Source of the DNA: a virus
Taxonomy: Duplodnaviria; Caudoviricetes
Strand: one strand, 5' to 3'
IMG/VR virus record: IMGVR_UViG_3300033121_000983
Location: 32,001 to 96,000 of that record
DNA length: 64,000 nt
Below the pieces are notes generated by a model, which worked only from the letters and a program-made list of their open reading frames with translations, did not search any database and had not been told where the DNA came from. A program made the translations under genes and the position numbers. The first letter of the stretch is position 1. Each line of letters opens with the position of its first letter. Of this stretch, positions 1 to 64,000 are shown piece after piece.

Positions 1-716
1 ACGGATTTCTCGTCCGCTTCGTCGATCGACTGCTTGCACGGGCTACCGGGGCTGACGACCGACAGCGTCTGTCCGCTGGCGCCGGTACACGACAGCAGCT
101 TGGTTTTATGAATGTCGCCGATCAACAGCATCGGCACGTGCGGCACCTGCGCGGCAGTCAGCTCACCGACGTACAAACCGCCGGTCAGCTCTTCGAGCGT
201 TTGATGCATCACCAGCACACTAGCTGCTGAGCTGACGCGCGTCAGCGCGGTCTGGAGTTCGTCCGCAGCTTGCCAGTCGAAGCCTTGGAAGTTGACGCCG
301 TTGATATTCGTAACGTCGTACGCAGGCAGGTGCTTGATTGTGGGCAGCGTAGGTAGCAGCACAGAGAGCCATGGCTTGTCGAGTCGGTCGTGGTCACCCT
401 GGACGTAATAGAAATCCACGTCGGAGCCCAGTTCCGCAAACAGCTCCTGCAGATCGGACGGCGTGCTGGTGTCGTGACGCTTCGCGTCCAGCACGTCGCC
501 CGCTGCAATGATTGGCACGTCATACTGGCGGGCCAGCGCGACGATCTGGCGAAACGCCCAGTAGGCATCGCCTTGAACGCGCCGACGATCCGCCCAGGCC
601 CGGGGCTGCAGATGCAGGTCAGCGGTCAGCAGCGCGACGGGCGTGCCGGCTGGTTGACGGTTGGCGTGTTTAGTAGCAGCAGTCTTCTTCGTCGTCGAAG
701 TCTTGGTCTTTGGCAT
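1..716 (-). CDS. SbcD/Mre11-like metallophosphoesterase nuclease (3' end runs off the window; not in ORF track)
   Basis: Manual translation from ATG 716 (MPKTKTSTT...) is open to position 1 and carries the calcineurin-like motifs ADLH, AGDVLD, QGDHD, VMHQ, GDIH and SPGSP. It overlaps the end of the upstream ORF. Confidence 0.85.
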   Translation of the reverse strand, partial: MPKTKTSTTKKTAATKHANRQPAGTPVALLTADLHLQPRAWADRRRVQGDAYWAFRQIVALARQYDVPIIAAGDVLDAKRHDTSTPSDLQELFAELGSDVDFYYVQGDHDRLDKPWLSVLLPTLPTIKHLPAYDVTNINGVNFQGFDWQAADELQTALTRVSSAASVLVMHQTLEELTGGLYVGELTAAQVPHVPMLLIGDIHKTKLLSCTGASGQTLSVVSPGSPCKQSIDEADEKS

Positions 717-1941
717 ACTGGCGGACTTTCTGTCGATAGGCTTTGTGGATCTGGTCGATTTTGCCGCGGGAGGTGTAGAGCTCGAATCCGTACCGAGTCC
801 CATGCGGCCACAGCGTGTAGGCGTCGAGTAATTGGCGCACCCGGGCCGTATCGGCGAGCAGTAGCGCGGCGGGGTAATTGAAGTTCCGGGCGAGTTGGGT
901 GGTCAGATGCTTCAGCGTCGGCGTCTGCGAGTAGGATTGGTTGCACACGTCGTAGCAGTCATCCGGGTACCCAAACTGGGGCATCGATTCATGACACACC
1001 AGCACAGCCCGCCGCTGCAGTAACCACGGCTTGTTGACCCGTACGGGCGGTTCGATGTAGTGCAGCTGCACCATTGCGATCACCTTGGCCCGCGAACTGG
1101 GTGTTTCACGATAGAGTTGTGCCTTACGTGACTGCAGATCCGCGAGCATCTCGAAGGGGTGGGTGTCGTAAGGGTACGACCACGTCTGGCGGACACAGAC
1201 GAGGCGACAGTCTTTACGCGGCACAAATTTCTTGCGAATTTCAATGCTGCCCGGCTGCGCCAGCACAGCGCGGAGACGAAAGAACGGTTCGACCACGTAG
1301 GCCTGCGTCCAGCAGAAAGGGCACATACGCCGCAGGCCACAGTGCGCAAAGCTTTGGGTGCGGACGCCCGTGACGGGATGTTCCAGATAAGGTGAGTAGG
1401 TTCCGCTTGGGGGGCAGTACAGTGCCTGAGCGTACTGCTCAACAGTCCGAAGCATCATGCAGCTGGCTTCGCGTAACTTACGCAGTCGCGCGACATACAG
1501 CTTCGCCAAGCAGCAGAGCCGTTCCCAGTGCACGTTATTGCGCAGCTGCAGCGGGTCACCAGGCTCCATCGAAGTGGCTGGCAGTGTCATCGCGAAGGCG
1601 ATATGTCGCAGCCGCTCGAGGCCAGCACAACGCGCTCGCATGCGATATTGGATGGGCGGACGAATCAGCTTACCGTGCTGATCAAAACCCCTGCGCTTAT
1701 CAGTGCCGATGACATCTGGATCGCAGTACGCTCGACACAGAAGCGGCGGGTGCTTTTTCAGTCGCACAGTGTCACGCTTGGCGATTTTACGAACAGGAAA
1801 GCGCGAAACCGTAATCGTTTGGCGTTCAGCCTGTCGCTCAGCCAACTGCCGGCGTAGATTTTTGCGCAGAAACACGTTGTCGTACTGCGACGCAATACCA
1901 GCAGACAAACGAGAGGCAGTGAATAACATTTGGATCTCCAC
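670..1941 (-). CDS. Basic hypothetical protein with a C-x4-CPxC-type Zn motif; possibly a degenerate HUH Rep-like protein
   Basis: 423-aa ORF. HCGLRRMCPFCW resembles the Zn-binding motif of pC194-type Rep and IS91 transposases. No intact HUH motif. Confidence 0.45.
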   Translation of the reverse strand: MEIQMLFTASRLSAGIASQYDNVFLRKNLRRQLAERQAERQTITVSRFPVRKIAKRDTVRLKKHPPLLCRAYCDPDVIGTDKRRGFDQHGKLIRPPIQYRMRARCAGLERLRHIAFAMTLPATSMEPGDPLQLRNNVHWERLCCLAKLYVARLRKLREASCMMLRTVEQYAQALYCPPSGTYSPYLEHPVTGVRTQSFAHCGLRRMCPFCWTQAYVVEPFFRLRAVLAQPGSIEIRKKFVPRKDCRLVCVRQTWSYPYDTHPFEMLADLQSRKAQLYRETPSSRAKVIAMVQLHYIEPPVRVNKPWLLQRRAVLVCHESMPQFGYPDDCYDVCNQSYSQTPTLKHLTTQLARNFNYPAALLLADTARVRQLLDAYTLWPHGTRYGFELYTSRGKIDQIHKAYRQKVRQYAKDQDFDDEEDCCY

Positions 1942-2012
1942 GTCAGACGGTTCTGGATTTGAAGAATGAATTTCAGTCTGCGGCGACGCAGTCGCCGCAG
2001 GGTTACGAAAAC

Positions 2013-2046
2013 AAGGCCGGACGCGACAAGCGTCCGGCCTTTTTTT
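2013..2046. terminator. Intrinsic terminator, probably bidirectional
   Basis: Stem AAGGCCGGACGC/GCGTCCGGCCTT followed by a T run on +; TGTTTT follows the stem on -. Confidence 0.7.
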
Positions 2047-2106
2047 CGTGCGTATTGATGTATAATTCCTTCCTGGTAAGGAAGGTCTAGTGCCAGAATT
2101 GCAAAA

Positions 2107-2130
2107 GTTTCCTTTAACGTTAAACGAAAC
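2107..2130. promoter_or_regulatory. ACGT-centred palindrome, site 1 (GTTTCCTTTAACGTTAAACGAAAC)
   Basis: 24-bp near-perfect palindrome; the same consensus recurs at six other sites. Confidence 0.65.
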
Positions 2131-2191
2131 GTGGTGCTGTTTCGCGACTGCTGGTCGCCGCGCACGTCTGCGTGCGCGTAGTTTTTGCGAC

Positions 2192-2788
2192 TTATTCTGG
2201 GTGGAATTTCGTGCAATTCTGGAGCGTAAGATTGCGCTGTTTTTTCGGTTTCAGAACCGTGTTGAGCGCGGTTTGCACTTCATTTTCGTCGTCAAGCGCC
2301 TTGCGCTGTGCGTTTGCCATCTCGTGACTGAGCTTGTTTAGTCGAATTTCGTCACGGCCCCACCAGTGCCAGCGCGTAAATATACCGAGGTGTTCTGCCG
2401 TGACGAACGGTGCCCACAGCACAGGCTGACCGCGACGCAGCGCTGGGTTGTTCCCGGCATCTGCGACGTGCTGGCAGTCCGTAATAATGTGCAGCCGTAA
2501 CGCCTGACTTGCGCCACCAGCTTTACGCCGGTGCTGTCGGCAGATATCCAGCAGCGGGTGCACGTAGGCCATCGTTTCCGCCACGATGTTAGAGCCGCCA
2601 AAATTCATGCGCCCGCCGTACCACTGGCGACGGTTGTGGCGATCAATCAGTACGCTGGCCCAGCCACATGCGCGTTCGCGGGTGGTGCCGCTGCCGTCGC
2701 CAATCAGCACGAAATCCCAGCGCACAATTTTCAGTTTGTCGAGCACGCGCTGCAGCGCGTTGTTACGGTAGTCTTTCTTTTCAGTCAC
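2192..2788 (-). CDS. RNase H-like (RNase HI fold) protein
   Basis: Motifs LIGDGSG..GWA, NIVAETMA, LHIITDCQHV and WHWW...LNKLSHEMA. Start moved to GTG 2788, which has AGGA upstream; the track start at 2833 lies inside a terminator hairpin. Confidence 0.75.
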   Translation of the reverse strand: MTEKKDYRNNALQRVLDKLKIVRWDFVLIGDGSGTTRERACGWASVLIDRHNRRQWYGGRMNFGGSNIVAETMAYVHPLLDICRQHRRKAGGASQALRLHIITDCQHVADAGNNPALRRGQPVLWAPFVTAEHLGIFTRWHWWGRDEIRLNKLSHEMANAQRKALDDENEVQTALNTVLKPKKQRNLTLQNCTKFHPE

Positions 2789-2807
2789 CTGGTGTCCTAG
2801 TAAAGCA

Positions 2808-2850
2808 AAACAGGCGTGGAGCAGCCTAGCCACTCCACGCCTGTTTGTTT
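2808..2850. terminator. Bidirectional intrinsic terminator
   Basis: 14-bp perfect stem AAACAGGCGTGGAG/CTCCACGCCTGTTT with T-rich tails on both strands. Confidence 0.7.
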
Positions 2851-2857
2851 GTCGTGC

Positions 2858-3280
2858 TTACGCCGGTTCGTCGTGCGGCGTGTCGTCCGTAATTACTGAC
2901 CCGTACGTCCGCGGCGTCCGCAGGTACGCGTGCAGCGTATCGTTAATCAGGTTGGCAACTCGGCTGATCGCCAGTCCGTAGACGGGCAACAGCAGCCAAG
3001 GCGTGAATTGACCGGCGTGGTTTACCAGTTCGATGTAGCTAACTGCCGCCAATCCCAGCGGCACGCTGAAGCACCACGGACACATCCGCACTTTGTGCCA
3101 CCACCACTGCAGCTCCGCACTTAAGCGGAATGGTGCTGCCGTCTCCACAGTCGAGTGAGCATCCAGCCATTGCGTGATGCTTTCGCGTTTACGTTCGAAC
3201 AGCTCGCTGTGGTGCCAGACTTCCACTGTCTGATTCACCGCCAGCGCGCAAATTGCCAGATCCGTCAAATCCCAGTGCAC
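2858..3280 (-). CDS. Small membrane protein with CPWC motif (DUF1360-like)
   Basis: Hydrophobic segments and MCPWCFSV. Confidence 0.55.
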   Translation of the reverse strand: MHWDLTDLAICALAVNQTVEVWHHSELFERKRESITQWLDAHSTVETAAPFRLSAELQWWWHKVRMCPWCFSVPLGLAAVSYIELVNHAGQFTPWLLLPVYGLAISRVANLINDTLHAYLRTPRTYGSVITDDTPHDEPA

Positions 3281-3287
3281 AGTTCAC

Positions 3288-3584
3288 CTAATCATGTGTC
3301 ATGAAGTCGAGTACGACCAGCGCGAGCAGCACGAGACCTGCTGACCAGGAGATGCAAGTAAGAATTGCCAGCATCGGGCCGAACAGTTCCAGTGCGCAGC
3401 GATTCAGCGTTCGCGTCAGCGCGTAGATCGCTGCCAGGCACGTAACAACGCGATTGCGCAGCACGTGCCCGCTAGTGCGCTGAGTCGGTATGTAGATACG
3501 ATTGCGGCTGTCGCGCAGCCGAGGCAGGCTGCATAGAAAATCAGCGTCGTGATCGTAGTCTTTGTGTGTTTCATCGTACGGCAT
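3288..3584 (-). CDS. Hypothetical membrane protein
   Basis: 98 aa with a hydrophobic C-terminus; packed tightly against the downstream gene. Confidence 0.45.
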   Translation of the reverse strand: MPYDETHKDYDHDADFLCSLPRLRDSRNRIYIPTQRTSGHVLRNRVVTCLAAIYALTRTLNRCALELFGPMLAILTCISWSAGLVLLALVVLDFMTHD

Positions 3585-3944
3585 AAGTACCTCGCAGCCG
3601 TCGGCTGCCTGTGGCTACCCGCGACTAACGTCGCGCCGCTTATCCGACGGCGCCGCCATACGGCCAGGCCCGCGTCACTCCTGTGAGTTGGTCTGGTTCT
3701 GGCGGCAGTTGATTGTTGATCTGAGGGTAAGGCCGCTGTGACGGAATTGAATGCACTCGCAACACGTTCGGTTGGATCACTGGCCAGACGCGTCGATGCG
3801 TCTGTATGATACTGTGCCGTTCGAGAAACGGGCGCGCTCCGTGACAACTAACGAAATCCGTGTTAGTCGCCACGTCCGGTCGCGCACAGCAGCTAGACAT
3901 TACGTAACCTCGTAGACACCGCGATCGCGCTGGAAACCGTCAAC

Positions 3945-6900
3945 ATGTTGTACATGCGAAAGCCGTCGCGCGCCGAACAGCGCCGACTCCACCAGCTTAC
4001 CGATCCTGGGCGTCGCCGAGAAGACGCGATTGCTGCAGCGCAGGCGCGACGCCAGCCTGCCGATATTGCGGCGCGTATCATCACGGAACACTTGAGCGCT
4101 GAACTGTCGTTAGAAACACAGGCACAGACAGCCATTGATCAGCTGCGCCACGCGCTTTCTGGTACACAGCGGACAGCGCCCGGTAGCCTTGTGAGCTTCT
4201 TGCCCGGTATCTTTCGGCTTAACGGGCAGCCCTATACACTTGACCGGCATTTTGTGTTTGAGCCGTTGTTCGAAACGCGGATGCCGTTGAGCATCACCGT
4301 TAAGAGCGGCCGCCAGGTCGGGAAATGTGTCCGCGTCTCCAGCGAACCAACAGTCTGGATGGCGGACGGTCGGCTCATCGGCACTGCCGATGTGCAGGCG
4401 GGCGACGCGCTACTCAGTTACGACGCGCACTTTCGGCCGGTTAAGGGCCGCGTGGTCAACATCTTCAATAGCGGCGTGAAACGCTGCTACCGCGTCACCA
4501 CGCGCTTGGGCGCCGAGCTGGAGATCACGAAACAGCACCGCATCCGGACGCTCTCTGGCTACAAGCGACTAGAGCAGCTACAGGTCGGCGATCGCATCTG
4601 TGCCGCCCGGCGTTCGGGTATTTTCGGCGCGCAGCGCGTGCCGGAAGCGCGCGTCGTGCTGACTGCATTACTGCTTGGAGATGGCAACTGCGGTACAGCG
4701 CGAACGTGTACGCTAACCAGTGAGACGGATGCCGTTATCACGGCAGCTCAGCAATGGCCTACGTTGGCGCCGGTCTGTATGGTTCGGCCGCGCGGCGGTG
4801 CAACGCGGGAAATTATCTTCTCGCGCGATGCGTGTTATCCGCTACGACAGTGGTTAAATGAGGATGGTCTGTGGGGTAAGTACTCCTATGAAAAGACAAT
4901 CCCAGCCTGGGTCTTCCGGTTGTCTCGCGTGCAGACGCGGCAGTTCATCTCATGGCTGTTCGCCACCGACGGCTCGCTCAAGGCGCCGCGTACGGTAGAG
5001 TATTACTCCACCAGCCGCACGCTAGCCCGACAGGTCCGCAGTCTGCTGGCGAAGTTCGGCATCCCTGCGAGTATCACGCCAAAGGCCGCTGGTTATCGCA
5101 CCGCAGACGGAACATACAAACGCTGCCGCGACACCTGGACTGTCCGCGTAGAGACGCGCAGCGGTCTGATGGCGTTCTTCGAGAACTTTGACGTGCCCGG
5201 TCGCCCGGCGTTTTCTTTGCGCGACGTCGTCGAAAACAATAATCGCGACACGCTCCCGCAGGCAGAAACTCAAGCGTTGATTGACCAGCTGGCCGTTGGG
5301 TTGCGCGGTAAGCACCGCACGTCATTTGCTACAAGCGGTCTGCGCCAGACGCTCAAGTACCCGCCACAGCGCGCGAAGGTGCGTGCATACTGCGGGCACT
5401 TCCGTAAACACGAAGCACCGACCCAGTTTATTGAGTCGCTAGAGACCGCGTGTTCTGAAGACGTCATCTGGGACGAGATTGTCAGCATCGTCGACATCGG
5501 CAAACACGAGACTGTCGACTTTGAAGTGGACGATGAACACAATTTCGTGCTCGACGGTATCGACGTTCACAACAGTCAGACGCAAGCCGCGCGTCTGATT
5601 GCCATGTGCGCGACGTTTGCAAACTTTCGCGTGCTTGTTGTCATGCCGCTGTTCGAATTGGTGCGTAAGTTCAGCTCCAATTACGTACGGCCGATGATCA
5701 CCACGTCGCCGTTGGCTTCACTGTGGCAGGATCCTACGAACGCAGGTAACGTCCTGCAGCGTAACTTCCGTCACAACGATTCTACGATTTTCTTCTCCTT
5801 CGCTTCGACGAGTGCGGATCGTACCCGCGGTGTGCCGGCAACTTGTCTGGCGATCGACGAGTTGCAGGATATCGACATTTCGTTCATCCCCATCATGCGC
5901 GAAACGATGTCGGGCTCTCCGTACCCGAACATCGAAATCAAGACTGGTACTCCCAAGACCTACGACAACACCATGCAGGTCGAATGGGAAGATACATCGG
6001 CCGCTGAATACATGGTGCGTTGCCGCGCGTGCAACAAGGAAAACTATCCGCGGGCTGACCTAGACCTCGAGGCCATGATGGGCCCCAGGATTGTCACGCG
6101 TCCGATTACTCCGCGCGAACCAGGAATTGTGTGCGCTAAGTGCGGCCGACCTATCAACCCACGCGCTGACGGACGTTGGATCCACACCAACCCCGAGCAA
6201 CGTGGACTGAACGACGGCCTGCATATTCCGCAGATCGTGGTTCCGCAGCACTACGAAAACGATACACGCTGGCGGTTGCTACAGGCGAAGCGTCGCGGCG
6301 AAATGAACACGCCGGCTTACGCGTTCTTTAACGAAGTTCTGGGTGAGAGCTACGACACCGGCTCGAAGCTGGTGACGATTGAGGATCTTCGTCGAATCGC
6401 CATCCTGCATGAAAACAAGTTGGCGACTGCGTTGACGCTCGACCCATCACGCTACATTCGCCGTGTGCTTGGAGTGGACTGGGGTGGCGGCGGTGAGGAC
6501 ATGATCAGCTATACCACCGTGGCTGTCGTCGGTATGCGCCCAGACGGCGTGCTGGAAGTTATTTACGGCTGGCGCTGTCCGAACATTCATGATCACAACT
6601 TGGAAGTGCGCACAATCCTGCGCCTGTTCTCGCTGTTCAAGTGCCACTTTATCGCACACGACTTCAACGGCATCGGTGACCTACAGGAAACGATGATGCA
6701 CAACGCAGGGTTCCCTGCAGAGCTCATTCATCCTGTGAGCTACATCGCACACGCAAACGGCGCAATGATGATCGAGGTCCCCGCTAACGAAGATACGCAC
6801 CAGCGCTGGCATTTCCGGCTCGTGAAATCGCGCAGCCTGACATTCCTGGCGCGCTTGATTCGTCAGCAGCGCGTGCTGACGTTCCAGTACGACTACAAGC

Positions 6901-7187
6901 ACCAAGGGGACCGCGGCTTGCTGCGCGACTTTACCACGCTGGTCCAGGACTTTCTGGATAGCCGCGCGGGACGCAATATCTACAACGTGCTGCACAATAA
7001 GAAGCTGGGGCCTGACGACTTTGCGCATGCCGTGAACTACGCGGCGTGTACGTTGTTTCATGATCGCGGCGTCTGGCCATCATTGCTGGAAACGACGTCA
7101 GAAGACGCGGAGTTCGAGATCGCTAACGTGCCATCATTGTCCAGCATCATGTCGAGCCCGTTCGACACGCGTGCTGAAATTTTCTAG
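3945..7187 (+). CDS. terL: Terminase large subunit (GpA-like) containing an intein
   Basis: Walker A SGRQVGK|S split by the intein; Walker B LAIDELQD; GTPKT coupling motif; CRAC/CAKC Zn finger; nuclease motifs GVDWGG and DDFAHAVNY. Confidence 0.92.
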   Translation: MLYMRKPSRAEQRRLHQLTDPGRRREDAIAAAQARRQPADIAARIITEHLSAELSLETQAQTAIDQLRHALSGTQRTAPGSLVSFLPGIFRLNGQPYTLDRHFVFEPLFETRMPLSITVKSGRQVGKCVRVSSEPTVWMADGRLIGTADVQAGDALLSYDAHFRPVKGRVVNIFNSGVKRCYRVTTRLGAELEITKQHRIRTLSGYKRLEQLQVGDRICAARRSGIFGAQRVPEARVVLTALLLGDGNCGTARTCTLTSETDAVITAAQQWPTLAPVCMVRPRGGATREIIFSRDACYPLRQWLNEDGLWGKYSYEKTIPAWVFRLSRVQTRQFISWLFATDGSLKAPRTVEYYSTSRTLARQVRSLLAKFGIPASITPKAAGYRTADGTYKRCRDTWTVRVETRSGLMAFFENFDVPGRPAFSLRDVVENNNRDTLPQAETQALIDQLAVGLRGKHRTSFATSGLRQTLKYPPQRAKVRAYCGHFRKHEAPTQFIESLETACSEDVIWDEIVSIVDIGKHETVDFEVDDEHNFVLDGIDVHNSQTQAARLIAMCATFANFRVLVVMPLFELVRKFSSNYVRPMITTSPLASLWQDPTNAGNVLQRNFRHNDSTIFFSFASTSADRTRGVPATCLAIDELQDIDISFIPIMRETMSGSPYPNIEIKTGTPKTYDNTMQVEWEDTSAAEYMVRCRACNKENYPRADLDLEAMMGPRIVTRPITPREPGIVCAKCGRPINPRADGRWIHTNPEQRGLNDGLHIPQIVVPQHYENDTRWRLLQAKRRGEMNTPAYAFFNEVLGESYDTGSKLVTIEDLRRIAILHENKLATALTLDPSRYIRRVLGVDWGGGGEDMISYTTVAVVGMRPDGVLEVIYGWRCPNIHDHNLEVRTILRLFSLFKCHFIAHDFNGIGDLQETMMHNAGFPAELIHPVSYIAHANGAMMIEVPANEDTHQRWHFRLVKSRSLTFLARLIRQQRVLTFQYDYKHQGDRGLLRDFTTLVQDFLDSRAGRNIYNVLHNKKLGPDDFAHAVNYAACTLFHDRGVWPSLLETTSEDAEFEIANVPSLSSIMSSPFDTRAEIF
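4326..5573 (+). mobile_element. Intein (416 aa) with LAGLIDADG homing endonuclease, inserted in the terminase Walker A
   Basis: Starts with Cys (CVRVSS), has block B ITKQHRI and LAGLIDADG blocks TALLLGDG and SWLFATDG, and ends DGIDVHN followed by Ser. Confidence 0.93.
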
Positions 7188-7207
7188 TTTTACTGGGCAC
7201 GTTGCTT

Positions 7208-7325
7208 GTCGGTACTGTGCGGACCGTTTATGATATGCGCAACGCCGGACACCTTATTCAGGTGCTCACGTCGTCGCCGTTCTGGGTCTCGCCAACCCTA
7301 CCCCGTCCGCAGTCACTGTGCCGAC
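7208..7325. ncRNA. Candidate structured RNA element between convergent genes
   Basis: Closing stems GTCGGTAC/GTGCCGAC and TGCGGAC/GTCCGCA enclose further hairpins. Confidence 0.3.
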
Positions 7326-7336
7326 TGTGTACAAAG

Positions 7337-7371
7337 AAGCCTGCACCTCTCACTGTGTGCAGGCTTTTTTT
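7337..7371. terminator. Bidirectional intrinsic terminator
   Basis: Stem AAGCCTGCAC/GTGCAGGCTT, a T run on + and TTCTTT on -; lies between convergent genes. Confidence 0.8.
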
Positions 7372-10009
7372 ACGACGCGACTGGTCGCCGCCGTGTACGT
7401 CGGGTGGCAGCTTCAAACCACGGCAGATCGATAACCCAGCTGGCTTCGCGATCTTCTACCATAGCTTGCGCTGACGTTAGCGCTGCGCTGATCGAGAACG
7501 CGGACAGGGGGACTTCCCACAAGCTGTGCACCGCAGCCAGATACGCAGTCTTGGGGATTTCTAGTGTAGTCGGCGTAGCGATCAGCTTTACCCCGCCGCG
7601 CACGTCCCCGTCCACACTGGCAATGCCGCGCGCACGCAGCTTCACCAACGACTGCGCAAAACCGCGCGCGATCTGTACGGCGTCGCGTGTGCGCAGCAAC
7701 CCACCACTGCCGGTTAGCGCACCAATCGGTGTGCTAGGGCTGACGCGCTCAACAAACAGCTGCAGATCGTCCAGTACAGTCTCTACCCAGTCGACGTCGC
7801 CGCCTGGCAGTAGTTGTGACTGCAGCATATGCGCGATGTAGGCTGTCAACAGTTTCGCCATGCTGGCAGTCGCGGCGGTCGGCGGTCGTTGGGCCTTAGC
7901 GACATCCACGACGTACCACTGCTCAGTTAGATGCAGCGCATCCTGCGTATCGTCCGCGACTGTCGTGATTACGCCGTCAAAACCGCTACGCTCAGTCAGC
8001 CACCGAATGAAAGCCTTTGTGCGACAAAACGTCGTATCAATCGCTGTCGGCCAGGCATGCACACGCTGTGTATCGATGTGTTTGGTGCAGTCGGTGATGC
8101 GCGCGGGCCGGACTGACGTCAAACCGCAGCCCTGCGCTAGGCGCACCAGCAGTTCATCTGCACCGGCGCCATGTAGCAACAGGTTTGGCGGTGTAACACG
8201 CGCAAGGGGCGCAAGGACACCAGCGGCAACACAACCGACGAGCGCAATCAGCGCGCGACGAGTGTGCTCGTCGCCCAGATCCTCGATATCCTGCGACGTC
8301 ACGACATCAGGCGCAGGCAGTAGGTACCCGGGGGCGTCGGCTTGAAAACCGCCTTCATGTTGGCGTGCCACACCATTACTGCCGATCTCGAATTGCGGCA
8401 ATACTAGGCTGCCGCGGGTGTGATCCCAGCCGATGTGATCTGCGCCGCGCACCAAGGCAGGTGCGTGCAGCTGCATGGCGATCTGCGTGATGTAGCGACG
8501 CCAGGACGGGTTGGCGTACAGTACGCCACTGTTATGCCGCAGCAGCACTTGCTGCAGCCACTCTTGTGTATTGCGTTCGATCGTATCGCGCTCGTCGCAG
8601 AACGGGATCTCCTGTCCCTTGTAGATCACGCGTCCCTGGTACAGCGTGACATTCAGCCGTGGGCGGTGCACGACACGATCAATACGCAGGATCGCATTAA
8701 CGAGTAGCGTACCTGCACCGTACGTCGTACTCCCGAGCGGACTGGCGTACCAGGCGCCTTCACGTTCAACGACTACGAATCGACCAAGCTGTACGCTGCG
8801 CTGATCGTAGGCGTCGCCTAGCAGCTTAGCCGCACGTTTCTGTACATCGAGGCTGCACGCCGCCAGCAGTTGCGAAACCTCCACATTGCGGTCACCGATA
8901 GCACTCAGCAGCGCCAGCAGTTTCTCGTCGTTCAGTGAGCGCATCAGCTTTGAGGCAGCTTCGTGCCATGGCTGCGCACGCTCGATAACCCCGTCGATGA
9001 GCTCCTCGGGCGTCTCACCGCCCGGGCGCTGTAGCGACTTAAGTATCGCGTCGGTCGAGACTGTTGCGATTGGACTGTTTAATTGGTACGCCGTAGCAAT
9101 GCCGGCGTCCGACAGGTTCGGCTCCCAGAGGACGATGTCTGCGCCACGCAGGGCCTGCCAGGCTGTGGACAGTCGCGTCTGCTTGGCGGACCAATGCACT
9201 AGCGGGACAGTACGGCGCTCAGCAACCGCGCTGCGTAACTGCAGTTTCAGATAGAGCCCGAGGCGCGAGGTTGCCAATACTCGGCGGCGCCCGCGATTCG
9301 GCGGGTCCTGTAGCAGCTTTGGCGGTGTAGCCAGACCGTAATCGGCATCGAACATACAGTCGATGCGATCTCGTGTCATCTGCCAGCCGCGGCCGAGGAA
9401 CGTAAACCCGCTGTGCTGGCCTGGTAATCGCCAGCGCGGCACCACGAGCACGTCAGCCCAATTTGCGCCGCGGAAGAGTTTGTTGTGAGACGCGGTGCCG
9501 CCATAGATCTGTTCCACGGTTTCGTACGGCGCAACGCCGCAGATATCGCGCAATCGTTCGCGCAGTTCGTTATGGCTTGTCGGCAGCGCGCGGCAGAGTT
9601 GCGACAGCTTTGCGCGAAAATCGACTTCAGGTTTCGCTAAATTTTGCTGCGCGTCGCGCCAGAATCGACTCGCCGTGCGCGCCGGTCGATGGTATTTTGC
9701 ACGGTAGAGGGGCAGGGTCGAACGGGTGCTGACAACAGGGATCCCGTGCTGCCGCAAGCGCTGCACGGTCTCTTCGATGTTAGTGCGCCAGAGCTTGCCC
9801 GACAGGTAGAGCAGGTTTCCAGCCACGTGGCAATTGCGGCACGCCGCCCATTGGCCGTAGCCAATAACGTCAGCGTAGATTACCATAGTACCGTTGTGGC
9901 AAAACGGACACGTTGTCCGCGCCGGTAACGCAGCGGTTGGTGACGGCAGCTGAAACAGCCGTAGCCAGGCTTGCCAGTCGATCGAGGCGTGAATTGCGCC
10001 AGGAGTCAT
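7370..10009 (-). CDS. Large protein with an N-terminal primase-type (CHC2-like) Zn finger; replication-related, possibly a degenerate primase/helicase
   Basis: CPFCH...CRNCHVAGN followed by a helical segment typical of primase zinc-binding domains. No clear TOPRIM or Walker motifs. Confidence 0.5.
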   Translation of the reverse strand: MTPGAIHASIDWQAWLRLFQLPSPTAALPARTTCPFCHNGTMVIYADVIGYGQWAACRNCHVAGNLLYLSGKLWRTNIEETVQRLRQHGIPVVSTRSTLPLYRAKYHRPARTASRFWRDAQQNLAKPEVDFRAKLSQLCRALPTSHNELRERLRDICGVAPYETVEQIYGGTASHNKLFRGANWADVLVVPRWRLPGQHSGFTFLGRGWQMTRDRIDCMFDADYGLATPPKLLQDPPNRGRRRVLATSRLGLYLKLQLRSAVAERRTVPLVHWSAKQTRLSTAWQALRGADIVLWEPNLSDAGIATAYQLNSPIATVSTDAILKSLQRPGGETPEELIDGVIERAQPWHEAASKLMRSLNDEKLLALLSAIGDRNVEVSQLLAACSLDVQKRAAKLLGDAYDQRSVQLGRFVVVEREGAWYASPLGSTTYGAGTLLVNAILRIDRVVHRPRLNVTLYQGRVIYKGQEIPFCDERDTIERNTQEWLQQVLLRHNSGVLYANPSWRRYITQIAMQLHAPALVRGADHIGWDHTRGSLVLPQFEIGSNGVARQHEGGFQADAPGYLLPAPDVVTSQDIEDLGDEHTRRALIALVGCVAAGVLAPLARVTPPNLLLHGAGADELLVRLAQGCGLTSVRPARITDCTKHIDTQRVHAWPTAIDTTFCRTKAFIRWLTERSGFDGVITTVADDTQDALHLTEQWYVVDVAKAQRPPTAATASMAKLLTAYIAHMLQSQLLPGGDVDWVETVLDDLQLFVERVSPSTPIGALTGSGGLLRTRDAVQIARGFAQSLVKLRARGIASVDGDVRGGVKLIATPTTLEIPKTAYLAAVHSLWEVPLSAFSISAALTSAQAMVEDREASWVIDLPWFEAATRRTRRRPVAS

Positions 10010-10011
10010 CA

Positions 10012-11190
10012 ATGCAATCCATTTTTCGTAACGGCGATCAGCTCAACGAACAAGCTGTAAGTCGTGTCGCGCAGCTCTACGACTTGCCGGACTACGTGAA
10101 AACCGCCGACGTCGATGATGCTTTTCCGTCGCAGACACGTCAATTGCCGGCTACGGTCTTTGGTGATGCTCACACGCGATCCTTCGCTGTACACACTAAG
10201 GCGGCGTGCTGGTTAGCCGCTGTGGACTTCGAAGAGCAGCGTGCACGGTTCTCTGCGAAGTACGCGGCCCGGGTGGAAGCGGCAATCACGAAAGCCGCAT
10301 CCGCATGGGGTATTCTGCCAGACGTTGAGCGCGTCCGCAACGCGGCTACGGCGATGCGGCAAACTTCACTGGAAAAACTGGCCGATTCCGAGTTCGCGCT
10401 GGTGCGTCAGCTTGGCAACCAGGTTGAGCGTCAGTACCCGCTGCGCAACGCCGCTGAAGTGGCCGCGGCTGCTGCGTGGCTGCACAAGTACGCAGCTGAG
10501 TTTCCTCGACGCGATCGCCAGAAAATCGCGCAGCGCATCGTGGATCGTTGCGACGACACCGGAGCGGCAATTGATAGCGCTACCCGGGAATTCCTCGACA
10601 AGGTCGCCGGTTACGGCGTCCCGGATTGCCGACAGTTTGGCGCTGCCATTGTGCAGCGCAGCAACATGATCGGTAACCCTACGCTGGCGCGCGAGTTGCT
10701 GAAAGTCGCGGGACTGCTGCACTCCGCTGTCGACGGTCAACCGCTGTCGCCGGACGTGTTGGACGGCATGCTCGACAACCTCGACGTGCTTGATCGCAAC
10801 TACAAGTTCACCGCACGTTACGGACGAGATCTGACGCTGCCGGAAGAAGCGTGTTACGCCGTCGGGCTGCACAAAGCGGCAGAGACGCTGCGCGACGTCG
10901 TGCAGCTTACGTCAGGGCATGTCTACACGAAGGACGCGCTGGCAGAACTGCCGTTGTCGAGCGTGACGGATGTGTTCGGAGAGGACATCGCCGCGCAGTG
11001 CTCCAGCGATGGGCTGTTCGTTGACCGCGAAAAACTCGCAGAAGTTGCCGCTGTCTTGCCTCGCCCAGATGCGATGACACTGCACTCGTTGCTGCAGCGG
11101 CACGGCGTGCAGGAACTCGTCGACAAGACTGCGGCAACGGCGGCTCCGCGGCTGACACACGACGACTGGATCGCGCTTGTCCCGGCGTAG
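10012..11190 (+). CDS. Hypothetical K-x-A-rich protein, predicted head-internal or maturation substrate
   Basis: ATG 10012 with AGGAG 6 nt upstream. 13 of 14 Lys lie in K-x-A, as in the head-cluster proteins. Confidence 0.7.
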   Translation: MQSIFRNGDQLNEQAVSRVAQLYDLPDYVKTADVDDAFPSQTRQLPATVFGDAHTRSFAVHTKAACWLAAVDFEEQRARFSAKYAARVEAAITKAASAWGILPDVERVRNAATAMRQTSLEKLADSEFALVRQLGNQVERQYPLRNAAEVAAAAAWLHKYAAEFPRRDRQKIAQRIVDRCDDTGAAIDSATREFLDKVAGYGVPDCRQFGAAIVQRSNMIGNPTLARELLKVAGLLHSAVDGQPLSPDVLDGMLDNLDVLDRNYKFTARYGRDLTLPEEACYAVGLHKAAETLRDVVQLTSGHVYTKDALAELPLSSVTDVFGEDIAAQCSSDGLFVDREKLAEVAAVLPRPDAMTLHSLLQRHGVQELVDKTAATAAPRLTHDDWIALVPA

Positions 11191-11212
11191 TTTCCTTTGA
11201 CGTTAAATCAAA
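11191..11212. promoter_or_regulatory. ACGT-centred palindrome, site 2 (TTTCCTTTGACGTTAAATCAAA)
   Basis: Fills the gap between convergent genes; 18 bp are identical to site 6. Confidence 0.65.
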
Positions 11213-11919
11213 GTCATCGCGTCGCCGTTCTCGAGCGGCAGCTGCTGTAGCTGTGCCATAAGCTGCCGCAGCAGGAGCTGCGTGTCGTCGGCCATGTCAT
11301 CGGCGTCATCTTGTTTGGCGCCGAGAACGCCTGTGGCTTCGGTCGGATTACCCAGCGCTAGCGAATCGTAGTCTGGCTGGAAATAGCTGCCAGCGGCCAC
11401 GCGTAGCACGTTAGGCGGGCTGTAAAGACCTTCCTCGCGCAACAGCTTGCCAATGAAAGCGGAGATCTCAGGCACGAACAGTTGTTCCGTGCCGTACTCC
11501 TCATCCGGCAGCAGCAGCATCGCTTCCGTAATCGCCCAGGCGCATTCTCGCGTGTCCGGCAGTGCTACGATATCGAACCGTAGACCGTTGCCGCAGAGCG
11601 CCTCAGTAAGCGTGCAGAACATCGGCTGCCGCTGAAAGAAGTCGTCAGTCTGCACGATGCTCATCGCAGCCATGAGCTTGCCGAAGTTGAACTTGTCCAG
11701 ACGGATTCGGTAATCTTCGGCAAGCTCATGCTGCAAGGTAGACGGGGTCCAGTCCAGGCATTCGAGCCCGAACCGATCAACACAGAACGTCAACAGCGTT
11801 GTGCCAAATACGTCGTCGCCGTGAAACAGCCGTAACAACTCCGGCTCTGTCAGCTTGCGGCGGACATTAACCGGCGTGTCGTTGTCCGACAACAGTACAG
11901 AGTTGGCAGCTGCCGACAT
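11203..11919 (-). CDS. Hypothetical protein
   Basis: 238-aa ORF with globular, protein-like composition in operon context. Confidence 0.7.
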   Translation of the reverse strand: MSAAANSVLLSDNDTPVNVRRKLTEPELLRLFHGDDVFGTTLLTFCVDRFGLECLDWTPSTLQHELAEDYRIRLDKFNFGKLMAAMSIVQTDDFFQRQPMFCTLTEALCGNGLRFDIVALPDTRECAWAITEAMLLLPDEEYGTEQLFVPEISAFIGKLLREEGLYSPPNVLRVAAGSYFQPDYDSLALGNPTEATGVLGAKQDDADDMADDTQLLLRQLMAQLQQLPLENGDAMTLI

Positions 11920-11947
11920 CGTAGCGCATCCGTAACGAGTTGGCGGC

Positions 11948-12325
11948 CTAGAAGCGCAGGCCGGTCGCGTTCAGACGAATTTCCACGCGATAGGCGTGGA
12001 TACGCCCGGCGCCGACCAGCACGTTACCTTCACTATCGACGGCGTACGGCGCGTCGTTCAGCGCAGGCTGCGGATTGGCCAGGCCCATTTTCTGGGCGAC
12101 TTGCCGTGCAAAGTCGGTCGCTGCCTGGCTGCCAAGTTTTTCGATCGCGAATTGCATTCCGCGACGCATCAGAGCGGGAGACGCTTCAAGCGTCACCACT
12201 CCTTCCTGATCTCCGACGTATGTGGCGGCGCGCGTGCCGCCTTCTTTTGTGCGCTCCTGCTGCACGACGTTGAAATCAACGGCGGCGGCAGACGGTTGTG
12301 CGGTGTATGCGTCCGCTGCGAACAT
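11948..12325 (-). CDS. Hypothetical protein
   Basis: 125 aa; AGGAG 8 nt before the ATG. Confidence 0.7.
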   Translation of the reverse strand: MFAADAYTAQPSAAAVDFNVVQQERTKEGGTRAATYVGDQEGVVTLEASPALMRRGMQFAIEKLGSQAATDFARQVAQKMGLANPQPALNDAPYAVDSEGNVLVGAGRIHAYRVEIRLNATGLRF

Positions 12326-12347
12326 CTTTCAGACTCCTAATAGACTT

Positions 12348-12678
12348 GCGCAAATTGCGCTTAACCACAGTGTAGCTGCCCGTACGAACAGCCGCAACGG
12401 CCGATAGCTAAAGCGAAGGCCCCTGGTAAGAGAAAGCCGACGGCTAACCGTCCTGCTGAACGAAGCTGTAACGCGCTCATGCTTGAAGAATTAGCGCCGC
12501 GGTTAAGCGGAACTATTTCAACAAACATGAGCCACGTCAACAGCTTCGTCCAACAGGACGATAGCCAGAAACACGACGCAAGCCGGCACTTAGAAACACC
12601 TTCGCCGTATTCGGTGTATTCGGCGAAGCCCGCCCGCGAGCGGAGCCTTAGACACTGCCCCTAGGTGCCGGCGTTGCG
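12348..12678 (-). ncRNA. Candidate multi-domain structured RNA (~330 nt)
   Basis: Multibranch domain 12577-12678, 125-nt irregular rod 12442-12566 and three-way junction 12373-12410. Many + strand C/A mismatches read as G-U pairs on -. Confidence 0.55.
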
Positions 12679-13200
12679 CTACTTGCCTGCGGCGTACTCA
12701 GCTTGCGCCTCCGCGGTGAGGCAAGCCGGGCATGCGTCGCATGTACACGCGGCGCCGACGCTATCGCTGTCATCGACAGCATCAGCGCCGCTCTGAAGCG
12801 AACTGTACAGTTCCTTCAGGAACGGGTTTGTGATTGGCGGGCTGGTGATCAGCTCGTCGCCGATCTCTTCCGCCAGCAGACGCTCCGGGTCGAACTCGTT
12901 GAGCAACTCTTCGAGTTCGAGCTCGTCGATTGCCACGCCCGCGAGGCCATCATCGAGCATGTCGTGCTGCGCGTCCAGCGCAGCTTGTCGGCGGTAGAGC
13001 TTGGCCAGCTCTCGGTCTTGCCGACGGTCGTCATCATCGCAGACTCGATCTTCGTCGTCGACGAGTGCCAGGTCGGCACGCCCCGAGAGGCGGCTGAACT
13101 GACGCAAGAGCATGGGTTCTACGGCAGATGCGATAAACATTGTGAAGCCTTTCACAAGTGTGAGCTGCTGTCGTTTGACAGTTACGACAGCGGTACACAT
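12679..13200 (-). CDS. Highly acidic hypothetical protein with a C-terminal CxCxxCxxC motif
   Basis: D/E-rich ORF ending ACTCDACPAC. The true start may be ATG 13140. Confidence 0.6.
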   Translation of the reverse strand: MCTAVVTVKRQQLTLVKGFTMFIASAVEPMLLRQFSRLSGRADLALVDDEDRVCDDDDRRQDRELAKLYRRQAALDAQHDMLDDGLAGVAIDELELEELLNEFDPERLLAEEIGDELITSPPITNPFLKELYSSLQSGADAVDDSDSVGAACTCDACPACLTAEAQAEYAAGK

Positions 13201-13233
13201 GTTATGCCCGTGAACCCGCGCGAATTTAGCTGC

Positions 13234-13572
13234 CTAGAACTTCATCGTGATCCGCTTACCGTTTTGCAGGTAATTCGGGATACGGACCTCGCGCGTCTGC
13301 AGCAGCGTCTTCAGGCGCAACTTACGCTCGGTCGGCAGCGCCATAATTTTGCGATGCAGCTCGTCGTAGTCGTACGACTTACGCGCCATGGCTTCGCGCA
13401 GCAACCGCTTACGCTGACACTCGCTGCAGTTCGCAGGGATCGCCTTCTGCGCTGAGGTTGTCGCGGCGCTGTAGACGTCAGCGAAAAACGGAAACTCACC
13501 GGTGAAGATGGAAGAGCGCATCATCGACAGCAACCGCGTCTGGCTGAGTTCTACCGATGCCTTGAGAGCCAT
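13234..13572 (-). CDS. Small basic hypothetical protein with CxxC
   Basis: 112 aa, GGAG RBS, CSEC motif. Confidence 0.65.
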   Translation of the reverse strand: MALKASVELSQTRLLSMMRSSIFTGEFPFFADVYSAATTSAQKAIPANCSECQRKRLLREAMARKSYDYDELHRKIMALPTERKLRLKTLLQTREVRIPNYLQNGKRITMKF

Positions 13573-13582
13573 GACCTACTCC

Positions 13583-14011
13583 TTACACAGACTCGCTGTC
13601 AGCCAGGTCAGCGCCGATGCGCACGCTGTCGGTCACCGCGATACTGTCGAGTCGGTTTAGCTGCGTCACCAACCGACCGACACTGGCTTTGATGATTGTC
13701 CACATTTGATCGGCCGCGTCGAGGGACGGCACAAGCACGTCGATCTGCGACAGGCGAAAGAACGGCGGATCCTGACCAGTCGCCGGATCATCCGTGGGGT
13801 ACTCAACGATATCGACTGCCTGGACCACCGTGATCAGTTCGTCGCGCGTTGCTGTGTGTGCCGAATCCGTGTAGACGCGCTGAAACAGGAAGATTTCCGA
13901 CGGCATCAACACCGGATCTTCGGCGACAATCACCACGCGCCAGGTCGGGGCGTTCTCGCCTTCGATCCGCGTCGGCTCGCTGCGCGTCAGAGTCACTCCG
14001 CGATCACTCAT
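13583..14011 (-). CDS. Hypothetical protein (possibly virion-associated)
   Basis: ATGA overlap with the glycosyltransferase stop codon. Confidence 0.65.
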   Translation of the reverse strand: MSDRGVTLTRSEPTRIEGENAPTWRVVIVAEDPVLMPSEIFLFQRVYTDSAHTATRDELITVVQAVDIVEYPTDDPATGQDPPFFRLSQIDVLVPSLDAADQMWTIIKASVGRLVTQLNRLDSIAVTDSVRIGADLADSESV

Positions 14012-15846
14012 TGCCCTGGCTCCGGTAACAGCCACGGCGGAGATTCAACGTATCCGCGGCGGCTTTTTGGCGGCGTAAAAATGTGGCACTTACCGACGTT
14101 GAACGCAACGGTGCGATACCCGCCCTGGTGGAGCTGTTCGCCGATCGTCACGTCGCCGCCGTTATGGTTCAGGCGTTTGCACGGGATGTCGCAGGCCAGC
14201 AAGGCCGACGTGCGTGCACACCAGAACCAACCTACCGGAAAGTGTACACAGTTTCCGTTGGGCGCGCAGCTGCCGTGCGCTGTGCGGAACTGCCGTTGCC
14301 GGTACCACGGGGCGTCACGAAACCACTGCAGCTGATATGAACGCTGAATGCGGCTGAATAAGGGAATGCCGAAACAGCCCACGTCATCTGCGCAGTCGCG
14401 CTGTAACTGGCGTAAGCGCTGATACCAGCTCGTATCGATCACGTAGGTATCGTCGTCGAACCACAGCACCCAGGGCGTGGTGATCGGCGCACTTGGGTCG
14501 TGAAACATCTCGCGCATCGCCGGATACTTACGCCGGCTGTGCTCATCGACGTAAAGCCGCGTCGACGGCAGCGCCTCGCAGAGTTCCTGCAAGTACCCCA
14601 GCGTGTCAGCGCCGACCTGGTTGCATCCGATGCGGAATTCCAGCGCCCCTACTGGCGTGCTGGCGCGAATAGAGTCGAGACACCGCCTATGCATCTCAAA
14701 CTCGTGACGCTGTCGCCCGTGCATCAGAATGCAGCAGGTCATCTCGGCGACAGGAGCTACTTCAGGTCCAACGGCTTCTGTTCGTTTCTGCTGCACAGCT
14801 TGTGGTGTCTCCTTACCAACGGCGATCTGCGCGGGCATACGCACAACACTAGGCGGCGTCCATACGCTAGGCAGCGCATAGGTCGCCAACGCGTCCACGA
14901 CCATCTGCGGTTTAAGCATTTTCATGCAGCGCGCTACCGGCTGCGCGCCGACACTTTCCGGGTAGTCGCACAGTGATTTCTCATTCTTCTCCACGCCGTC
15001 ATACAGTTTCACGATGCGCTGCCGCCAGCAACCGCTGCGCTCGCAGCAACTGAGCTGGCCCATCGTATTGAGGTACGTGTGTGGAACACGCACGGGCTCA
15101 CAGGCGCCGCCAAATTGCTCAGGAAACAGGTTGGCGTACTGCTCCCAGTGCGGATCCTCGCGTCCACCAGCTAGCACCACGCAGGGCTTGTGTAGCGCGC
15201 CTGCGATGTGCATCGGCAGCGAGATTCCGCAGACCACGCCGTGCGAGTGGTAAATGTTGACGAATAGGTCGCGGATGTTCGTTTTGCCGACCATCGAAAG
15301 CGCGTCGGCGAGCGGCGGATGCACGTGACGCGGTTTAGCCGCGCCCTCCTGCACGAACTGCCAGCCGCGCTCCATGCCGAGCCGCACAACTTCCTGGTAG
15401 TACTCAGTCGGCCAGAACTTGACGGTGATGTCGAGTTTGCCGCCAGGCACGATCACCAGGTAGTCGCCGGCGATGATCGGGCGCGTGCGCTCTTGCTCGG
15501 TCAGGTGGATGTCGCCATGCGGTTTAGTCAACGTCACCGGCAGGCCCGTCTTCGCCGTAAAGTCGCGAAAATACGCCGTGAGGTAGTGCTGGCGCACTCC
15601 ATTGCGAGACTGTGTGATATAGGCCCGCTCTGATAACTGCACTTTTTGTGCGTCGCGGTCGCTATCAGCCAGCGACGTGAGATAAGGATTGTGCAGCCAG
15701 ATCGAGTCGGTGAAGTAAGAACGCACGTCAACAAGCACGTCGTCGCCATAACGCAGTTTAATGTCCCGCACGAGCGCGGTCAGCACGAGAGTGTCGCCAG
15801 GTGCACCCTGGTACTGCAGGATGAATTTTTTAGGTGTGCGCGCCAT
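14008..15846 (-). CDS. Bifunctional glycosyltransferase: GT9 (heptosyltransferase-like, GT-B) fused to a GT2-like (GT-A) domain
   Basis: GT9 hallmarks APGDTLVLTAL, KFWPTEYY and HIAGALHKPCVVL; C-terminal WVLWFDDD (DxD) and GGDV. Confidence 0.85.
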   Translation of the reverse strand: MARTPKKFILQYQGAPGDTLVLTALVRDIKLRYGDDVLVDVRSYFTDSIWLHNPYLTSLADSDRDAQKVQLSERAYITQSRNGVRQHYLTAYFRDFTAKTGLPVTLTKPHGDIHLTEQERTRPIIAGDYLVIVPGGKLDITVKFWPTEYYQEVVRLGMERGWQFVQEGAAKPRHVHPPLADALSMVGKTNIRDLFVNIYHSHGVVCGISLPMHIAGALHKPCVVLAGGREDPHWEQYANLFPEQFGGACEPVRVPHTYLNTMGQLSCCERSGCWRQRIVKLYDGVEKNEKSLCDYPESVGAQPVARCMKMLKPQMVVDALATYALPSVWTPPSVVRMPAQIAVGKETPQAVQQKRTEAVGPEVAPVAEMTCCILMHGRQRHEFEMHRRCLDSIRASTPVGALEFRIGCNQVGADTLGYLQELCEALPSTRLYVDEHSRRKYPAMREMFHDPSAPITTPWVLWFDDDTYVIDTSWYQRLRQLQRDCADDVGCFGIPLFSRIQRSYQLQWFRDAPWYRQRQFRTAHGSCAPNGNCVHFPVGWFWCARTSALLACDIPCKRLNHNGGDVTIGEQLHQGGYRTVAFNVGKCHIFTPPKSRRGYVESPPWLLPEPGQ

Positions 15847-17045
15847 TAGTCACAGTCTGCCGCGTGGCAGGCCCCTTCTGGAAATTCTTCAGATCCGCAG
15901 ATCACGCCGAACGCCGCCGGGTTAATCGGGCGCTGGCCTTCAACACAGTTGCTGCCCAGGAAAACCCATCGACCCTGCTGGCAGTACCAGGCTCCGACGT
16001 TGCCAGGAATTAACAAATTCGATACAGCGCAGGCTTCTTCAATGGCCGCCGCTTCCGCGCACGCAATGCTGTCGGCAACTTCATCGTCGCTGATAACGTG
16101 GCAACCTGCCGATGATGAGACACCGACAGTAATGACCAATTTGTGCTCGTCGGGGCGCGCGTCGACGCGCACGCCGTCGCCGGCCTGAATCACGACGGAA
16201 CGCCCGGGTAACCCGTTAAAGCTACGCAGCACTTCGTTACAGCGCAGCCCGCCGTCCAGTGTATCGCGCTCAGCCGGCGGGATATCGCCGTCGTAGCGCG
16301 CAATCTCTTCGCAAGCTTCACCCGCGCCAGCGCCAACGCGCGCATTCAGCGTAATGCTGTTAGACGTTGCGTTAATGTCGACAGCCGCGTTATGTCCGTC
16401 TACAAACCGAATTGCCCCGTCCAGGCAATCAGCGGCTGTGTAGTAGGGTTGTTCCGGTACGAGCCACGTCAGGTCGTCACCGTTGTCAGCTGTCGCGCGT
16501 GTGCGTCCGGCGTTTGACAACGCCACCGCGCGTGAATAGTGCGCATAGAGACTCTGGATACATCCAGGTTCAATCGCTAGCTCATCCGGGTCGCTAATGA
16601 TGGTTTCGTCGGGCTCGATCCAGCTGTTGAGGCTTTCAGGCGTCATCGGGCCGAAGATCAGCTGCATTTCCCACGTTGTCGTTGTACCGCACGGCGATTC
16701 GTCCGTGATGGGGTTGATATCAGAACGGCTCTCCTGGATCGTGCCGTCAACCGTGATTGTGTTTACGACTTCGTACGCGTAGCCGCCCAGAATGTCCTCT
16801 GCCGGGGCGGTCACGCGCCACGTGAATGTCAGTTCGTCAGCGCCAACGCGTTCAACGCTGTAGAGCCACACTGTGTAAGTCGCGGCATCGTAGGCAAAAT
16901 CGACGCCAAAAATTACCTGTGCATCCAGCACGGTATCCAGCGGCATACGCGCGGCAAGGCTATGCACTGCCGGCGCGTCTAGCGCTGAACTCAAGAACGG
17001 ATACGCTCGCGCACCGTTGTCAACAAACCAATCGGTTGTAGCCAT
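15846..17045 (-). CDS. Cys-rich tail/baseplate-associated protein, paralog 1 (WxxxNxxRxYP family)
   Basis: Starts MATTDWFVDNGARAYPF; contains LDGAIRFVDGHN and LRSFNGLP motifs shared with paralogs. Confidence 0.7.
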   Translation of the reverse strand: MATTDWFVDNGARAYPFLSSALDAPAVHSLAARMPLDTVLDAQVIFGVDFAYDAATYTVWLYSVERVGADELTFTWRVTAPAEDILGGYAYEVVNTITVDGTIQESRSDINPITDESPCGTTTTWEMQLIFGPMTPESLNSWIEPDETIISDPDELAIEPGCIQSLYAHYSRAVALSNAGRTRATADNGDDLTWLVPEQPYYTAADCLDGAIRFVDGHNAAVDINATSNSITLNARVGAGAGEACEEIARYDGDIPPAERDTLDGGLRCNEVLRSFNGLPGRSVVIQAGDGVRVDARPDEHKLVITVGVSSSAGCHVISDDEVADSIACAEAAAIEEACAVSNLLIPGNVGAWYCQQGRWVFLGSNCVEGQRPINPAAFGVICGSEEFPEGACHAADCD

Positions 17046-17046
17046 G

Positions 17047-17232
17047 TTACGGTGACGTACCTCGTAAGAACTGCGGAACCGGCGCCGGGAACGGCACCTC
17101 CGGGCAGTCGTGAATGGGATCCGGCGCGGCAGCGACAATACAGTCGTCGAGCTCGTCGAGGTACGGCCACTCGATCGCCTCGATCTCCGGCATGTCGCAG
17201 TCGTTAGGCGGGAACGCAGGTGTCGTCGCCAT
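17047..17232 (-). CDS. Small acidic Pro/Cys-rich protein
   Basis: 61 aa; fills the gap between two paralogs exactly. Confidence 0.5.
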   Translation of the reverse strand: MATTPAFPPNDCDMPEIEAIEWPYLDELDDCIVAAAPDPIHDCPEVPFPAPVPQFLRGTSP

Positions 17233-17234
17233 AA

Positions 17235-18080
17235 TCAACCCTCGCAGCCGCTAGCTGTTGTCAGCGCTAGCGTAACGGTACCGTCGGCACGCTCGAGTCG
17301 CAGAGAAGGGTCGTCGCTGAACTGCCGCGAGGCGGCGATGCGGATGTCGCCGCGGGCGTCCGGTGTTGCCAGGATCTCACGGCAACCTTGCTTGAACAGG
17401 ATTTGACGCACGAACTTAGGCGTTGTGAATTCGTCGCCCGCGCACGCAGCACGGCGGAAGAGCGCATCGCCGACGACGTTGACGGTGATTGTCGCGCAGG
17501 CCTTCGCAACCACCGCGCCCGTCACTTCGTCAACCGCCGGATAGGTCGATTCGCCGCCCGTCAGTACAATGCCGCGCTCGCCGACCATTAGAATCCGCCC
17601 GGTGAACACGCTGCCGTCATCAAGTACGAAGCCGCGAAACCCGACATCCGGCACGGTCACGCAGCAGGTCACGCAGAACTCCGTCGCGGCCGGCGAGAAG
17701 CTGCGCGTACCGTCCGACCATGTGCGCAGAAACGACAACCGCTCGCTCTCTGTGACCAGCGTTCCGGCGGCACGGCCGTAGTCGTCGTAGAACATCAACA
17801 CGTCTGGCAGGTCTGCCAAGTCAACAGTACAGCTTGCGCGCCGAACCACAGCCGCGTCGCCGATGACCAGCTCAGCCGTGTCGACACTCCGTGTGATCGA
17901 CGTTAGGCGCAACCGATCTGCCGCGCCAATGACGTGCAACGACGCGTCCAGGAACGCAGTCTCGGGGATAAAGTCACCGGTGTCGGCAGTCAGCGTCGCG
18001 TTGTCGACGAACGGATAGCGTGACAACGCGTGCTCGTCGCGCCACTCTGGTCGTCGTACGTCTGTAACGCTGGTGCCCAT
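17235..18080 (-). CDS. Tail/baseplate-associated protein, paralog 2
   Basis: EWRDEHALSRYPF, FTGRILMVG and PDARGDIRI motifs. Confidence 0.7.
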   Translation of the reverse strand: MGTSVTDVRRPEWRDEHALSRYPFVDNATLTADTGDFIPETAFLDASLHVIGAADRLRLTSITRSVDTAELVIGDAAVVRRASCTVDLADLPDVLMFYDDYGRAAGTLVTESERLSFLRTWSDGTRSFSPAATEFCVTCCVTVPDVGFRGFVLDDGSVFTGRILMVGERGIVLTGGESTYPAVDEVTGAVVAKACATITVNVVGDALFRRAACAGDEFTTPKFVRQILFKQGCREILATPDARGDIRIAASRQFSDDPSLRLERADGTVTLALTTASGCEG

Positions 18081-18082
18081 GC

Positions 18083-18640
18083 TTATCCTCGGCGCATCTT
18101 ACGAAAGCGCTCACTGCGTGCAGCCGCGGCAGGCGCGGCATCGCGTAACGGATGGCCGAACTGCACGAAAGCATCCTCAATGAACAGTAGCTCGTTAGCA
18201 GCGAACTGCTGCCGCAGCTCACGTTTCGGCACCGCCAGCATTGCTGACAAGCACGTGTAGCGGCTGCCGTAGATCTTGTCACGCACCTGGCGCGGCAACC
18301 ACTCCATGAAGTCGTCCCACTGCTTATCCAGCTCGGGCAGTTCGACTGCGCGCAGCACGGGGCGCGGCGGCTTCGGGCGCAGCGGTCGGTTGATGATCTC
18401 TTCGTCCGACAGTGCGGGCGGCGGGACAGGCATCGCGTCGAACGCTGAATGCGCTTCCGTCGGCGTAAAAGACAACGTATCGACCGGGATCGGCGCGTTA
18501 ATGTCGACGATCTCTGTGGTCGGTTTTTGCGCCGCTTTCTGCAAGAAAGCTTCATCCACGACACGGACGCCGGCAGCGGGCGGTAAGTCTCCGGTCAACG
18601 TGGATAACGCAACGGCGCGGGAGCTGAGTTTTCGCGGCAC
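18083..18640 (-). CDS. Protein with a C-terminal RNA polymerase alpha-CTD-like domain
   Basis: Pro-rich linker, then LPRQVRDKIYGSRYTCLSAMLAVPKRELRQQFAANELLFIEDAFVQFGHPL, which follows the alpha-CTD hydrophobic pattern. Confidence 0.45.
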   Translation of the reverse strand: MPRKLSSRAVALSTLTGDLPPAAGVRVVDEAFLQKAAQKPTTEIVDINAPIPVDTLSFTPTEAHSAFDAMPVPPPALSDEEIINRPLRPKPPRPVLRAVELPELDKQWDDFMEWLPRQVRDKIYGSRYTCLSAMLAVPKRELRQQFAANELLFIEDAFVQFGHPLRDAAPAAAARSERFRKMRRG

Positions 18641-18651
18641 ATTGATTCCTT

Positions 18652-20433
18652 CTAAACACCAGGATATTCGATGGCGTCGATAGCGAACTCATAAAATACG
18701 GTATTGGGATACGCCGTGGCAACTCCGGCCGCGAGGCTCTCCGGCGATAGGCAGCGCGTCTCCCCGCCTTTACCGACGATCAGACCTGCCTGGCCCACGG
18801 CGCGCTGCTCCAGCACGGTCGTTGGGTCTTTTAACAGCTCTACGGTCGTGAAACAGAAGAAGCGGCGCTGTGAATCGTCGTCGACATCGGGATCAGGCCA
18901 AATTGACGCCGTCAGCCGCACCAGCGAGCCCGATACAAACGGAGCTTCCGTGAGCGGCGTGTGGCGTAGCACGTGATCGATGCCGTCTGTATCGCGGTAG
19001 CCGTACACGCAACCCGGCACATAGCCATCGGGCAGGCCTTGGTGCGACGGACCGCCGTCGAAGTACAGCTCGCAGTAATGGTAGTCGCCAGCGTCACCGA
19101 TGCCGAACATCAGACGCGCGTTACCGACGACGTAGCACACCGTGCTGAACTTGCGATAGTGTGGAATGGTCGGCACCGCATACACTGCGGTGACCTCGTC
19201 ATAATCAGTCGATTCAAGTGTGCTGGCGTTAATAGCCGGCTCACGTGCAAACGGATTAAACGTGCCGTCATCCCACGCGTTGACCGCCCATGTGCCCGCT
19301 AGTGTCCAGTCGTACGGGGTCGCGCTGCCCTCGAAGTATGAACGCGACGGCGTCAATGCACTGCGGTAAGTCGTGAACTCTGTGACGTCGAAGCGCGGCG
19401 CAATCCGCAATCGCGGCGGATCGCAGTCACCCGGGATAGACTCTTCGGGCAGCACGATCGAGCTGACTACGCACAGCTCTTCGAGTTCTGACGGCAACCG
19501 GCCATCACGACTCGGTAGAGCAGCCGCAGTGCCGCAGGTTTCCGTAAGCGCCAGTGGGCTGTCGACCAGCACGCCGACCGCCTCTGCGGAGCTCACAACC
19601 TCGCCAGTGTCGTCGAGCACGACTTCTTCCACAATTTCGGCCAACGCGGCAGCACCACGAAACTCAATCGTGACAATACCGTCGGCATCTGGGCCAACGC
19701 CGGAAATTGTTTCCACCGGTTGCGGATCCGCACAAGTGCCTGACTCCGGCCGCCGCCCGCATGGACCTACGTATTTCGCCAGTAAGTTTCGCGATTCCCG
19801 TGGGTCGCTTTTCAGTCGCACTACGACGCAGCGCACGGCTCCGGCATCGTCGCAGCGCGTCGTATCCGAACTCGATGAGAAACCGGTGATTTCGCGGCAT
19901 GCGCCGACAACCTCGATGTCTGCGCCGCCGCGTAATCGCACCAACCCAGTCAACGAGGCGTTATTGCCCAGTTTACCGACAGACGGGATGGGCATGTCGC
20001 GATAGTCGCGACACACGCGCCGCAACAAGCGCGACTGCGCTGGCGACGTAAACCGTCCGCGATAGTTCAGTGCATCGCGCAAGGCCGGCCCAAACACCAC
20101 CCACCCCGCCACGCCTGCTGCCATAGGCGTAACGGCGTACATGCGGCCCGCGGCAGCCGTGCGCGGCAACGTCAGCGCTGCCAGCGGCACGTAAGTGCTG
20201 GCGCTGTCAGGCGCGTCTGCGGCCAGGATCACGATCGATACCAGCTTGTCGGTTAGCGTCAGCCCGCCGAGAAATGCGTACTCGCCAAGGCTGCGCGGAA
20301 AATGCAAACGCGCGTCGATCAGCAGATGCGTTGGGACTGTTGTACCCTCATCGTCGCGACAAGACGCGAGCTCATCCAGCGGATAATGCCGGCCTGCGTT
20401 TTTGTCGTACCAGCCTTGGTTCGTGACTGACAT
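18652..20433 (-). CDS. Cys-rich tail/baseplate-associated protein, paralog 3
   Basis: GWYDKNAGRHYPL, LTGLVRLRGG and ETISGVGPDADG motifs; beta-rich C-terminal domain. Confidence 0.72.
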   Translation of the reverse strand: MSVTNQGWYDKNAGRHYPLDELASCRDDEGTTVPTHLLIDARLHFPRSLGEYAFLGGLTLTDKLVSIVILAADAPDSASTYVPLAALTLPRTAAAGRMYAVTPMAAGVAGWVVFGPALRDALNYRGRFTSPAQSRLLRRVCRDYRDMPIPSVGKLGNNASLTGLVRLRGGADIEVVGACREITGFSSSSDTTRCDDAGAVRCVVVRLKSDPRESRNLLAKYVGPCGRRPESGTCADPQPVETISGVGPDADGIVTIEFRGAAALAEIVEEVVLDDTGEVVSSAEAVGVLVDSPLALTETCGTAAALPSRDGRLPSELEELCVVSSIVLPEESIPGDCDPPRLRIAPRFDVTEFTTYRSALTPSRSYFEGSATPYDWTLAGTWAVNAWDDGTFNPFAREPAINASTLESTDYDEVTAVYAVPTIPHYRKFSTVCYVVGNARLMFGIGDAGDYHYCELYFDGGPSHQGLPDGYVPGCVYGYRDTDGIDHVLRHTPLTEAPFVSGSLVRLTASIWPDPDVDDDSQRRFFCFTTVELLKDPTTVLEQRAVGQAGLIVGKGGETRCLSPESLAAGVATAYPNTVFYEFAIDAIEYPGV

Positions 20434-20450
20434 GAGTAGAGTACCATTGG

Positions 20451-21626
20451 TTAAGTGCCAGCGTGCCGTGCGCGCTCAATGGCTGTGCGCACCGTAGCTG
20501 GCTCGACCTGCAGCCAGCTCACCAGTGTATCAAAATTTGCGTCACAGCGCTGAGAGCCCCACAGGTTCATCAGGCGCAGGTATTTGCGCACCGTGGGAGT
20601 AACGCCGCCAGCCGTTTGCATTAACAGCCGTTCCAGTTCCACCCCCGGTCCCGGTTGATTTAGCGGATCAATAAGCGAAGCAGGCTCTGTCACCGCCGGC
20701 GTAGAGATAAGTAGATCACGAGCCGCCAGCCCGGCGTCTGTGCAGCCGACACGCCCAAGTAACAGATCCCACGTAGTCGCAGAGATACGTCCAGGTTGCA
20801 CGTGCGCGGCTTTGACTCCTGCATATGTCATGTAGGGGTTCGGCTGCAGATCGCGCACGTAGCGCAAGTAGTTCAAGCCTCGCGAGGTCCAGCGTGCGTC
20901 GTACGGCGTACGTACGCCGCGCGCAGTGTCGCCGTGCGGGCGAAAACAGTGATTCCAGCGCCACCAGGGGATAACCATCACCTTGCGCCGCATTTCTAGG
21001 TAACGCAGTGTCAACCAACCCTCGGCCCCGAAGCCCGCTTGTTCTGGATGAAAGCCGAGAAACGTTGATGTACGTGCTGCGAACAACCCGGCCCCGCTGT
21101 GTTGAATCTGCACCGGGCGAGGGCTGTTCATGATGTCTTGCGACACCTGCGATCGGCCAAACAGCCCGTCACGGCCGAACTCAGGTTTCCAGTGTGTCCA
21201 GACCGGCTTGATCTTTCCGTGTTTGTCGACAATCGAGTCGCTCAAACAGACGCCGAAGAACAGCTCATCGCCAGCGTTATCGAGCAGGTAATTCACCACA
21301 CGCGGCAGTTGGTCGTAGTCGTACTGCGTGACGTGCGAATCCATGACGATAGTGATCTCGCCCAGCGCCTCTTTCATAATCAGATTGCGCGGGGCGCCCG
21401 TGCTTGTCGGTTCTTTAAGCGGTAGGTAGCGTCCGAAGTAGTTACTACGCACGCGTTGTTCGATCCAACCGCCCGCGTAATCGGGCTGATTATCGCAGAC
21501 CACAAGTTCGACAAGCTCGTTGAGGTTGTTACGGACAATCGCCTTACGCAGGTCGACGAGCGTAGCCCACAGACCCGTGTAATCTTCGTACGTCGGGATG
21601 CCGATAGTTACGCGTGGTTTCGTCAC
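20451..21626 (-). CDS. GT2-family glycosyltransferase with a C-terminal helical extension
   Basis: VTIGIPTYE, VVCDN, GAPRN, IVMDSH and FGAEG motifs. Confidence 0.85.
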   Translation of the reverse strand: MTKPRVTIGIPTYEDYTGLWATLVDLRKAIVRNNLNELVELVVCDNQPDYAGGWIEQRVRSNYFGRYLPLKEPTSTGAPRNLIMKEALGEITIVMDSHVTQYDYDQLPRVVNYLLDNAGDELFFGVCLSDSIVDKHGKIKPVWTHWKPEFGRDGLFGRSQVSQDIMNSPRPVQIQHSGAGLFAARTSTFLGFHPEQAGFGAEGWLTLRYLEMRRKVMVIPWWRWNHCFRPHGDTARGVRTPYDARWTSRGLNYLRYVRDLQPNPYMTYAGVKAAHVQPGRISATTWDLLLGRVGCTDAGLAARDLLISTPAVTEPASLIDPLNQPGPGVELERLLMQTAGGVTPTVRKYLRLMNLWGSQRCDANFDTLVSWLQVEPATVRTAIERARHAGT

Positions 21627-21635
21627 CGTCGTGGC

Positions 21636-22799
21636 CTAGAGCGGGGCGTCGTAAATGCAGATCCCGCCGCCGTCGCACGAGTTCATGCTGGGAATGATCG
21701 TGACGGGCAGCGCATCCCAGTAGACTAAAAATGAGCTACCATCGCAAACCACCACCGCGGCGTGGCCTGATCCGGCACCGGTCCACTGCACGCCGTCCCA
21801 AGTCGCTGCGACAACATCGGCGCCGTTATAGACGTAAATTACCGACCCCGCGTAGCAGCCATGGTCACCCGTAGAGCCGCCACCGCCGGTCGAGCCACCG
21901 CCACCGCCCGTGGTAGGCGGCATAGTAGAACCGCCGCCACCGGTCGTGGGTGGCATGGTCGTAGGCGCGATCGTGGTCGAACCGCCGCCCGTAGTGGGCG
22001 GCATAGTTGTCGGCGCAATCGTGGTAGAGCCGCCGCCGGTAGTACCAGCACTGGTCGTAGGCGCAGCTGTCGTCGTAGAACCACCGCCCGTCGTACCTGC
22101 GCTGGTGGTCGGCGCGGCTGTTGTAGTAGAACCAGGCCCAGTAGTTCCTGCGCTGGTGGTCGGCGCGGCTGTTGTCGTGGAGCCTGGGCCAGTCGTGCCC
22201 GCGCTTGTCGTAGGTGCGGCGGTTGTACCCATGCTGGTCGGTGGGCATACGCCAGGCCCGCACGCTGAGCTGACCAACTGCCAGACTTTAGTCATACCAG
22301 AGAGTACGACCTTGTAAGTGCAAGTGCCGCAGCAATCGGACGTCGGCGCGGACGTAGTCGTTGGCGCCGCTGTTGTCGAACCGCCCGTTCCGCCTGTCGG
22401 AGGGGACGACGAGCAGTCCTCTGCAGTGGATACCAGCTCAACCGTCGCAGGGATCGTGAGGTCTGGATCCGGCGGACTGGTTAGCGCGAACGTGACCGAG
22501 TCGCCGTACGTCGATGGCAGCGCACCAGTGTAGCCGTAGGTTGTACTTTTTGAGCAGCCGTCAACGTCGTTACGCACGGTAAACAGTAGCGTCCACGACC
22601 CCATAGATGACGTCAGCGTCATCGTAAGGTACGTGTTGTCGGCATCGAGCTCGGACGTACCGCCGCAGATGCTGCCGGAATCCGCTAGGTACACCCAGCG
22701 ACCAGGAATCGGATCACCTGAGCAAAACCCCGGCGTGGCGTTAGCGATGTCGGAAACGTAAACAGCGTAGCAGCTGCCGAAAATGCACGGTGATGGCAT
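21636..22799 (-). CDS. Mucin-like Thr/Gly/Pro-repeat, Cys-rich virion protein
   Basis: Cys-rich N- and C-terminal domains flank TTAAPTTSAGTTG(P/G)GST repeats. Confidence 0.75.
   Translation of the reverse strand: MPSPCIFGSCYAVYVSDIANATPGFCSGDPIPGRWVYLADSGSICGGTSELDADNTYLTMTLTSSMGSWTLLFTVRNDVDGCSKSTTYGYTGALPSTYGDSVTFALTSPPDPDLTIPATVELVSTAEDCSSSPPTGGTGGSTTAAPTTTSAPTSDCCGTCTYKVVLSGMTKVWQLVSSACGPGVCPPTSMGTTAAPTTSAGTTGPGSTTTAAPTTSAGTTGPGSTTTAAPTTSAGTTGGGSTTTAAPTTSAGTTGGGSTTIAPTTMPPTTGGGSTTIAPTTMPPTTGGGGSTMPPTTGGGGGSTGGGGSTGDHGCYAGSVIYVYNGADVVAATWDGVQWTGAGSGHAAVVVCDGSSFLVYWDALPVTIIPSMNSCDGGGICIYDAPL
21870..22226 (-). repeat. Coding tandem repeats: 4 x 51-bp (17-aa) units plus degenerate 48-bp units
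   Basis: TTAAPTTSAGTTG(P/G)GST x4, then TTIAPTTMPPTTGGGS x2; the copies differ at synonymous positions. Confidence 0.85.
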
Positions 22800-22816
22800 C
22801 GCAACCCCCCTCTACG

Positions 22817-25561
22817 CTACGGCGCCACGCAAGTTACCGAGATAGTAGCGGCCGTCGGGCCTGTGTAGGGGTCGCTGACACCGCCAGCTGGGCCGGCCAC
22901 GGCGCTGTCAAACGTGTAGGTCCCGACGCAGCTGTTACCGCCCGACTTAACGTACGTGGCGTAGATGTAGTAGTACAGCCAACCGGCGCCCTCGGTAAAT
23001 TGCGCCATGCCGATGGTAACAACAGCTTCCCATGTGCCTGGCGTCGCGCAAGACAATGTACCAGCCAGCCCGGCCACGGCTCCGCTGTAGTACAGCCTGT
23101 CGTCCGGTGCGTCGTACAGTGTGTATAGCCCGGTGCCGACGCCAGCGTAAGCTGCGTAACCGGTTTCTTCGTCGTCAAACTCGTCTGGTACAGTCACATA
23201 AGCCGGACCGTCGCAACACAAACAGCTCTCAGCAGAGGCCCCTGTCGTGGAACCATTCGCGTCTGATGTCGTGCTGCCGCCGGTCGTGCCGCCGCCGGTC
23301 GTACCGCTACCGGTCGTACTACCGCCGCCAGCCACACATGGGATTTCGATCGTGTCGTCGACCGCATACCCCGACGGATCTGGCAGCGCGGTTTCATCGC
23401 ACGCACATAGCGGCTCGTCGCAGCTCACCTCACTGGCGGCGATATTCGACGGCCAGTCTTCGAGCGCAATACCGGTGCCGGTGACAGATTCCGCAATCAG
23501 CGTATACGAGCCCGCGCATGTTGCCGACGAGTAGATGGCCGTAGACGGACAAAGGTTGAGATCCGTATCGGTAATTACGATGCTGAACCGCCACGTACCA
23601 TCCAGCTCGTGCGAAAGCGTCATCGTCATGTGCGGATCAGCGGCCGCAATTCCTGCGGAACTGCCGCAGTCGATCGCTAGTTCTTCCGCAGTTAGACGCC
23701 CGATGAACGGTCCGCGTGTTTGCGGCAATGCACCGCAGCCTGGGCCGCCGCCGAAGCTCACTTCCGGGAATAAGAATTCCAAGCAATTAACGACGGTACA
23801 AGCTTCGCAAGCAAGCGTACCGGTGGTGCCGGTGGTCCCTGTAGTCCCTGTCGTGCCAGTAGTGCCGGTAGTGGTGGGTACGATGCCGTCAACGCAGCCG
23901 CTCTTGAGTACGACGATCTTCTTTACCGGGCAGTCAATCAGACGATACTGCAGCGACTCTTCTGACGGTCCGCTGCCCGGCACGTAGCCCGGCACGGGCG
24001 AACCGTCGCCCGCGTCTTCGACAACCGGCAGTTCATAAGCGTCGGCAACCAGGCGCATTTTAGCGCCGGCTTCGCATTCTGCGTCGTCGATGTCCAGCGA
24101 GAATGAAATGTAACCCTGTCCGCGCGCGGGGATGTATGGCAGCATCCCCCAGTAGTGCGGGTAGGTACCGTGCATCTTGTAAACTTCGCGCGAAATCGGA
24201 CGGCGAATCGCGGGGTTGATGTACCCACCGCGGAACACGGAGTTACAGTTAACTGAAACTACGTCTGCGGTAGACGGGTGCGATGTCGCTGTGATGTTTC
24301 CGCAACCACCCTCCTCTACGCTGCCCGCATCTGCACTGGCGGAGTCGTCGTACTCGAAGCTGACGTGTACAACGACGTTATGCACACAGTCGTCGGACTG
24401 GTTACAGTACGCAACGGTCACACCAACTTGGCAAGGACTGTAAGAGGCCGTCGTTACCTGCAGCCGCGGCGCGTCTTCGCGGCACTGCTTTTGTTCGATA
24501 AATCGCTGGCGATTTTCGACGTACAATTCGCGCGTAGCAGTCAACTGCTGCCAAGCGGTGTTCGCGCGCTCGACCAGGCGTCGCAGCGCTTCATACACCG
24601 CTGCGTAGTCTTCGCAGCGACAGTTAGGCCCGCAGTTACCGAACAGGCGCAGCCCCTGCTGTACGCGAACCTTGCGCGCTTGAGTAACGCTTTCCTCGGC
24701 CATTACGCTAACCGTGTCGCGTTCCGCGGTGTAGCAACCGGTCGCGGTGATGCGCAGATCGCGCCGGGCGTCCGGCGCTACACCGGCGATGCGCCGAATC
24801 GCAGGTGCGACATCCGTACAATCTGCTGGCACGCGGCCTTCGCCTTTGCCCGGCGTGAAATCAAGTTTCAGCGACGTCTGTCGGCGTCGACGCGTCGTTT
24901 TGGTTGTTGATGTAATAGAGGTGTTGTAGCCGCTGATCAGTACGACTTGACCAGTCAGCGCGGGCTGTCCCTGCACGCGAATGCTGCGCATGCGCGGCGG
25001 CGTACGACAGTACGAACGAGGATCCAGGTAGGCGTCGACGGGCTCCAGGTAGTTCGGCTGCACGATCGGCGTGATGCTGTCCGCCCATGCCGTTGCATGT
25101 ACGACCTGCAGCGCCCAATCGGGCCCGATCCACTCGCAGATCAGCTGATGCTCAGTCCAAGCACGTTCGCGGTAGGTGACTGACTCGCCGCCGGTAGAGA
25201 TAACGACGTTATCGTCGGCGTCGACAATGCAGAGATCCCGATCGTGCGACACTTCCGAATCGTCCGGCACATCGACGTCGTAACAACCAAACCCATACAG
25301 CCACGCCAACCGTAACGGTTCCACGTAAGCTCGCCCATCATCCGCGTAAGTTAGCGCGAGATCGGCGATCATCGAGTGGACACTGTCCCCAGCGTCCGCA
25401 ATAAACGGATAAAGCGAACCACCCAGCGGCTGATTCACGCCGATTGGAATGTGACCGTACGGATGCGACTCGTGCTCGCACGTTACCGGCCCGGTGGCAG
25501 CCGCGCTGGCGAAGTATTTCGCCGCAAAGTACTGCCCAGCGTAATAGGGTGGCGTAAACAT
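22817..25561 (-). CDS. Large Cys-rich tail fibre-like protein, paralog 4, with TTG repeats
   Basis: SLYPFIAD, LTGQVVLISGYN, RIAGVAPDARR and CGPNCRC, then a coiled coil; (TTG)n linker near 23816-23878. Confidence 0.72.
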   Translation of the reverse strand: MFTPPYYAGQYFAAKYFASAAATGPVTCEHESHPYGHIPIGVNQPLGGSLYPFIADAGDSVHSMIADLALTYADDGRAYVEPLRLAWLYGFGCYDVDVPDDSEVSHDRDLCIVDADDNVVISTGGESVTYRERAWTEHQLICEWIGPDWALQVVHATAWADSITPIVQPNYLEPVDAYLDPRSYCRTPPRMRSIRVQGQPALTGQVVLISGYNTSITSTTKTTRRRRQTSLKLDFTPGKGEGRVPADCTDVAPAIRRIAGVAPDARRDLRITATGCYTAERDTVSVMAEESVTQARKVRVQQGLRLFGNCGPNCRCEDYAAVYEALRRLVERANTAWQQLTATRELYVENRQRFIEQKQCREDAPRLQVTTASYSPCQVGVTVAYCNQSDDCVHNVVVHVSFEYDDSASADAGSVEEGGCGNITATSHPSTADVVSVNCNSVFRGGYINPAIRRPISREVYKMHGTYPHYWGMLPYIPARGQGYISFSLDIDDAECEAGAKMRLVADAYELPVVEDAGDGSPVPGYVPGSGPSEESLQYRLIDCPVKKIVVLKSGCVDGIVPTTTGTTGTTGTTGTTGTTGTLACEACTVVNCLEFLFPEVSFGGGPGCGALPQTRGPFIGRLTAEELAIDCGSSAGIAAADPHMTMTLSHELDGTWRFSIVITDTDLNLCPSTAIYSSATCAGSYTLIAESVTGTGIALEDWPSNIAASEVSCDEPLCACDETALPDPSGYAVDDTIEIPCVAGGGSTTGSGTTGGGTTGGSTTSDANGSTTGASAESCLCCDGPAYVTVPDEFDDEETGYAAYAGVGTGLYTLYDAPDDRLYYSGAVAGLAGTLSCATPGTWEAVVTIGMAQFTEGAGWLYYYIYATYVKSGGNSCVGTYTFDSAVAGPAGGVSDPYTGPTAATISVTCVAP

Positions 25562-25564
25562 GGG

Positions 25565-26866
25565 TTATCCGCAGACCGTAATCGTAACGGAACCCGGCCA
25601 GCTGCGCGTACCAGTGCTGGCGCTTAACAGCAGCGACGTCGGCAAAGCGCTACCTGGCGTAGTCGCGTACGTCGCGGTATCGCCGTTCGCCGCCAGCACC
25701 TGAAGTGTGCCTAACTCGACGTCGTAGATCGCACTCGCATAGCTGGCGCCAGTACCGACAAAGTCGGCGCCGTCGCCGTACATGTCGATGGTTTCGGCTG
25801 CGTAGATAGAATCGTCGGTGTCGGACATCTCCGGCAACACCAGTCGGCCGCACATCGGTGCCATCATCGGCAGCGGCCCGCCTGACTCAGCCGTCGTTGC
25901 GGCTACTGTCGTACCCGTTAGTTCGGTTCCGCAATCGAAACATGGCCGATCACCGAGGCGACTGGCCAACACGCTCTGACCCATCTGTTCGGTGCGTTGA
26001 GATAGCTGCTGACTCAGCTGTTCGAGCGCCGCGACTTGTACGCGATAACGTTCAAGCTCGCGCGTAATTACCGCGAGTTCACTGCAGCCGCAGCACGGTT
26101 TTGAGCACTTATCGACTAGCTGTAACCCGCCGGCAACCGGTACCAGCTCCAGGCACTCACTACCGATCAGCGGGAAGTTGCCCGAAGTGTCCGGCCCGAG
26201 ACCGTTGACAGTGAGGATAGAGGGTCCCAGGGTTGCGTCATCGTCACAGTCACAGGGTTCGTTCAAGTTCTCGCCGGCCACGGCAGAGACTGTAATCTGA
26301 TTGCCCGACTGCGTTAGCCGAACGTTAGGCCCTTCCACGAGTACGATGTCACCGTAAATCGGTGCGCTGATGTCAGAACCTGACTGCAGTCGCAGCCCGC
26401 CGACGCCGCGCAGCACGGGACGGATGCAGTCGGGTTCGAGCCGTCCGCCTTCGACGTCGAATGTGAACCGACCGACTGGCTGCGCATCGAGTCCCGACAG
26501 CGAGCCGATCACTAGGTGCCCGGCTAGATCGTAGAACTGCCCGATACCGTTAATGCCGTAGACTTGGTTACGCGTGAAACTCGCACGCGCGATAGCCGTA
26601 CCCGCGGCGTCAAGCACGCCGTCGTCTGGGTCGTCGTAACCAACGATCAAGCTGATACCGACGCCAGAGATATCGATCGTACGCAAAAAGAACCGACTAG
26701 GTTCAATGTCGGCTGCCAGCGGCACGGCTAAGTAAAGCGAGACGAGAAAATCCGGCGGCAACTCAAATTCATCGGTCGTGTCGCGTGCGCTGGCGTCGCG
26801 CGTCAGCGGATAAGACCGCGACGCGTTGTGATCGAGCCACTCGAGGTTTTGGTAGAGGTTCGACAC
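25565..26866 (-). CDS. Cys-rich tail/baseplate-associated protein, paralog 5
   Basis: EWLDHNASRSYPL, IYGDIVLVEGPN, TVNGLGPDTSG and CSKPCCGC, then a coiled coil. Confidence 0.75.
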   Translation of the reverse strand: MSNLYQNLEWLDHNASRSYPLTRDASARDTTDEFELPPDFLVSLYLAVPLAADIEPSRFFLRTIDISGVGISLIVGYDDPDDGVLDAAGTAIARASFTRNQVYGINGIGQFYDLAGHLVIGSLSGLDAQPVGRFTFDVEGGRLEPDCIRPVLRGVGGLRLQSGSDISAPIYGDIVLVEGPNVRLTQSGNQITVSAVAGENLNEPCDCDDDATLGPSILTVNGLGPDTSGNFPLIGSECLELVPVAGGLQLVDKCSKPCCGCSELAVITRELERYRVQVAALEQLSQQLSQRTEQMGQSVLASRLGDRPCFDCGTELTGTTVAATTAESGGPLPMMAPMCGRLVLPEMSDTDDSIYAAETIDMYGDGADFVGTGASYASAIYDVELGTLQVLAANGDTATYATTPGSALPTSLLLSASTGTRSWPGSVTITVCG

Positions 26867-26869
26867 GAA

Positions 26870-28687
26870 TTACTCCAGGCTGATCACGCCTGTGCGGCGA
26901 ATTAACAGCACGTCGCCGCTGTAACCATCGCTACCCACGCGCGTAAGCGTGAACAGCACGACATCGCCTGCCGCCACTTCAATAGGATCGGAGGTGACTT
27001 CGTAGTACGAATTAGCGCTTACCAGTGTTGCGCTCACGTCGAGCGGCAGCTCAGTGTCGTCTGTTGGTAGTGCTGTCGGCGTTTCCGGCCGCGCAAGCAC
27101 GCGGTATGTAGCGGTTAGCAGGTCGTCAGGCACGGTGCCGGCAGCGCGTCCCAACAGCCACAGGCGCAGCCGCAACATCGCACCATCAGACAGCGCGGCC
27201 TTCGTGGGTACACGAATCATGCCGCGGATACTGGCGTTGGCCCGCACAGTTGAGAAGTTTAACCCAAGCACGTTCTGATAAGGCTCGTCTGTCACGCCAA
27301 CAAGCCGCACGATTTCGACAGACAGTTCGGTGTCGTCGAGATCCGTCTCCACCGAGATCGTCAGCGGACCGACAGCGTAACTGTTACCGCTGATTGTGAC
27401 CGACTCGGCACCGGCGACAGTGACGTTGGATGTACCTGCGCGCACGCCCGACACAACCGGCCCGCGCTGCAGGGTGTTGTTCTCAGCCGTCTTGACGACC
27501 TGGTAACCGGCGGCATCGGTATCTTCAACCGTCGACGCTTGATCGAAGCCGATTTCCAGGTGCCCGGTGGTTGCGTCGTCAATCGAATCCGCGCAGCGTA
27601 CTGTCAACCCGCTGTCAGCTGCAGCGCGCAGACTCAGCACTGCCGTGCTGCCGCCGATAAACGACTGGCGGACAAAGTACAGTTTCATGCTCATCGGCAC
27701 GTCGCGGGCGCACTCGCCGACCGGAGCGGATGACGAATCCACGACGCTGGTATCGAGATCGGTAGGCCACGGCACATCGCCGTAGCAATCGCTCATCCAC
27801 CAGATGCCGTTCTTATCAACCACGCAAAGCTGATCGATACCGAGCGGTACCGTCACGCCCAGGCCAGCTGCGACGCTGTCTGACTTGACCATCTCGATGC
27901 AGACAGAAGTCAGCGGCACCGGAGGCCACAAGTGACGCAGTGACGACTGCGCCAGGTTGTAACCGAACTTGGCGCCTACCGGCGCAAGATCGTTAAAGCT
28001 GGCATCATCGGCCGGCAGCCAGCCTTCGACGTCAGCGTCGGCGGCGGTAATCGTGTGTGCTTCGTCCACAGCCGGCGGTGACGTATCACCGGCGGGGCTG
28101 CAGGTCAGCCCGTAACTGTAGTGCCGGTGCTGCGCCAGATAGTCGGCAAACTGCGGGTTTACGAACACGCGGTAAACGCCCGACTCAGTCTCCTCGCACA
28201 CCTGCAGCACGGGGACACCGACCGGCGGACGTTGTTCAACCAGCCGACCGGCCGTGCCGTTGGACAGATAGTACACCGCGCCGACCGTCGGGGTGCCAGA
28301 GATGACGTTCGACAGATCCAATTCGGCCGTGCCGCTCAGCAACAGATCGACGGTTCCAGCGGCGGAGCGCGCCGTCACAATGCCGCGCACATGCGATGTG
28401 TTCTTGGTCAGCAACTCACCCGTCGTGCTGTCGACAGTTGCGTCGCCGAGAGCCTGCTCGAACTGCAGCGTAGTCGCATTGAAGTACGCTGGTTGCCCAA
28501 CCAGCAACGTCGACGCAGCGCGAACTTCACGGGCGTAGACACCGTTGCCCGACGACAGCGCATCGATCTGCGCCTGCATCAGCGACAAGTTCGCGACGAT
28601 AGCGGCGATCGGCGGATTCGTGTAGCTGGCGTTAACCGGCACACCGTCAACGATGCGCGGAACTGGTCGCCACAGTGGATTTGACAT
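26870..28687 (-). CDS. Tail fibre / baseplate-distal structural protein
   Basis: N-terminal GVPVNASYTNPPI anchor-type motif and YYLS..TAGRL; lies after the wedge genes. Confidence 0.65.
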   Translation of the reverse strand: MSNPLWRPVPRIVDGVPVNASYTNPPIAAIVANLSLMQAQIDALSSGNGVYAREVRAASTLLVGQPAYFNATTLQFEQALGDATVDSTTGELLTKNTSHVRGIVTARSAAGTVDLLLSGTAELDLSNVISGTPTVGAVYYLSNGTAGRLVEQRPPVGVPVLQVCEETESGVYRVFVNPQFADYLAQHRHYSYGLTCSPAGDTSPPAVDEAHTITAADADVEGWLPADDASFNDLAPVGAKFGYNLAQSSLRHLWPPVPLTSVCIEMVKSDSVAAGLGVTVPLGIDQLCVVDKNGIWWMSDCYGDVPWPTDLDTSVVDSSSAPVGECARDVPMSMKLYFVRQSFIGGSTAVLSLRAAADSGLTVRCADSIDDATTGHLEIGFDQASTVEDTDAAGYQVVKTAENNTLQRGPVVSGVRAGTSNVTVAGAESVTISGNSYAVGPLTISVETDLDDTELSVEIVRLVGVTDEPYQNVLGLNFSTVRANASIRGMIRVPTKAALSDGAMLRLRLWLLGRAAGTVPDDLLTATYRVLARPETPTALPTDDTELPLDVSATLVSANSYYEVTSDPIEVAAGDVVLFTLTRVGSDGYSGDVLLIRRTGVISLE

Positions 28688-28701
28688 GTAACACTCCGCG
28701 G

Positions 28702-29292
28702 CTAGCTAGCGGTAAGCTGCCAGTCGTAACCGATTTCACTGCCGACCAGTTTAACAAGCTGGGAGTCCGCCGATGACCAATAGAAGCGCGCGAAGATGCG
28801 ATCAAGCGTCGCGTCGCTTTCATCCGGCATAGCAATCAGCGCGCCGCCATACACGCGGGACTGCGCAGCGGCGGTAAAAGGGAGCCCATTCTGTCCGGCG
28901 ACGCCCGACGTGCGCGCCGTCAGCAACAGCACATTGTCGTACGGCAACGTCTCGTCGCTGCGACTGTAGGCTTTCGCCAGAATCGGGACACGCAGGTAAT
29001 CGCGCGTCGACGACAGCGCCAGATCTTCGTAGTACGCCGCGGCGTCGTCGTCGCGCGCGAATGTGGGCGGCGTTACTGCGCCGCCGCCGTCGTTTTCATA
29101 TTCGATGTACATGCCCGCCAGTCGATACTTCGACTGTTCGTCGCCGGCAAGCAACGGCAGCAGTGCGCCGGCCCAGCTAACGAGGACATTGTTGGGCGTC
29201 CACATGGTGTCGCTGAGGCGTGTGCCGTCGGCACGGCAGTGAAAACCGCGCACATTGCCGCGCAAATTCAGCGCGGATAGCTGACTGTGCAT
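28702..29292 (-). CDS. Baseplate / tail-collar-like protein
   Basis: NVLV..AGAL..LLAG...LAGMYIE and FAR...KL....IGYDW pattern; synteny. Confidence 0.55.
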   Translation of the reverse strand: MHSQLSALNLRGNVRGFHCRADGTRLSDTMWTPNNVLVSWAGALLPLLAGDEQSKYRLAGMYIEYENDGGGAVTPPTFARDDDAAAYYEDLALSSTRDYLRVPILAKAYSRSDETLPYDNVLLLTARTSGVAGQNGLPFTAAAQSRVYGGALIAMPDESDATLDRIFARFYWSSADSQLVKLVGSEIGYDWQLTAS

Positions 29293-29301
29293 GCTTTTGT
29301 C

Positions 29302-30804
29302 CTATAAACAGATGCCGTCAATGTACCGCGCGGTCAGTACATCCGGCAGCAACGTGACTGGGTCCAGCTCATCTTCTTGTGTATCGCCGTAGGAAATCGG
29401 CGTAATTGTATCAGTAATCGCGCTGGCGTCTAAGGTCGACGTCAGCGCAGTTGCCGTAAGTTCAATCAGAACCGTTGCGTGCGGCGGCAGCAGTCGGCGC
29501 AACAGGCGCAGTTTTGACAGCGAAAGCGCTGCCGGGCCCAGGCGATCAACAGCGATCCGCACCAGTACAGCGTTGTTGCGCAGCACATTCTCGGCGACAA
29601 ACTGCGCCGGATTGATTGTCGCAGGCAGGTTTGAAGCCACTGGCTGGCCGGTTTGGTTAGTGCGCCGATCCAAAAGCATCGCCAACGTCTGCCCGGCATC
29701 CCGACCCCGCTGCTGCATGGTATCGAAGAGCCAATCCACGTCAGCAGGCCAGCCGCCGACCTCGAAGCGCAAGTCGGTGTAACCTGCGTCGTCAGTCGTC
29801 ACGGTGACGGGCCGGTTGTCGTTGACGAAAAACAGACCGCCGAATGTGTCGTGGCTCAGCAGCGAGAGGTCGAGCGATAACCCCGTCAGATCGTAAGGCA
29901 GTTGTCCGTTGCCGAAAGAATCGATCTGCAGGGCGTCGGTCATCGTCTGGCCGGGTGTCAGCGTATCATCGACCAGTACGGTCGCAACCGCGTCGCTACT
30001 GTGATGATAGACGTGCTGGTCGGTCGCAATCCACTGATACCCGTCGCTCGTGAACAGGCTTTCGACGGTCTCCGCACTGAGCGCAATCGGCACGTCGCAC
30101 AGGGCACTCAGGAACTGGCGCAATCGCAGTTCGGACGCCCCTTCAACTGCGCTATCGAAGATCGCGTTAACGGCATCGCGGTAGTTACTGCCGTTGGTGT
30201 CGCGAAATTGCGCCGCGTAGCCCCACTGCTTATACACGTTGTCTTCGTCGAACCGCGGCTGGTGCAACCACAGCTCGATTTCGTAATCTGTTGCGGACTC
30301 GTTATCCGACGCGTACAACCCACGCAGCGGAATGGCCGCGACGTCGAACGGGTTTTGCGCGAATTCGATGTAGTTCTCGTCGAGGTTGAGGGTGTAGTCG
30401 ATGCCCTCTGTCCAGATCAGACTCGGATTGGCCGGCGCCGTCGCGATAAACGGCACGCTCACCAGCCCTGTTGGTAGCGAAAAACGGAAACCGTTAACCG
30501 CTCGGGTAGCTCCGTAGGAGATTCCGCTACCGTACGTGATGTCAGCGTCACCGAAGCGGTAGGCAACCAGCGAACCGTCGTTGAGTTTGGTTTGACGTAA
30601 AACCAAACTCTGCCAACGCGACGTACGGTAAATCGGCGTCGTGCGTCGATTGACGGCGGCAATTGCGTCCGTGAGCGCTGTGTCGACTTCGGCTTCGACC
30701 GCTGACAACCCGGCCAGGTAGGCTGCGAGTTGGCCTTCGTCCGAAAACACCGTGCGCCACACACTCCCCAGAAGCGGCAGAAGTGTTTGCGGAGTGACAG
30801 CCAT
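29302..30804 (-). CDS. Baseplate wedge-like structural protein
   Basis: 500 aa; C-terminal LRRLLPPH resembles P2 gpI-type wedge ends; EGIDYTL motif. Confidence 0.6.
   Translation of the reverse strand: MAVTPQTLLPLLGSVWRTVFSDEGQLAAYLAGLSAVEAEVDTALTDAIAAVNRRTTPIYRTSRWQSLVLRQTKLNDGSLVAYRFGDADITYGSGISYGATRAVNGFRFSLPTGLVSVPFIATAPANPSLIWTEGIDYTLNLDENYIEFAQNPFDVAAIPLRGLYASDNESATDYEIELWLHQPRFDEDNVYKQWGYAAQFRDTNGSNYRDAVNAIFDSAVEGASELRLRQFLSALCDVPIALSAETVESLFTSDGYQWIATDQHVYHHSSDAVATVLVDDTLTPGQTMTDALQIDSFGNGQLPYDLTGLSLDLSLLSHDTFGGLFFVNDNRPVTVTTDDAGYTDLRFEVGGWPADVDWLFDTMQQRGRDAGQTLAMLLDRRTNQTGQPVASNLPATINPAQFVAENVLRNNAVLVRIAVDRLGPAALSLSKLRLLRRLLPPHATVLIELTATALTSTLDASAITDTITPISYGDTQEDELDPVTLLPDVLTARYIDGICL
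30583..30610. promoter_or_regulatory. ACGT-centred palindrome, site 3, inside a CDS (GAGTTTGGTTTGACGTAAAACCAAACTC)
   Basis: 11-bp perfect inverted arms. Confidence 0.6.
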
Positions 30805-30807
30805 GCT

Positions 30808-31794
30808 CTACTCAGTTGTGTGGGTGTGTAGCCAACCGTGGATGTTGTTGAGCAGCTCCGGTCGCGCCGCGTAGGGCTTTAGTGCCGCGGGATCAACGCC
30901 GTGATCACGAATCAGGTGCTCGAGTGACGTATTGCGCAGCTGCCCACGTCCGTCTGACTCATACCACGCTGTCGTAAACTGCGCGGCACGGTGCAAATCG
31001 ACGCCGCCAGTACTGGCGCGGCGTTCGTCGGTACCAGCGCTTTTCTGCCACTTAGCCAGAAACGTCGCGAGATTAGCCCAGCCAACTTCGACATGCGTCG
31101 CACCTGTCGAAGTTTTCCAAGAGAAACACGGGAATTGTGTGGTTGGCGCGGGCTTATCCTTCGGATCCCAGATCACATCAAACGGCAGGTTAGCCGCCGC
31201 TTTAAGCGCAGCTTTAGCCGCTGCGCACGGACCGCAGTTGGCGGTCGACCAGGCGTACACAACGGGCCGCGCCGGCAGCTCGGCAATCACGGCAGGGGGA
31301 TCTGTGCCTGCCGCCGGCGCAGCCCACGCGAGCGTAAACTCGCGCGTCTGGCGTACGGGGCCGAGGGCCGCGGTCGCAGTGCCACGATTGTCTGCGTTCA
31401 ATTCCAGCCGCTCCAGTTTGGGAGAGACGCTGAAACCAAATACACGCGCACTGATCGTAGGCCGAGGCTCGGCAAAGGTAAATACGCCGTGATCTGGCGT
31501 TAACGTGTAATTTACGCTGGCGCCAGCCGGTACGACGATTGTCAGACCGGACTGGGCGACCTTCAGCGGTTTAGCGAGCGTTACAGTGTTGGTGTCACCA
31601 AGCCACTGATGAAGCGCCGCCACTGCTGATCCTGGGGCCTCGACACGGAGCGTTTGCAGCTCTGTGCCCTTTGCGCCTGACGGCGTGGAGAAATACGACG
31701 AGCGCTCGGGTGTCATCGGTGCAGCTGCGCCGGTTTGACAACCAAGCGTAGACACCGAAGATAACGCCGCCAGAATCAGCAGTGACGTACGCAT
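30808..31794 (-). CDS. Predicted lipoprotein with a thioredoxin/glutaredoxin-like CGPC domain
   Basis: Signal peptide with lipobox-like TLGC; VYAWSTANCGPC and a cis-Pro-like QFP motif. Confidence 0.7.
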   Translation of the reverse strand: MRTSLLILAALSSVSTLGCQTGAAAPMTPERSSYFSTPSGAKGTELQTLRVEAPGSAVAALHQWLGDTNTVTLAKPLKVAQSGLTIVVPAGASVNYTLTPDHGVFTFAEPRPTISARVFGFSVSPKLERLELNADNRGTATAALGPVRQTREFTLAWAAPAAGTDPPAVIAELPARPVVYAWSTANCGPCAAAKAALKAAANLPFDVIWDPKDKPAPTTQFPCFSWKTSTGATHVEVGWANLATFLAKWQKSAGTDERRASTGGVDLHRAAQFTTAWYESDGRGQLRNTSLEHLIRDHGVDPAALKPYAARPELLNNIHGWLHTHTTE

Positions 31795-31802
31795 GGGAAT
31801 AC

Positions 31803-32678
31803 CTACAGTTTGAACACAGGCGGGATGAAGTTGGCGGAGTCGATCCAGTCCCAGCCTCGCGGCTTGACCGGTTCCGCCAAGTTCATGTCACTAGCTAGAA
31901 GTAACCCGTAGCGCGTGGTACGGCAGATCTTGTCGATAACTGCCGGCGCCACAAAAATGCGCGTGTCCGCACCCCAGCCAGGATGGCTGTTGTACATCGC
32001 GTAGTGGCGTTCGCCACCGCGCGTGCGCCAGCCGAAGAAGCCGAGCGCGTGTCCGCCTAGAAAATTGCCTCCAGGCATATAAGTCAGATATTCAACGCCG
32101 CGCAGACCAGACCAACCAGTCGTCCAGTCGATGCCGAATCCGCACGTGACGTTGCCGGTCACCATGGCGCGATCGAAATCTTCGAACGAACGGATACCCG
32201 GTACCAGCGTGCGGATATGCGTTTTCGCCGCACGTGTCAGCAGCTCAGCCGGGATCACGTTGCTGTAATTCTCGCCCTGCACGTAGTAGGGGAAGTCCGT
32301 TTCGAGGCACTCCCCGTAGTTCAACGCGGCCCGCATAGAACCACCGATACTCGCGCCAGCCGGACGACGGTCATTACCGTCCTGACGCATATCGGTGATC
32401 GCTGCGAACTTGCGCGAGTAATGCCGTAGCTCGCCCTTTGTGGCCATCCACGTCAGGATTTCGCTGCACATTGTGCGCATATGCGCGTGGCAGAACGGCC
32501 ACGCACCTTGCATATCCTGCCGGTACCCGGGGATCTCCAAGGTGTCGGGGATACTGGCAGGCGCTTCGCACACCAGCGCTGGTACCGAGAACTCGGCCAG
32601 CGCGGCTGTGTGCAGGTCTTCTTTATCCGGGTCCCATCCAAGTGGGTTACCGAACTGATCGAGGATGATGTCACTCAC
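31803..32678 (-). CDS. Papain-like (C1-family) cysteine peptidase
   Basis: QGAWPFC (oxyanion Gln, catalytic Cys), GGHAL (His) and YNSHPGWG (Asn). Confidence 0.85.
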   Translation of the reverse strand: MSDIILDQFGNPLGWDPDKEDLHTAALAEFSVPALVCEAPASIPDTLEIPGYRQDMQGAWPFCHAHMRTMCSEILTWMATKGELRHYSRKFAAITDMRQDGNDRRPAGASIGGSMRAALNYGECLETDFPYYVQGENYSNVIPAELLTRAAKTHIRTLVPGIRSFEDFDRAMVTGNVTCGFGIDWTTGWSGLRGVEYLTYMPGGNFLGGHALGFFGWRTRGGERHYAMYNSHPGWGADTRIFVAPAVIDKICRTTRYGLLLASDMNLAEPVKPRGWDWIDSANFIPPVFKL

Positions 32679-33049
32679 GGGCGGAATCCCTTAGCGATCT
32701 CGTCCCACACATCCGCTTGCGCGGACGCGGTTGTAGCAGCGGATAGTGCAGCTTTAACGCTTTTACCGACGGTCTCGTTCATATCGCCGGTAATCGCCGC
32801 GCTGCCTTTGTTCCAGGCCTCACCCTGCTGTTCGGCAGTCAGGTTGTTCGTACGAATCTCGGCGGCAATTGTTGCTGCCAATTTCGACAACTCGACCTGA
32901 GCGTTCGTATTGGTTTCCGTAATCGTACGCGACAGCGTTGCCGGCGCGGGTGTTGGCGCGGGGTTCGGTGTCGGCCTGTTGTCACCTGGTACCAGGCAAC
33001 CCGGCAGCAACAAGCATAGCGTCAGTGAGACAATGTAGCGGCGCATCAT
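32675..33049 (-). CDS. Small lipoprotein (o-spanin-like architecture)
   Basis: Basic N-terminus, hydrophobic stretch, lipobox LPGC and Pro-rich linker. Confidence 0.65.
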   Translation of the reverse strand: MMRRYIVSLTLCLLLPGCLVPGDNRPTPNPAPTPAPATLSRTITETNTNAQVELSKLAATIAAEIRTNNLTAEQQGEAWNKGSAAITGDMNETVGKSVKAALSAATTASAQADVWDEIAKGFRP

Positions 33050-33645
33050 CGTGGCTTAACTCCGTCGTACACACTGGGCATGACCGTTGCTGCCATGTCC
33101 TGGCGCAGTCGTGCTTCCAGCTCGCGCATAATATCCGACACAGGGCGCGGATCTGCAGGGCTCGCAGACTTAAGAGAGTTGCCGTCTGTCAGCTGTGACG
33201 ACAGGCGCTGCACCAGCGACATCGCCACTGGGTCACTCAAGCTGTGAGAGGCCAGCGTGGTCAGCGCGGCGCGCTGTTGTTCGCCGCTATCCTTACTGCC
33301 CTGCATAGCGCTACGCGCAGCAAGACCCAGGAACGTAGCTGCCGCGCCGGCTAACACCAGTTGGTTGCTGGTGTTGTTGGGCGCGGCGATGCCGTAATAC
33401 ATCAGCGTGGCCACGTAGGTGGTCACAGCGGCGGCGACGTTGCCGCTAAGGCGCCAGGCAATGTCTGGCACCGCGGCGAGATTGAGCCGCAGCGTAGCTG
33501 GCGGCGTAAACGGATTGAGCGGGTTGCCAGGCACAGTCGGATCCTTGTGTTGGACAGCGCATACCGGCGGAGTCTGGTACGCAGTCGATGGTTTCTTTGC
33601 CCGTCGGCGACGACGTCGCCTCTTGGGCGCACCTGTTGCGGTCAT
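33046..33645 (-). CDS. Holin-like membrane protein
   Basis: Two hydrophobic segments and a very basic N-terminus; lies beside the peptidase. Confidence 0.5.
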   Translation of the reverse strand: MTATGAPKRRRRRRRAKKPSTAYQTPPVCAVQHKDPTVPGNPLNPFTPPATLRLNLAAVPDIAWRLSGNVAAAVTTYVATLMYYGIAAPNNTSNQLVLAGAAATFLGLAARSAMQGSKDSGEQQRAALTTLASHSLSDPVAMSLVQRLSSQLTDGNSLKSASPADPRPVSDIMRELEARLRQDMAATVMPSVYDGVKPR

Positions 33646-33998
33646 TACTTGGCGATTTGGTCCAACACAAAGTCCGCCAAGTAGCGCAGCAGGAAGCCGA
33701 GCAACTCACGGCTCACGCCGATCGCCAGACCTTGCGGCTGCGTCTCGTCGGCAGCTGCAGTGGCTGACAGCCGCTCCAGTCGCTCGATCGCATCTTCCTT
33801 GCTGAGTGTGACGGGTTCCATCTCGGCGGCTCGCATGGCCAGCGGTGCACCTGGCTCACCGATGGTGCAGTTGAGGCCGTAGCCAGTGATCTCCCACAAG
33901 GCCTTAGCGACCTGCGGGGTGCTGACCGTCTGGCCGCGCAGCGCTGAAAGCACGAGCGGCACGTGTTCGAGAGGCAACGAGGCGGGATACGGAACCAT
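33645..33998 (-). CDS. Hypothetical protein of the lysis cassette
   Basis: 117 aa, translationally coupled; amphipathic C-terminal helix. Confidence 0.6.
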   Translation of the reverse strand: MVPYPASLPLEHVPLVLSALRGQTVSTPQVAKALWEITGYGLNCTIGEPGAPLAMRAAEMEPVTLSKEDAIERLERLSATAAADETQPQGLAIGVSRELLGFLLRYLADFVLDQIAK

Positions 33999-34001
33999 CG
34001 G

Positions 34002-34802
34002 CTAGTCCTTTGCGAATGTCAGCGTGGTGACGAGCTTGTCGTCCTCGTCACGAATCTCCAAGACAGCCGGCCGTGCCACGCGCACGACCTGTGTAGCCGC
34101 CTGGGTCATCGCCGCTTTTGGCGCGCCGTAGCGCTTGACCGCCTCTAGCGTATCGCCTTTTTGCGGCATAGTCACGTCTGCGTTGTAGTACGGAGCCATC
34201 AATTGCCCAGGTTTTCCGTGCGGCAGCCCGATGGCGTGGCCGATCTCGTGGCACATCACCGCCAGCGCCATGTGCTGCGACCATCGCTCAGCCTGATCGT
34301 ACATCTGGGCAAGTTGCACGGTCGGGGTAGCGTTGCAGGGCATGTAGGACCACGCCAGCGTACCACCCGCCCCGTCGAGGAACAGCTTACGCCCTGCCCC
34401 GGACTTGGCAGCGATGTTTGCACCACGGCTCGTCGCCAGTTTGCGGAACCGGATTCCGCAGACAGCTTCCCACTGGCGGCACGCCTGATCGAACGTCGCC
34501 GCGGCGACCGCGGGTGTAATGCCGGGTAACTGCAGCCGCACGTGGTAGGAGACCGCAGTCATCTTTTCCAACGGCCAGCGACAGCCGGTATCGTCGGTGA
34601 CGAAATCCGGCAGACTGCAGCGCAGCGGTGCGACCAACAGCCGCTCTGTTGCGGTATCGAGCTTGCCGGTGGGTTCGAGTCCATTAAAGCGCTGGAAACG
34701 CTTCAGACTCGTCGCAACTGTCTTGGCGGTGCCCTTAAGCATTGCCGCCTCAGTGAGATAGCCCAGGGCATGCAGCCGCTGCTTCAGTTCGTCGATCGAC
34801 AT
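34002..34802 (-). CDS. Matrixin (M10/MMP-like) metalloprotease with a peptidoglycan-binding-like prodomain and cysteine switch
   Basis: LKRFQRFNGLEPTGKLD (PG-binding-1), PLRCSLPD (cysteine switch), HEIGHAIGLPH and the LMAP Met-turn. Confidence 0.9.
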   Translation of the reverse strand: MSIDELKQRLHALGYLTEAAMLKGTAKTVATSLKRFQRFNGLEPTGKLDTATERLLVAPLRCSLPDFVTDDTGCRWPLEKMTAVSYHVRLQLPGITPAVAAATFDQACRQWEAVCGIRFRKLATSRGANIAAKSGAGRKLFLDGAGGTLAWSYMPCNATPTVQLAQMYDQAERWSQHMALAVMCHEIGHAIGLPHGKPGQLMAPYYNADVTMPQKGDTLEAVKRYGAPKAAMTQAATQVVRVARPAVLEIRDEDDKLVTTLTFAKD

Positions 34803-34814
34803 CGGTGGTTCCTG

Positions 34815-34836
34815 ATTGCTTTAACGTCAATTGAAA
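34815..34836. promoter_or_regulatory. ACGT-centred palindrome, site 4 (ATTGCTTTAACGTCAATTGAAA)
   Basis: Immediately upstream of the matrixin start codon. Confidence 0.55.
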
Positions 34837-34863
34837 CGTCAAACACCAGTGTACCGCCGTGCT

Positions 34864-36528
34864 TTATGTTTCTGGAACCTCAACAGTCGCGACAGTGATA
34901 CTGACGTCCCGCGAGTCCAGGAAAAAGGCTACCGTCTTGCCGGTTGTCATACTGCCGGGGTCGTTAGGCACCACCAGCATGTCGCGCGATGACGAAGTCA
35001 CCACCGTACCGTCCGGCTGCCGCAGCGTACCCACCAACAGCATTGCTGCGATCGCGGAATTGCGCGGCAGGTACGACTGTACAAGCTCTGCAAGGATAGA
35101 CGCGGGCAGTCGACCTGTGAAACTGAATTGTCCATTTACCAGATCCGCCAGCGCTGTCGCCACGGTCTCGGTGTCGACCTCGGCTTCGGCGTTTTCCGGC
35201 AACTCCAGGCTGATACCGAGCTGCACGAAACACGGCACGGGTGCGCGCACCAGCACGTCAGCGGCCGCGTGCACGCGGCTGAGTTGCGTTACGTAGTCAC
35301 TGATGTCCGCGATCAGTGGCATCGACCGCAACACGCAGTCGTAGTCGCGCGTTGTACCGATGTCGTCGGCGGTCACAGGTGTGTCAACATCGGCAAACTG
35401 CAGCACGATAGTCTGGAACCGACTATACGCAGCCTCAGCAGCGTCTGTGATATCTGGCAACCGAGCCCCGTCAATTGCCGACAGATCAATGCCGCGCGTG
35501 TCGCTGACGACAGCGTAAGTGCCTTCGGTTGTGGCCTCGGTGCCTTCCTGCACGATGCGCGGCACGTCGTACACACCTGCGGCTTCGTCGCGCGTAAACG
35601 TTAGCTGCCAAATCCCGTTGCCGGCAGAGTTACGGCTCACCAGTGTCGCCGTTTTGGTGCTGGACGTCAGACGCGCGTTGCTCTGTGTGCGAATGTACCA
35701 ATCTACGCGACCGCCGGTTGCGCCAGGCCAAAGGGCATGCCGGTCGCGCAGCATCTCAGCGTCACCGAACCCGATGATGGATGACGCTACACACCCCGCG
35801 AAATCGGGCTGCGCCAGCAACAGCGCACGCATGGACGGGCGATCGGACAGTGTCTGCGAGGCGACGCCGGTGAGCAGGCGCTCGATTAACGATGCATTCG
35901 ACTCGCCGTCCGTTCCGCCTGTAAAGTCGGCAGACGCGAATGACTTCACATAATTCAACGGCGGTGACGCCAGCGTCAACAGCGTGTCTTTAGCCAGCAA
36001 CCCCGCGGCTCCGGGCTCTTCATCGGTCACGTCGATCGTGAACGCGTAGTTGCCGTCTGGCAGCGGCGTCAGCACTTTATCAGAGTCGGATTGCCGTAAT
36101 GACGACGCTGTGCGCGCGACAAATGCGCGAGTAGGCACGAATGTTCGGCCGTTTGCCGAAAACACCGCGCCTGCGGGAATCACAACTGTCTGCAGCGCAG
36201 ACACAACGATCGTCAGCGGACCACTGGCGTTTGCACCGGCGCGCCGCGTTAGGCGGAAATTTGCCGCAACGTTATCGACGATGTCATCGTCAGCCAGCGT
36301 AGGATCTGCTGCGATGTAGGCGAGTGATTGCGACCGCTGGAGTCGCGTAAATTCCTCGGCGCGTTTCGCCGCCAGCACGCCCGCCAGGCGCGTCAGTACG
36401 CTGCCCAACGCGCCGCGGCGTGCATCGACTTCCGGCGCGTACGCCTCCAGCGTGGCACCGAGCTGCGCGGATAGGCTCTGCACAGTCGCCAGGTCCAGCG
36501 ACAGCAGGTCATCGATCTGAATGGGCAT
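34864..36528 (-). CDS. Baseplate J-like wedge protein
   Basis: LTRRAGANASG, VIPAGAVF, FTGGTDGES and GRVDWY motifs; follows the gp25-like gene. Confidence 0.85.
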   Translation of the reverse strand: MPIQIDDLLSLDLATVQSLSAQLGATLEAYAPEVDARRGALGSVLTRLAGVLAAKRAEEFTRLQRSQSLAYIAADPTLADDDIVDNVAANFRLTRRAGANASGPLTIVVSALQTVVIPAGAVFSANGRTFVPTRAFVARTASSLRQSDSDKVLTPLPDGNYAFTIDVTDEEPGAAGLLAKDTLLTLASPPLNYVKSFASADFTGGTDGESNASLIERLLTGVASQTLSDRPSMRALLLAQPDFAGCVASSIIGFGDAEMLRDRHALWPGATGGRVDWYIRTQSNARLTSSTKTATLVSRNSAGNGIWQLTFTRDEAAGVYDVPRIVQEGTEATTEGTYAVVSDTRGIDLSAIDGARLPDITDAAEAAYSRFQTIVLQFADVDTPVTADDIGTTRDYDCVLRSMPLIADISDYVTQLSRVHAAADVLVRAPVPCFVQLGISLELPENAEAEVDTETVATALADLVNGQFSFTGRLPASILAELVQSYLPRNSAIAAMLLVGTLRQPDGTVVTSSSRDMLVVPNDPGSMTTGKTVAFFLDSRDVSITVATVEVPET

Positions 36529-36536
36529 GGAACATC

Positions 36537-37025
36537 TCACACCGTGCCAAGGGAGAAATTAGCAGGCAGCAAGTATACCGCAGATGCCCCGGCCTGTGAT
36601 GTGACTGTGAACGTCACGCCGGCGTAATCGCCGGAAAACAGCACGTTCTGCGACTGAATCTGCGCCAAACGCTCATCGGCGGGATCCGTTTCCAGCTCTT
36701 CGTTGACCAGATTACGCGCTGCTCGCTGCGCTGCTCGGGTGAATGCCGACAACAGCCCGGCAGGCGTGCGCACCGCACCGCTGCGTAATTCGGTCAAATA
36801 GCCGGTACCGCGCTCGGGAAAGTAAGGCTCCGACCCGGCATCCTGCAGAAGCTCCAGGAACACGCGCTGCGCCAGCTTTTGCAGACCGGCTGTGATAGTC
36901 CCACCGGTCGCCGGGAGCGCCAACGCCAGCGCGACTTCCTGCGGCATATCGGTGACGTTGATATCCCGCGGGTGCAGCACAAGCAGATCGACCTGGCGAC
37001 CGATGTAGTCGTTTGCTGAAACCAT
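36537..37025 (-). CDS. gp25/GPW-like baseplate wedge (sheath initiator)
   Basis: GLQKLAQ...LL...GS...PERGT pattern; lies upstream of baseplate J. Confidence 0.75.
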   Translation of the reverse strand: MVSANDYIGRQVDLLVLHPRDINVTDMPQEVALALALPATGGTITAGLQKLAQRVFLELLQDAGSEPYFPERGTGYLTELRSGAVRTPAGLLSAFTRAAQRAARNLVNEELETDPADERLAQIQSQNVLFSGDYAGVTFTVTSQAGASAVYLLPANFSLGTV

Positions 37026-37534
37026 TAGTTACCGCCGGCGGCAGATGCCGCGAGTTTGAGGTTAGCGACGTAATCGGCAATGCCGCGATCAAGCACACCG
37101 CCACTCACGGCATGCGCTTCCTGGCGTGCTGCGGCGTGAGCGGCGGCACGGCAATAGGGCAGCGTTGCACTGAAGTAACTACGTTCCACGGCCTGAAGAA
37201 ACTCCAGCTGACTCTGTAACACCGCCAGATCGGCAACCGTCCCGCGCGGTTTCGACGGCTGTACGTTCGCTGGCTCCAGTGCGGACACCGGTCCGTCCCC
37301 GGTTTCCAGCTGTCCGACAATCGCCAGCATTTGATCGTGCAGGGTTTGCCGGTTGAAAGCTGCTGCAATCGACGCGGGATCGCGCAAGTCGAGCGCATCA
37401 CCGGCCTCACCTGTTGGCTGAAACCATTGCGGGCGCGCGTTGCCTTCAACTCCGTTGTAGGCGGCCTGTGCGTACGCCCGCAGTGCGTCAACTAGCGCGG
37501 TAAACTCATCAGTGACTGTAGCGACTGAACTCAT
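37025..37534 (-). CDS. Hypothetical protein
   Basis: 169 aa; overlaps both neighbours. Confidence 0.65.
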   Translation of the reverse strand: MSSVATVTDEFTALVDALRAYAQAAYNGVEGNARPQWFQPTGEAGDALDLRDPASIAAAFNRQTLHDQMLAIVGQLETGDGPVSALEPANVQPSKPRGTVADLAVLQSQLEFLQAVERSYFSATLPYCRAAAHAAARQEAHAVSGGVLDRGIADYVANLKLAASAAGGN

Positions 37535-38298
37535 GAAAACGCCTGAAGTTGTGCAGCTTCGGTCAATAGTTCCTGGATCTTGGCTTTACGTTGCGAAATC
37601 GCGCCAGGCGACAGATTCAGACGACGCGCGATCTCGCGGTTCTCAAGTCGCGGCTGTCCGTTCCAGCCGAGTGTCCATTCGAAGATTTTCTGATTGATCG
37701 GGTTGAGATCAGCGTAGACGACCTGGTGCATGGCGTGCTGCATCCGCCGGCCGCTCGCGCCTGGTTGATACGTCGCCGGATCGTATGACGATGATTCGTC
37801 GTCGCCGCTGTTGTCGGCAAACATCCCTTCACTGGCCGGCAACACCGCGGCGCGGATTTTCTGCAGACGCCGCGGGGCGATGCCGGTGTAATCGCTCAGT
37901 TCTTCGTCCGTCGGCTCCCGCCCGTATGTATCTTCCAGGTCGGCAGACGCACGCATCAGATGCTGACGCGACAGGGAGACCTGCTCGGGGACGCGCAACA
38001 CCTGCTGCCGTTGTCGTTCATAGCGCCGCATGCTCTGCAGATTGCTGATTACGTGCGTAGACAGTTTCGCGCGTGATGGATCGTATGACGACAATGCGCC
38101 GAGGGCGATGCGTCGCGCGTGGCCGACCGCTGTAGGACTACGGTCGTTACCAGCGTGCATCGCCAGTCCGGTGTCGATCGTCGGCCGTAGCGCGCGCAGT
38201 AACGCGCCGGTCGACGCCGGTGACGGCGTCTGTTTCCAGGCGTTAAAGAGCGACTCGTATTCGGGCTCGAGCATCGATTTTGGCGGCGACGTAGGCAT
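37531..38298 (-). CDS. RNA polymerase sigma-70 family factor (FliA/SigB-like; candidate late sigma)
   Basis: Region 2 YDPSRAKLSTHV, region 3 GREPTDEELS and region 4 HTH EIARRLNLSPGAISQ. Confidence 0.88.
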   Translation of the reverse strand: MPTSPPKSMLEPEYESLFNAWKQTPSPASTGALLRALRPTIDTGLAMHAGNDRSPTAVGHARRIALGALSSYDPSRAKLSTHVISNLQSMRRYERQRQQVLRVPEQVSLSRQHLMRASADLEDTYGREPTDEELSDYTGIAPRRLQKIRAAVLPASEGMFADNSGDDESSSYDPATYQPGASGRRMQHAMHQVVYADLNPINQKIFEWTLGWNGQPRLENREIARRLNLSPGAISQRKAKIQELLTEAAQLQAFS

Positions 38299-38301
38299 GA
38301 T

Positions 38302-39933
38302 TTACTCGAAATTGAGTGCTTCGATCAGCGGCGCACCTGTAAATAGTTTATCGTAAATAGCGTGCGTGTCGCTCGAAAATCGCGCATCTTCGTTTTCAGC
38401 AACTGTGCGCAGGTGCGAAAGTTCGTACGTCGTCTCGGCGGTCTTCGTTTCGACGTTGATACTGATCGTCAGGCCCACAACGTAGGCGACGTAGCTTTCC
38501 AGCACATCGTCAGGTGCTGCTGGTTTTTCACGCGGGATCAGCTCCACCGTCGAGCCTGGGCAGATATCGAACCGCAACGGCCCGCTGATACGGCAGTGAG
38601 CGCTGCGCAACGCTTCGGTGTAATACACCCACTCCGCGTAGCGCCGGTAGTAGTCACTCTCTGTAGCGCTTGCCGCACGTCGTCGTTCCGCTGCGCCGGA
38701 GTCTGGAGTACGCGGCAGCGACGTCGCGCTGCCGCGCCCGTTAACCGACATGCTCGTGTCTGTCGGCCGCGCCAACGACAATGCCAGCCCGGACATCCAC
38801 TGCGGAGCCACTGTGTGCATCAGCAACCCAGCGCTGGCTTTTTCTGGTAAGAAGCACGCACCCGGTACTGCGACGTCTCCGGACGTCAGACCGCTGCGGT
38901 CGCTACCTTGTGCAAACGCCAGCACGCCGCGTAGCGGGCGGCGAGAGCCGCGGAACGTCTGCAGCGACTGCATGTCGTCGTAGTACATCGACTTCCACGT
39001 CGAGCGACACGCCAACTGCTGCGGAACGATGAGCGTGTCTTCAACACGAGGGATGACGCTGAACATCAGCCCGGGCGCCAGTTCACCGACCAGCTTCTCC
39101 CACAGCGAACTGGTAACGATCGTTTCGTTGATACGGCCCTGCAACCAGGCCATCAGTTTGCCTGCCAATGCACCAGCGCTATCGACTACGCCCAAGGCTA
39201 GCGGTACCGCACGCTCGCTACTCGCCATGCGTTTCAACGCTTCAGCGGCCGCAGCGTTGCCAGTAGTGATCTGCTCGCCGCAGACCGAATTGACCTCTGA
39301 TAGCCAGACGGAATTCTCGGCAGTCATCTGCAGAAACAACGGCTGGATTGCCTTCGCCCACACATCGCTGCCGACGTTGAGCGGATCTAGCAACATGGCT
39401 TCTGCGTAGTTATCGGCAATGAATGCCGACTGAGTCAAACCGCTGGAGTTACCGAAGACGGCCCGGAACGTCGCCTCAGTTGCGCCGCCAGGGTGAGTGG
39501 CGCCGCTAAGCGCAGACGCGCTGTCGACCTGATGTAGCCAGTGAATCAGCTGCAATGAGACGCTGAGCTGCTTATTCGTGCGTGTGTGACCGCGTCCGAT
39601 GATGGCACCTTCGAATAGCACAATGTCGGTGTCCGGCCATGTGCCAGACGGCACCGCATCACCCGTCAGACGCATCAGCACCTTAGCGGACTGGAGCATC
39701 GTCGACACTTCGCCGACACCAGCGACGTTGCTACGCGGAGAAGGCAGCTCCAGGCGTTTACCTGTCTCCGCGTTAACACCAACGGGAATTGCAACTGTGC
39801 ACGCGGGGATCGTGTTCTGCACGAACGATGTCGTCACGCTGCTGATCGGGTAGTCGGTATCGTCGATACGCAACCACAGCCTGGGCATTGTGTGGTAGTA
39901 GCGCGTACCGCCGGTGTTTGGTAGCAACTGCAT
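38302..39933 (-). CDS. Baseplate hub-like protein (gp27/P2 gpD-like)
   Basis: LFEGAI near the N-terminus and GPLRFDICPGSTVEL near the C-terminus; synteny after the tape measure. Confidence 0.6.
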   Translation of the reverse strand: MQLLPNTGGTRYYHTMPRLWLRIDDTDYPISSVTTSFVQNTIPACTVAIPVGVNAETGKRLELPSPRSNVAGVGEVSTMLQSAKVLMRLTGDAVPSGTWPDTDIVLFEGAIIGRGHTRTNKQLSVSLQLIHWLHQVDSASALSGATHPGGATEATFRAVFGNSSGLTQSAFIADNYAEAMLLDPLNVGSDVWAKAIQPLFLQMTAENSVWLSEVNSVCGEQITTGNAAAAEALKRMASSERAVPLALGVVDSAGALAGKLMAWLQGRINETIVTSSLWEKLVGELAPGLMFSVIPRVEDTLIVPQQLACRSTWKSMYYDDMQSLQTFRGSRRPLRGVLAFAQGSDRSGLTSGDVAVPGACFLPEKASAGLLMHTVAPQWMSGLALSLARPTDTSMSVNGRGSATSLPRTPDSGAAERRRAASATESDYYRRYAEWVYYTEALRSAHCRISGPLRFDICPGSTVELIPREKPAAPDDVLESYVAYVVGLTISINVETKTAETTYELSHLRTVAENEDARFSSDTHAIYDKLFTGAPLIEALNFE

Positions 39934-39937
39934 CGAG

Positions 39938-40711
39938 TTAGCTTTCGTAGGTACGTAGCGCCAACGCAATAGTGGCTGCAGCTACTCGATCAAAGGGAGT
40001 TTCAGGCGCTGACCAAGCCGTGAATAGCGTATCGTACGGTGCCAACGGTGTCACCCGCGGGCTTGCACCGCGAATCAGCTCGGTGACCGCCAAGCCGGCA
40101 TCGTCTAGTGCGGTTGCAAGATCGGTAATCGTTGCGGTTGGACGATAGGTGAGATCAAAGATCCATGACGTACCCTCTTCGTCCGGCACGAGCATCGCGT
40201 AGGCACCCGGCGGCGCAGATACGCTGATGGTCCCGCCAGACGCAGCAGGCTTAGGCAACGTAATATCTGAGCGTGAAGCCGACAGCCAGCGCCAGGTCAC
40301 AGTAGATGCGCCGATAGTCAGGCGCAGTTTGTGTCGTGTCACACCGCTGGCATCTACGTCGTACGCAGGCGTCTCCGAGTTGACGATTGTCACACGGTCG
40401 TCGACTGTCACGAGTGCTGCGCCGAAGACATCCGGAAACGCGCGCGCCAGTAACGCGTCGTATGTAATTCGCGAGTCGTCGCGAGTTTCAAACGCAGCCA
40501 GCGTTGAGACGCGCACAACCTTCAGCAACTGGTACAGACGAAAATTCATCAGCAGCCGGTCCGGTGCGCTGCCGAAAAGCGCATTACGCACGGTCACTGC
40601 GTGCCCGTTAACGCTTTTCACCGTGTATGCAGGCGGCACGTAAGCGTCGCCGGCGTCGGTCAATTCCGTTGCGGCGCGGTTCAGCAGCAGTGTGCGGATG
40701 TGGTTAATCAC
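39938..40711 (-). CDS. Hypothetical baseplate-region protein
   Basis: 257 aa, coupled to neighbours. Confidence 0.65.
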   Translation of the reverse strand: MINHIRTLLLNRAATELTDAGDAYVPPAYTVKSVNGHAVTVRNALFGSAPDRLLMNFRLYQLLKVVRVSTLAAFETRDDSRITYDALLARAFPDVFGAALVTVDDRVTIVNSETPAYDVDASGVTRHKLRLTIGASTVTWRWLSASRSDITLPKPAASGGTISVSAPPGAYAMLVPDEEGTSWIFDLTYRPTATITDLATALDDAGLAVTELIRGASPRVTPLAPYDTLFTAWSAPETPFDRVAAATIALALRTYES

Positions 40712-41232
40712 GGCAGCAGCATCCAGCTAAGCGAAAACTCGATCAGACGCATACCAGCGTTTGAATAGTTCCAGCGCAACTCGATCAGGAATGCGTCCTT
40801 GACCAACGTGGGCTGAAGTGTGACCTGCACGGGTTTGTCGTAAACCCCTTGGTTGTACTTGTTGAAGAACTCTACTAGCGTTCGCAGACCGGCAGAGTTC
40901 GTAGTAACTGGCGACAGCGCACTCGCTGGTGTTTCTGCCTGCTCCTGGCACAACTCGGAGAACGCGACACCGGAAAAGGACAGCGCTCCAGGCTGCCGTC
41001 CGAAGCCGTACGAAAACAGCGAATTACCGAGGGAACCGTTGGTTTGCGCAGAAGCCTGTAGGGCGCCGTTGCCTCCCGTGATAATGATGCCTGTGCGTTC
41101 CGGCGGGTGATCAGCATCAGCCAGGTTGGTGATTTCCACGTAGCGTGGCAGTACCTCGCCATTGCCGAGGTCCAGCAGCGCGACCTTACCGGCAGTGATG
41201 TCTCCATTGGCATCTCCGAAGATGTATGACAT
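40708..41232 (-). CDS. Tail-tube-initiator-like protein
   Basis: Directly after the tape measure; tube-like beta pattern YGFG..PGALSFSG. Confidence 0.5.
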   Translation of the reverse strand: MSYIFGDANGDITAGKVALLDLGNGEVLPRYVEITNLADADHPPERTGIIITGGNGALQASAQTNGSLGNSLFSYGFGRQPGALSFSGVAFSELCQEQAETPASALSPVTTNSAGLRTLVEFFNKYNQGVYDKPVQVTLQPTLVKDAFLIELRWNYSNAGMRLIEFSLSWMLLP

Positions 41233-44200
41233 TACGCTGTTCCCCGCGCCATGCTGGCTGTCGACTTTCCGCTCATCTCCAGCGTCGATGTGCCGTCGCG
41301 TTTGATGTGCAGGTTGGCTACTTCGACTTTCATGTTCATTTCACTGGATGCAGCCGCGTCGGCGGTGCTGGCTACCGTATCGTCCAGCAACTTCTGCAGG
41401 TTGCGACGGCGCGGGTCTTCGACGCCCAGCTTGTCCGCAGAGTCGCGCAGGTTGAAGAACTCGGCGTCGATATCCTTGTGCTTCTCGCGGTGTGTTTCCG
41501 CGTTATCGCCCCACACCCCCCAAGTCCGTTTCTCGCGTAGTTTGTAATTTTCGTCAACCACCTTGGAGATATGCTCCAGCCGTCGCGCCGCCCCGTCAGT
41601 TCCGCGCAGGCGTGCGTATGCGGCATCGCCGCCTACTTGGTCGACGATTTCAGCATGCGTCATGCCGCTGCGTCCGTACAACGTGCGGATCGCGTTATCC
41701 AGCGTCTCGCCGGCGCGCCCATTCAATTTGTCGCGAGCTTCTTTAGCCGCGTCGAGCTCCGTATCGTTTACGGTCCCGCCGCGTTCGGTGTTAGAGTGTG
41801 CCCACTCAGCAGCTGCTCGGCGCTCCTGGCGTAGCGTACGAAGCTCGGCCATCACAGCACGTTTATCGGCGTCACTACCCGACTTAAAGTCGCCGCTCAT
41901 CAACTTACCGAGATCCCCGCCCGCGTGTTGTCGCGCTAGTGCGGCAATCCTGTCGGTTGTCGTTTGCAGCGTGTCGGCGTGTGTGACCGCCTGTGTTCCC
42001 AGTCGTTTCAGTGTATCGTCACTCAGCAGCCCGGAAACCAGCGCATGCGCAGATGCCTGCTCGGCGGCGATACCAGCGGCAATACCTTCTGTGTCTTTCC
42101 CTTTCAGTGCGCTGTCCAGGTAATTGCTTTCACGCAGCATACGGCCGATTTCGACCTGCGTGACCGGCGCAGAGCGCGTTAGCCCGGCTTCTTCGCCCAG
42201 CTCGCCCAGCGTACGAATCGACGTCTCGAGCGCAGTCGCTGATGCCTGGTACTGGGCCTGCAGTTCGGCGCGACGCTTCGGGTCTTTCTCGTTCATGAAC
42301 GCTGCTTGTGCGGCGTCGAACTTCTCGCGCAGTTCGCGCAGCTTGCTCGCCTCTCCGCCCAGCTTTTTCTGCATTTCTGCCGTCGGCGTGAAGCCAAGCG
42401 TCTTCGCCAGCAGCCGCTCGACAGGTCGATCGTCCGCATCATCGACGTCCATCAGTCCCTGCGCGAATCGCTGCAACGCGGTACCGCGCCCCAGCCCGGC
42501 GAGCTGCTGTTGAATCCGACCCTCGATCGCTGCCGACTGCTCTTCCTGCGCTGCACGTGCGGCTAGGCGTGGGTCGTTAATCGACAATGCCGTCAGCAGA
42601 CCCATGCCAATGCGCTGCCGAGCTTGCACGTCAGCAGCACCGAAGCTCTGCATGGCTACGCCGGTCAGAAACTCTTGCGCACCAGGCGCAGCCAGCATCT
42701 GACGGCCTTCAGGCGTGGCGGCTAGCGCTGCTTGCACGGCGTTACGCATGATCGCGTTGCGATCGTCGGCGTTCTTTCGCTCGGCGTCCGACATACCAAA
42801 CAAGCTATCGGCTGCGGCGTCTCGTGTTTGTTCGATCAGCCGCTGCCGGGTAGCGTCATCGACTGTTACACCCGCCCGCCGTAACTGCGCTTCGACCGAT
42901 CCGCCCAGCGGCACTTCCATCGCACGTTCAGAAATCTTGCGCAGTTGTTGCGGCTGCAGCACGCGTTGCGTGTAACCGGCAGCACCTACGCGCTCCCCGT
43001 ACTCGCGATTGATCGCACGCTGCTCCAGCATCGCTCCAAGCTGCCCGGCCGTTAGCGCACCACCGCTGCTATCTAGCAGCATTTTGATAAATTGGTCTTC
43101 GGTCAGATTAGTCGAGACCGTGGCGCCGTTCCGTTGGAACGAGCCGACACCGCTGCTAACCGCCTTGAGATAGTTCTCGGCGTCGCTGTTTGGCTGAAAC
43201 ACTCCAGTCATTTCTGCACGCAGGCGCTCGGCTAGCCCGATCATGTTTGCAGCGGGACTACGCGTCGCTTCTAGCGTTAGGCGTGCGACTTGCTCCTGCT
43301 GGAACTGCAAATCTGCGACGTCCCAGCCGCGGTTCGCGCCGTAGCCCAGGCCTTGGTATGCGTTACGAAACGCGAGTGCGTTCCGCACGGCTTCTGGCGC
43401 TGCGGTCGCACCGAGACCCAGCGCAGCCGCTGTCTGCTGCGCTGAGTTCGACATACCGGCTAGTTCTGGTAGCGCAATTCCCGACTGCCGCGCCAGGTTG
43501 GCCGTGGTGCGTAACTGGTTTGCCAGCCGCGATGGATCAGCGACTTGATTGGACAACCCACCTGTTAGCGACGTCAGCGCGCCCAATAGCTCCGGGATCG
43601 GCGCATTGGGGTTGCCGTTGTCACCGAAGAGATCGCGGATCGCACTTAGCGTCTCGACATGCTGACGAAGTGTACGCTCGACGCGTGCAGTATCGCCTGC
43701 GCGCAACGCCCCGCTGACACGTGAATCACTGGTCAGCTTCTCCAAGTCGCGTTGCGACATCGAATCGATACCGTCACGCGGGATTTCTACGCCTAATCGG
43801 CGTGCAGCGTCATTCAGAATCTCGTTCGGCAGATCACGGGCGGTGAAGCTGCCTGCCATCTGTCCGCGCAACTGTAGCTCTGCGAACAGCCGCCCAGCCT
43901 GTCCGGCGGTCATTCCGGACATGTTCTGGTAGTTCGAGCCTGCGAACATGTTCGCGTACAGCGTATCGTTAAGCTGCTCCAGCGACCCTTGCTGCATGCC
44001 GCGACCACCCGTCACCGGGTCAGTGCGCATCATGCCGCCGCGAAACAGATACTCCGCCATGACGGTTGGGCTGCCGCGCAGGCCGGAGATTTGATCCAGC
44101 ACGTTTGGAGCCATCTGCGCAAACATCGGCTCCATCGACTGCAGCGTACCCGACAGCTGACGGCTGGCAGCAATCTGATCTGGCCCCCATGGAAGCCCGA

Positions 44201-44489
44201 TTGTCGACGCCAACCCGCGCAGCTGCTGTTCGTAGTTCGCCTGACTGTTGCGCGCCGCTTGCGCCACGAAGCGATCGTGCATTTGCGTCAAGCGCATGCG
44301 GTTTAGCGCGTCGTATGGATTCTGCTGGTCCATGCCGAGCGGCGTCATGCCGAGATTCTGCGCGAGCACAGGCCCGTAACTTTGGGCAGCCATTTGCATG
44401 AGCTGCCCCAGGATGCCGTCCGTACCGGGCATACCCTCGTAGCCGTACCGCGGGCGGTACATGTCGCCAGGCTGCCCGATTTCGCCCAT
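41232..44489 (-). CDS. Tape measure protein
   Basis: 1085 aa, A/G/Q/L-rich and helical; follows the frameshifted chaperone pair. Confidence 0.8.
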   Translation of the reverse strand: MGEIGQPGDMYRPRYGYEGMPGTDGILGQLMQMAAQSYGPVLAQNLGMTPLGMDQQNPYDALNRMRLTQMHDRFVAQAARNSQANYEQQLRGLASTIGLPWGPDQIAASRQLSGTLQSMEPMFAQMAPNVLDQISGLRGSPTVMAEYLFRGGMMRTDPVTGGRGMQQGSLEQLNDTLYANMFAGSNYQNMSGMTAGQAGRLFAELQLRGQMAGSFTARDLPNEILNDAARRLGVEIPRDGIDSMSQRDLEKLTSDSRVSGALRAGDTARVERTLRQHVETLSAIRDLFGDNGNPNAPIPELLGALTSLTGGLSNQVADPSRLANQLRTTANLARQSGIALPELAGMSNSAQQTAAALGLGATAAPEAVRNALAFRNAYQGLGYGANRGWDVADLQFQQEQVARLTLEATRSPAANMIGLAERLRAEMTGVFQPNSDAENYLKAVSSGVGSFQRNGATVSTNLTEDQFIKMLLDSSGGALTAGQLGAMLEQRAINREYGERVGAAGYTQRVLQPQQLRKISERAMEVPLGGSVEAQLRRAGVTVDDATRQRLIEQTRDAAADSLFGMSDAERKNADDRNAIMRNAVQAALAATPEGRQMLAAPGAQEFLTGVAMQSFGAADVQARQRIGMGLLTALSINDPRLAARAAQEEQSAAIEGRIQQQLAGLGRGTALQRFAQGLMDVDDADDRPVERLLAKTLGFTPTAEMQKKLGGEASKLRELREKFDAAQAAFMNEKDPKRRAELQAQYQASATALETSIRTLGELGEEAGLTRSAPVTQVEIGRMLRESNYLDSALKGKDTEGIAAGIAAEQASAHALVSGLLSDDTLKRLGTQAVTHADTLQTTTDRIAALARQHAGGDLGKLMSGDFKSGSDADKRAVMAELRTLRQERRAAAEWAHSNTERGGTVNDTELDAAKEARDKLNGRAGETLDNAIRTLYGRSGMTHAEIVDQVGGDAAYARLRGTDGAARRLEHISKVVDENYKLREKRTWGVWGDNAETHREKHKDIDAEFFNLRDSADKLGVEDPRRRNLQKLLDDTVASTADAAASSEMNMKVEVANLHIKRDGTSTLEMSGKSTASMARGTA

Positions 44490-44878
44490 TACCGCCCCCT
44501 ACGCTGCAGAAACTCGACTGTCCGCGCAATGCGTTCCTGTGTTTCCGGCGAATCAGGATCGCCGAACACAGCGGCCCACGCAGCTTCAGCCTGCGACAAC
44601 TCGTTCCGTACGTTCTTCACAGGCTTTGCGTGCCACGGCGTGACCAATCCGATGAACTCATCGTAACATTCCAGCGCGTTTTTGGTTAGCTGAGGACGGC
44701 TGGCGATCGTTAGCGTCAGTAGTTCCAGCTTACGCTGTTCGAGCTGACGCTCTACTAGCCGTGTCATCAGCCACGCATGCTGTCGCCAGCGCGGATCTGA
44801 TGGATTAGCGGAGCGTGCGTCAATTACTTTCTCGGCGACCGCCAGGGCATACAGATAGCGGCGGCGATCGCCTGTTAA
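44489..44878 (-). CDS. Tail assembly chaperone, C-terminal (T) frame reached by -1 frameshift
   Basis: The -1 frame is open from the GATTTTTAA site through ORF 44489-44767. Confidence 0.75.
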   Translation of the reverse strand, partial: LTGDRRRYLYALAVAEKVIDARSANPSDPRWRQHAWLMTRLVERQLEQRKLELLTLTIASRPQLTKNALECYDEFIGLVTPWHAKPVKNVRNELSQAEAAWAAVFGDPDSPETQERIARTVEFLQRRGR

Positions 44879-46023
44879 AAATCCGGATCGTACGCGGCCG
44901 CCTCCAGCTTATGCGTCAAGGACACCATGTCGCGCAGCGCCTGGTTCACCAATCGAGCCGTCGCGAGCACCTGCAGTGGTCCAGTGATATACAGAGCTTC
45001 GTACACGCGGCGCACCAGGTCAGTTTTATCCCCATCCGGACTGTAGGCAAGCAGTGTCTTAGGAAACACTGTCGGCTCGTTATCACCGATCTGCAGCTGA
45101 CGCAGCATCAACGAACACAGGTAACGCTCGTGGTAGTTCAGCCGATCTGCTGGCATGTAGCGCTGTTCGACAACGTCGCGATGCACCTGAGCGACGATCG
45201 CGTCGTGTTCGTCGGGGCTCAGCGTGCGCAGCGTCACGCGCACGCCGCGGTTGCCGTAATACGTGAACTCGCGGAAAAACTGCTCATCACTGCCCAGCGT
45301 CTGCAGCCACTGCAGTTTATCCGATTCCGTCAGCTTGACGACATCTTCCTGCCCTGCTGGAAACCCACAGCGCGCACACTTCACATGTTTCGGTTCCAGC
45401 CCGGTGGCGGCGGGAGCGTCGGGCGGCGCAGCCTCTGCTTGCGCGGGCCCCGGTGTAGCTGCCGGCACATCATTAACGACATCCACACGCTGCGTGTTAC
45501 GTAGCGTTTTAGCCAGCGCCGGGTTGAGCTGGCCTAAGTCTGGCGCTGCTTTCGCTTCTTCGTGCATGCGCTGGGCAGCCGCGAACGCTGCAGCCACGCG
45601 AGATGGTTGCACCGCGGACTGCTGTACCGCTGCGGGCTGTTGCGCCTGCGGCTGCTGCCATGCGGTTAGTGCGGACGCAACGGCTTTGTCGATTTCAGCT
45701 TGGCGCGCTGGCGGCAGCGTTGCGATAGGGACTGGCGTGAAATCAATTGGAACAGCGGGGGCCGGTGGTACCGGGTCTTGAGCATTGTACGCATCCTGCA
45801 ACTGTGTGACCGCGGGCGGAAGCTCTTCAGCCAGTAGTTGAGGGAGGTTCGTAGGGATAGCGTTTCCAGGCTTCCAGCCCATCGCCATCAGACGTGCGCG
45901 ATCTTCGGGCGGCATGTGTCGCGGATCCGGCACATAGACGCCTTCAACCATTGGCATCCGAAAGCCCGCCGGTGTGGCGACCTGCGGCTGCGGTGCTACT
46001 TGTGGTAGCTTGAACTCGGCCAT
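44875..46023 (-). CDS. Tail assembly chaperone (G-like) with a long Pro/Gln/Ala-rich N-terminus
   Basis: Upstream of the tape measure; ends ...DPDF* at the slippery GAT TTT TAA; CARC motif. Confidence 0.75.
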   Translation of the reverse strand: MAEFKLPQVAPQPQVATPAGFRMPMVEGVYVPDPRHMPPEDRARLMAMGWKPGNAIPTNLPQLLAEELPPAVTQLQDAYNAQDPVPPAPAVPIDFTPVPIATLPPARQAEIDKAVASALTAWQQPQAQQPAAVQQSAVQPSRVAAAFAAAQRMHEEAKAAPDLGQLNPALAKTLRNTQRVDVVNDVPAATPGPAQAEAAPPDAPAATGLEPKHVKCARCGFPAGQEDVVKLTESDKLQWLQTLGSDEQFFREFTYYGNRGVRVTLRTLSPDEHDAIVAQVHRDVVEQRYMPADRLNYHERYLCSLMLRQLQIGDNEPTVFPKTLLAYSPDGDKTDLVRRVYEALYITGPLQVLATARLVNQALRDMVSLTHKLEAAAYDPDF

Positions 46024-46032
46024 TACTGTTTC

Positions 46033-48744
46033 CTAGTCGAAGGGGATGATCGGGTAGTTGTCTTGCGGCGCGCGACGTTCCGTCGTCGGCGGGTCGCGCG
46101 TCTCATAAAGCTCCTCCGCGCGGTCGACATCGCGACCAGTCTGCGGATCATGCAGTTGTAAATCTGTCGTACGATAACGTCCAGTCTCCGAGCCCGTCCA
46201 GGCTGTATAGCCCGGCCACGGCATCAGCGGCTGTGACTTGTATTCCACGGCTGTCTCTGACCAACCTTCGAGCGTATTACCGGCAGTGCGTGCGAGCTGC
46301 TGCCAGTGTGTTTCGTCGAGAATTAGATTCTGCGTGCCGTACTGGGCCTCGTCGCGGTAACTGAATGCCATGCCGGCGATAAGATCTGCGGCACCAATTG
46401 CTGTTTTCTCGCCTTCGGCATAGAGATCAGCCAGCGTATCCTCGTAGTACTGCTGGTTATCTTCGTTGGCAGTCGCGAATGCGTCGTTTGTTTCCTGCAG
46501 TGCAGCCTCGAGCGCGGTCAGCGCCGACGGGTCGTCGAAGGCGTTTACGCGGCCATCGTAGTTACCTGCGAACTCCGTCGTAATGTGTCCGCCTTTGATA
46601 CGCACATCGCCGTTGGCGGAGATGCCGCCGTCCAGCACGCTGAGGGCACCACCTGCGGTTAGCGTGCCGGCAAAAGCGGCGTCAGTTTCGGTCAGCGTGT
46701 GCGATGCGCGAGGATCCCCATTGGCCGGGAACACGAACGAGCTGCTGCTTTCCAAGCGGGAGTACATGTCACGCGCGATAATCACCACGTCGTCTGTACC
46801 AATTCCGGCATCCAGCACGATGTTACCTGGGTCAATGCCGCTGTCGCGGCCGCCGGTGCGCATGTAGACACCAGCGCTGTAGGTCTGCAGGCGCGCGTTG
46901 CTGGCCCTCAATACAATTCCGCTGCCCAGCAGGTCCTCGCCGACGGCATTTTCAGGGTAATCGTGGTCGAGCGTCGTTGCTTTATTCTCCAGCAGCAGTC
47001 GCCCGACGCCGCTGCAGCCCGACACGGCTTCCAGGTTGTTCTCGGCTTTCAAGCGCAGATCGCCGGTCGTGCTGGTTACATCGACGCTACGGTTAGCGCG
47101 AAGTACGACGTCGTCGCCAGCTAACACAACCGCCTGCCGTCCAACGCTGATGTGCATGTCGGCGGGAGCGCTTAGACGAATCGAGCCGTCAGTGCCCATC
47201 ACGATCGACTGCCCGGCCGGTCCGATGATCGATACGGAGCCATCAGCGTTGATGAGCCAGCCGGATGTTGTTTCGTAATAATTTTCTGACGGCTGGCGGT
47301 GGTCAACGCGCACCGGAACGGCAGTCGGTGCGGGCAATGCCTGTTCGCTGCTCAATTGTGTGAAGTCTGGTGCGGTCGTTGCAGCCTGCGGCAGTGCGGA
47401 CGGTTCAGCCAGTGTGTAATCCGCTACGTGTTGCACAAAAGGTGCGACGCTTTTCCAGTTAACCGCGTGGGCGATCGTGTCAAGCGGCGCAGCTGGCGGT
47501 GTACCGAGCGTATATGCAGCCTCGCCCTCAGTGGTAAGTCCGGCCGTCGCATAGTTGTCTGCGGTATCGCCCTGCGGATCTTCCGGCATGCGCGCAAGGC
47601 GAATACTCGGCAGCGACGAACGCTTGAGCACTGCCAGCGATTTCGCGCTGATCAGTGAGTAGCTGCCGTCGAGACCGACACTCTCACGGAAAACAACCAG
47701 TTCAGGTCGTGTACTATCAGCGGCGTTACGCTCGTCAGACTCCGGCGGGACGACGACTTCCCGCATGCCGCCTTGCCCGAGATACCCGGCATATTCCCGC
47801 ACGCGCCAGAACGGCGCCAATGTGGTGGTCAGCGGTTCGCGGTCAGCATCAGCGCCGCTTGTCTGCACAGTCGCGGCGTCGTTACGCTGGCTGAACCCGG
47901 TGACGGCGTGCTTGAGCCTCCCTAGCGCTTCCCAGGCGTACGGTGCGATCCCGCGCATGCTGGCGATTTCGTTACCGTCATTCCGCCAGAACTCCTGAGA
48001 CCCTGCCGTCCAGATGTCGAGGTTGTCGCCGGCCAGGCGCGCGAGTCGATGCAGGTAATGAAACCAGACACCGCAGCGTTCATCCGCGCGCAGTCCGCAC
48101 ATCAGTAGATCGACGATCAACCCGCCACCCAGCGGCGATAGCAGCGCACGAACAGCGGCGGTCTGGTCGAGCGGTCGATTTGCGGCGTAATCGCGGGCAC
48201 CGGCGTCGCGCAAGCAGTTTTCTACGACAGCGCGGTAGGTCTGTTCTTTCGACGCTCCGATGCTGGTGCCCTGCGTGATGTAATCGCCGATTAGGGCAGC
48301 GGCGTCTGTGGTTTGCGGTGGCAATACGCCCAGGATGTAGCCGACAGGGTTTTCACCAGTAATTGCCAGAATCACCTGACTGTTGGCTGCTGGCAGTGCA
48401 ACGTCAATCGTCGACAACGCTGATGACGCAGTCGTCATCGCTGGCACACACCAGCGCTCTGATTGTCCGCCGCCGATAAGCACCCGACAGACGTTGAGCG
48501 TCGGGTACGAGAACATCACCGTGCCGAGCTGTAGCTGCGTCGCGCTGGCAACACCGCCGACAGCGTAACGATGCAGGCGTTCGGCAGCCTGCGGATCGTT
48601 CGTACCGTCGAATAACGTGCGTAGTTCGTTAGGCAGCGAGTTAAACGCACGTTCCAGCTGTTTGACGTAAAACAGCATATCGTTGATCGGCGCCGGCGCT
48701 GCCTTGATATCCGCGTCGAGATATTCCTCGCCGTACACAGCCAT
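46033..48744 (-). CDS. gp5/VgrG-like baseplate central spike protein
   Basis: N-terminal OB-fold-like segment (LPAANSQVIL) and beta-helix repeats (INADGSVSIIG, GTDGSIRLSA, GDLRLKAENNL). Confidence 0.75.
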   Translation of the reverse strand: MAVYGEEYLDADIKAAPAPINDMLFYVKQLERAFNSLPNELRTLFDGTNDPQAAERLHRYAVGGVASATQLQLGTVMFSYPTLNVCRVLIGGGQSERWCVPAMTTASSALSTIDVALPAANSQVILAITGENPVGYILGVLPPQTTDAAALIGDYITQGTSIGASKEQTYRAVVENCLRDAGARDYAANRPLDQTAAVRALLSPLGGGLIVDLLMCGLRADERCGVWFHYLHRLARLAGDNLDIWTAGSQEFWRNDGNEIASMRGIAPYAWEALGRLKHAVTGFSQRNDAATVQTSGADADREPLTTTLAPFWRVREYAGYLGQGGMREVVVPPESDERNAADSTRPELVVFRESVGLDGSYSLISAKSLAVLKRSSLPSIRLARMPEDPQGDTADNYATAGLTTEGEAAYTLGTPPAAPLDTIAHAVNWKSVAPFVQHVADYTLAEPSALPQAATTAPDFTQLSSEQALPAPTAVPVRVDHRQPSENYYETTSGWLINADGSVSIIGPAGQSIVMGTDGSIRLSAPADMHISVGRQAVVLAGDDVVLRANRSVDVTSTTGDLRLKAENNLEAVSGCSGVGRLLLENKATTLDHDYPENAVGEDLLGSGIVLRASNARLQTYSAGVYMRTGGRDSGIDPGNIVLDAGIGTDDVVIIARDMYSRLESSSSFVFPANGDPRASHTLTETDAAFAGTLTAGGALSVLDGGISANGDVRIKGGHITTEFAGNYDGRVNAFDDPSALTALEAALQETNDAFATANEDNQQYYEDTLADLYAEGEKTAIGAADLIAGMAFSYRDEAQYGTQNLILDETHWQQLARTAGNTLEGWSETAVEYKSQPLMPWPGYTAWTGSETGRYRTTDLQLHDPQTGRDVDRAEELYETRDPPTTERRAPQDNYPIIPFD
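48657..48676. promoter_or_regulatory. ACGT-centred palindrome, site 5, inside a CDS (GCTGTTTGACGTAAAACAGC)
   Basis: 7-bp inverted arms around the shared core. Confidence 0.4.
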
Positions 48745-48756
48745 GGCGTGTTCCGC

Positions 48757-48794
48757 AAAAGCTAACAGCGGCGAGGTCAGGTCCTCGCCGCTGT
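48757..48794 (-). terminator. Intrinsic terminator after the tail tube gene
   Basis: 12-bp perfect stem ACAGCGGCGAGG/CCTCGCCGCTGT followed by TAGCTTTT on -. Confidence 0.65.
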
Positions 48795-48825
48795 CACTAT
48801 ACCAACTGTACTGCGCGAATCACAC

Positions 48826-49338
48826 CTACGGCGTTGTGAAGTTCATTGAGCCGAATGCCAGCGTGAGCTGTTCGCCGACAAGCATCCGTTGCGATTCAAC
48901 GGAGACTTGCAGCGCGGTAATGACGTTAAACTTCGTGGTGTAAGCCAACGCCGCTGACGCTCGGTTGACTTCTGTCGCCGCACTATCGCCGCCGCGGTCG
49001 CAGAACTCAGTCCCGCTCGCGCTGAACTGTAGCGTGTTGTTGCGCGCCTTACAGACGTCTCCGTATTGAACGTAGAACTGATTCTGAATAGCCCGCACGC
49101 CAACGATACGGTTAGCGCTGGCCTGACCAGTCGGACGCCCCGTGACGTAGAACACCTTCGAGCTGTTGAGCTCGAAAATCATGCTGAATTGCTGCGAGTA
49201 GCCCAGCGTCAGCGATTGCATCAGCATACCGGCCTCAGCCAGGTTCTGGTTGCCGGCCGCGCCGAACGTAACTGACACCTGGTCGGCGGTCATCACGCCG
49301 CCCAGGTTGTCGTCCGCGCGCCCAAAAATGTCAGCCAT
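48826..49338 (-). CDS. Tail tube protein
   Basis: 170 aa directly after the sheath; QSLTLGYSQQ..IFELNS..FYVTG pattern; GGAG RBS. Confidence 0.8.
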   Translation of the reverse strand: MADIFGRADDNLGGVMTADQVSVTFGAAGNQNLAEAGMLMQSLTLGYSQQFSMIFELNSSKVFYVTGRPTGQASANRIVGVRAIQNQFYVQYGDVCKARNNTLQFSASGTEFCDRGGDSAATEVNRASAALAYTTKFNVITALQVSVESQRMLVGEQLTLAFGSMNFTTP

Positions 49339-49356
49339 GTTGGACTCCGTATGTTG

Positions 49357-49384
49357 CGCTTTGGTTTGACGTTAAATCAAAGCG
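49357..49384. promoter_or_regulatory. ACGT-centred palindrome, site 6 (CGCTTTGGTTTGACGTTAAATCAAAGCG)
   Basis: 28-bp near-perfect palindrome in the sheath-tube spacer. Confidence 0.65.
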
Positions 49385-49391
49385 GTTGGGT

Positions 49392-52196
49392 TTAGCCGAT
49401 TACCAGGTACAGTTCTGGGTTGTTCAGCGGGATCGGGTAAGTCGGCACCAGCACGATCACCAGGTGATCGAGCAGCACCGTGGATTGCGCGATCGACTCG
49501 ACCGTGCAGTCTGTAACCTGGCCGCCGAGCGTCGCGACGAAGTTTCGCGTGCGCAGCACCGCGATTCCGCTTTCCAGCTGCACGCGCAGTGAGTTGATGG
49601 CTTGCGGCGTGATGTTGGTCTTACCGACGAGTGGCCGTAACAGATCGAGGAAGTAGTACGACGTATCGTCCGGATTGCGGACAAGCACTTCTTCTCGGCT
49701 GTAGAGCTGGTCGTACGGAGCAGTGGTGATGGCGTGGCGACTGAAGATCGCGCCAGTCTGGCGATCCTGCGTCACCACGTTGATCCCTGACGCTGCCAGG
49801 ATATCCAGCTGCGTCGAGCGGAAGTGGCGCGTGGAGCGTGTCACGGATGAGAATCCGTTGATTGCGACGTTCGTCAGACCTTGCTGCGGTACGACGCCGG
49901 ATTGCAGGCCTGCGAACGCGCAGCACACGAAGTACCCCGGCAGCACGTAGTCGCCGTCTTCGATCGTATCCGGCCAGAACAGGCTGACGCGCAGGTTGGA
50001 GAACCCGTGCGTAGCCAGTTCCGTCGCTTCCGCGGTCGGTGTCAGATTGCGCCACACCTCGATTTTGGCCGCGACGTTAACCGCCGCATCCAGCCCGCTG
50101 CGTAGGCGCAATGTGTCTTCGTTGATCACGGCGTCGACCACACGCTCGGTATACGATTCGTTACCGAATCCATCCGTCGTGTAGAGGAGCCGCACGATGT
50201 CGCCAGCCTGCACGCCGTTGGTGACGAAATCGGCATTCGCAGCCGGAACGCGCACCAACGTGTACTGAGTCCCTGACGTATCCGGATCGTCCAGCACCGT
50301 CGCCAGCACAACCTCGCTGTCTTCGGACGTTGCGGCGGTCACCAACGCTTTTTCCGGCATCCCTTCGAGCGCGAAGAGCGCTTGGCGCCAGCGTCCGTTC
50401 GTTGCGGAGCTCTGCGCAACTACGTGCGCTTCATAGAGGTTCCAGATCGCGCGATCGCGAGTCAGCGGCACGAGCCCGTAGACATCGTCGCGGCCGTCAA
50501 GCAGTGAGAGCACTTCTTCCCAGCTTTCGCTGTCGGACGGATCGCACACGGCGCTCCAGCGTACAGGCAGGCCGTTGGAGTTGGCACGGGCTTTCAGCAC
50601 GCCGTACTTGAGCGGATTGTCGGGATGTGACGGCCCGGGGATATCGGCGTAGTCGTCATCCGTAGCGCACGTGTAGACGTCGCCGCAGTAATCCGAGCGC
50701 CAGGCGCGGTATTCGACGTAGACGCCGCCGTAGCTCTTCGACGATTCGCTGATCACCGACAACGCAACCGGCGTACCGCCGTCGGTCCACGACTCGTGGA
50801 ACGCGGTGATGCCGCTGTTCAGCGTAATCTCGGTTGCCGACTGATCCCAGTTGGTCAGCGGGGCCGAGCCGATGCGGTTAGCGGTCACCTGCAGTTCCGG
50901 CACCTTAATGTACAGCGAGAGCGACACTTCCGTCGCGCCGTTGTCGATGACTTCTTGCGGCAGGCTGTGACCAAGCTTCAGCGTGCTGATGCGACCTTCT
51001 GTCGCGGCGGTCACTGCGACCAGGAAGCGATCACCCTTACGCAGCCGCGTACCGCTCAGCGCAATTTGCGCGCCGTACGTACCAATGGCAACCGCGCTGG
51101 TTGACGTGACGTTCGTGGGACCACTCAGATCGATACCGGTCGTGGTTGACACGGTGATTTGCGGCGGTGCGTCCGTGTCGGCGTACAAGCCGCCGCGGGT
51201 CACTTCCACGATGTAAGTGGTGTCGGCGGTGCCGGTATAGGTCCCGGATGACGTTGGCGTGGTGGCGGTGAAGGCCTGGCCGCACTCAACGACGAACTGC
51301 TGACCGGCGATGAAGTCGATCGGCGACACGCCTTCGGCGATTGCCGCGTCGCTACACTCGGACCCGCTGGTGTTGTCCCAGGTGACCGTCAACCCGCGCG
51401 TACCGATTTCAGTCGGATCGCCGAACGCAGCCGGCGTGACGTCTTCCACGTCGTCGTTACCGCTGGCGCTCTGCACGCGCAGCACGGCGGTCGTGGCGTC
51501 GCCGTCAACGGAGCTTTCGACAACCGTGATGGTGTACGTTTCGTTGATATCGCCGTCCACCAGCCCGTCGTAACTGGTTTGATCAACATCAGTGATCACC
51601 ACGCAGTTTTCGGCACCGGCGGACTGTGTGTCGGTTGGCGAGGGCGCACTTTGCGTCGCAGCGTTGTCGCCGTCAGCTGCGGCTGCCGCGGTCACGGCTG
51701 CGACGACTTCTGCCATGAAGCCCGCCACGTACGTCCACAGTTCGTAGGCGTCGGAACCAACAACTGCGCGCACTTTGGCGATATCGCCGACCGCAACGTC
51801 ACGATCGAGGAATTCGTCCGAGCGCGGGTACGCGGCGCCGTTGGCGCGGAACGCCAGTGTGTCGGCGACCAGCCGGTTGGCGTAGTCTTCGACGGTGGAG
51901 ATTGTGTCGCCGCTCGACAGATCGTCGTCGAAGTAACTCAGCAGCGCGTCCTTGATGAAGACCTTGGTGTAGTCTTCGTCGATCAGACCGCCAGCCACAC
52001 GACTCGGCCAGTCGAAGCTGGCGTCAACCAGCGGGTCGTAATAATCCAGAAAGCCGTCGGCCCGCTCGTCGTCTTCGGCGAACCGAACGAGTTGCGCCAG
52101 GCCCCCGGAAATGTGGGCTGCCAGCACGCGCTGCGTTGGCGCGGCTACCGTATTGCGCTGCTGAAAAACCAACGCTTGCGGGACTTGGTATGCCAT
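49392..52196 (-). CDS. Tail sheath protein with extra inserted domains
   Basis: MAYQVPQALVFQ N-terminus; C-terminal sheath motifs QGLTN, LDILAASGI, RHAITT and PIPLNN. Confidence 0.88.
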   Translation of the reverse strand: MAYQVPQALVFQQRNTVAAPTQRVLAAHISGGLAQLVRFAEDDERADGFLDYYDPLVDASFDWPSRVAGGLIDEDYTKVFIKDALLSYFDDDLSSGDTISTVEDYANRLVADTLAFRANGAAYPRSDEFLDRDVAVGDIAKVRAVVGSDAYELWTYVAGFMAEVVAAVTAAAAADGDNAATQSAPSPTDTQSAGAENCVVITDVDQTSYDGLVDGDINETYTITVVESSVDGDATTAVLRVQSASGNDDVEDVTPAAFGDPTEIGTRGLTVTWDNTSGSECSDAAIAEGVSPIDFIAGQQFVVECGQAFTATTPTSSGTYTGTADTTYIVEVTRGGLYADTDAPPQITVSTTTGIDLSGPTNVTSTSAVAIGTYGAQIALSGTRLRKGDRFLVAVTAATEGRISTLKLGHSLPQEVIDNGATEVSLSLYIKVPELQVTANRIGSAPLTNWDQSATEITLNSGITAFHESWTDGGTPVALSVISESSKSYGGVYVEYRAWRSDYCGDVYTCATDDDYADIPGPSHPDNPLKYGVLKARANSNGLPVRWSAVCDPSDSESWEEVLSLLDGRDDVYGLVPLTRDRAIWNLYEAHVVAQSSATNGRWRQALFALEGMPEKALVTAATSEDSEVVLATVLDDPDTSGTQYTLVRVPAANADFVTNGVQAGDIVRLLYTTDGFGNESYTERVVDAVINEDTLRLRSGLDAAVNVAAKIEVWRNLTPTAEATELATHGFSNLRVSLFWPDTIEDGDYVLPGYFVCCAFAGLQSGVVPQQGLTNVAINGFSSVTRSTRHFRSTQLDILAASGINVVTQDRQTGAIFSRHAITTAPYDQLYSREEVLVRNPDDTSYYFLDLLRPLVGKTNITPQAINSLRVQLESGIAVLRTRNFVATLGGQVTDCTVESIAQSTVLLDHLVIVLVPTYPIPLNNPELYLVIG

Positions 52197-52208
52197 CGTG
52201 CATTCTTC

Positions 52209-52913
52209 CTATTGCGACTGCTGCAGCAGACTTGAAAGTAGTACCGCGCGCAGCGGTGGTGCCTGTTGTTCGACAACCCAGTGTTCGGTAAACGCGACCA
52301 GCATGTTAATCGGCACAACGAATGTTTGTCGCGCTTCCTCGACGACTCCCAGCGTGGCAACGTCCGTCAACATCAGTCGGCTAAGTTTTAGGTTCTCACG
52401 GATTACGGCCTGAAAACGCATCAGATGTCGCGAGGCTTCGTGGGCGAGTGTCTCGGCCATCAAGGAATTTGTACTGAGTGCGAAAATAGTGTGGGACCCC
52501 ACCCACATCACGGCGTAGCGCTGGTTACCTTCCGGCGTAAGTCCGGTCGACTGCAGCGCGTCGCCAATTGTAATCCGTTCGGTTTTGTAATCGCCGCGCT
52601 TAACAAGCAACGCCGGACGTTGTCCACCGGAAGTTGGTTGCCAGTTCGCAGCTGCGTCAATCAATATACCGCTGCCGTCACCACCGGACCAGACGAGCTT
52701 CTGAAGTTCAGTCTGCTGTTTCAGCACGTCAGCGGCAAATAACTGCCGCAGAATGTCGATAAAGAACCCCGTCAGTACGTTGGCGCGCCCAATGCCGTCA
52801 CACACCGCATCCAGTGTAAACGGGGTCATCGAAAGCATCGGCAGTTGCAGCACACCGTCGTCGGTCATTGCGTCAGCTTTTTGTGTTGCGGAACTTCGCG
52901 AAGTTCGCGGCAC
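52209..52913 (-). CDS. Tail terminator / completion protein
   Basis: Lies between neck and sheath genes; RPALLVKRG motif. Confidence 0.55.
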   Translation of the reverse strand: MPRTSRSSATQKADAMTDDGVLQLPMLSMTPFTLDAVCDGIGRANVLTGFFIDILRQLFAADVLKQQTELQKLVWSGGDGSGILIDAAANWQPTSGGQRPALLVKRGDYKTERITIGDALQSTGLTPEGNQRYAVMWVGSHTIFALSTNSLMAETLAHEASRHLMRFQAVIRENLKLSRLMLTDVATLGVVEEARQTFVVPINMLVAFTEHWVVEQQAPPLRAVLLSSLLQQSQ

Positions 52914-53016
52914 AGCTGCTCGCGCCGCTCGCGTAGATCAGCGGATTCGTACGTCATCAGGTTGTACCGCGGTAACAGCGGATTGGTCGGCGGTTTTGGC
53001 GGCGGTTTTGGTGTCG

Positions 53017-53880
53017 TCACGCGATCTGCTCCTCGATCGCCACACTGTAGATAATGTCTGAATATGGCGCCAGTCGTAGCTCGACATCGCAGAAAATCGG
53101 CACGCCGGCAATCAGCGCTTTATCGGTCACGCTGTGCACGATGTAGCGGTCGTCGGTGTTCGCCATGACGATCACATCATTCTGCTGCACGTAGGGATCT
53201 GCCAGCAGCATCCCCTGCGTGACCTGATCATCAACCGTACCGCGTGTGAGCTGTTCGTCGACCTTCAGTCGACGATTGCTGGGCTGTGGTACGAAATACT
53301 GACAGGAATCAGGCGCGAAATAGCCACCCACGAATCCTGTGCCGTAGCACGTCGTGCAGTGACTATCGTTCGACAGTTGCTGCTGGTAGTCCAGGCATTC
53401 GGTGCACGGCGTGCCATACAGGCGCCGCTTCAGCACGTAGATCGGCACGGCGACCACGTTAACGCGTGAGCGCACACGCTGCAGCCACTGCTGAATCGTC
53501 GTGCGGGCGTTCTGGTAGGCGTTGTAGCTGAGGAAGCCGGCGGCGTTCACCGGCGCGCTGTAGTAAACCGTGTCGTTGGCGTCAGTGAGCTTTACGCGGT
53601 AATGCGTCCACTGGGACTTGCCAAACACGCGTTTCTCGTCATCGAGCGCGTAGTAGGTGTCGACAACCGGCTCACCTACGTCAGCCCAGTCGTCAGCTGC
53701 GCTCACACCGGTGCGACCAGTCTGCAGCTGGAAACTGTACGGACCAGGGGCGGTAAACTGCGGCCGGAGCTCCCAGCTCACGCGGGTGCCAAATTCGATA
53801 GTCGGAAACGGCACAACACGCTGAAAGGGCGTGGCGCAGTTCGACGTTTCACAGGCGTTACCGCAGGTGCTGCCGGTCAT
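53017..53880 (-). CDS. Neck/head-closure protein with a Zn-binding CxxC...CxxCxGxG motif
   Basis: GTPCTEC and CTTCYGTGFVGGY motifs; synteny. Confidence 0.6.
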   Translation of the reverse strand: MTGSTCGNACETSNCATPFQRVVPFPTIEFGTRVSWELRPQFTAPGPYSFQLQTGRTGVSAADDWADVGEPVVDTYYALDDEKRVFGKSQWTHYRVKLTDANDTVYYSAPVNAAGFLSYNAYQNARTTIQQWLQRVRSRVNVVAVPIYVLKRRLYGTPCTECLDYQQQLSNDSHCTTCYGTGFVGGYFAPDSCQYFVPQPSNRRLKVDEQLTRGTVDDQVTQGMLLADPYVQQNDVIVMANTDDRYIVHSVTDKALIAGVPIFCDVELRLAPYSDIIYSVAIEEQIA

Positions 53881-53884
53881 CGTG

Positions 53885-54817
53885 TTACCAAGTCATATGC
53901 GAAACGCGGCCGGAATAGGCCGATGGCACCGTTCCGTAGGCGTTAGCGATGTTGATTTCAACTTTCTTGGCCTCGACGAACTGCAGCCATTCCGTGCGGT
54001 AGAGCTCTGCCAGCTGCATGTACTCGCGATCGCGGTTCAGGTCGTCGAACGACATCCCGCCGCCAGTTTGCTGCAGCTTATTACGCAGGTAGTGCTGGGC
54101 CGCGATGCGCATCAGTTCGCCAACCGTCGCGCGTAACCAGTGATACTTGAACGGGAACGTGCGGCACGTGTAGCGCGCCACGTTAGGCGGCACCTCGTTC
54201 CACTGCCGCACGGGGTAAATCAGGGCGTGGATGATTTCGTCAGCGGAGTACTCAACTGCGCCGGTGCGGAGATTCTCCACGACGTTGTCGCGTAGCGCGA
54301 TACGCACTTCGCCGATAGTCGGTGGACCTGCATCAGGATTCGTTCCCGATACCGACCAGGCAGAACGCTCGACCGACAGCAGCCCTTTGTCGACAAACAA
54401 CGGGCGCGTCGCCTCAGAGTCGCTGAACACGCCGATGTGCATTTGATAGATGCCGGCGTACAGCGCGACACAATCGGGCAACGTGAACTGAATCTGCCCA
54501 CAAGTCGCGTCGATAATATCGGCTGTCGCCTGGGGAACACTGCCGCAGCCGCCACAACCGTTGTCGCAATCCAGAATGCGCGCACGCACCTCGATCGTCG
54601 ATGCGTCGGCGGATTCGCTGACGGAGTCGGTCGATGCAAGCGCAACTGGTCGACCAGTGCGCGGATCGCGCAACTGCCAGTTAATGACACCGACGGCACC
54701 CTGTGCAACTTCGGCATACCGTAACTTGTCCAGGATATCGCAGCCCTGGAACGTTGGCGTCGTTGGAGTCGTTACGCCCAGGTCGTCGATGCTGATTGTG
54801 TCATCGCATTCGGCCAT
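53885..54817 (-). CDS. Head-tail adaptor / neck protein
   Basis: VRIALRD, WNEVPP and RNKLQQTGGGMSFDD helical adaptor pattern; N-terminal Ig-like part. Confidence 0.6.
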   Translation of the reverse strand: MAECDDTISIDDLGVTTPTTPTFQGCDILDKLRYAEVAQGAVGVINWQLRDPRTGRPVALASTDSVSESADASTIEVRARILDCDNGCGGCGSVPQATADIIDATCGQIQFTLPDCVALYAGIYQMHIGVFSDSEATRPLFVDKGLLSVERSAWSVSGTNPDAGPPTIGEVRIALRDNVVENLRTGAVEYSADEIIHALIYPVRQWNEVPPNVARYTCRTFPFKYHWLRATVGELMRIAAQHYLRNKLQQTGGGMSFDDLNRDREYMQLAELYRTEWLQFVEAKKVEINIANAYGTVPSAYSGRVSHMTW

Positions 54818-54825
54818 GGGAGATC

Positions 54826-56055
54826 CTAGGTGGCGTCGAGTGTCAGGGCGGTTCGGTTGCCGTGCACGTCGCAGGTTGCGGTGATGCGCGTCTTGCTGTC
54901 GTCGGCAGCGCGTAGGGTCAGCGTTTCCGAAGTCTCGGAACCTGTAGCACCTGCCAGTTTACCAGCTAGTGCGGCCAGCAGCAGCCGCAAAGTCTGCTCG
55001 ACCGTGTAGCCGTCGACATCGCCGGCTGCCAGCAGCGCATCGGGAATTGCGGCGACGTTGGCCGACGTAGCGACGCCGGCGGACAAGTTATCGAGGTAAC
55101 CCGCGCGCAGCGCGGTCAGCCGGCTAAGCAGAGCCGTTGTATCGGCCAGGATCTGTGCGACTTCCGTGTCGACGTAGTTGCCGATGGCCGCGAGCGTAGA
55201 CTGCGTGGCCAGCCCGAGCTGGATCTCCGCCACCGCGTCAGTCGCAAGCGCTGCGGCCGTTAGCGTATTGCTCGCCATGGCGCCGACGCTCGCGTCCATT
55301 CGCCCGCTGACCAACGCGGCAGGGATGCGCGCTTGTATGTCCTGAGTGTCCGTTTCAACCGCCGCCACGTTACCGACCGAGGCAACGTTACCGGTGATGT
55401 TGAGTTTATCGAGATAGCCAGTACGCGTTGTTGTGACCCCCGCGTCCACCAGCGCCGCGTCGACTTCTGCGTTAACCGCAGCGGCGCTTAGGTCGTTAAG
55501 CGCGCCAATCGCCGCTAATGTTGCGTCGTCGGCGCTAGCAAGCGCAGTCGCCAGCTCCGAATTAGTCGGGAGATCGTCCACGCTGGTTTGCGAGGCGCGC
55601 GCGTCGAGAATCAGATCAAGGCGGCCGCCGTTGGCCCAGTCGGTCTGCAGTTCGTTAGTATCGCTCTCGATTGCTGTGGCCTGCGCGACCGTTGCCGGCG
55701 CGTAGTCAGGCTGGGACGCTACGAGCCTAGCGGGCACTGCCGCCACAGTGAACGAACCCAGGCATTTGGTCGGCGTGATGGTACCGTCGACAGTGACGGT
55801 CGCGAAAACGAGGTAAGTTGCATCGGCGGCGAATGTCGGCGACGTCACCTGAAAATAGACTTCGTAGCACCCACTGACGTAGCCAGAATCCGACAGCCGC
55901 GTAGCTGAACCGCTCAGCACCGGAGCCGCGCTACTGACAGCCCCACATAGGCGCACGTCGTACATGGCGCCTGTGCCATCATCGGCCGACCCGTCTGAGG
56001 CGTTGACGCCAAAGCCGAATGCAACGTAATCGTCGATTTCAACGTTTTTGTGCAT
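54826..56055 (-). CDS. Ala/Thr/Asp-rich accessory virion (fibre/whisker-like) protein
   Basis: Coiled-coil-like repeats; C-terminal RITAT.D..GNRT motif. Confidence 0.55.
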   Translation of the reverse strand: MHKNVEIDDYVAFGFGVNASDGSADDGTGAMYDVRLCGAVSSAAPVLSGSATRLSDSGYVSGCYEVYFQVTSPTFAADATYLVFATVTVDGTITPTKCLGSFTVAAVPARLVASQPDYAPATVAQATAIESDTNELQTDWANGGRLDLILDARASQTSVDDLPTNSELATALASADDATLAAIGALNDLSAAAVNAEVDAALVDAGVTTTRTGYLDKLNITGNVASVGNVAAVETDTQDIQARIPAALVSGRMDASVGAMASNTLTAAALATDAVAEIQLGLATQSTLAAIGNYVDTEVAQILADTTALLSRLTALRAGYLDNLSAGVATSANVAAIPDALLAAGDVDGYTVEQTLRLLLAALAGKLAGATGSETSETLTLRAADDSKTRITATCDVHGNRTALTLDAT

Positions 56056-56844
56056 TTAGCAAATCAGACTTGTGAGAGGGTTGAGTGACACGTCAGGGCC
56101 GACGAATTGACCGCCGGAAAGGACGTGCGCATCGGGCAACCGGTTGAGCAAGCCAGTATAGCGTGTGCGGGAATCCGCAAACAGCATCGCTACTTCTGCC
56201 GCGTTCATACCGTAGTCGCGGATTTGAATATCGTCGATTTGACCCTGCATGAATAGCGAAGGACTTTGCGTGGCGCCGATGGTCAGCTTTGGTGCGACAG
56301 TGATCGCGCCTCCGGCCGTGCCTGTTGCGCGCGACGTACCGTTGACGTACATCGTCAGCGCACCGGCGATGTTCGCGCAGCAGATGTGCGCCCACGTGTT
56401 AAGTGCCAACACGTCGTTCGCCTGTACTGACGGACTACCGGACATCCAGTAGAGCCAGATGCTGAACGCAAACTGATTAAAAAGCAGACCATCTCCGGCG
56501 GCTGATGCGTACAGCGACATAGGCACATGTGAAGCACTCGCGCCGTCCGTAGGTCGGATCCACATCGAGAGCGTGCCGTTATTCCCGAGAATCAGTTTGG
56601 ATGAGGCGTTCGACGCGACACCGTAACTGGTTGTGCCGGGAGTATCCACGGACCCGAAGAGGCCGTGATTGGCGTTGTTACCAAACACAGCCCCGCCTGT
56701 CATGGCGACGTGGTGGAAATTGGCCAGGTCGTACCACGTCTTGCCTGCGTCAAGCGGCGGTAGCGTGAGCCACCAGCCCAGTAATCCACGCGAGAGCGGG
56801 GACATCGGGTTTACCGCGTTTGTCACGTCGACTAAAACTGGCAT
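56056..56844 (-). CDS. LamG / concanavalin A-like domain protein
   Basis: GLLGWW, TLSMWIRP, LNTWAHIC, MYVNG and GQIDDIQI motifs. Confidence 0.85.
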   Translation of the reverse strand: MPVLVDVTNAVNPMSPLSRGLLGWWLTLPPLDAGKTWYDLANFHHVAMTGGAVFGNNANHGLFGSVDTPGTTSYGVASNASSKLILGNNGTLSMWIRPTDGASASHVPMSLYASAAGDGLLFNQFAFSIWLYWMSGSPSVQANDVLALNTWAHICCANIAGALTMYVNGTSRATGTAGGAITVAPKLTIGATQSPSLFMQGQIDDIQIRDYGMNAAEVAMLFADSRTRYTGLLNRLPDAHVLSGGQFVGPDVSLNPLTSLIC

Positions 56845-56850
56845 CGCGCA

Positions 56851-57294
56851 CTAACCATTCTGATAAGTGTAGGGGCGAATCTTCAGCGTGTTGGCGCTGG
56901 CTGCGAGTGATTGGCCTGTGCCGTCGTTCTTGGCCAGGACCTTCAGTTTCCCCGGCGGGAGATTCGCACGGCGAATAATCCGCTGCACCGTTGTCACTGC
57001 ACGCACGGGAATGACGAGGTCTGGGCGTCGCGCCGGCGTAGTTGAGGCGTCGCCGTCTTCGTAGTTCGTACCATCCTGCGACTGCAGGAACCAGATCGCG
57101 ATGCCCGTACCGGCAGTGGGGTTGGTGCCGAACTGAACGACAAGCTCCACGTCAGCAAGTACGTACCCGTTCCCGGCAGCGCCGTAGGTGTTATCAAACC
57201 CGGCCGAAATGTTCAGAGCGTTGTTCGCGAGTGAGTTGAGTTCCGTGGTAAGGACCGAGGTCTGGGAACCTAGAACAAACGATGTTGTTCGCAT
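56851..57294 (-). CDS. Hypothetical beta-rich virion accessory protein
   Basis: 147 aa; first gene of the LamG cassette. Confidence 0.7.
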   Translation of the reverse strand: MRTTSFVLGSQTSVLTTELNSLANNALNISAGFDNTYGAAGNGYVLADVELVVQFGTNPTAGTGIAIWFLQSQDGTNYEDGDASTTPARRPDLVIPVRAVTTVQRIIRRANLPPGKLKVLAKNDGTGQSLAASANTLKIRPYTYQNG

Positions 57295-57544
57295 TATCTC
57301 TCAACTTTCCAAGAGTGTCGTTAGTACCGGCTATAGACCCATGCGTTTCGCGTCGTCCCGCACGTTGGGGTTTGAGCACTCCCCAGCTGTGATGCCCGGC
57401 GCTACACCGAGGAAGGTGAGTACCGCGAGCAGCGCAGTTTGGCGAGTTGCTCGCATAATCTGAATTCCGCTAGTCAGAACACAACAGGCGGTCGACCTCG
57501 TGTGCGAGATCGCCGCCCGTCGTGCCCCTGGGAAGAGTTCCGAA

Positions 57545-57907
57545 CTACGCGACCTCGCTGGTCCAGCAAGGATCGATCGTACTCAGCGTATCGTTGTCGA
57601 GCACCAGCTGCTTCGTCGCAGCGAGTGTGGCGTCATACAGAGCGACTGCCGGAGTGCTGACGATTTCCAGCGCGGCATCGCCGTCTGTGTTATCGCCCAT
57701 CGCCGACAGCAGCCCATCGGTCCAGTGTGCGCCGCCGCGATCGCCGTACGACCCACGCGCAACGCTGTCAGGCAGGCTGCCGAGCACGGCGAACTCTTCG
57801 TCGTCGTCGAGCTCGACACCTCGCGGCCCGAGGAAGCCGAAGTAGCGGCTTGCGCCGCTGATGTTACGCACGACCGTGAACAAGCACGACGTGTCCATAG
57901 CTGCCAT
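57545..57907 (-). CDS. Hypothetical head-cluster protein
   Basis: GAGGAG RBS; 120 aa. Confidence 0.75.
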   Translation of the reverse strand: MAAMDTSCLFTVVRNISGASRYFGFLGPRGVELDDDEEFAVLGSLPDSVARGSYGDRGGAHWTDGLLSAMGDNTDGDAALEIVSTPAVALYDATLAATKQLVLDNDTLSTIDPCWTSEVA

Positions 57908-57939
57908 GTTCTATCTCCTCTTACCGCAACGCGCGGCAG

Positions 57940-57961
57940 TTTGCTTTAACGTTTAACCGAA
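57940..57961. promoter_or_regulatory. ACGT-centred palindrome, site 7 (TTTGCTTTAACGTTTAACCGAA)
   Basis: Sits inside a longer inverted repeat ACGCGCGG...CCGCGCGT. Confidence 0.55.
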
Positions 57962-57979
57962 CTACCGCGCGTCGGCGAC

Positions 57980-58408
57980 CTACGCAGCCGCTTGCTGCGC
58001 GTCGAGAACGTGCAGCAGGACAGCGGCCTGCGCGATATTCGGGTTGGCTTGCACGAGTTCCGCGGCTTTCTGGTAGGCCAGCCGCTGATTTTGTTGCTGC
58101 TGCATGCCGGTCACGCCGTACAGCTGATCGACAGCAGTCTTGAATCGATTCGGGGCTGCAGCGGCCTGCTTCGTGGCCTGCGTGCCGTAAAGTTCTTCGT
58201 CGGGCACCTGGCTGATCATTTCGGCAGCCTGCAGCAGCGAGGCAGCTTCAGCTTCACTGTTGGCGGCGAAACCGAGCGAGGCCATCTTCTGCAGGAACGC
58301 CGGGACGAAAACCTCGCGCATCACCAGATCATTCGCCTCGGCGGCGTGTTTCTGCAGATCCGCAGGGTTCGGAGCAGCCGGCTGTGCTGTCTTCGAGGCT
58401 TGGGTCAT
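57980..58408 (-). CDS. K-x-A-rich head-internal / scaffold-like protein
   Basis: All 6 Lys are in K-x-A; directly after the major capsid gene. Confidence 0.75.
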   Translation of the reverse strand: MTQASKTAQPAAPNPADLQKHAAEANDLVMREVFVPAFLQKMASLGFAANSEAEAASLLQAAEMISQVPDEELYGTQATKQAAAAPNRFKTAVDQLYGVTGMQQQQNQRLAYQKAAELVQANPNIAQAAVLLHVLDAQQAAA

Positions 58409-58539
58409 GTCAGTTCCTTGAGTGTCAGCCGCCGGCCGGCGGCATCAGTTGTGTCGTGTGCTCTGCGCTGTCGCAGAGACCGCGGGAGATCACACGGGGC
58501 GCACAGTAACACACTGTACGCCCCGCGTAGACCCGACGA

Positions 58540-59481
58540 CTAGACGAAATCCACCGCCGCAACGGCGTTGGTGTTGGCGATCGTTCCGCCGCCTTCCCAG
58601 TACGCGAAGAATTCAAGCATGAATGCCTCACGATGGATGTGCATCGTTGTATCCTCGAGGACCAGGCTGCGGCCAAGTCCCTTGGGATCTGCGAACATGT
58701 AGCACCGGTTGGTCGGAACCAGCGAGCGCTTGATGGTGATGATCCACCGACGTCCCATGAACATCTGCATGGACCAGCCATCTTTCATGATGTCCTGGGC
58801 CATGTCGCCACCGAATTCGTTTCGGCCGAAGGCACAGATGCGCTTGATCGTGATGTTATTCACGAGGCAGGTCTGCACTTCGAAGTTCGACGAAGTCGAG
58901 GGCATGATTTCCAGCATGCGCCAGAGGCCGTTGCGGGTGATCCCGCCGCTGAGCGTCTGGTGCTGCGCGATACCGCTGAGCGGCACGACGGTGTCGGGCG
59001 CCACCATGATGGTGTCGACCGCCGAAATGAACTTGCTATCACGCTCGGCCATCATGTCTTTGATGGCATTGTCGCTGATCACCTGGCGGATATCCATGAT
59101 CCAGGTGCGCAGCTCGCTGACGTCTTTCGTGAACCGACGCGTCAGGATGCGGTTGAAGGACACCATGAAACGCGGGCCGCGGATGTAGTAGTTCATCGGC
59201 AGCATCGCGTACGGCACGGTCACCGCCGCTGGCGAGTTGGGTTCGCGGTCGATCACGACCATGGGCTTGTCGGTCCAGACGACTCGCGTGAGCTCGTCGT
59301 TGGCGATCGGAATCGACGGCAGAATCTGCTCCGCGAACGAATCTTCGCGGACAGTCTGGCGGACGAATTCCTGCACGGCCGAGGCGGCTTCTTTGTACCG
59401 CATCGGGTCGCCTGAATTCAGGCATTCGTACACCGCGCTGTTGATCAACGCGGTGTCTTGGTCTTGTAACGTCGCGGACAC
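58540..59481 (-). CDS. Major capsid protein (HK97 fold)
   Basis: GAGGAG RBS with GTG start; 313 aa with an HK97/encapsulin-like layout; lies after protease, scaffold and decoration genes. Confidence 0.82.
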   Translation of the reverse strand: MSATLQDQDTALINSAVYECLNSGDPMRYKEAASAVQEFVRQTVREDSFAEQILPSIPIANDELTRVVWTDKPMVVIDREPNSPAAVTVPYAMLPMNYYIRGPRFMVSFNRILTRRFTKDVSELRTWIMDIRQVISDNAIKDMMAERDSKFISAVDTIMVAPDTVVPLSGIAQHQTLSGGITRNGLWRMLEIMPSTSSNFEVQTCLVNNITIKRICAFGRNEFGGDMAQDIMKDGWSMQMFMGRRWIITIKRSLVPTNRCYMFADPKGLGRSLVLEDTTMHIHREAFMLEFFAYWEGGGTIANTNAVAAVDFV

Positions 59482-59555
59482 TGTTTATCTCCTCTGACCT
59501 GCCGCGGGGCAGGTGCTGATGGTTGTGTGAACGGCTAGCAGTTCGCGTTAGCGGA

Positions 59556-60146
59556 CTACGAAGCCAGCTTGGGGAAGAACATCGTCCACAGCGACAGGAT
59601 GCTGCGTCCGGCTGCGTTGTTGGTCACCGGATGCGAGACGATCCCGATCACCGGCTCCGCACCTGCGATCCCGCCGGTGCAGCGCGTAATGCGTCCACCG
59701 GTGGTTTGATTGGTGTCGGCGGCGGTGGCGGTGAGCGCATCGCCCGGGTCGTAGGTGTCACCCAGCGAAGCTTCCGACTGAAACTCAGTCGTTTCGACTT
59801 CGAACGTCTGCAACCCGACGAGGCAGTTCAGGCCAATGCCGGCCGTGCCGCGCGGGGCGTTGATCGAGCTGTAGATACCCGTTTCGGTTGCCGGATCGCC
59901 ACCGTCGAGGGTGATATCCGGATCGTCCGAATTCGAGAAGTTCCACATCGGCGGCCGCATCAGGTACTGCGTGCCCACCACACCGGTCTTGAGCGTTCCG
60001 TCGCTGTGCAAGTGCAAGCAGCGGCCCGCATAGACCGTAATCGTCACATCGGCGCTCAGTCGCGCCTGGTGCATCACAGCGTGCGGAGCCGGCCATGCCG
60101 ACTTGGGGTTCAAGCTGTGAGCTTCCATCTGTCGTTCAGCAACCAC
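59556..60146 (-). CDS. Capsid decoration / cement protein
   Basis: Directly before the MCP; ETTEF..., YDPGDALT and IGIVS beta-tulip-like pattern; AGGAG RBS. Confidence 0.65.
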   Translation of the reverse strand: MVAERQMEAHSLNPKSAWPAPHAVMHQARLSADVTITVYAGRCLHLHSDGTLKTGVVGTQYLMRPPMWNFSNSDDPDITLDGGDPATETGIYSSINAPRGTAGIGLNCLVGLQTFEVETTEFQSEASLGDTYDPGDALTATAADTNQTTGGRITRCTGGIAGAEPVIGIVSHPVTNNAAGRSILSLWTMFFPKLAS

Positions 60147-60205
60147 GTTTCTCTCCTATCGATGTTGTTGACGTGTCGTCAACAAGGCTGTTGTTGTAAA
60201 TCGCG

Positions 60206-60652
60206 TTACCGCACGCCGGCCAGCTTCAAGAGTGCCTCAGACCGCCGGGCGACCACCGGGTCGCTCATGTTGCGCGGAGCCCCGCAGACGAACAGACCGT
60301 CGGCCGAGCCTTCAGCCTGGGTCGAGGCCTGCTTGTCGTAAGTTCCGCTCGTCGGAACGCCGGCGCCAAGCGACGCGGGTTGAGCCGCCGCTTGTTTCTG
60401 CTGGTGAGCCACCACGTTCGCCAGGATCTGCTGCAACGACGCGGGGTCAGACAGCTGGGTCACCGCGGCGGCTTTCTGCGTCGGCGCAATCAAACCCGCT
60501 TGCACGAGTTGATCGGCCAACGCCGGCGCCTGCGCGGCCAGCTTCTGCTGCTGCTGCGCAGCCTGGCGGATGTGTTGCTGCGCTTCTGCGAGCGCTTTCC
60601 CGGTCGTCGCCACGTAATTGGCGAGCTTCTCGGGGTCGTGAACCGATGCCAT
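60206..60652 (-). CDS. K-x-A-rich scaffold-like protein
   Basis: 6 of 7 Lys in K-x-A; Q/A-rich; GAGGAG RBS. Confidence 0.75.
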   Translation of the reverse strand: MASVHDPEKLANYVATTGKALAEAQQHIRQAAQQQQKLAAQAPALADQLVQAGLIAPTQKAAAVTQLSDPASLQQILANVVAHQQKQAAAQPASLGAGVPTSGTYDKQASTQAEGSADGLFVCGAPRNMSDPVVARRSEALLKLAGVR

Positions 60653-60698
60653 GTCTATTCTCCTCGTCCGCGTGGACGCTGTTTGTGTGGAAGTACGG

Positions 60699-62018
60699 TT
60701 AACCGCGGCTCAGTTCACGCACGTACGCATTGAGCGCAGCACGCTTCGCCTGGGCCCGCTTACTTGCGGACGCCGCGCCGTACGCAGCGGCCTTGAACTG
60801 ATCGGGAGTGGCCTGCTGTTCCTGCAGCGCCTGCAGCAACATCTGCAGCACTTCAGGCGGCAGGTTCGCCAGCGGGTCTTCTCCGCCAGGTGCCCCGCCG
60901 AGTGCGGCTTCCATTCCCGGAGCGCCGCCCATACCGGGATCACCACCCATGCCGGGATCGCCGCCCATCATGGGGTCAGCGCCCATCTCGGGAGGAGGTG
61001 CGGGCATGCCTGCGCCTGGGTCCATACCCATGCCAGGATCACCGCCCATAGCGGGGTCAGCACCGCCGAGCATTTCTGCCAGCGGATCACCGCCACCGCC
61101 GCCGCCGTCGACCGGAGGAGGCGCGGAAGGTCCTGCAGCCGGAGGTGCGCTACCGCCACCACCGCCGCCGCTTTCTTCCTTCTCTTCCTTCTCCTCGCCG
61201 GACTCTTCCTTCTTCTCGTCGTCCTTCGGCGGCTCATCGCTGGCCAGTTTCCGCGTCCGCCCCGCCGCTTTCGCAGCCGCCGCGGGCTGCGCGTTAGCCC
61301 CGGCGTTCAGGTGCTGAAAAAAATCTTGCAGGTAGTACGCGGTCTTCTCCGCGCACTGCTCGGCGTAGAGGATGGTCTGGTGCAGCACATCAGCGGCAAC
61401 TGCTTCTGCCTGCTTCTGCAGATCAGTAGGGGACAGCGCGGCTTCGGCCGCGGCTGCACCTGCGGCAGCTGCCTTGGCGAGCGGAGCCTGCGCGGGCTGC
61501 GTACCAGCGGAGACGATCGATTCCGCCAGCAATTCGCGGCCGAGCGATTCCGCCTGCGCGAGATTCGCGAAGAAACCGGCGTACTTGCCGCCGTTCAGCG
61601 AATCGTTGTCCGTCCGCGCGGGGTGGGAGCTGGGTCCGTTGAAGCCACCGTCTTCCTTGGTGTCTTTCGTCGAAGACGTTTCGATTGAGGCGTCTTCACC
61701 GGTCAGCGACTGATGCGTGCCGATGTTCGGCTGCACCGAATCGAGGCTCGGAGCCGCGCTGGCACTTTCGACGCCGGCCGTTCCCTGCTCTTCCTTCACC
61801 TGCGCCGAGTTTTCCGCGTCGCGGAAACCGGTCGTCGCCGGCTGCGTACCGTCGTCGACATTCTTCGACGGATGTGTGGTGGTCTTGTTGTCGGCGTTCT
61901 CGTCGACGCCGGCATCACTGGCGAGCTTGTTACGACCAAGCGATGCCAGCATTTTCTCGACGGTGTTTCGCATCTGCGCGAGCTTCACCTGCTGCGGAGG
62001 TTGCAGAGTTGGACTCAT
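60699..62018 (-). CDS. Prohead scaffold/core-like protein with low-complexity MGGDPG repeats
   Basis: Follows the protease; 11 K-x-A motifs; acidic and Gly/Pro/Met-rich disordered tracts. Confidence 0.7.
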   Translation of the reverse strand: MSPTLQPPQQVKLAQMRNTVEKMLASLGRNKLASDAGVDENADNKTTTHPSKNVDDGTQPATTGFRDAENSAQVKEEQGTAGVESASAAPSLDSVQPNIGTHQSLTGEDASIETSSTKDTKEDGGFNGPSSHPARTDNDSLNGGKYAGFFANLAQAESLGRELLAESIVSAGTQPAQAPLAKAAAAGAAAAEAALSPTDLQKQAEAVAADVLHQTILYAEQCAEKTAYYLQDFFQHLNAGANAQPAAAAKAAGRTRKLASDEPPKDDEKKEESGEEKEEKEESGGGGGGSAPPAAGPSAPPPVDGGGGGGDPLAEMLGGADPAMGGDPGMGMDPGAGMPAPPPEMGADPMMGGDPGMGGDPGMGGAPGMEAALGGAPGGEDPLANLPPEVLQMLLQALQEQQATPDQFKAAAYGAASASKRAQAKRAALNAYVRELSRG

Positions 62019-62189
62019 GTAATTTGGATCCTCGTGTTGTTACTGCCCGCCCTGTCGTTGTTCGGGCGTGCGGAAAGTTCAATCTGCGCTCGTGTCCGTT
62101 TTGCCGCAACAACGCGCGACGCGTTGATTATTGTGCGACGTAAGTCGTCACAGGTCAATCTGGTTTGATCTGCGTCAAGTAGAAATTCG

Positions 62190-64000
62190 CTACGCCGCGA
62201 AGTTCTGGAGCACAGCTAACTGGCACAGCGTGGGGAAATCGGCATCAGCAACGCACGCTGCCAGCGTCGCCACTTTGTAAAGCGCGTACTGTCGCGCCAG
62301 CCCCTCTGCGGCTGGCGAAACATCACGCACACCTGGGTTAAATCGCGTAGGCGTGTGGAGCACCGACATCTGTGCGGCGCGCTTCACGTTCTCGATTGTC
62401 AGCGGCGCTTGTGGCAGCTGCGCAAGCTTCAGTGACGCGCGTTTCACGACGTACGGGTTACGCGCGAGCAGCTCATCCATATCGGCAGCGAACAACAACG
62501 AGCTGAAAGCGTGCGGCACCGCGGCGAGCGCATTGCGGATACCGGCCGTCTTCTCAGCATCCTCGCCTGCTGCCCAGGTGAAAAAGTCTCGCGCAGACAG
62601 CAACGTGCGGGATTGCTGCAGCACTGCCAGCGCGGGTTCGAACTGCAATCCCGCGAATTGCACCGCACTGGCGAGCTTCGTCACTCGTAACTGTCCGACA
62701 CCCTGCAGCAGCCCATTTTCCTGTGCGGTCAGTGGGCGACTACGCAGCGTCTGTTCGTATGCGGCCAATTTCGGCAGCACGTACAGCTGCTGCGACAGCG
62801 CATCTTGATCGGGCGGCAGATACTGTTCGGCCAGTTCGGCGCCGCCCATGACGTTTAGCAGTCCGGCTTCCTTGAAGTACGACGCCAATCCGCCGAACGC
62901 AATACGGTCGGCGTGCGTAGGAACTTCCGAGATGTCGAACCATTTCGGATTCGGATTGTCGACGTACTGCTGAAAACCATCGCTGGCAGTTTTCGTCAAC
63001 CCGCTACGACAACCGAACCCGCGATAACCGGTCTGCGGATTCACGCATTCCGACTCTTCACAGTACTCCGCGCGGGAGCGTGCTTTCTTGCAGCAATTAG
63101 CACACTCGTCGTGGCTGATCGAGCAGTTGTGACTGGCCAGACCTGCGAGCGAGTATGAGTGATCGTCCGCAACTTCGAAATTGTAGGTCTGGATGTCCGT
63201 CACGTATCGCCGTTCCACAGCGCGCAGACGGTACGAAGCCTCACGGCCGGACCACGCAATTGTCCGGCTGCCGTAACGCACGCAGACACCACGACGGTTT
63301 CCCGTCAGCGAGTGTTGCCAGCGCTTCTCGCTGTTTCCGCATTTTTGCGAATACTTCACCAGCGCACCGGCATCAGCCGGACAGATCGACAGCACGTACT
63401 CGACACCATCGGCGTAGCTGCCGTTATTCTTGGAATGCTTGATGCGCCCGATAACGCACGCAAGCCCAAGCGACAGCAGCAGGTCCCTGGCGCCGTACAG
63501 CGCCAGTAAGTTGCAGCTGCTGATGTGGGCGCCTCCGGCGTCCGTCCAACCATCGCCGTCGATCCAGCGCCCTAGAAACGCCAGTTTCACGGTATCCCGC
63601 GCGCCGTACAGGCCGAGTGGCACGCGTTTACTGTGACCTCCGGTGCCGATCAGCTTGGAACAGTACGTCGCTAGCGCCGTGCTGCAGAACTGCATCGAGA
63701 ACGCTACCGCAGAATTCAACTTCGGCTTGATTGTGACTGCCACGTCTGGCCAGTGGTGATTGATGACCTCGGCGACGCAATGTGTCGCCCAGTCGTCGCC
63801 GTGTGTCGTAAACTCCAGTGTCGACGGCTTCTCTCCGTTGTAACGGATGCTACCTTCGGCCATGTACGTTCCGAGAATCTCGGCCAACTCCTCGTTGTCC
63901 AGAACAGCTACGCCTGGTACCGCACGATCGGCAATGCACGCCCGCAGGCGATCGCTTGGATTGAAGTCGCCGGCCGATCCCCACTCGAATTGTGCGTCTA
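62190..64000 (-). CDS. Prohead maturation protease-like protein containing an intein (5' end outside the window)
   Basis: Frame open to the window edge. C-extein CSISHDECANC...YC...WFDISEVPTHAD resembles the HK97/herpes-type protease C-terminal motifs. First gene of the head cluster. Confidence 0.72.
   Translation of the reverse strand, partial: DAQFEWGSAGDFNPSDRLRACIADRAVPGVAVLDNEELAEILGTYMAEGSIRYNGEKPSTLEFTTHGDDWATHCVAEVINHHWPDVAVTIKPKLNSAVAFSMQFCSTALATYCSKLIGTGGHSKRVPLGLYGARDTVKLAFLGRWIDGDGWTDAGGAHISSCNLLALYGARDLLLSLGLACVIGRIKHSKNNGSYADGVEYVLSICPADAGALVKYSQKCGNSEKRWQHSLTGNRRGVCVRYGSRTIAWSGREASYRLRAVERRYVTDIQTYNFEVADDHSYSLAGLASHNCSISHDECANCCKKARSRAEYCEESECVNPQTGYRGFGCRSGLTKTASDGFQQYVDNPNPKWFDISEVPTHADRIAFGGLASYFKEAGLLNVMGGAELAEQYLPPDQDALSQQLYVLPKLAAYEQTLRSRPLTAQENGLLQGVGQLRVTKLASAVQFAGLQFEPALAVLQQSRTLLSARDFFTWAAGEDAEKTAGIRNALAAVPHAFSSLLFAADMDELLARNPYVVKRASLKLAQLPQAPLTIENVKRAAQMSVLHTPTRFNPGVRDVSPAAEGLARQYALYKVATLAACVADADFPTLCQLAVLQNFAA
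63126..64000 (-). mobile_element. Intein with LAGLIDADG homing endonuclease (partial)
   Basis: LGTYMAEG and FLGRWIDGDG blocks, TYNFEVADDHSY, and terminal ASHN followed by Cys. Confidence 0.92.

Follow-up and report, generated by a model that had tools for sequence, protein, structure and literature searches.

The window, the 64,000-nucleotide stretch of DNA that was analysed, is part of a 106-kb contig that constitutes a 52% complete phage genome. The phage belongs to a family of uncultured phages with genomes of 150–240 kb, which are abundant in metagenomes and have almost no genes of known function. No close cultured relative is found by megablast or tblastn; the nearest cultured sheath proteins, those of Salmonella phage Arash and of Vibrio phages, are 25–30% identical, and 383 homologues of the sheath protein are present in metagenomes. 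Our searches of the literature turned up neither this family nor its repeats, and no phage with dispersed, regularly spaced sites tied to a Rep-like protein. The gene array of the contig is almost unidirectional and harbors a dispersed, AT-rich near-palindrome, one copy of which lies upstream of a rare gene for a Rep-like protein (Table 1).

The sites conform to the 26-bp model nGTTTssTTTRAC-GTYAAAssAAACn, which detects ten strong sites and one partial site in the contig, with six of the strong sites in the window. Scores against a symmetric 26-bp weight matrix are bimodal: the ten strong sites score 29.6–42.2 and the partial site 17.8, and no other position exceeds 7.7. When each site is left out of the matrix in turn, the scores are 25.9–40.5 against a background maximum of 17.5. 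Eleven hits reach 15 bits in the real sequence compared with 1.1 in shuffles that preserve protein and codon usage. The core pattern TTTRACGTYAAA, allowing at most one mismatch, occurs seven times in the window compared with 0.16 times in dinucleotide shuffles.

An earlier sequence-only reading of the window had proposed seven copies of a palindrome, two of them within coding sequence. The leave-one-out scores and the codon-preserving shuffles confirm that the motif exceeds chance, and the core pattern falls at exactly the seven places proposed; the fifth of these (48657-48676), with a matrix score of 2.5, does not belong to the family. Copy 3 (30584-30609) is the only truly intragenic member in the window. 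Several details of that reading are accurate. Copies 2 and 6 have the 18-bp sequence TTTGACGTTAAATCAAAG in common, copies 1 and 2 have AGTTTCCTTTRACGTTAAA in common, and copy 3, the best palindrome of the set, has perfect arms of 11 bp. Copy 2 does lie between convergent genes, and both neighbors have orthologs in the same orientation in a relative, G001. The description as a palindrome requires revision: over the ten sites, the half facing downstream in the direction of the genes carries 8 mismatches to GTYAAASSAAACT and the upstream half carries 22. The motif is a near-palindrome with a better conserved downstream half, and complementarity is not maintained in its variable 'ss' dinucleotides.

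Table 1. Motif sites and the candidate binder gene. Positions are those of the window unless contig coordinates are stated; G001 and L031 are relatives of this phage.
Feature	Position	Strand	Description
Rep-like candidate binder gene, P0121, 423 aa	670..1941	-	Cys4 zinc finger, probable Rep-related fold, near-invariant Tyr-Pro, without HUH histidines
Copy 1	2106..2131	-	AGTTTCCTTTAACGTTAAACGAAACG; score 40.6, leave-one-out 38.8; intergenic, with the GTG start of the Rep-like gene 177 nt downstream
Copy 2	11189..11214	-	score 39.7; takes up the 12-nt space that separates convergent genes 9994-11190 (+) and 11203-11919 (-); orthologous to the G001 palindrome at 61381
Copy 3	30584..30609	-	score 39.6; inside gene 29302-30804, codons 66-74
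Copy 4	34813..34838	-	score 30.8; 61-nt gap after baseplate-wedge gene 34864-36528, 23 nt before the ATG of matrixin-like gene 34002-34802; orthologous to G001 90213
Site 5 of the sequence-only reading	48661..48672	.	12-bp core only; 26-bp matrix score 2.5, within background; not a family member
Copy 6	49358..49383	-	score 32.7; 53-nt gap between sheath gene 49392-52196 and next gene 48826-49338, whose ATG follows after 32 nt; orthologous to G001 104112 and L031 12830
Copy 7	57938..57963	-	score 37.4; lies within a longer inverted repeat that is GC-rich; the ATG of gene 57545-57907 follows after 43 nt; orthologous to L031 1226
Strong sites outside the window	contig coordinates 5263, 13188, 26650, 104943		weight matrix
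Partial site outside the window	contig coordinate 331		score 17.8

The placement of the sites is far from uniform with respect to genes. Eight of the ten strong sites are intergenic, and intergenic DNA makes up 6.6% of the contig; within the gaps, the sites fall 23–43 nt from start codons equipped with a ribosome-binding site. In the intragenic copy 3, five of 11 codons end in G or C compared with a fraction of 0.70 across the gene. The sites are spaced ∼11 kb apart, more evenly than expected by chance, with a coefficient of variation (CV) of inter-site distances of 0.41 in the contig (P 0.006). The relative G001 displays the same CV for its own palindromes (0.41, P 0.0009, or 5e-5 with a close pair merged). 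The downstream half is the better conserved one in eight of the ten sites, such that the sites mostly take one orientation relative to the genes. The flanks of the G001 sites display a similar trend when judged by eye.

Comparison with relatives reveals turnover of the motif at conserved positions. G001 (185 kb, 89% complete, sheath protein 50% identical) contains no copy of the motif and harbors 14 copies of a different 24-bp palindrome, GATGTAATTAGCGCTAATTACATC. Four of the 14, among them one ahead of the Rep-like gene, are at orthologous places. The copies in G001 are perfectly palindromic, and 16 bp are identical across 13 of them. In L031, with a sheath protein 72% identical, two orthologous sites share the outer arms, and the central 6 bp are altered in both; the genes downstream of copy 7 and of its L031 counterpart are orthologs, 61% identical. 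The motif sequence is phage-specific, and its positions are retained. L074 encodes a Rep-like homolog that is 70% identical and carries three copies of this phage's motif within ∼200 nt of the start of the gene, with no copies in its remaining 9.6 kb. L075, with a homolog of 38% identity, has a different 42-bp palindrome at the Rep-like gene. A long palindrome is present upstream of the homolog in most of nine further relatives; it is single-copy in G013, G007, G015, and G016 and present in three copies in the 98% complete genome G011. Counts of palindromic k-mers or intergenic 8-mers detect no dispersed motif in G002 and G004, a weakly established result as k-mer counting misses degenerate sets. 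Palindromic k-mer counting was discarded as a detector of motifs in relatives, as it misses this phage's own set.

The Rep-like gene has motif copies next to it in four genomic contexts. In G001, it lies between two copies. The chance expectation of a copy near any given gene in a single genome is ∼8%, given ∼10 sites per 90 gaps. A profile search identified the gene in 14 of 18 relatives, and as most of these carry a single such palindrome, the presence of the gene does not predict amplification. An earlier attempt at phyletic profiling, based on tblastn searches that placed the gene only in palindrome carriers, was dropped in the light of the profile search. The conserved gene at 2192-2788 equally adjoins copy 1, and its product may be an alternative binder. 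The RNA-polymerase alpha-CTD-like protein encoded beside the G001 gene was rejected as a binder, being absent from the contig and present in relatives without dispersed palindromes. The contigs that encode the distant homologs P0128 and P0133 are too short for informative gene context.

The protein resembles a rolling-circle Rep that lacks the HUH motif, as judged from predicted structures and weak sequence signals. In a 21-sequence alignment of the family, four cysteines are invariant, and Tyr356, a possible counterpart of the catalytic tyrosine that HUH endonucleases have on the helix after the last core strand, is present in 20 sequences, followed by an invariant Pro357. The position of the HUH motif, in HUH endonucleases a metal-binding His-hydrophobic-His on the central beta-strand, reads x-U-I-E-P-P, with glutamate in 15 of 21 and proline in 20 of 21 sequences. 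The alignment contains no conserved histidine, at this position or elsewhere, and hence nuclease activity is doubtful. Searches of PHROGs, Pfam, and PDB sequences yield no significant match and Foldseek yields none, with Pfam Rep_1 matching one of the 21 members at E 0.0048 and Zn_Tnp_IS91 matching one member at E 0.1. Structural matches in the ESM Atlas point to Rep_1 clusters (TM 0.61 and 0.59 over 245–260 residues), and 24 of 30 Atlas feature hits of the G001 homolog fall in REP_ORF2-G2P clusters. Among solved structures, the best match by VIA-align for two independent models is SIRV1 Rep ORF119, with Z scores of 8.5 and 7.5 in the range called 'middling' and nearly matched by generic ferredoxin-like folds such as GGDEF and ribosomal S6 (Z about 6). 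The nuclease domains of Helitron and circovirus Reps are also listed.

The reading we favor, with a probability of about 0.5, is that the sites are copies of the double-stranded DNA recognition sequence of a single phage protein, for which the Rep-like Cys4 protein is the best candidate. The proposed link to this protein rests on adjacency and sequence co-variation. The motif and its statistics, the spacing, the orientation bias, the orthologous positions, and the physical linkage to the gene are observed; the binding of this protein to the sites, any catalysis, and the biological role are inferred. In the ancestral state, one long palindrome would have been located just upstream of the Rep-like gene, in a layout likened to the origin or operator beside or inside the rep gene of a rolling-circle initiator. 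The site would then have multiplied to a density of about one per 11 kb in this phage and, in parallel and using different sequences, in at least two relatives. The copies would have been retained mainly in short intergenic gaps, evenly spaced and mostly co-oriented, and a drift in the specificity of the protein would have caused all copies to drift along. The preferred function is that of co-oriented loading or nicking points for replication or recombination along the ∼200-kb genome. It is about equally possible that the same protein controls transcription globally, as a regulator or roadblock where transcription units begin and end. The sequence-only reading listed several functions and favored none; the linked Rep-like gene reduces this range without singling one out.

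Rolling-circle replicons provide a close layout for comparison with the ancestral state. Their double-strand origin is located beside or inside the rep gene, as in the pC194/pUB110 Rep_1 family and in phage P2 with gene A and its origin. Similarly, the fold of the candidate binder and weak sequence signals suggest a relation to Rep, almost all members of the family have an inverted repeat beside the gene for this protein, and the site is specific to each replicon. In contrast with the single origin of these replicons, 10–14 dispersed copies are present here, the candidate protein is devoid of the HUH histidines, and the replicon is a tailed-phage genome of ∼200 kb with terminal repeats in complete relatives. 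A Rep-type origin-like site may have multiplied to ∼20 evenly spaced copies, co-oriented with the genes, with nicking or the start of replication or recombination at many points. Alternatively, the system may be a virus-borne counterpart of REP/RAYT. Both proposals are tentative and, taken together, rather doubtful; in either case the site and the specificity of the protein would drift together.

The RAYT (TnpA-REP) proteins of bacterial chromosomes belong to the IS200/IS605-type Y1 transposases and have an intact HUH motif, and REPs are recognized as folded single strands (PMC3337134, PMC3479197, PMC8266576). The sites share with REPs the properties of short extragenic palindromes that are dispersed, multicopy, and genome-specific. 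As REPs flank one HUH-superfamily gene, so two palindromes flank the Rep-like gene, though only in G001. The defining arrangement, a Y1 transposase gene flanked by hairpin-folding repeats, is not what is found here: the protein is Rep_1-like and its HUH motif is missing, and half of the sites are unable to fold. In addition, REPs occur in hundreds of copies, in contrast with tens of regularly spaced copies in a viral replicon.

A sharply defined DNA signal together with a single candidate protein offers a handle on genome replication or regulation in this family. Should the sites serve for initiation or nicking, they would amount to a multi-origin strategy that has not been described in tailed phages, and their even spacing would be evidence for selection on the placement of origins. 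If they are regulatory, a lytic jumbo phage would have global control of the stoperator kind, exerted by a recruited protein of the Rep superfamily. A motif that changes in step between relatives also provides a natural series for studies of co-evolution between a protein and its DNA site.

Of the rival explanations, the one that survives best, and is possible though less probable than the favored reading, holds that the sites are stoperator-like operators or roadblocks of a global regulator that need not be Rep-like, which mark the heads or ends of ∼11-kb units and switch or insulate late blocks. The distance of the intergenic sites to ribosome-binding-site-bearing start codons is consistent with this view, as is the tracking of transcription direction by the orientation bias. 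One site ends a minus-strand operon and faces a convergent gene. In several G001 copies and in G011, an intrinsic terminator directly precedes the site, and a start codon with a ribosome-binding site follows 24–36 nt after; three G001 sites and all three G011 copies sit between a terminator and a ribosome-binding site with ATG, a promoter- or operator-like position that speaks for a transcriptional role. Cluster A mycobacteriophages, which are temperate, have stoperators, asymmetric sites of 13–14 bp to which a helix-turn-helix immunity repressor binds as a monomer, and these sites co-evolve with their repressors (PMC9283540, PMC6550527). Likewise, the motif here has a sequence of its own in each phage. 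The resemblance extends to tens of copies genome-wide, mostly in short intergenic gaps, with an orientation bias in line with transcription (10 sites per 106 kb, eight of ten oriented) and a sequence that may co-evolve with the phage's own binding protein, here a candidate. The differences are a 26-bp partial dyad and a linked protein that is Rep-like rather than a helix-turn-helix repressor.

Several observations weigh against such a regulator. A consensus scan of the window from 44000 to 60000 predicts no sigma-70-like promoter at copies 6 and 7, and manual inspection of the remaining sites reveals no -35/-10 hexamers 16–18 bp apart. The start codon is too near the center of the site for the geometry of a class II activator, and even spacing is not specifically predicted. 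Among about 30 proteins scanned, there is no helix-turn-helix candidate. A lysogeny repressor in particular is unlikely because a tyrosine integrase is missing from 17 of 18 family genomes and direct terminal repeats occur in two complete ones. The stoperator suggestion of the sequence-only reading stays a credible rival: the dispersed, mostly intergenic, and orientation-biased sites speak for it, and the missing tyrosine integrases and the Rep-like nature of the only linked candidate speak against it.

An improbable alternative is that the sites act as RNA or DNA hairpins, namely intercistronic terminators or attenuators, RNase processing sites, or mRNA stabilizers, homogenized in each genome by gene conversion. 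A GC-rich hairpin, usually followed by a T-run, lies in the gap from the sheath gene to the next gene in 15 other relatives, and the palindrome is the only element of this gap in this phage, G001, and L031. Copy 2 takes the position of a bidirectional terminator between convergent genes, and the G001 copies are perfectly palindromic. The hairpin energies of the ten sites as DNA, however, range from -0.5 to -9 kcal/mol, with five of ten weaker than -2 and thus almost without folding energy. The sequence is conserved across sites while the hairpin potential varies, and because half of the sites are unable to form a stable hairpin, they are read as double-stranded sequence rather than as terminators. 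The mismatches of copy 6 on the mRNA strand are A.C and not G.U, and the 16 bp identical in 13 G001 copies are unneeded for an element defined by structure only. The stable GC-rich hairpin followed by a T-run that characterizes intrinsic terminators is lacking at the sites, none of which precedes a T-run; canonical terminators of this kind are present in other gaps of the genome as a separate class. These findings, together with the missing sigma-70-like predictions at copies 6 and 7 and the different palindrome at orthologous places in a relative, bear out the earlier statement that the element is unlikely to be simply a promoter, and support a dispersed site bound by a phage-encoded protein rather than simply a promoter or terminator.

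Bacterial parS sites and the KorB operators of RK2 are dispersed palindromes of 13–16 bp, located within genes as well as between them. The notion that the sites are parS-like centromeres or chromosome-organizing sites bound by a ParB/KorB-type protein is very improbable: the palindromes are dispersed in and between genes, with little dependence on gene position, the G001 core TTAGCGCTAA is similar to what we take to be the RK2 KorB operator TTTAGCSGCTAAA, and even spacing would fit an organizing role, but ParB_N (PF02195) has no match in the palindrome-carrying genomes searched, namely the contig (52% complete), G001 (89%, 14 palindromes), and G011 (98%, three), the parS analogy drawn in the sequence-only reading is not supported, G013 is the only genome searched with a match, and the family appears lytic, with terminal repeats.

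Two further patterns were followed. The sequence GTGAYTAAMCG, found in the sheath gap of several relatives, was rejected as a family-wide promoter box, being no commoner than a reversed-pattern control in five genomes; it appears to reflect local orthologous conservation only. The palindromes were also considered as borders of accessory cassettes and are not enriched at junctions of conserved and unique genes (P 0.93 and 0.73). The cassette idea arose from the non-homologous cassettes that lie behind the wedge gene in both genomes.

The window contains seven occurrences of the 12-bp core of the dispersed palindrome, where dinucleotide shuffles predict 0.16, and the full element spans ~26 bp (nGTTTssTTTRAC followed directly by GTYAAAssAAACn). 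A symmetric weight matrix applied to the whole contig separated the sites cleanly from the remainder: ten sites scored 29.6-42.2, one partial site 17.8, and everything else 7.7 or less. Two of the ten lay outside the seed set, yet were recovered, and leave-one-out scores ranged from 25.9 to 40.5 against a background maximum of 17.5. The sequence-only reading had proposed a comparison with codon-preserving shuffles, which the motif withstood; the real sequence gave 11 hits of at least 15 bits versus 1.1 in shuffles that preserved every protein and its codon usage. The same reading had listed seven sites in the window; the fifth of these (48657-48676) is not a member, with a matrix score of 2.5, and was dropped.

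Motif sites and principal genes of the window
Feature	Position	Strand	Basis
Site 1	2106-2131		matrix scan
Site 2	11189-11214		matrix scan
Site 3	30584-30609		matrix scan
Site 4	34813-34838		matrix scan
Site 6	49358-49383		matrix scan
Site 7	57938-57963		matrix scan
Rep-like gene	670-1941	minus	
Large terminase	3945-7187	plus	PHROG match
Baseplate wedge protein	34864-36540		PHROG match
Sheath	49392-52196		PHROG match

The source contig, an IMG/VR virus record of 106,166 bp from which the window takes bases 32001-96000, has a G+C content of 60%, is estimated by CheckV to be 52% complete, and carries 92 of its 96 genes on the minus strand according to our own gene calls, which were made with a hexamer model trained on long ORFs and cross-checked through homology to a relative. 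Family matches are absent for most of its other proteins. The main PHROG match of the large terminase (1080 aa) spans residues 535-1037 only, leaving a long N-terminal part unexplained. Eight of the ten sites are intergenic, in a contig with 6.6% intergenic DNA, and the site at contig position 5263 counts as coding through a questionable ORF of 59 codons. The sites occupy short gaps, 1-38 nt past the preceding stop codon and 23-43 nt from the next start wherever a gene follows closely. They lie 4.2-19.4 kb apart (mean 11 kb), with a coefficient of variation (CV) of 0.41, a value as low in 0.6% of uniform random placements. The element is only partly symmetric: mismatches to GTYAAASSAAACT, read in the direction of the genes and summed over the ten sites, number 8 in the downstream half and 22 in the upstream half, a polarity seen in eight sites.

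DNA hairpin energies of the sites are weak (-0.5 to -9 kcal/mol; five sites weaker than -2), complementarity is not maintained at the two variable "ss" positions, and many textbook intrinsic terminators occur elsewhere in the genome; the motif was accordingly taken to be recognised as double-stranded sequence and rejected as the phage's terminator. One clear terminator lies 3' of the terminase gene (7188-7369) and is usable both ways, since it consists of an A-run, a hairpin and a T-run; another (48745-48825) lies past the gene that follows the sheath gene (48826-49338). A consensus scan of window 44000-60000, which includes sites 6 and 7, found no sigma-70 promoter at them, and this candidate was also dropped.

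The sheath protein has 383 metagenome homologues, many on contigs of 150-240 kb. The relatives comprised 18 IMG/VR loci with a sheath homologue, one of them a repeat of the record of G001 (IMGVR_UViG_3300028581_000011), a syntenic relative with a sheath 50% identical to that of the source phage. The 185 kb of G001 contain zero copies of the source-phage motif and harbor another palindrome, TAATTAGCGCTAATTA, in 13 perfect copies and one with a single mismatch. It extends to ~24 bp, is also mostly intergenic, and is evenly spaced (CV 0.41, P 0.0009). Four site pairs are orthologous between the two genomes: one 5' of the Rep-like gene, one at a convergent junction, one past the wedge gene, and one separating the sheath gene from the gene that follows it. 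In a fifth pair the sites are offset by one gene. A fragment of a closer relative (L031; sheath 72% identical) retains two orthologous sites, with the outer arms of the source phage and the central 6 bp altered in both copies. The sheath gap of 15 other relatives holds ordinary GC-rich hairpins. Overall, the places are conserved while the site sequence is uniform within a genome and different between genomes, as co-evolution with a specific binding protein would produce.

The candidate binder is encoded by the 423-codon Rep-like gene, which site 1 precedes by 177 nt. The G001 homologue (24% identical, E 2e-7) is flanked by one of that genome's palindromes on either side. The family is rare: a set of 1.84 billion representative proteins contains 11 homologues. 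A profile search located the gene in 14 of the 18 IMG/VR relatives; of the nine relatives examined for it, most have a long palindrome 5' of the gene. This palindrome is single-copy in four genomes (G013, G007, G015 and G016). The G011 genome has three copies, each within a nearly identical intergenic cassette of ~115 bp (L089, L090 and L091; around 61099, 141528 and 171315) composed of a bidirectional terminator, an AT-rich stretch, the 31-bp palindrome and a leader; one cassette precedes the Rep-like gene. A 38% identical homologue (L075) has a different 42-bp palindrome at the corresponding place. The 9.8-kb contig L074 (JGI 3300056808 contig Ga0558721_22715) encodes a 70% identical homologue beside Planctomycete-type genes, with three copies of the source phage's own motif at most ~200 nt from the start of that gene and no further copies elsewhere on that contig. 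The ancestral state was likely one site beside the Rep-like gene, amplified later in some lineages.

The phage-derived genes of L074 (5427-9367) are 70-81% identical to those of the source phage and adjoin PSCyt1/PSCyt2/PSD1 and DUF1501 genes, a junction that may reflect a host among the Planctomycetes, the remnant of a prophage or chimeric assembly. The G001 Rep-like gene is directly followed by another (50015-50476, minus) whose 153-aa product matches the RNA polymerase alpha C-terminal domain (PF03118, E 6e-12); homologues occur in G002, G003 and G004, and none was found in the 52% complete source contig.

We put the probability that the Rep-like protein is related to rolling-circle initiators at about 0.65. 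An alignment of 21 members displays four invariant cysteines, a near-invariant Tyr-Pro and, within one of the core strands, a conserved Glu-Pro; it has no conserved histidine, and the protein does not pass as an HUH member. One member matches Pfam Rep_1 (E 0.0048). In the ESM Atlas the protein's structure lies beside Rep_1 clusters (TM 0.61 and 0.59), and the Atlas features of the G001 homologue adjoin REP_ORF2-G2P clusters. Foldseek returned no matches for the models. Two independent AlphaFold models (pLDDT 70 and 88) were compared with solved structures, and for both the SIRV1 Rep, from an archaeal virus, ranked first (Z 8.5 and 7.5), nearly equaled in score by generic ferredoxin-like folds; the matches listed further include Rep domains of Helitrons and circoviruses.

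A role of the sites in replication or recombination would fit their even spacing, the direction they share along a genome whose genes run one way, and their likely descent from a single site on the side of the Rep-like gene. Control of transcription would also fit: several of the copies in G001, and every copy in G011, have a terminator immediately on one side and a ribosome-binding site on the other, and the HUH motif has been lost. Lysogenic immunity is unlikely, since a tyrosine-type integrase is absent in 17 of 18 family genomes. The parS-like partition role raised by the sequence-only reading is unsupported, as a ParB_N search found no match in the source contig (52% complete), G001 (89%) or G011 (98%).

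The source phage and G001 carry distinct blocks of six to seven genes behind the wedge gene (window 30808-34802; G001 86698-90193). The two blocks are largely unrelated, and a separate palindrome stands at the head of each; two other relatives have the next gene directly after the wedge gene. The start of the G001 contig (~787-1989; locus L020) contains a tandem array of ~35 units, each 35 bp long and bearing the conserved boxes AGTAAYCA and GACAACAKCA, which are separated by 7 variable bases; it resembles an iteron or centromere array.

Follow-up and report, generated by a model that had tools for sequence, protein, structure and literature searches.

Why would a phage carry a metalloprotease, a cysteine peptidase, a holin-like protein and two lipoproteins among its baseplate genes? 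The locus lies on a 106-kb contig (~52% complete by CheckV) of a large uncultured phage. All coordinates below are positions within the window, the 64,000-nt stretch analysed here (IMGVR_UViG_3300033121_000983, record positions 32,001 to 96,000).

Organization of the six-gene cassette

The cassette comprises six minus-strand ORFs, G1 to G6, embedded among the baseplate genes, flanked by baseplate J on one side and by the following tail gene on the other. The features are as follows:

34864-36540, minus strand: baseplate J-like wedge protein, 558 aa, upstream flank (Pfam Baseplate_J, 2.2e-14; PHROG 6, 1e-20)
34820-34843, minus strand: recurrent motif with TTGACGT, within the 61 nt that separate baseplate J from G1 (sequence read)
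34002-34802, minus strand: G1, leaderless pro-matrix-metalloproteinase-type zymogen, 266 aa (Pfam M10; alignment to proMMPs)
33645-33998, minus strand: G2, uncharacterized soluble protein ending in an amphipathic helix, 117 aa (homologues in L010, L013 and L032)
33046-33645, minus strand: G3, holin-like membrane protein with two transmembrane (TM) segments and a charged C-terminal domain, 199 aa (TM prediction in homologues)
32675-33049, minus strand: G4, helical lipoprotein with lipobox, Pro-rich linker and helical domain, 124 aa (conserved lipobox)
31803-32678, minus strand: G5, leaderless papain-fold (C1-like) cysteine peptidase, 291 aa (predicted model and Foldseek)
30808-31794, minus strand: G6, thioredoxin-fold lipoprotein, 328 aa (conserved lipobox and CxxC; fold match)
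29302-30804, minus strand: 500-aa tail-module protein, downstream flank (syntenic homologues in L010, L013 and L032)

Neighboring genes are separated by 3 nt (G1/G2) or 8 nt (G5/G6), or overlap by 1 nt (G2/G3) or 4 nt (G3/G4 and G4/G5), and the cassette runs directly, across a 3-nt gap, into the 29302-30804 gene, whose product matched no Pfam or PHROG family. An earlier note had described six tightly coupled genes between baseplate J and the next wedge gene, and the arrangement was confirmed for every ORF, the wedge label of the downstream gene being putative given its lack of a family match. Its gene identities were likewise upheld, for G1 by Pfam, for G5 by fold, for G6 by its lipobox and thioredoxin fold, for G4 by its lipobox, and for G3 by the two TM segments of its homologues. 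As read from the sequence, the TTGACGT motif at the head of the cassette may represent a putative late promoter or operator. All six genes are under purifying selection, with dN/dS values of 0.07-0.29 (0.09 for G1, 0.17 for G2, 0.07 for the short form of G3, 0.08 for G5 and 0.17 for G6) that are similar to those of the flanking tail genes.

Two leaderless proteases and their partners

G1 consists of a helical prodomain, an intact cysteine switch (PLRCSLPD), a zinc site (HEIGHAIGLPH) and a Met-turn, and has no signal peptide. Pfam identified Peptidase_M10 (7e-16; 58.9 bits, cut-off 24) and PG_binding_1 (1.5e-9), the latter being the standard MMP prodomain and thus not independent support for wall binding. 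The zymogens proMMP-1, -3, -9 and -10 align with residues 8-232, covering prodomain, cysteine switch and catalytic domain (E 5e-16), and residues C62, P65, D66, H185, E186, H189, G192, H195 and M202 were invariant among eight phage homologues. G1 therefore shares its prodomain, cysteine switch, HExxHxxGxxH site and Met-turn with hemopexin-less vertebrate proMMPs (proMMP-7; pro-catalytic units 1SU3, 1SLM, 5UE3 and 9CSX; aligned chains E ~5e-16), but differs from them in being phage-encoded, in lacking a signal peptide and in carrying extra conserved cysteines.

G5 yielded no Pfam, PHROG or NCBIfam match. Its predicted model (pLDDT 84.7) was matched by Foldseek to xylellain, Der p 1 and procathepsins (E 4.5e-11 downwards), with xylellain (PDB 3OIS) as the best match over 278 columns, nearly the whole protein. 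The catalytic residues are Q57, C63, H210 and N230, preceded by a conserved N-terminal extension of ~50 aa, and this Gln, Cys, His, Asn tetrad was invariant in 62 diverse relatives. Fold and tetrad are thus those of papain-family C1 peptidases, whereas G5 falls below Pfam C1 detection, lacks a signal peptide, an I29-type propeptide and the conserved structural disulfides, and displays an N-terminal motif specific to the family (LGW..E..H) as well as obligate lipoprotein neighbors. The G5 profile retrieved 560 representatives, and none of the 129 normal-length family members had a signal-like N-terminus. In six long forms the peptidase is preceded by a membrane anchor at the N-terminus, a Pro-rich linker and a domain resembling G4 (hhalign probability 91.6%, E 8e-7); these natural fusions indicate that the G5-type peptidase acts outside the cytoplasm. 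The split of the family into soluble and anchored forms, which is typical of endolysins, likewise places the workplace of the enzyme there. Peptidoglycan hydrolysis is not an established activity of C1-type peptidases (PMC10318531). Papain-fold domains were also seen in phage proteins named "peptidoglycan binding-like" and "N-acetylmuramidase" at source (BFVD ranks 18 and 20).

In G4, residues G17 and C18 are invariant, the lipobox cysteine is constant in six lineages, and in nine contigs a homologue immediately precedes a G5-like gene, suggesting a putative partner or adaptor of the G5 peptidase. G6 combines a beta-rich domain (residues ~54-156) with a CxxC domain of thioredoxin fold (CGPC, 172-256) and a helical domain at the C-terminus in which four histidines are invariant; its invariant residues are G18, C19, C187, C190, P222, H293, H298, H319 and H323. 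The 172-256 domain matched the thioredoxin fold with Z 7.6, and thioredoxins, including periplasmic TrxP and SoxS, made up nearly all of the top 50.

The hydrophobic segments of G3 are only moderate in the source phage, while its L010 and L013 homologues have two strong TM segments. The 199-aa long form starts with a poly-Arg extension, in frame also in L032, and an internal GTG at 33534 would give a product of 162 aa, which makes a dual start possible. This topology is of the holin type and suggests a predicted holin function; no curated holin family in Pfam or PHROG was matched. Language-model neighbors of G3 include holin clusters (0.86), which we treat as a lead only. G2 is lineage-restricted, as its homologues occur solely in L010, L013 and L032, and it gave no family match or informative atlas match (Pfam, PHROG, NCBIfam and the atlas).

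Distribution of the module and search for a lysin

The comparison contigs, designated by L numbers, are mostly fragments. The earlier note had proposed examining whether the gene neighborhood is conserved, and it is: the full cassette occupies the same position in three relatives (L010, L013 and L032), G3-G6 are common to several unrelated phages, and G4-G5-G6 with upstream membrane proteins recur in unrelated phages. Wherever the context of G5 is well resolved, between one and three small membrane proteins are encoded immediately upstream, namely G3 homologues in L010, L013, L011 and L027, other TM proteins ahead of G5-like genes in L002, L028, L029, L042 and L044, and, in L030 and L031, a 3-TM protein whose gene overlaps the fusion gene. 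G6 homologues lie downstream of G5-like genes in seven lineages, plus L033 and L034, and a recognizable G6 is often missing beside more distant G5-like genes. Besides its place among baseplate genes here, the module is found in a lambda-like phage with tail-tube-like genes on one side and the tape-measure region on the other, in L029 upstream of the terminase and portal genes, from which three small ORFs separate it, and in L027 upstream of the capsid and tail-terminator genes. A finding new here is that G4-G5-G6 forms a portable module, in most cases preceded by small membrane proteins, that occurs in at least seven phage lineages at varied genome positions.

Two upstream genes are common to L011 and to the L003-L008 and L018 phages, and the same slot holds G3-G6 in the former and a metalloprotease flanked by TM proteins in the latter. 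As part of the lysis reading developed below, the cassette would on balance consist of two separable units, G1 (with G2 possibly attached) and G3-G4-G5-G6.

The earlier note had recognized no glycosidase, amidase or M15/M23 endolysin, and this held for the 106-kb contig, where no lysozyme, amidase, transglycosylase or M15/M23 family was detected among all ORFs of at least 100 aa, six-frame searches for PF00959, PF01510 and PF01464 returned none, and no spanin pair was recognized. Roughly half of the genome falls outside the contig and could encode a canonical endolysin. Recorded Pfam matches of the called genes within at most 8-10 kb of the module (L010, L011, L013 and L024-L031) also included no muralytic family. 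No tRNAs were found, and no relatives were present among 185,579 species genomes or among cultured phages; the only host hint is a different, related metalloprotease-carrying phage group binned with a betaproteobacterial MAG.

A candidate lysis cassette and its alternatives

The cassette resembles lambda S-R-Rz/Rz1 and the P2 late-operon lysis genes, which likewise cluster, for late co-transcription, genes for a small membrane protein, one or more leaderless hydrolases and a lipoprotein of outer-membrane type, and, as in tailed-phage lysis cassettes, its enzyme family has soluble and membrane-anchored forms. By contrast with holin-endolysin(-spanin) cassettes, the hydrolases are M10A-like and C1-like, families not known as endolysins; no muramidase, amidase, transglycosylase or spanin pair was recognized, and a thioredoxin-like lipoprotein is added. 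We propose that this is probably a non-canonical protease-based lysis cassette, replacing the usual wall-digesting enzyme. The combination of a pair of hydrolases lacking leaders with a holin-like protein and exported lipoproteins fits the logic of lysis. The lack of a known muralytic family on the contig and among the recorded matches near the module, the soluble and anchored forms of the G5 family, the upstream TM proteins, the mobility of the module, the slot exchange, purifying selection, the holin-type topology of G3 and the papain-fold domains in phage proteins with wall-related names favor this reading. It is weakened by the fact that no member has a known biochemical activity, by the status of C1-type peptidases and the incomplete contig noted above, by the failure to recognize a spanin pair, a curated holin family for G3 or, beside many distant G5-like genes, a G6, by the fragmentary comparison contigs, and by the tail-operon siting in two lineages, where morons and entry enzymes also occur.

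That siting is a classic location for morons and exclusion lipoproteins, such as lambda lom and bor, T5 llp and phi80 cor, and the module might accordingly alter receptors or outer-membrane proteins, block other phages or condition the cell without lysis. One fusion-form context adjoins an integrase and an Imm_superinfect gene, and a Listeria phage-derived metzincin-lipoprotein pair modifies the wall without being lytic itself (PMC8235301). We nevertheless consider such envelope remodelling or superinfection exclusion unlikely, because access of leaderless hydrolases to the envelope requires permeabilization, which is lethal, small holin-like TM proteins always accompany the module, no context yielded another lysin, and large phages that appear to be lytic conserve the module strongly. 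Decidedly unlikely is a role in entry, whereby G1 and possibly G5 would be carried in or on the baseplate, silenced during assembly by the cysteine switch of G1, and discharged into the periplasm upon infection, where they would breach the wall locally. In the source phage, as in L010, L013 and L032, G1 comes right after baseplate J, virion proteins are also expected to be leaderless, and tail-associated lysins are common; however, the G1 homologue of L003-L008 and L018 lies outside the tail genes with TM proteins on either side, the module of L029 also lies outside them, the membrane-anchored G5 fusions cannot be virion parts, and G4 and G6 are lipoproteins.

The earlier note had interpreted the cassette as an exit module directed against a proteinaceous, disulfide-crosslinked envelope of S-layer or PVC type, in which the thioredoxin reduces host crosslinks or triggers both proteases. 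Its exit component is supported by gene logic, the lack of a recognizable muralytic enzyme on the contig and conserved co-occurrence. Two general-type proteases with an exported CxxC protein on a contig with no recognized muralytic enzyme would suit such an envelope, but the tRNA, species-genome and cultured-phage searches gave no host evidence, nothing points to PVC or S-layer hosts, and the sole hint is betaproteobacterial. The redox role assigned to G6 fared poorly as well: G6 accompanies G5 where the metalloprotease is absent (L002, L011, L027 and L028) and also accompanies Sec-exported G5 fusions, so that a dedicated redox partner of the cysteine peptidase is the simpler reading, and we regard the crosslinked-envelope version as very unlikely. 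Extremely improbable is a morphogenetic role, in which the thioredoxin folds and the proteases trim Cys-rich tail or baseplate proteins. This idea, which the earlier note had raised for the thioredoxin, draws on the siting inside baseplate genes and on Cys-rich tail proteins nearby, yet the conserved lipoprotein signals take G4 and G6 out of the cytoplasm, the site of tail assembly, the module is carried by phages whose tail types are unrelated and also lies beyond tail operons, and the anchored G5 fusions are membrane proteins.

Precedents for parts of the proposed lysis cassette exist elsewhere. The SAR endolysin Lyz of phage P1 is a lysozyme with an intramolecular switch, activated by thiol-disulfide isomerization; the likeness would lie in the idea that cysteine chemistry gates a lysis enzyme upon reaching the periplasm, for which the candidates here are the Cys-zinc latch of G1 and the pairing of the cysteine peptidase G5 with G6 as a separate CxxC protein. 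Granulovirus MMP has a role in breaking host barriers at the end of infection. Together with the papain-like V-CATH of baculoviruses, which is found with a chitinase (PMC9965964), it offers viral papain-type and MMP-type proteases in late barrier breakage and progeny release, although those enzymes are secreted and target the tissue of a eukaryotic host, making the resemblance convergent at most. The Listeria phage-derived metzincin Mtz and TIMP-like lipoprotein Tim act on the wall and enhance phage-mediated lysis and virion release; this too pairs a phage-associated metzincin with a lipoprotein, but Mtz is secreted in a Gram-positive host and supports canonical lysins instead of replacing them (PMC8235301).

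In the lysis model that we infer, G4 and G6 would be exported late in infection and lipid-anchored facing the periplasm, the inner membrane would accumulate G3, and G1 and G5 would build up harmlessly in the cytoplasm, with the cysteine switch keeping G1 latent. Permeabilization of the membrane by G3 would give both proteases access to the envelope, where G4 may serve as a docking site for G5, G6 may set or protect the catalytic thiol of G5 in the oxidizing periplasm, and the cysteine-zinc latch of G1 may be lost via oxidation or cleavage. The proteases would then cleave peptidoglycan stems or crosslinks, or proteins tethering the outer membrane to the wall, leading to lysis.

Layout and conservation of the cassette

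The cassette belongs to a long minus-strand late operon on the source contig, an IMG/VR phage sequence of 106,166 bp with a CheckV completeness of ~52%. Behind the baseplate J gene come a 61-nt spacer and six ORFs with gaps or overlaps of 1-8 nt, and a 500-aa tail-module gene begins 3 nt past the end of the cassette.

Baseplate J gene and the six cassette genes, in window coordinates
34864-36540, minus strand: baseplate J (Pfam Baseplate_J 2.2e-14; PHROG 6 at 1e-20)
34002-34802, minus strand: G1, pro-matrix-metalloproteinase (proMMP) type
33645-33998, minus strand: G2, 117-aa protein
33046-33645, minus strand: G3, holin-like membrane protein
32675-33049, minus strand: G4, lipoprotein
31803-32678, minus strand: G5, papain-fold peptidase
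30808-31794, minus strand: G6, thioredoxin-like lipoprotein

We confirmed the tight coupling behind baseplate J that the earlier note had described, and found all six genes in the same position in L010, L013 and L032, which are related contigs, three in number; G4-G5-G6 recurs in other lineages, so that conservation of the neighbourhood was also borne out. Against L032, dN/dS was 0.09 for G1, 0.17 for G2, 0.07 for G3, 0.29 for G4, 0.08 for G5 and 0.17 for G6, compared with 0.05-0.14 for the flanking tail genes, all of these figures being approximate because dS is close to saturation. The spacer, the only sizeable one in the operon, contains two direct TTGACGT repeats (window 34843-34820) that form an imperfect palindrome and, judging by its sequence, may serve as a promoter or operator specific to the phage. 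This motif class was met at further sites of the same genome.

Searches of the six cassette proteins against PHROG and NCBIfam returned nothing usable, and neighbour genes in contigs L008, L011 and L002 had no PHROG matches. Local iterative and atlas searches detected no relatives of G2 beyond the window's own phage lineage. A sigma-70-like gene lies within the baseplate/tail block (window 37531-38298; Sigma70_r3 1.3e-5 in a batch scan of ORFs), the match being placed there because a 64%-identical, 254-aa protein of L010 has a faint Sigma70_r3 match. Batch Pfam scanning of window 1-26000 and contig positions 94001-106166 also recorded Intein_splicing/LAGLIDADG together with a GpA-type terminase ATPase, a second gene bearing Hint/LAGLIDADG, and GT9 and GT2 glycosyltransferases amid tail-fibre genes.

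The earlier note had recognised no glycosidase, amidase or M15/M23 endolysin in the window, and this held for the whole 106-kb contig, at ~52% of a complete genome. A Pfam search of its other ORFs of at least 100 aa yielded no lysozyme, amidase, transglycosylase, M15, M23, CHAP or NlpC/P60 match, the matches instead being to replication, glycosyltransferase, terminase/intein, sigma-factor and lectin-like families. Six-frame searches of the contig for Phage_lysozyme (PF00959), Amidase_2 (PF01510) and SLT (PF01464) were likewise negative, with control genomes positive. No useful relatives of G1, G5 or the baseplate protein were present among 50,697 GenBank phages, and no tRNAs were found.

Predicted properties of the cassette proteins

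G1 (266 aa) matches Peptidase_M10 at 58.9 bits against a Pfam cut-off of 24, and its alignment with proMMP-10, -9, -1 and -3 covers both prodomain and catalytic domain. Its PLRCSLPD sits on the PRCGxPD cysteine switch, which reads P-RCGVPD in proMMP-10 and proMMP-9, and C62, P65 and D66 of this switch are invariant in eight phage homologues, as are H185, E186, H189, G192 and H195 of the HExxHxxGxxH zinc motif and M202 of the Met-turn. Classical MMPs are secreted and carry a secretory signal peptide; in G1 and all eight aligned homologues no signal peptide was seen, the prodomain running from the N-terminus without a hydrophobic stretch. From its sequence, G1 thus appears to be a true M10A-type zymogen in every feature but secretion. 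We dropped a PG_binding_1-type match in the prodomain (Pfam, 1.5e-9) as evidence of wall binding, since this match is the ordinary MMP prodomain.

The AlphaFold model of G5 (291 aa; pLDDT 84.7, pTM 0.87) gave 273 Foldseek matches in the PDB at E <= 1e-3, and among the matches listed all were C1 peptidases. The best was xylellain (3OIS; E 4.5e-11, TM 0.63/0.68), and further fold matches included Der p 1 and procathepsins B, K and L. The papain tetrad is preserved: in 11 close homologues Q57, C63 and H210 never vary and N230 hardly does, and Gln, Cys, His and Asn are invariant across 62 diverse family members. Nevertheless, G5 had no matches in PHROG, NCBIfam or, at E <= 0.1, Pfam, and thus none to PF00112, which was recorded for the more distant members P0030, P0165 and P0044. 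A signal-like N-terminus was found in none of 129 normal-length family members, and an I29-type propeptide is absent from G5, whose N-terminal extension of only ~50 aa has its own conserved motif. As modelled, G5 therefore combines the C1 fold and catalytic tetrad, below the curated model, with an N-terminus that lacks a classical leader or propeptide.

Close homologues of G5 are rare (11 clusters in a word-indexed search), and none of 185,579 species genomes held a relative, whereas a profile run against 1.84 billion representatives recovered 560 relatives; E was below 1e-10 for 195, and most had lengths of 260-300 aa. Four family members (P0061, P0067, P0146 and P0162) carry an intein exactly at the catalytic cysteine, the peptidase sequence continuing until the residue before Cys, where a Hint-type CF..GT start takes over.

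G6 (328 aa) has a lipobox whose G18 and C19 are invariant in six sequences; in the window it reads TLGC, with a slightly atypical residue at -3. Its CxxC cysteines, C187 and C190, are also invariant and only the middle residues vary (CGPC, CRYC, CPPC, CGHC, CAPC). By secondary-structure order, this motif opens the first helix of a beta-alpha-beta...beta-beta-alpha fold (residues 172-256). For this region, from a model with pLDDT 63.7, thioredoxins make up nearly all of the top 50 structural matches, including the periplasmic TrxP and SoxS, at VIA Z 7.6 (Z < 8 being a grey zone) and an rmsd of ~3 A over ~80 residues. The whole G6 model had no Foldseek match below 1e-3, and Pfam and NCBIfam gave no significant family, the best NCBIfam-scan E of 0.12 being far short of the curated cut-off. 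A C-terminal helical domain (window ~30808-30950) with H293, H298, H319 and H323 invariant in the alignment of G6 homologues, in an HL..DHG ... IHGW.H pattern that corresponds to no known family, may bind a metal or a partner. The 124-aa lipoprotein G4 combines a Pro-rich linker and a helical domain, and its lipobox residues G17 and C18 are invariant across six lineages. The matrixin, the C1 peptidase and the two lipoproteins recognised in the earlier note were accordingly upheld by Pfam M10, Foldseek and the conserved lipoboxes.

Holins are small membrane proteins that have one or more TM segments and a charged C-terminus and whose genes adjoin that of the lytic enzyme. G3 had been noted as a 2-TM protein, and we found two hydrophobic segments, weak in the window and strong in the homologues from L010, L013 and L011, followed by a charged helical tail; its homologues adjoin G4-G5 in five contigs or lineages. 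No described holin family was matched in Pfam, PHROG or NCBIfam, and language-model resemblance to holin clusters (0.86) was sub-threshold. Gene callers place the start of G3 at an internal GTG. A longer frame begins instead at an ATG overlapping the G2 stop and encodes an N-terminal extension (33534-33645, minus strand) with a run of seven arginines; in L032 (2597-2714) this poly-Arg N-terminus is retained in frame, although codons have changed synonymously and it is a GTG that overlaps the stop of G2. By analogy, the long and internal starts possibly resemble the dual-start holin/antiholin arrangement.

Spanins pair an inner-membrane protein bearing a periplasmic coiled coil with a small outer-membrane lipoprotein as its binding partner. 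We saw no candidate i-spanin, and we rejected G3 and G4 as such a pair because the positive-inside rule would put the C-terminal domain of G3 on the cytoplasmic side and because G4 also occurs fused to the peptidase.

A portable module, its fusion form and slot exchange

Local iterative searches found G4 homologues directly upstream of the peptidase in nine contigs and G6 homologues directly downstream of it in seven lineages. The module lies amid baseplate genes in the window's lineage; between tail-tube-like genes and a Laminin_G/tape-measure region in the portal_2/capsid_4 phages (L002, L024-26); upstream of terminase and portal genes, with three small ORFs between, in L029; upstream of a capsid gene and a tail-terminator gene in L027; and after DNA methylases in L028. 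In all five positions, one to three small membrane proteins stand directly upstream. More distant G5 relatives in IMG/VR keep the membrane-protein neighbours, and a recognisable G6 is often absent. The only Pfam finding among neighbours in L044, L038, L039 and L033 was a 761-aa right-handed beta-helix protein (CEMIP/NosD/Beta_helix) after the peptidase module of L033 (7513-9798), which by sequence looks like a tailspike or depolymerase.

In six long members of the G5 family (466-524 aa), an N-terminal TM anchor, followed by a Pro-rich linker and a helical domain, precedes the peptidase. The G4 profile matched the helical domain of these forms with an hhalign probability of 91.6% (E 8e-7). This natural fusion is an argument for joint action of G4 and G5 and for an extracytoplasmic site of peptidase activity. 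The fusion genes overlap an upstream gene for a 3-TM protein, and in L031, the one fusion context reaching downstream, a signal-bearing CxxC protein follows. Endolysins, too, occur in both soluble and anchored forms, the same pattern as in the G5 family.

The L011 phage and the L003-L008/L018 phages share two upstream genes, one 2H-phosphoesterase-like and one encoding a Gly-rich 342-aa protein. Downstream of them, L003-L008/L018 have a G1-type metalloprotease with small TM or signal proteins on either side, whereas L011 has TM proteins and G3-G4-G5-G6 instead; in the window's lineage, the metalloprotease unit and the G3-G6 unit stand in tandem. We read the two units as alternative or additive solutions to one task. 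The exported Pro-rich protein after the metalloprotease in L003-L008 was considered as a G4 relative and rejected (hhalign probability 1.6%). The metalloprotease-type block of L018 (CAZWRK010000001.1), which matches that of the IMG/VR contigs L003-L008, lies on a 123-kb sequence binned as 'uncultured Aquaspirillum sp.'; this may be a phage binned wrongly or else point to the host of its own group, not of the window's phage. The new findings are the G3-G6 module and the fused form in which it occurs, as well as its mobility and the slot exchange between it and the metalloprotease.

Possible mechanism, alternative readings and significance

Host lysis is the most economical task for the cassette, and we lean towards reading it as a non-canonical lysis cassette. 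We infer each step of the scheme that follows, from membrane opening and docking to thiol care and latch opening. The holin-like G3 would open the membrane, after which the leaderless proteases G1 and G5 could reach the envelope. Lipid-anchored G4 would serve as a docking point for G5, whose catalytic thiol would be managed by G6 in an oxidising compartment, and the cysteine-zinc latch of G1 would be opened by oxidation or cleavage. Candidate substrates are peptidoglycan peptides or proteins tethering the wall to the outer membrane.

The earlier note had also arrived at lysis, and in this its interpretation is partly supported; the role it gave to the thioredoxin is not favoured. It had envisaged an exit module for a disulfide-crosslinked proteinaceous envelope, of a PVC or S-layer host, with the thioredoxin reducing the crosslinks or triggering the proteases. 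However, G6 tracks G5 rather than G1 and also accompanies Sec-exported fusions, which is better explained by a redox partner of the peptidase than by a reducer of host crosslinks. Neither the tRNA search nor the searches of species genomes and GenBank phages pointed to a PVC or S-layer host, and we hold this reading improbable. Its alternative, that the thioredoxin folds tail proteins, is unlikely because G6 is exported. The position of G1 after baseplate J would suit virion-borne entry enzymes, chiefly G1 itself, but the anchored fusions and lipoproteins speak against a virion role of G5, and we regard this as improbable, slightly more so than a moron for envelope remodelling or exclusion, which we also hold unlikely.

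Beyond the single cassette, the lysis reading extends, more tentatively and at somewhat less than an even chance, to a widespread phage lysis system not described before, in which a holin-released or anchored papain-type peptidase replaces the muralytic endolysin and is joined by a helical lipoprotein adaptor and a periplasmic thioredoxin-like partner. In the window's phage this system would be doubled by a cysteine-switch proMMP, so that lysis would be purely proteolytic and redox-gated. To our knowledge, all established endolysins cut peptidoglycan by means of a few glycosidase, amidase and peptidase folds. The cassette would work like a holin-endolysin cassette, yet it falls outside all described endolysin and holin families, and a matrixin or C1 endolysin was not found in our literature searches. 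The nearest published parallel is a phage-derived metzincin and lipoprotein pair of Listeria, which sensitises the wall to lysins (PMC8235301), and in baculoviruses the papain-type V-CATH serves terminal host liquefaction (PMC9965964). BFVD holds papain-fold domains in phage proteins that their source names peptidoglycan-binding or muramidase, which hints at a use of this fold in lysins.

The G4-G5 fusion and the exchange of the metalloprotease slot make the lysis hypothesis directly testable. If it is true, annotators could recognise the module by its TM proteins, its G4 lipoprotein, its leaderless C1-like peptidase and its CxxC lipoprotein, and new envelope-targeting enzymes would become available for study. 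Phage lysis would also gain enzyme classes new to it and a further logic of activation, and the apparent absence of endolysins from many uncultured phage genomes would be explained.
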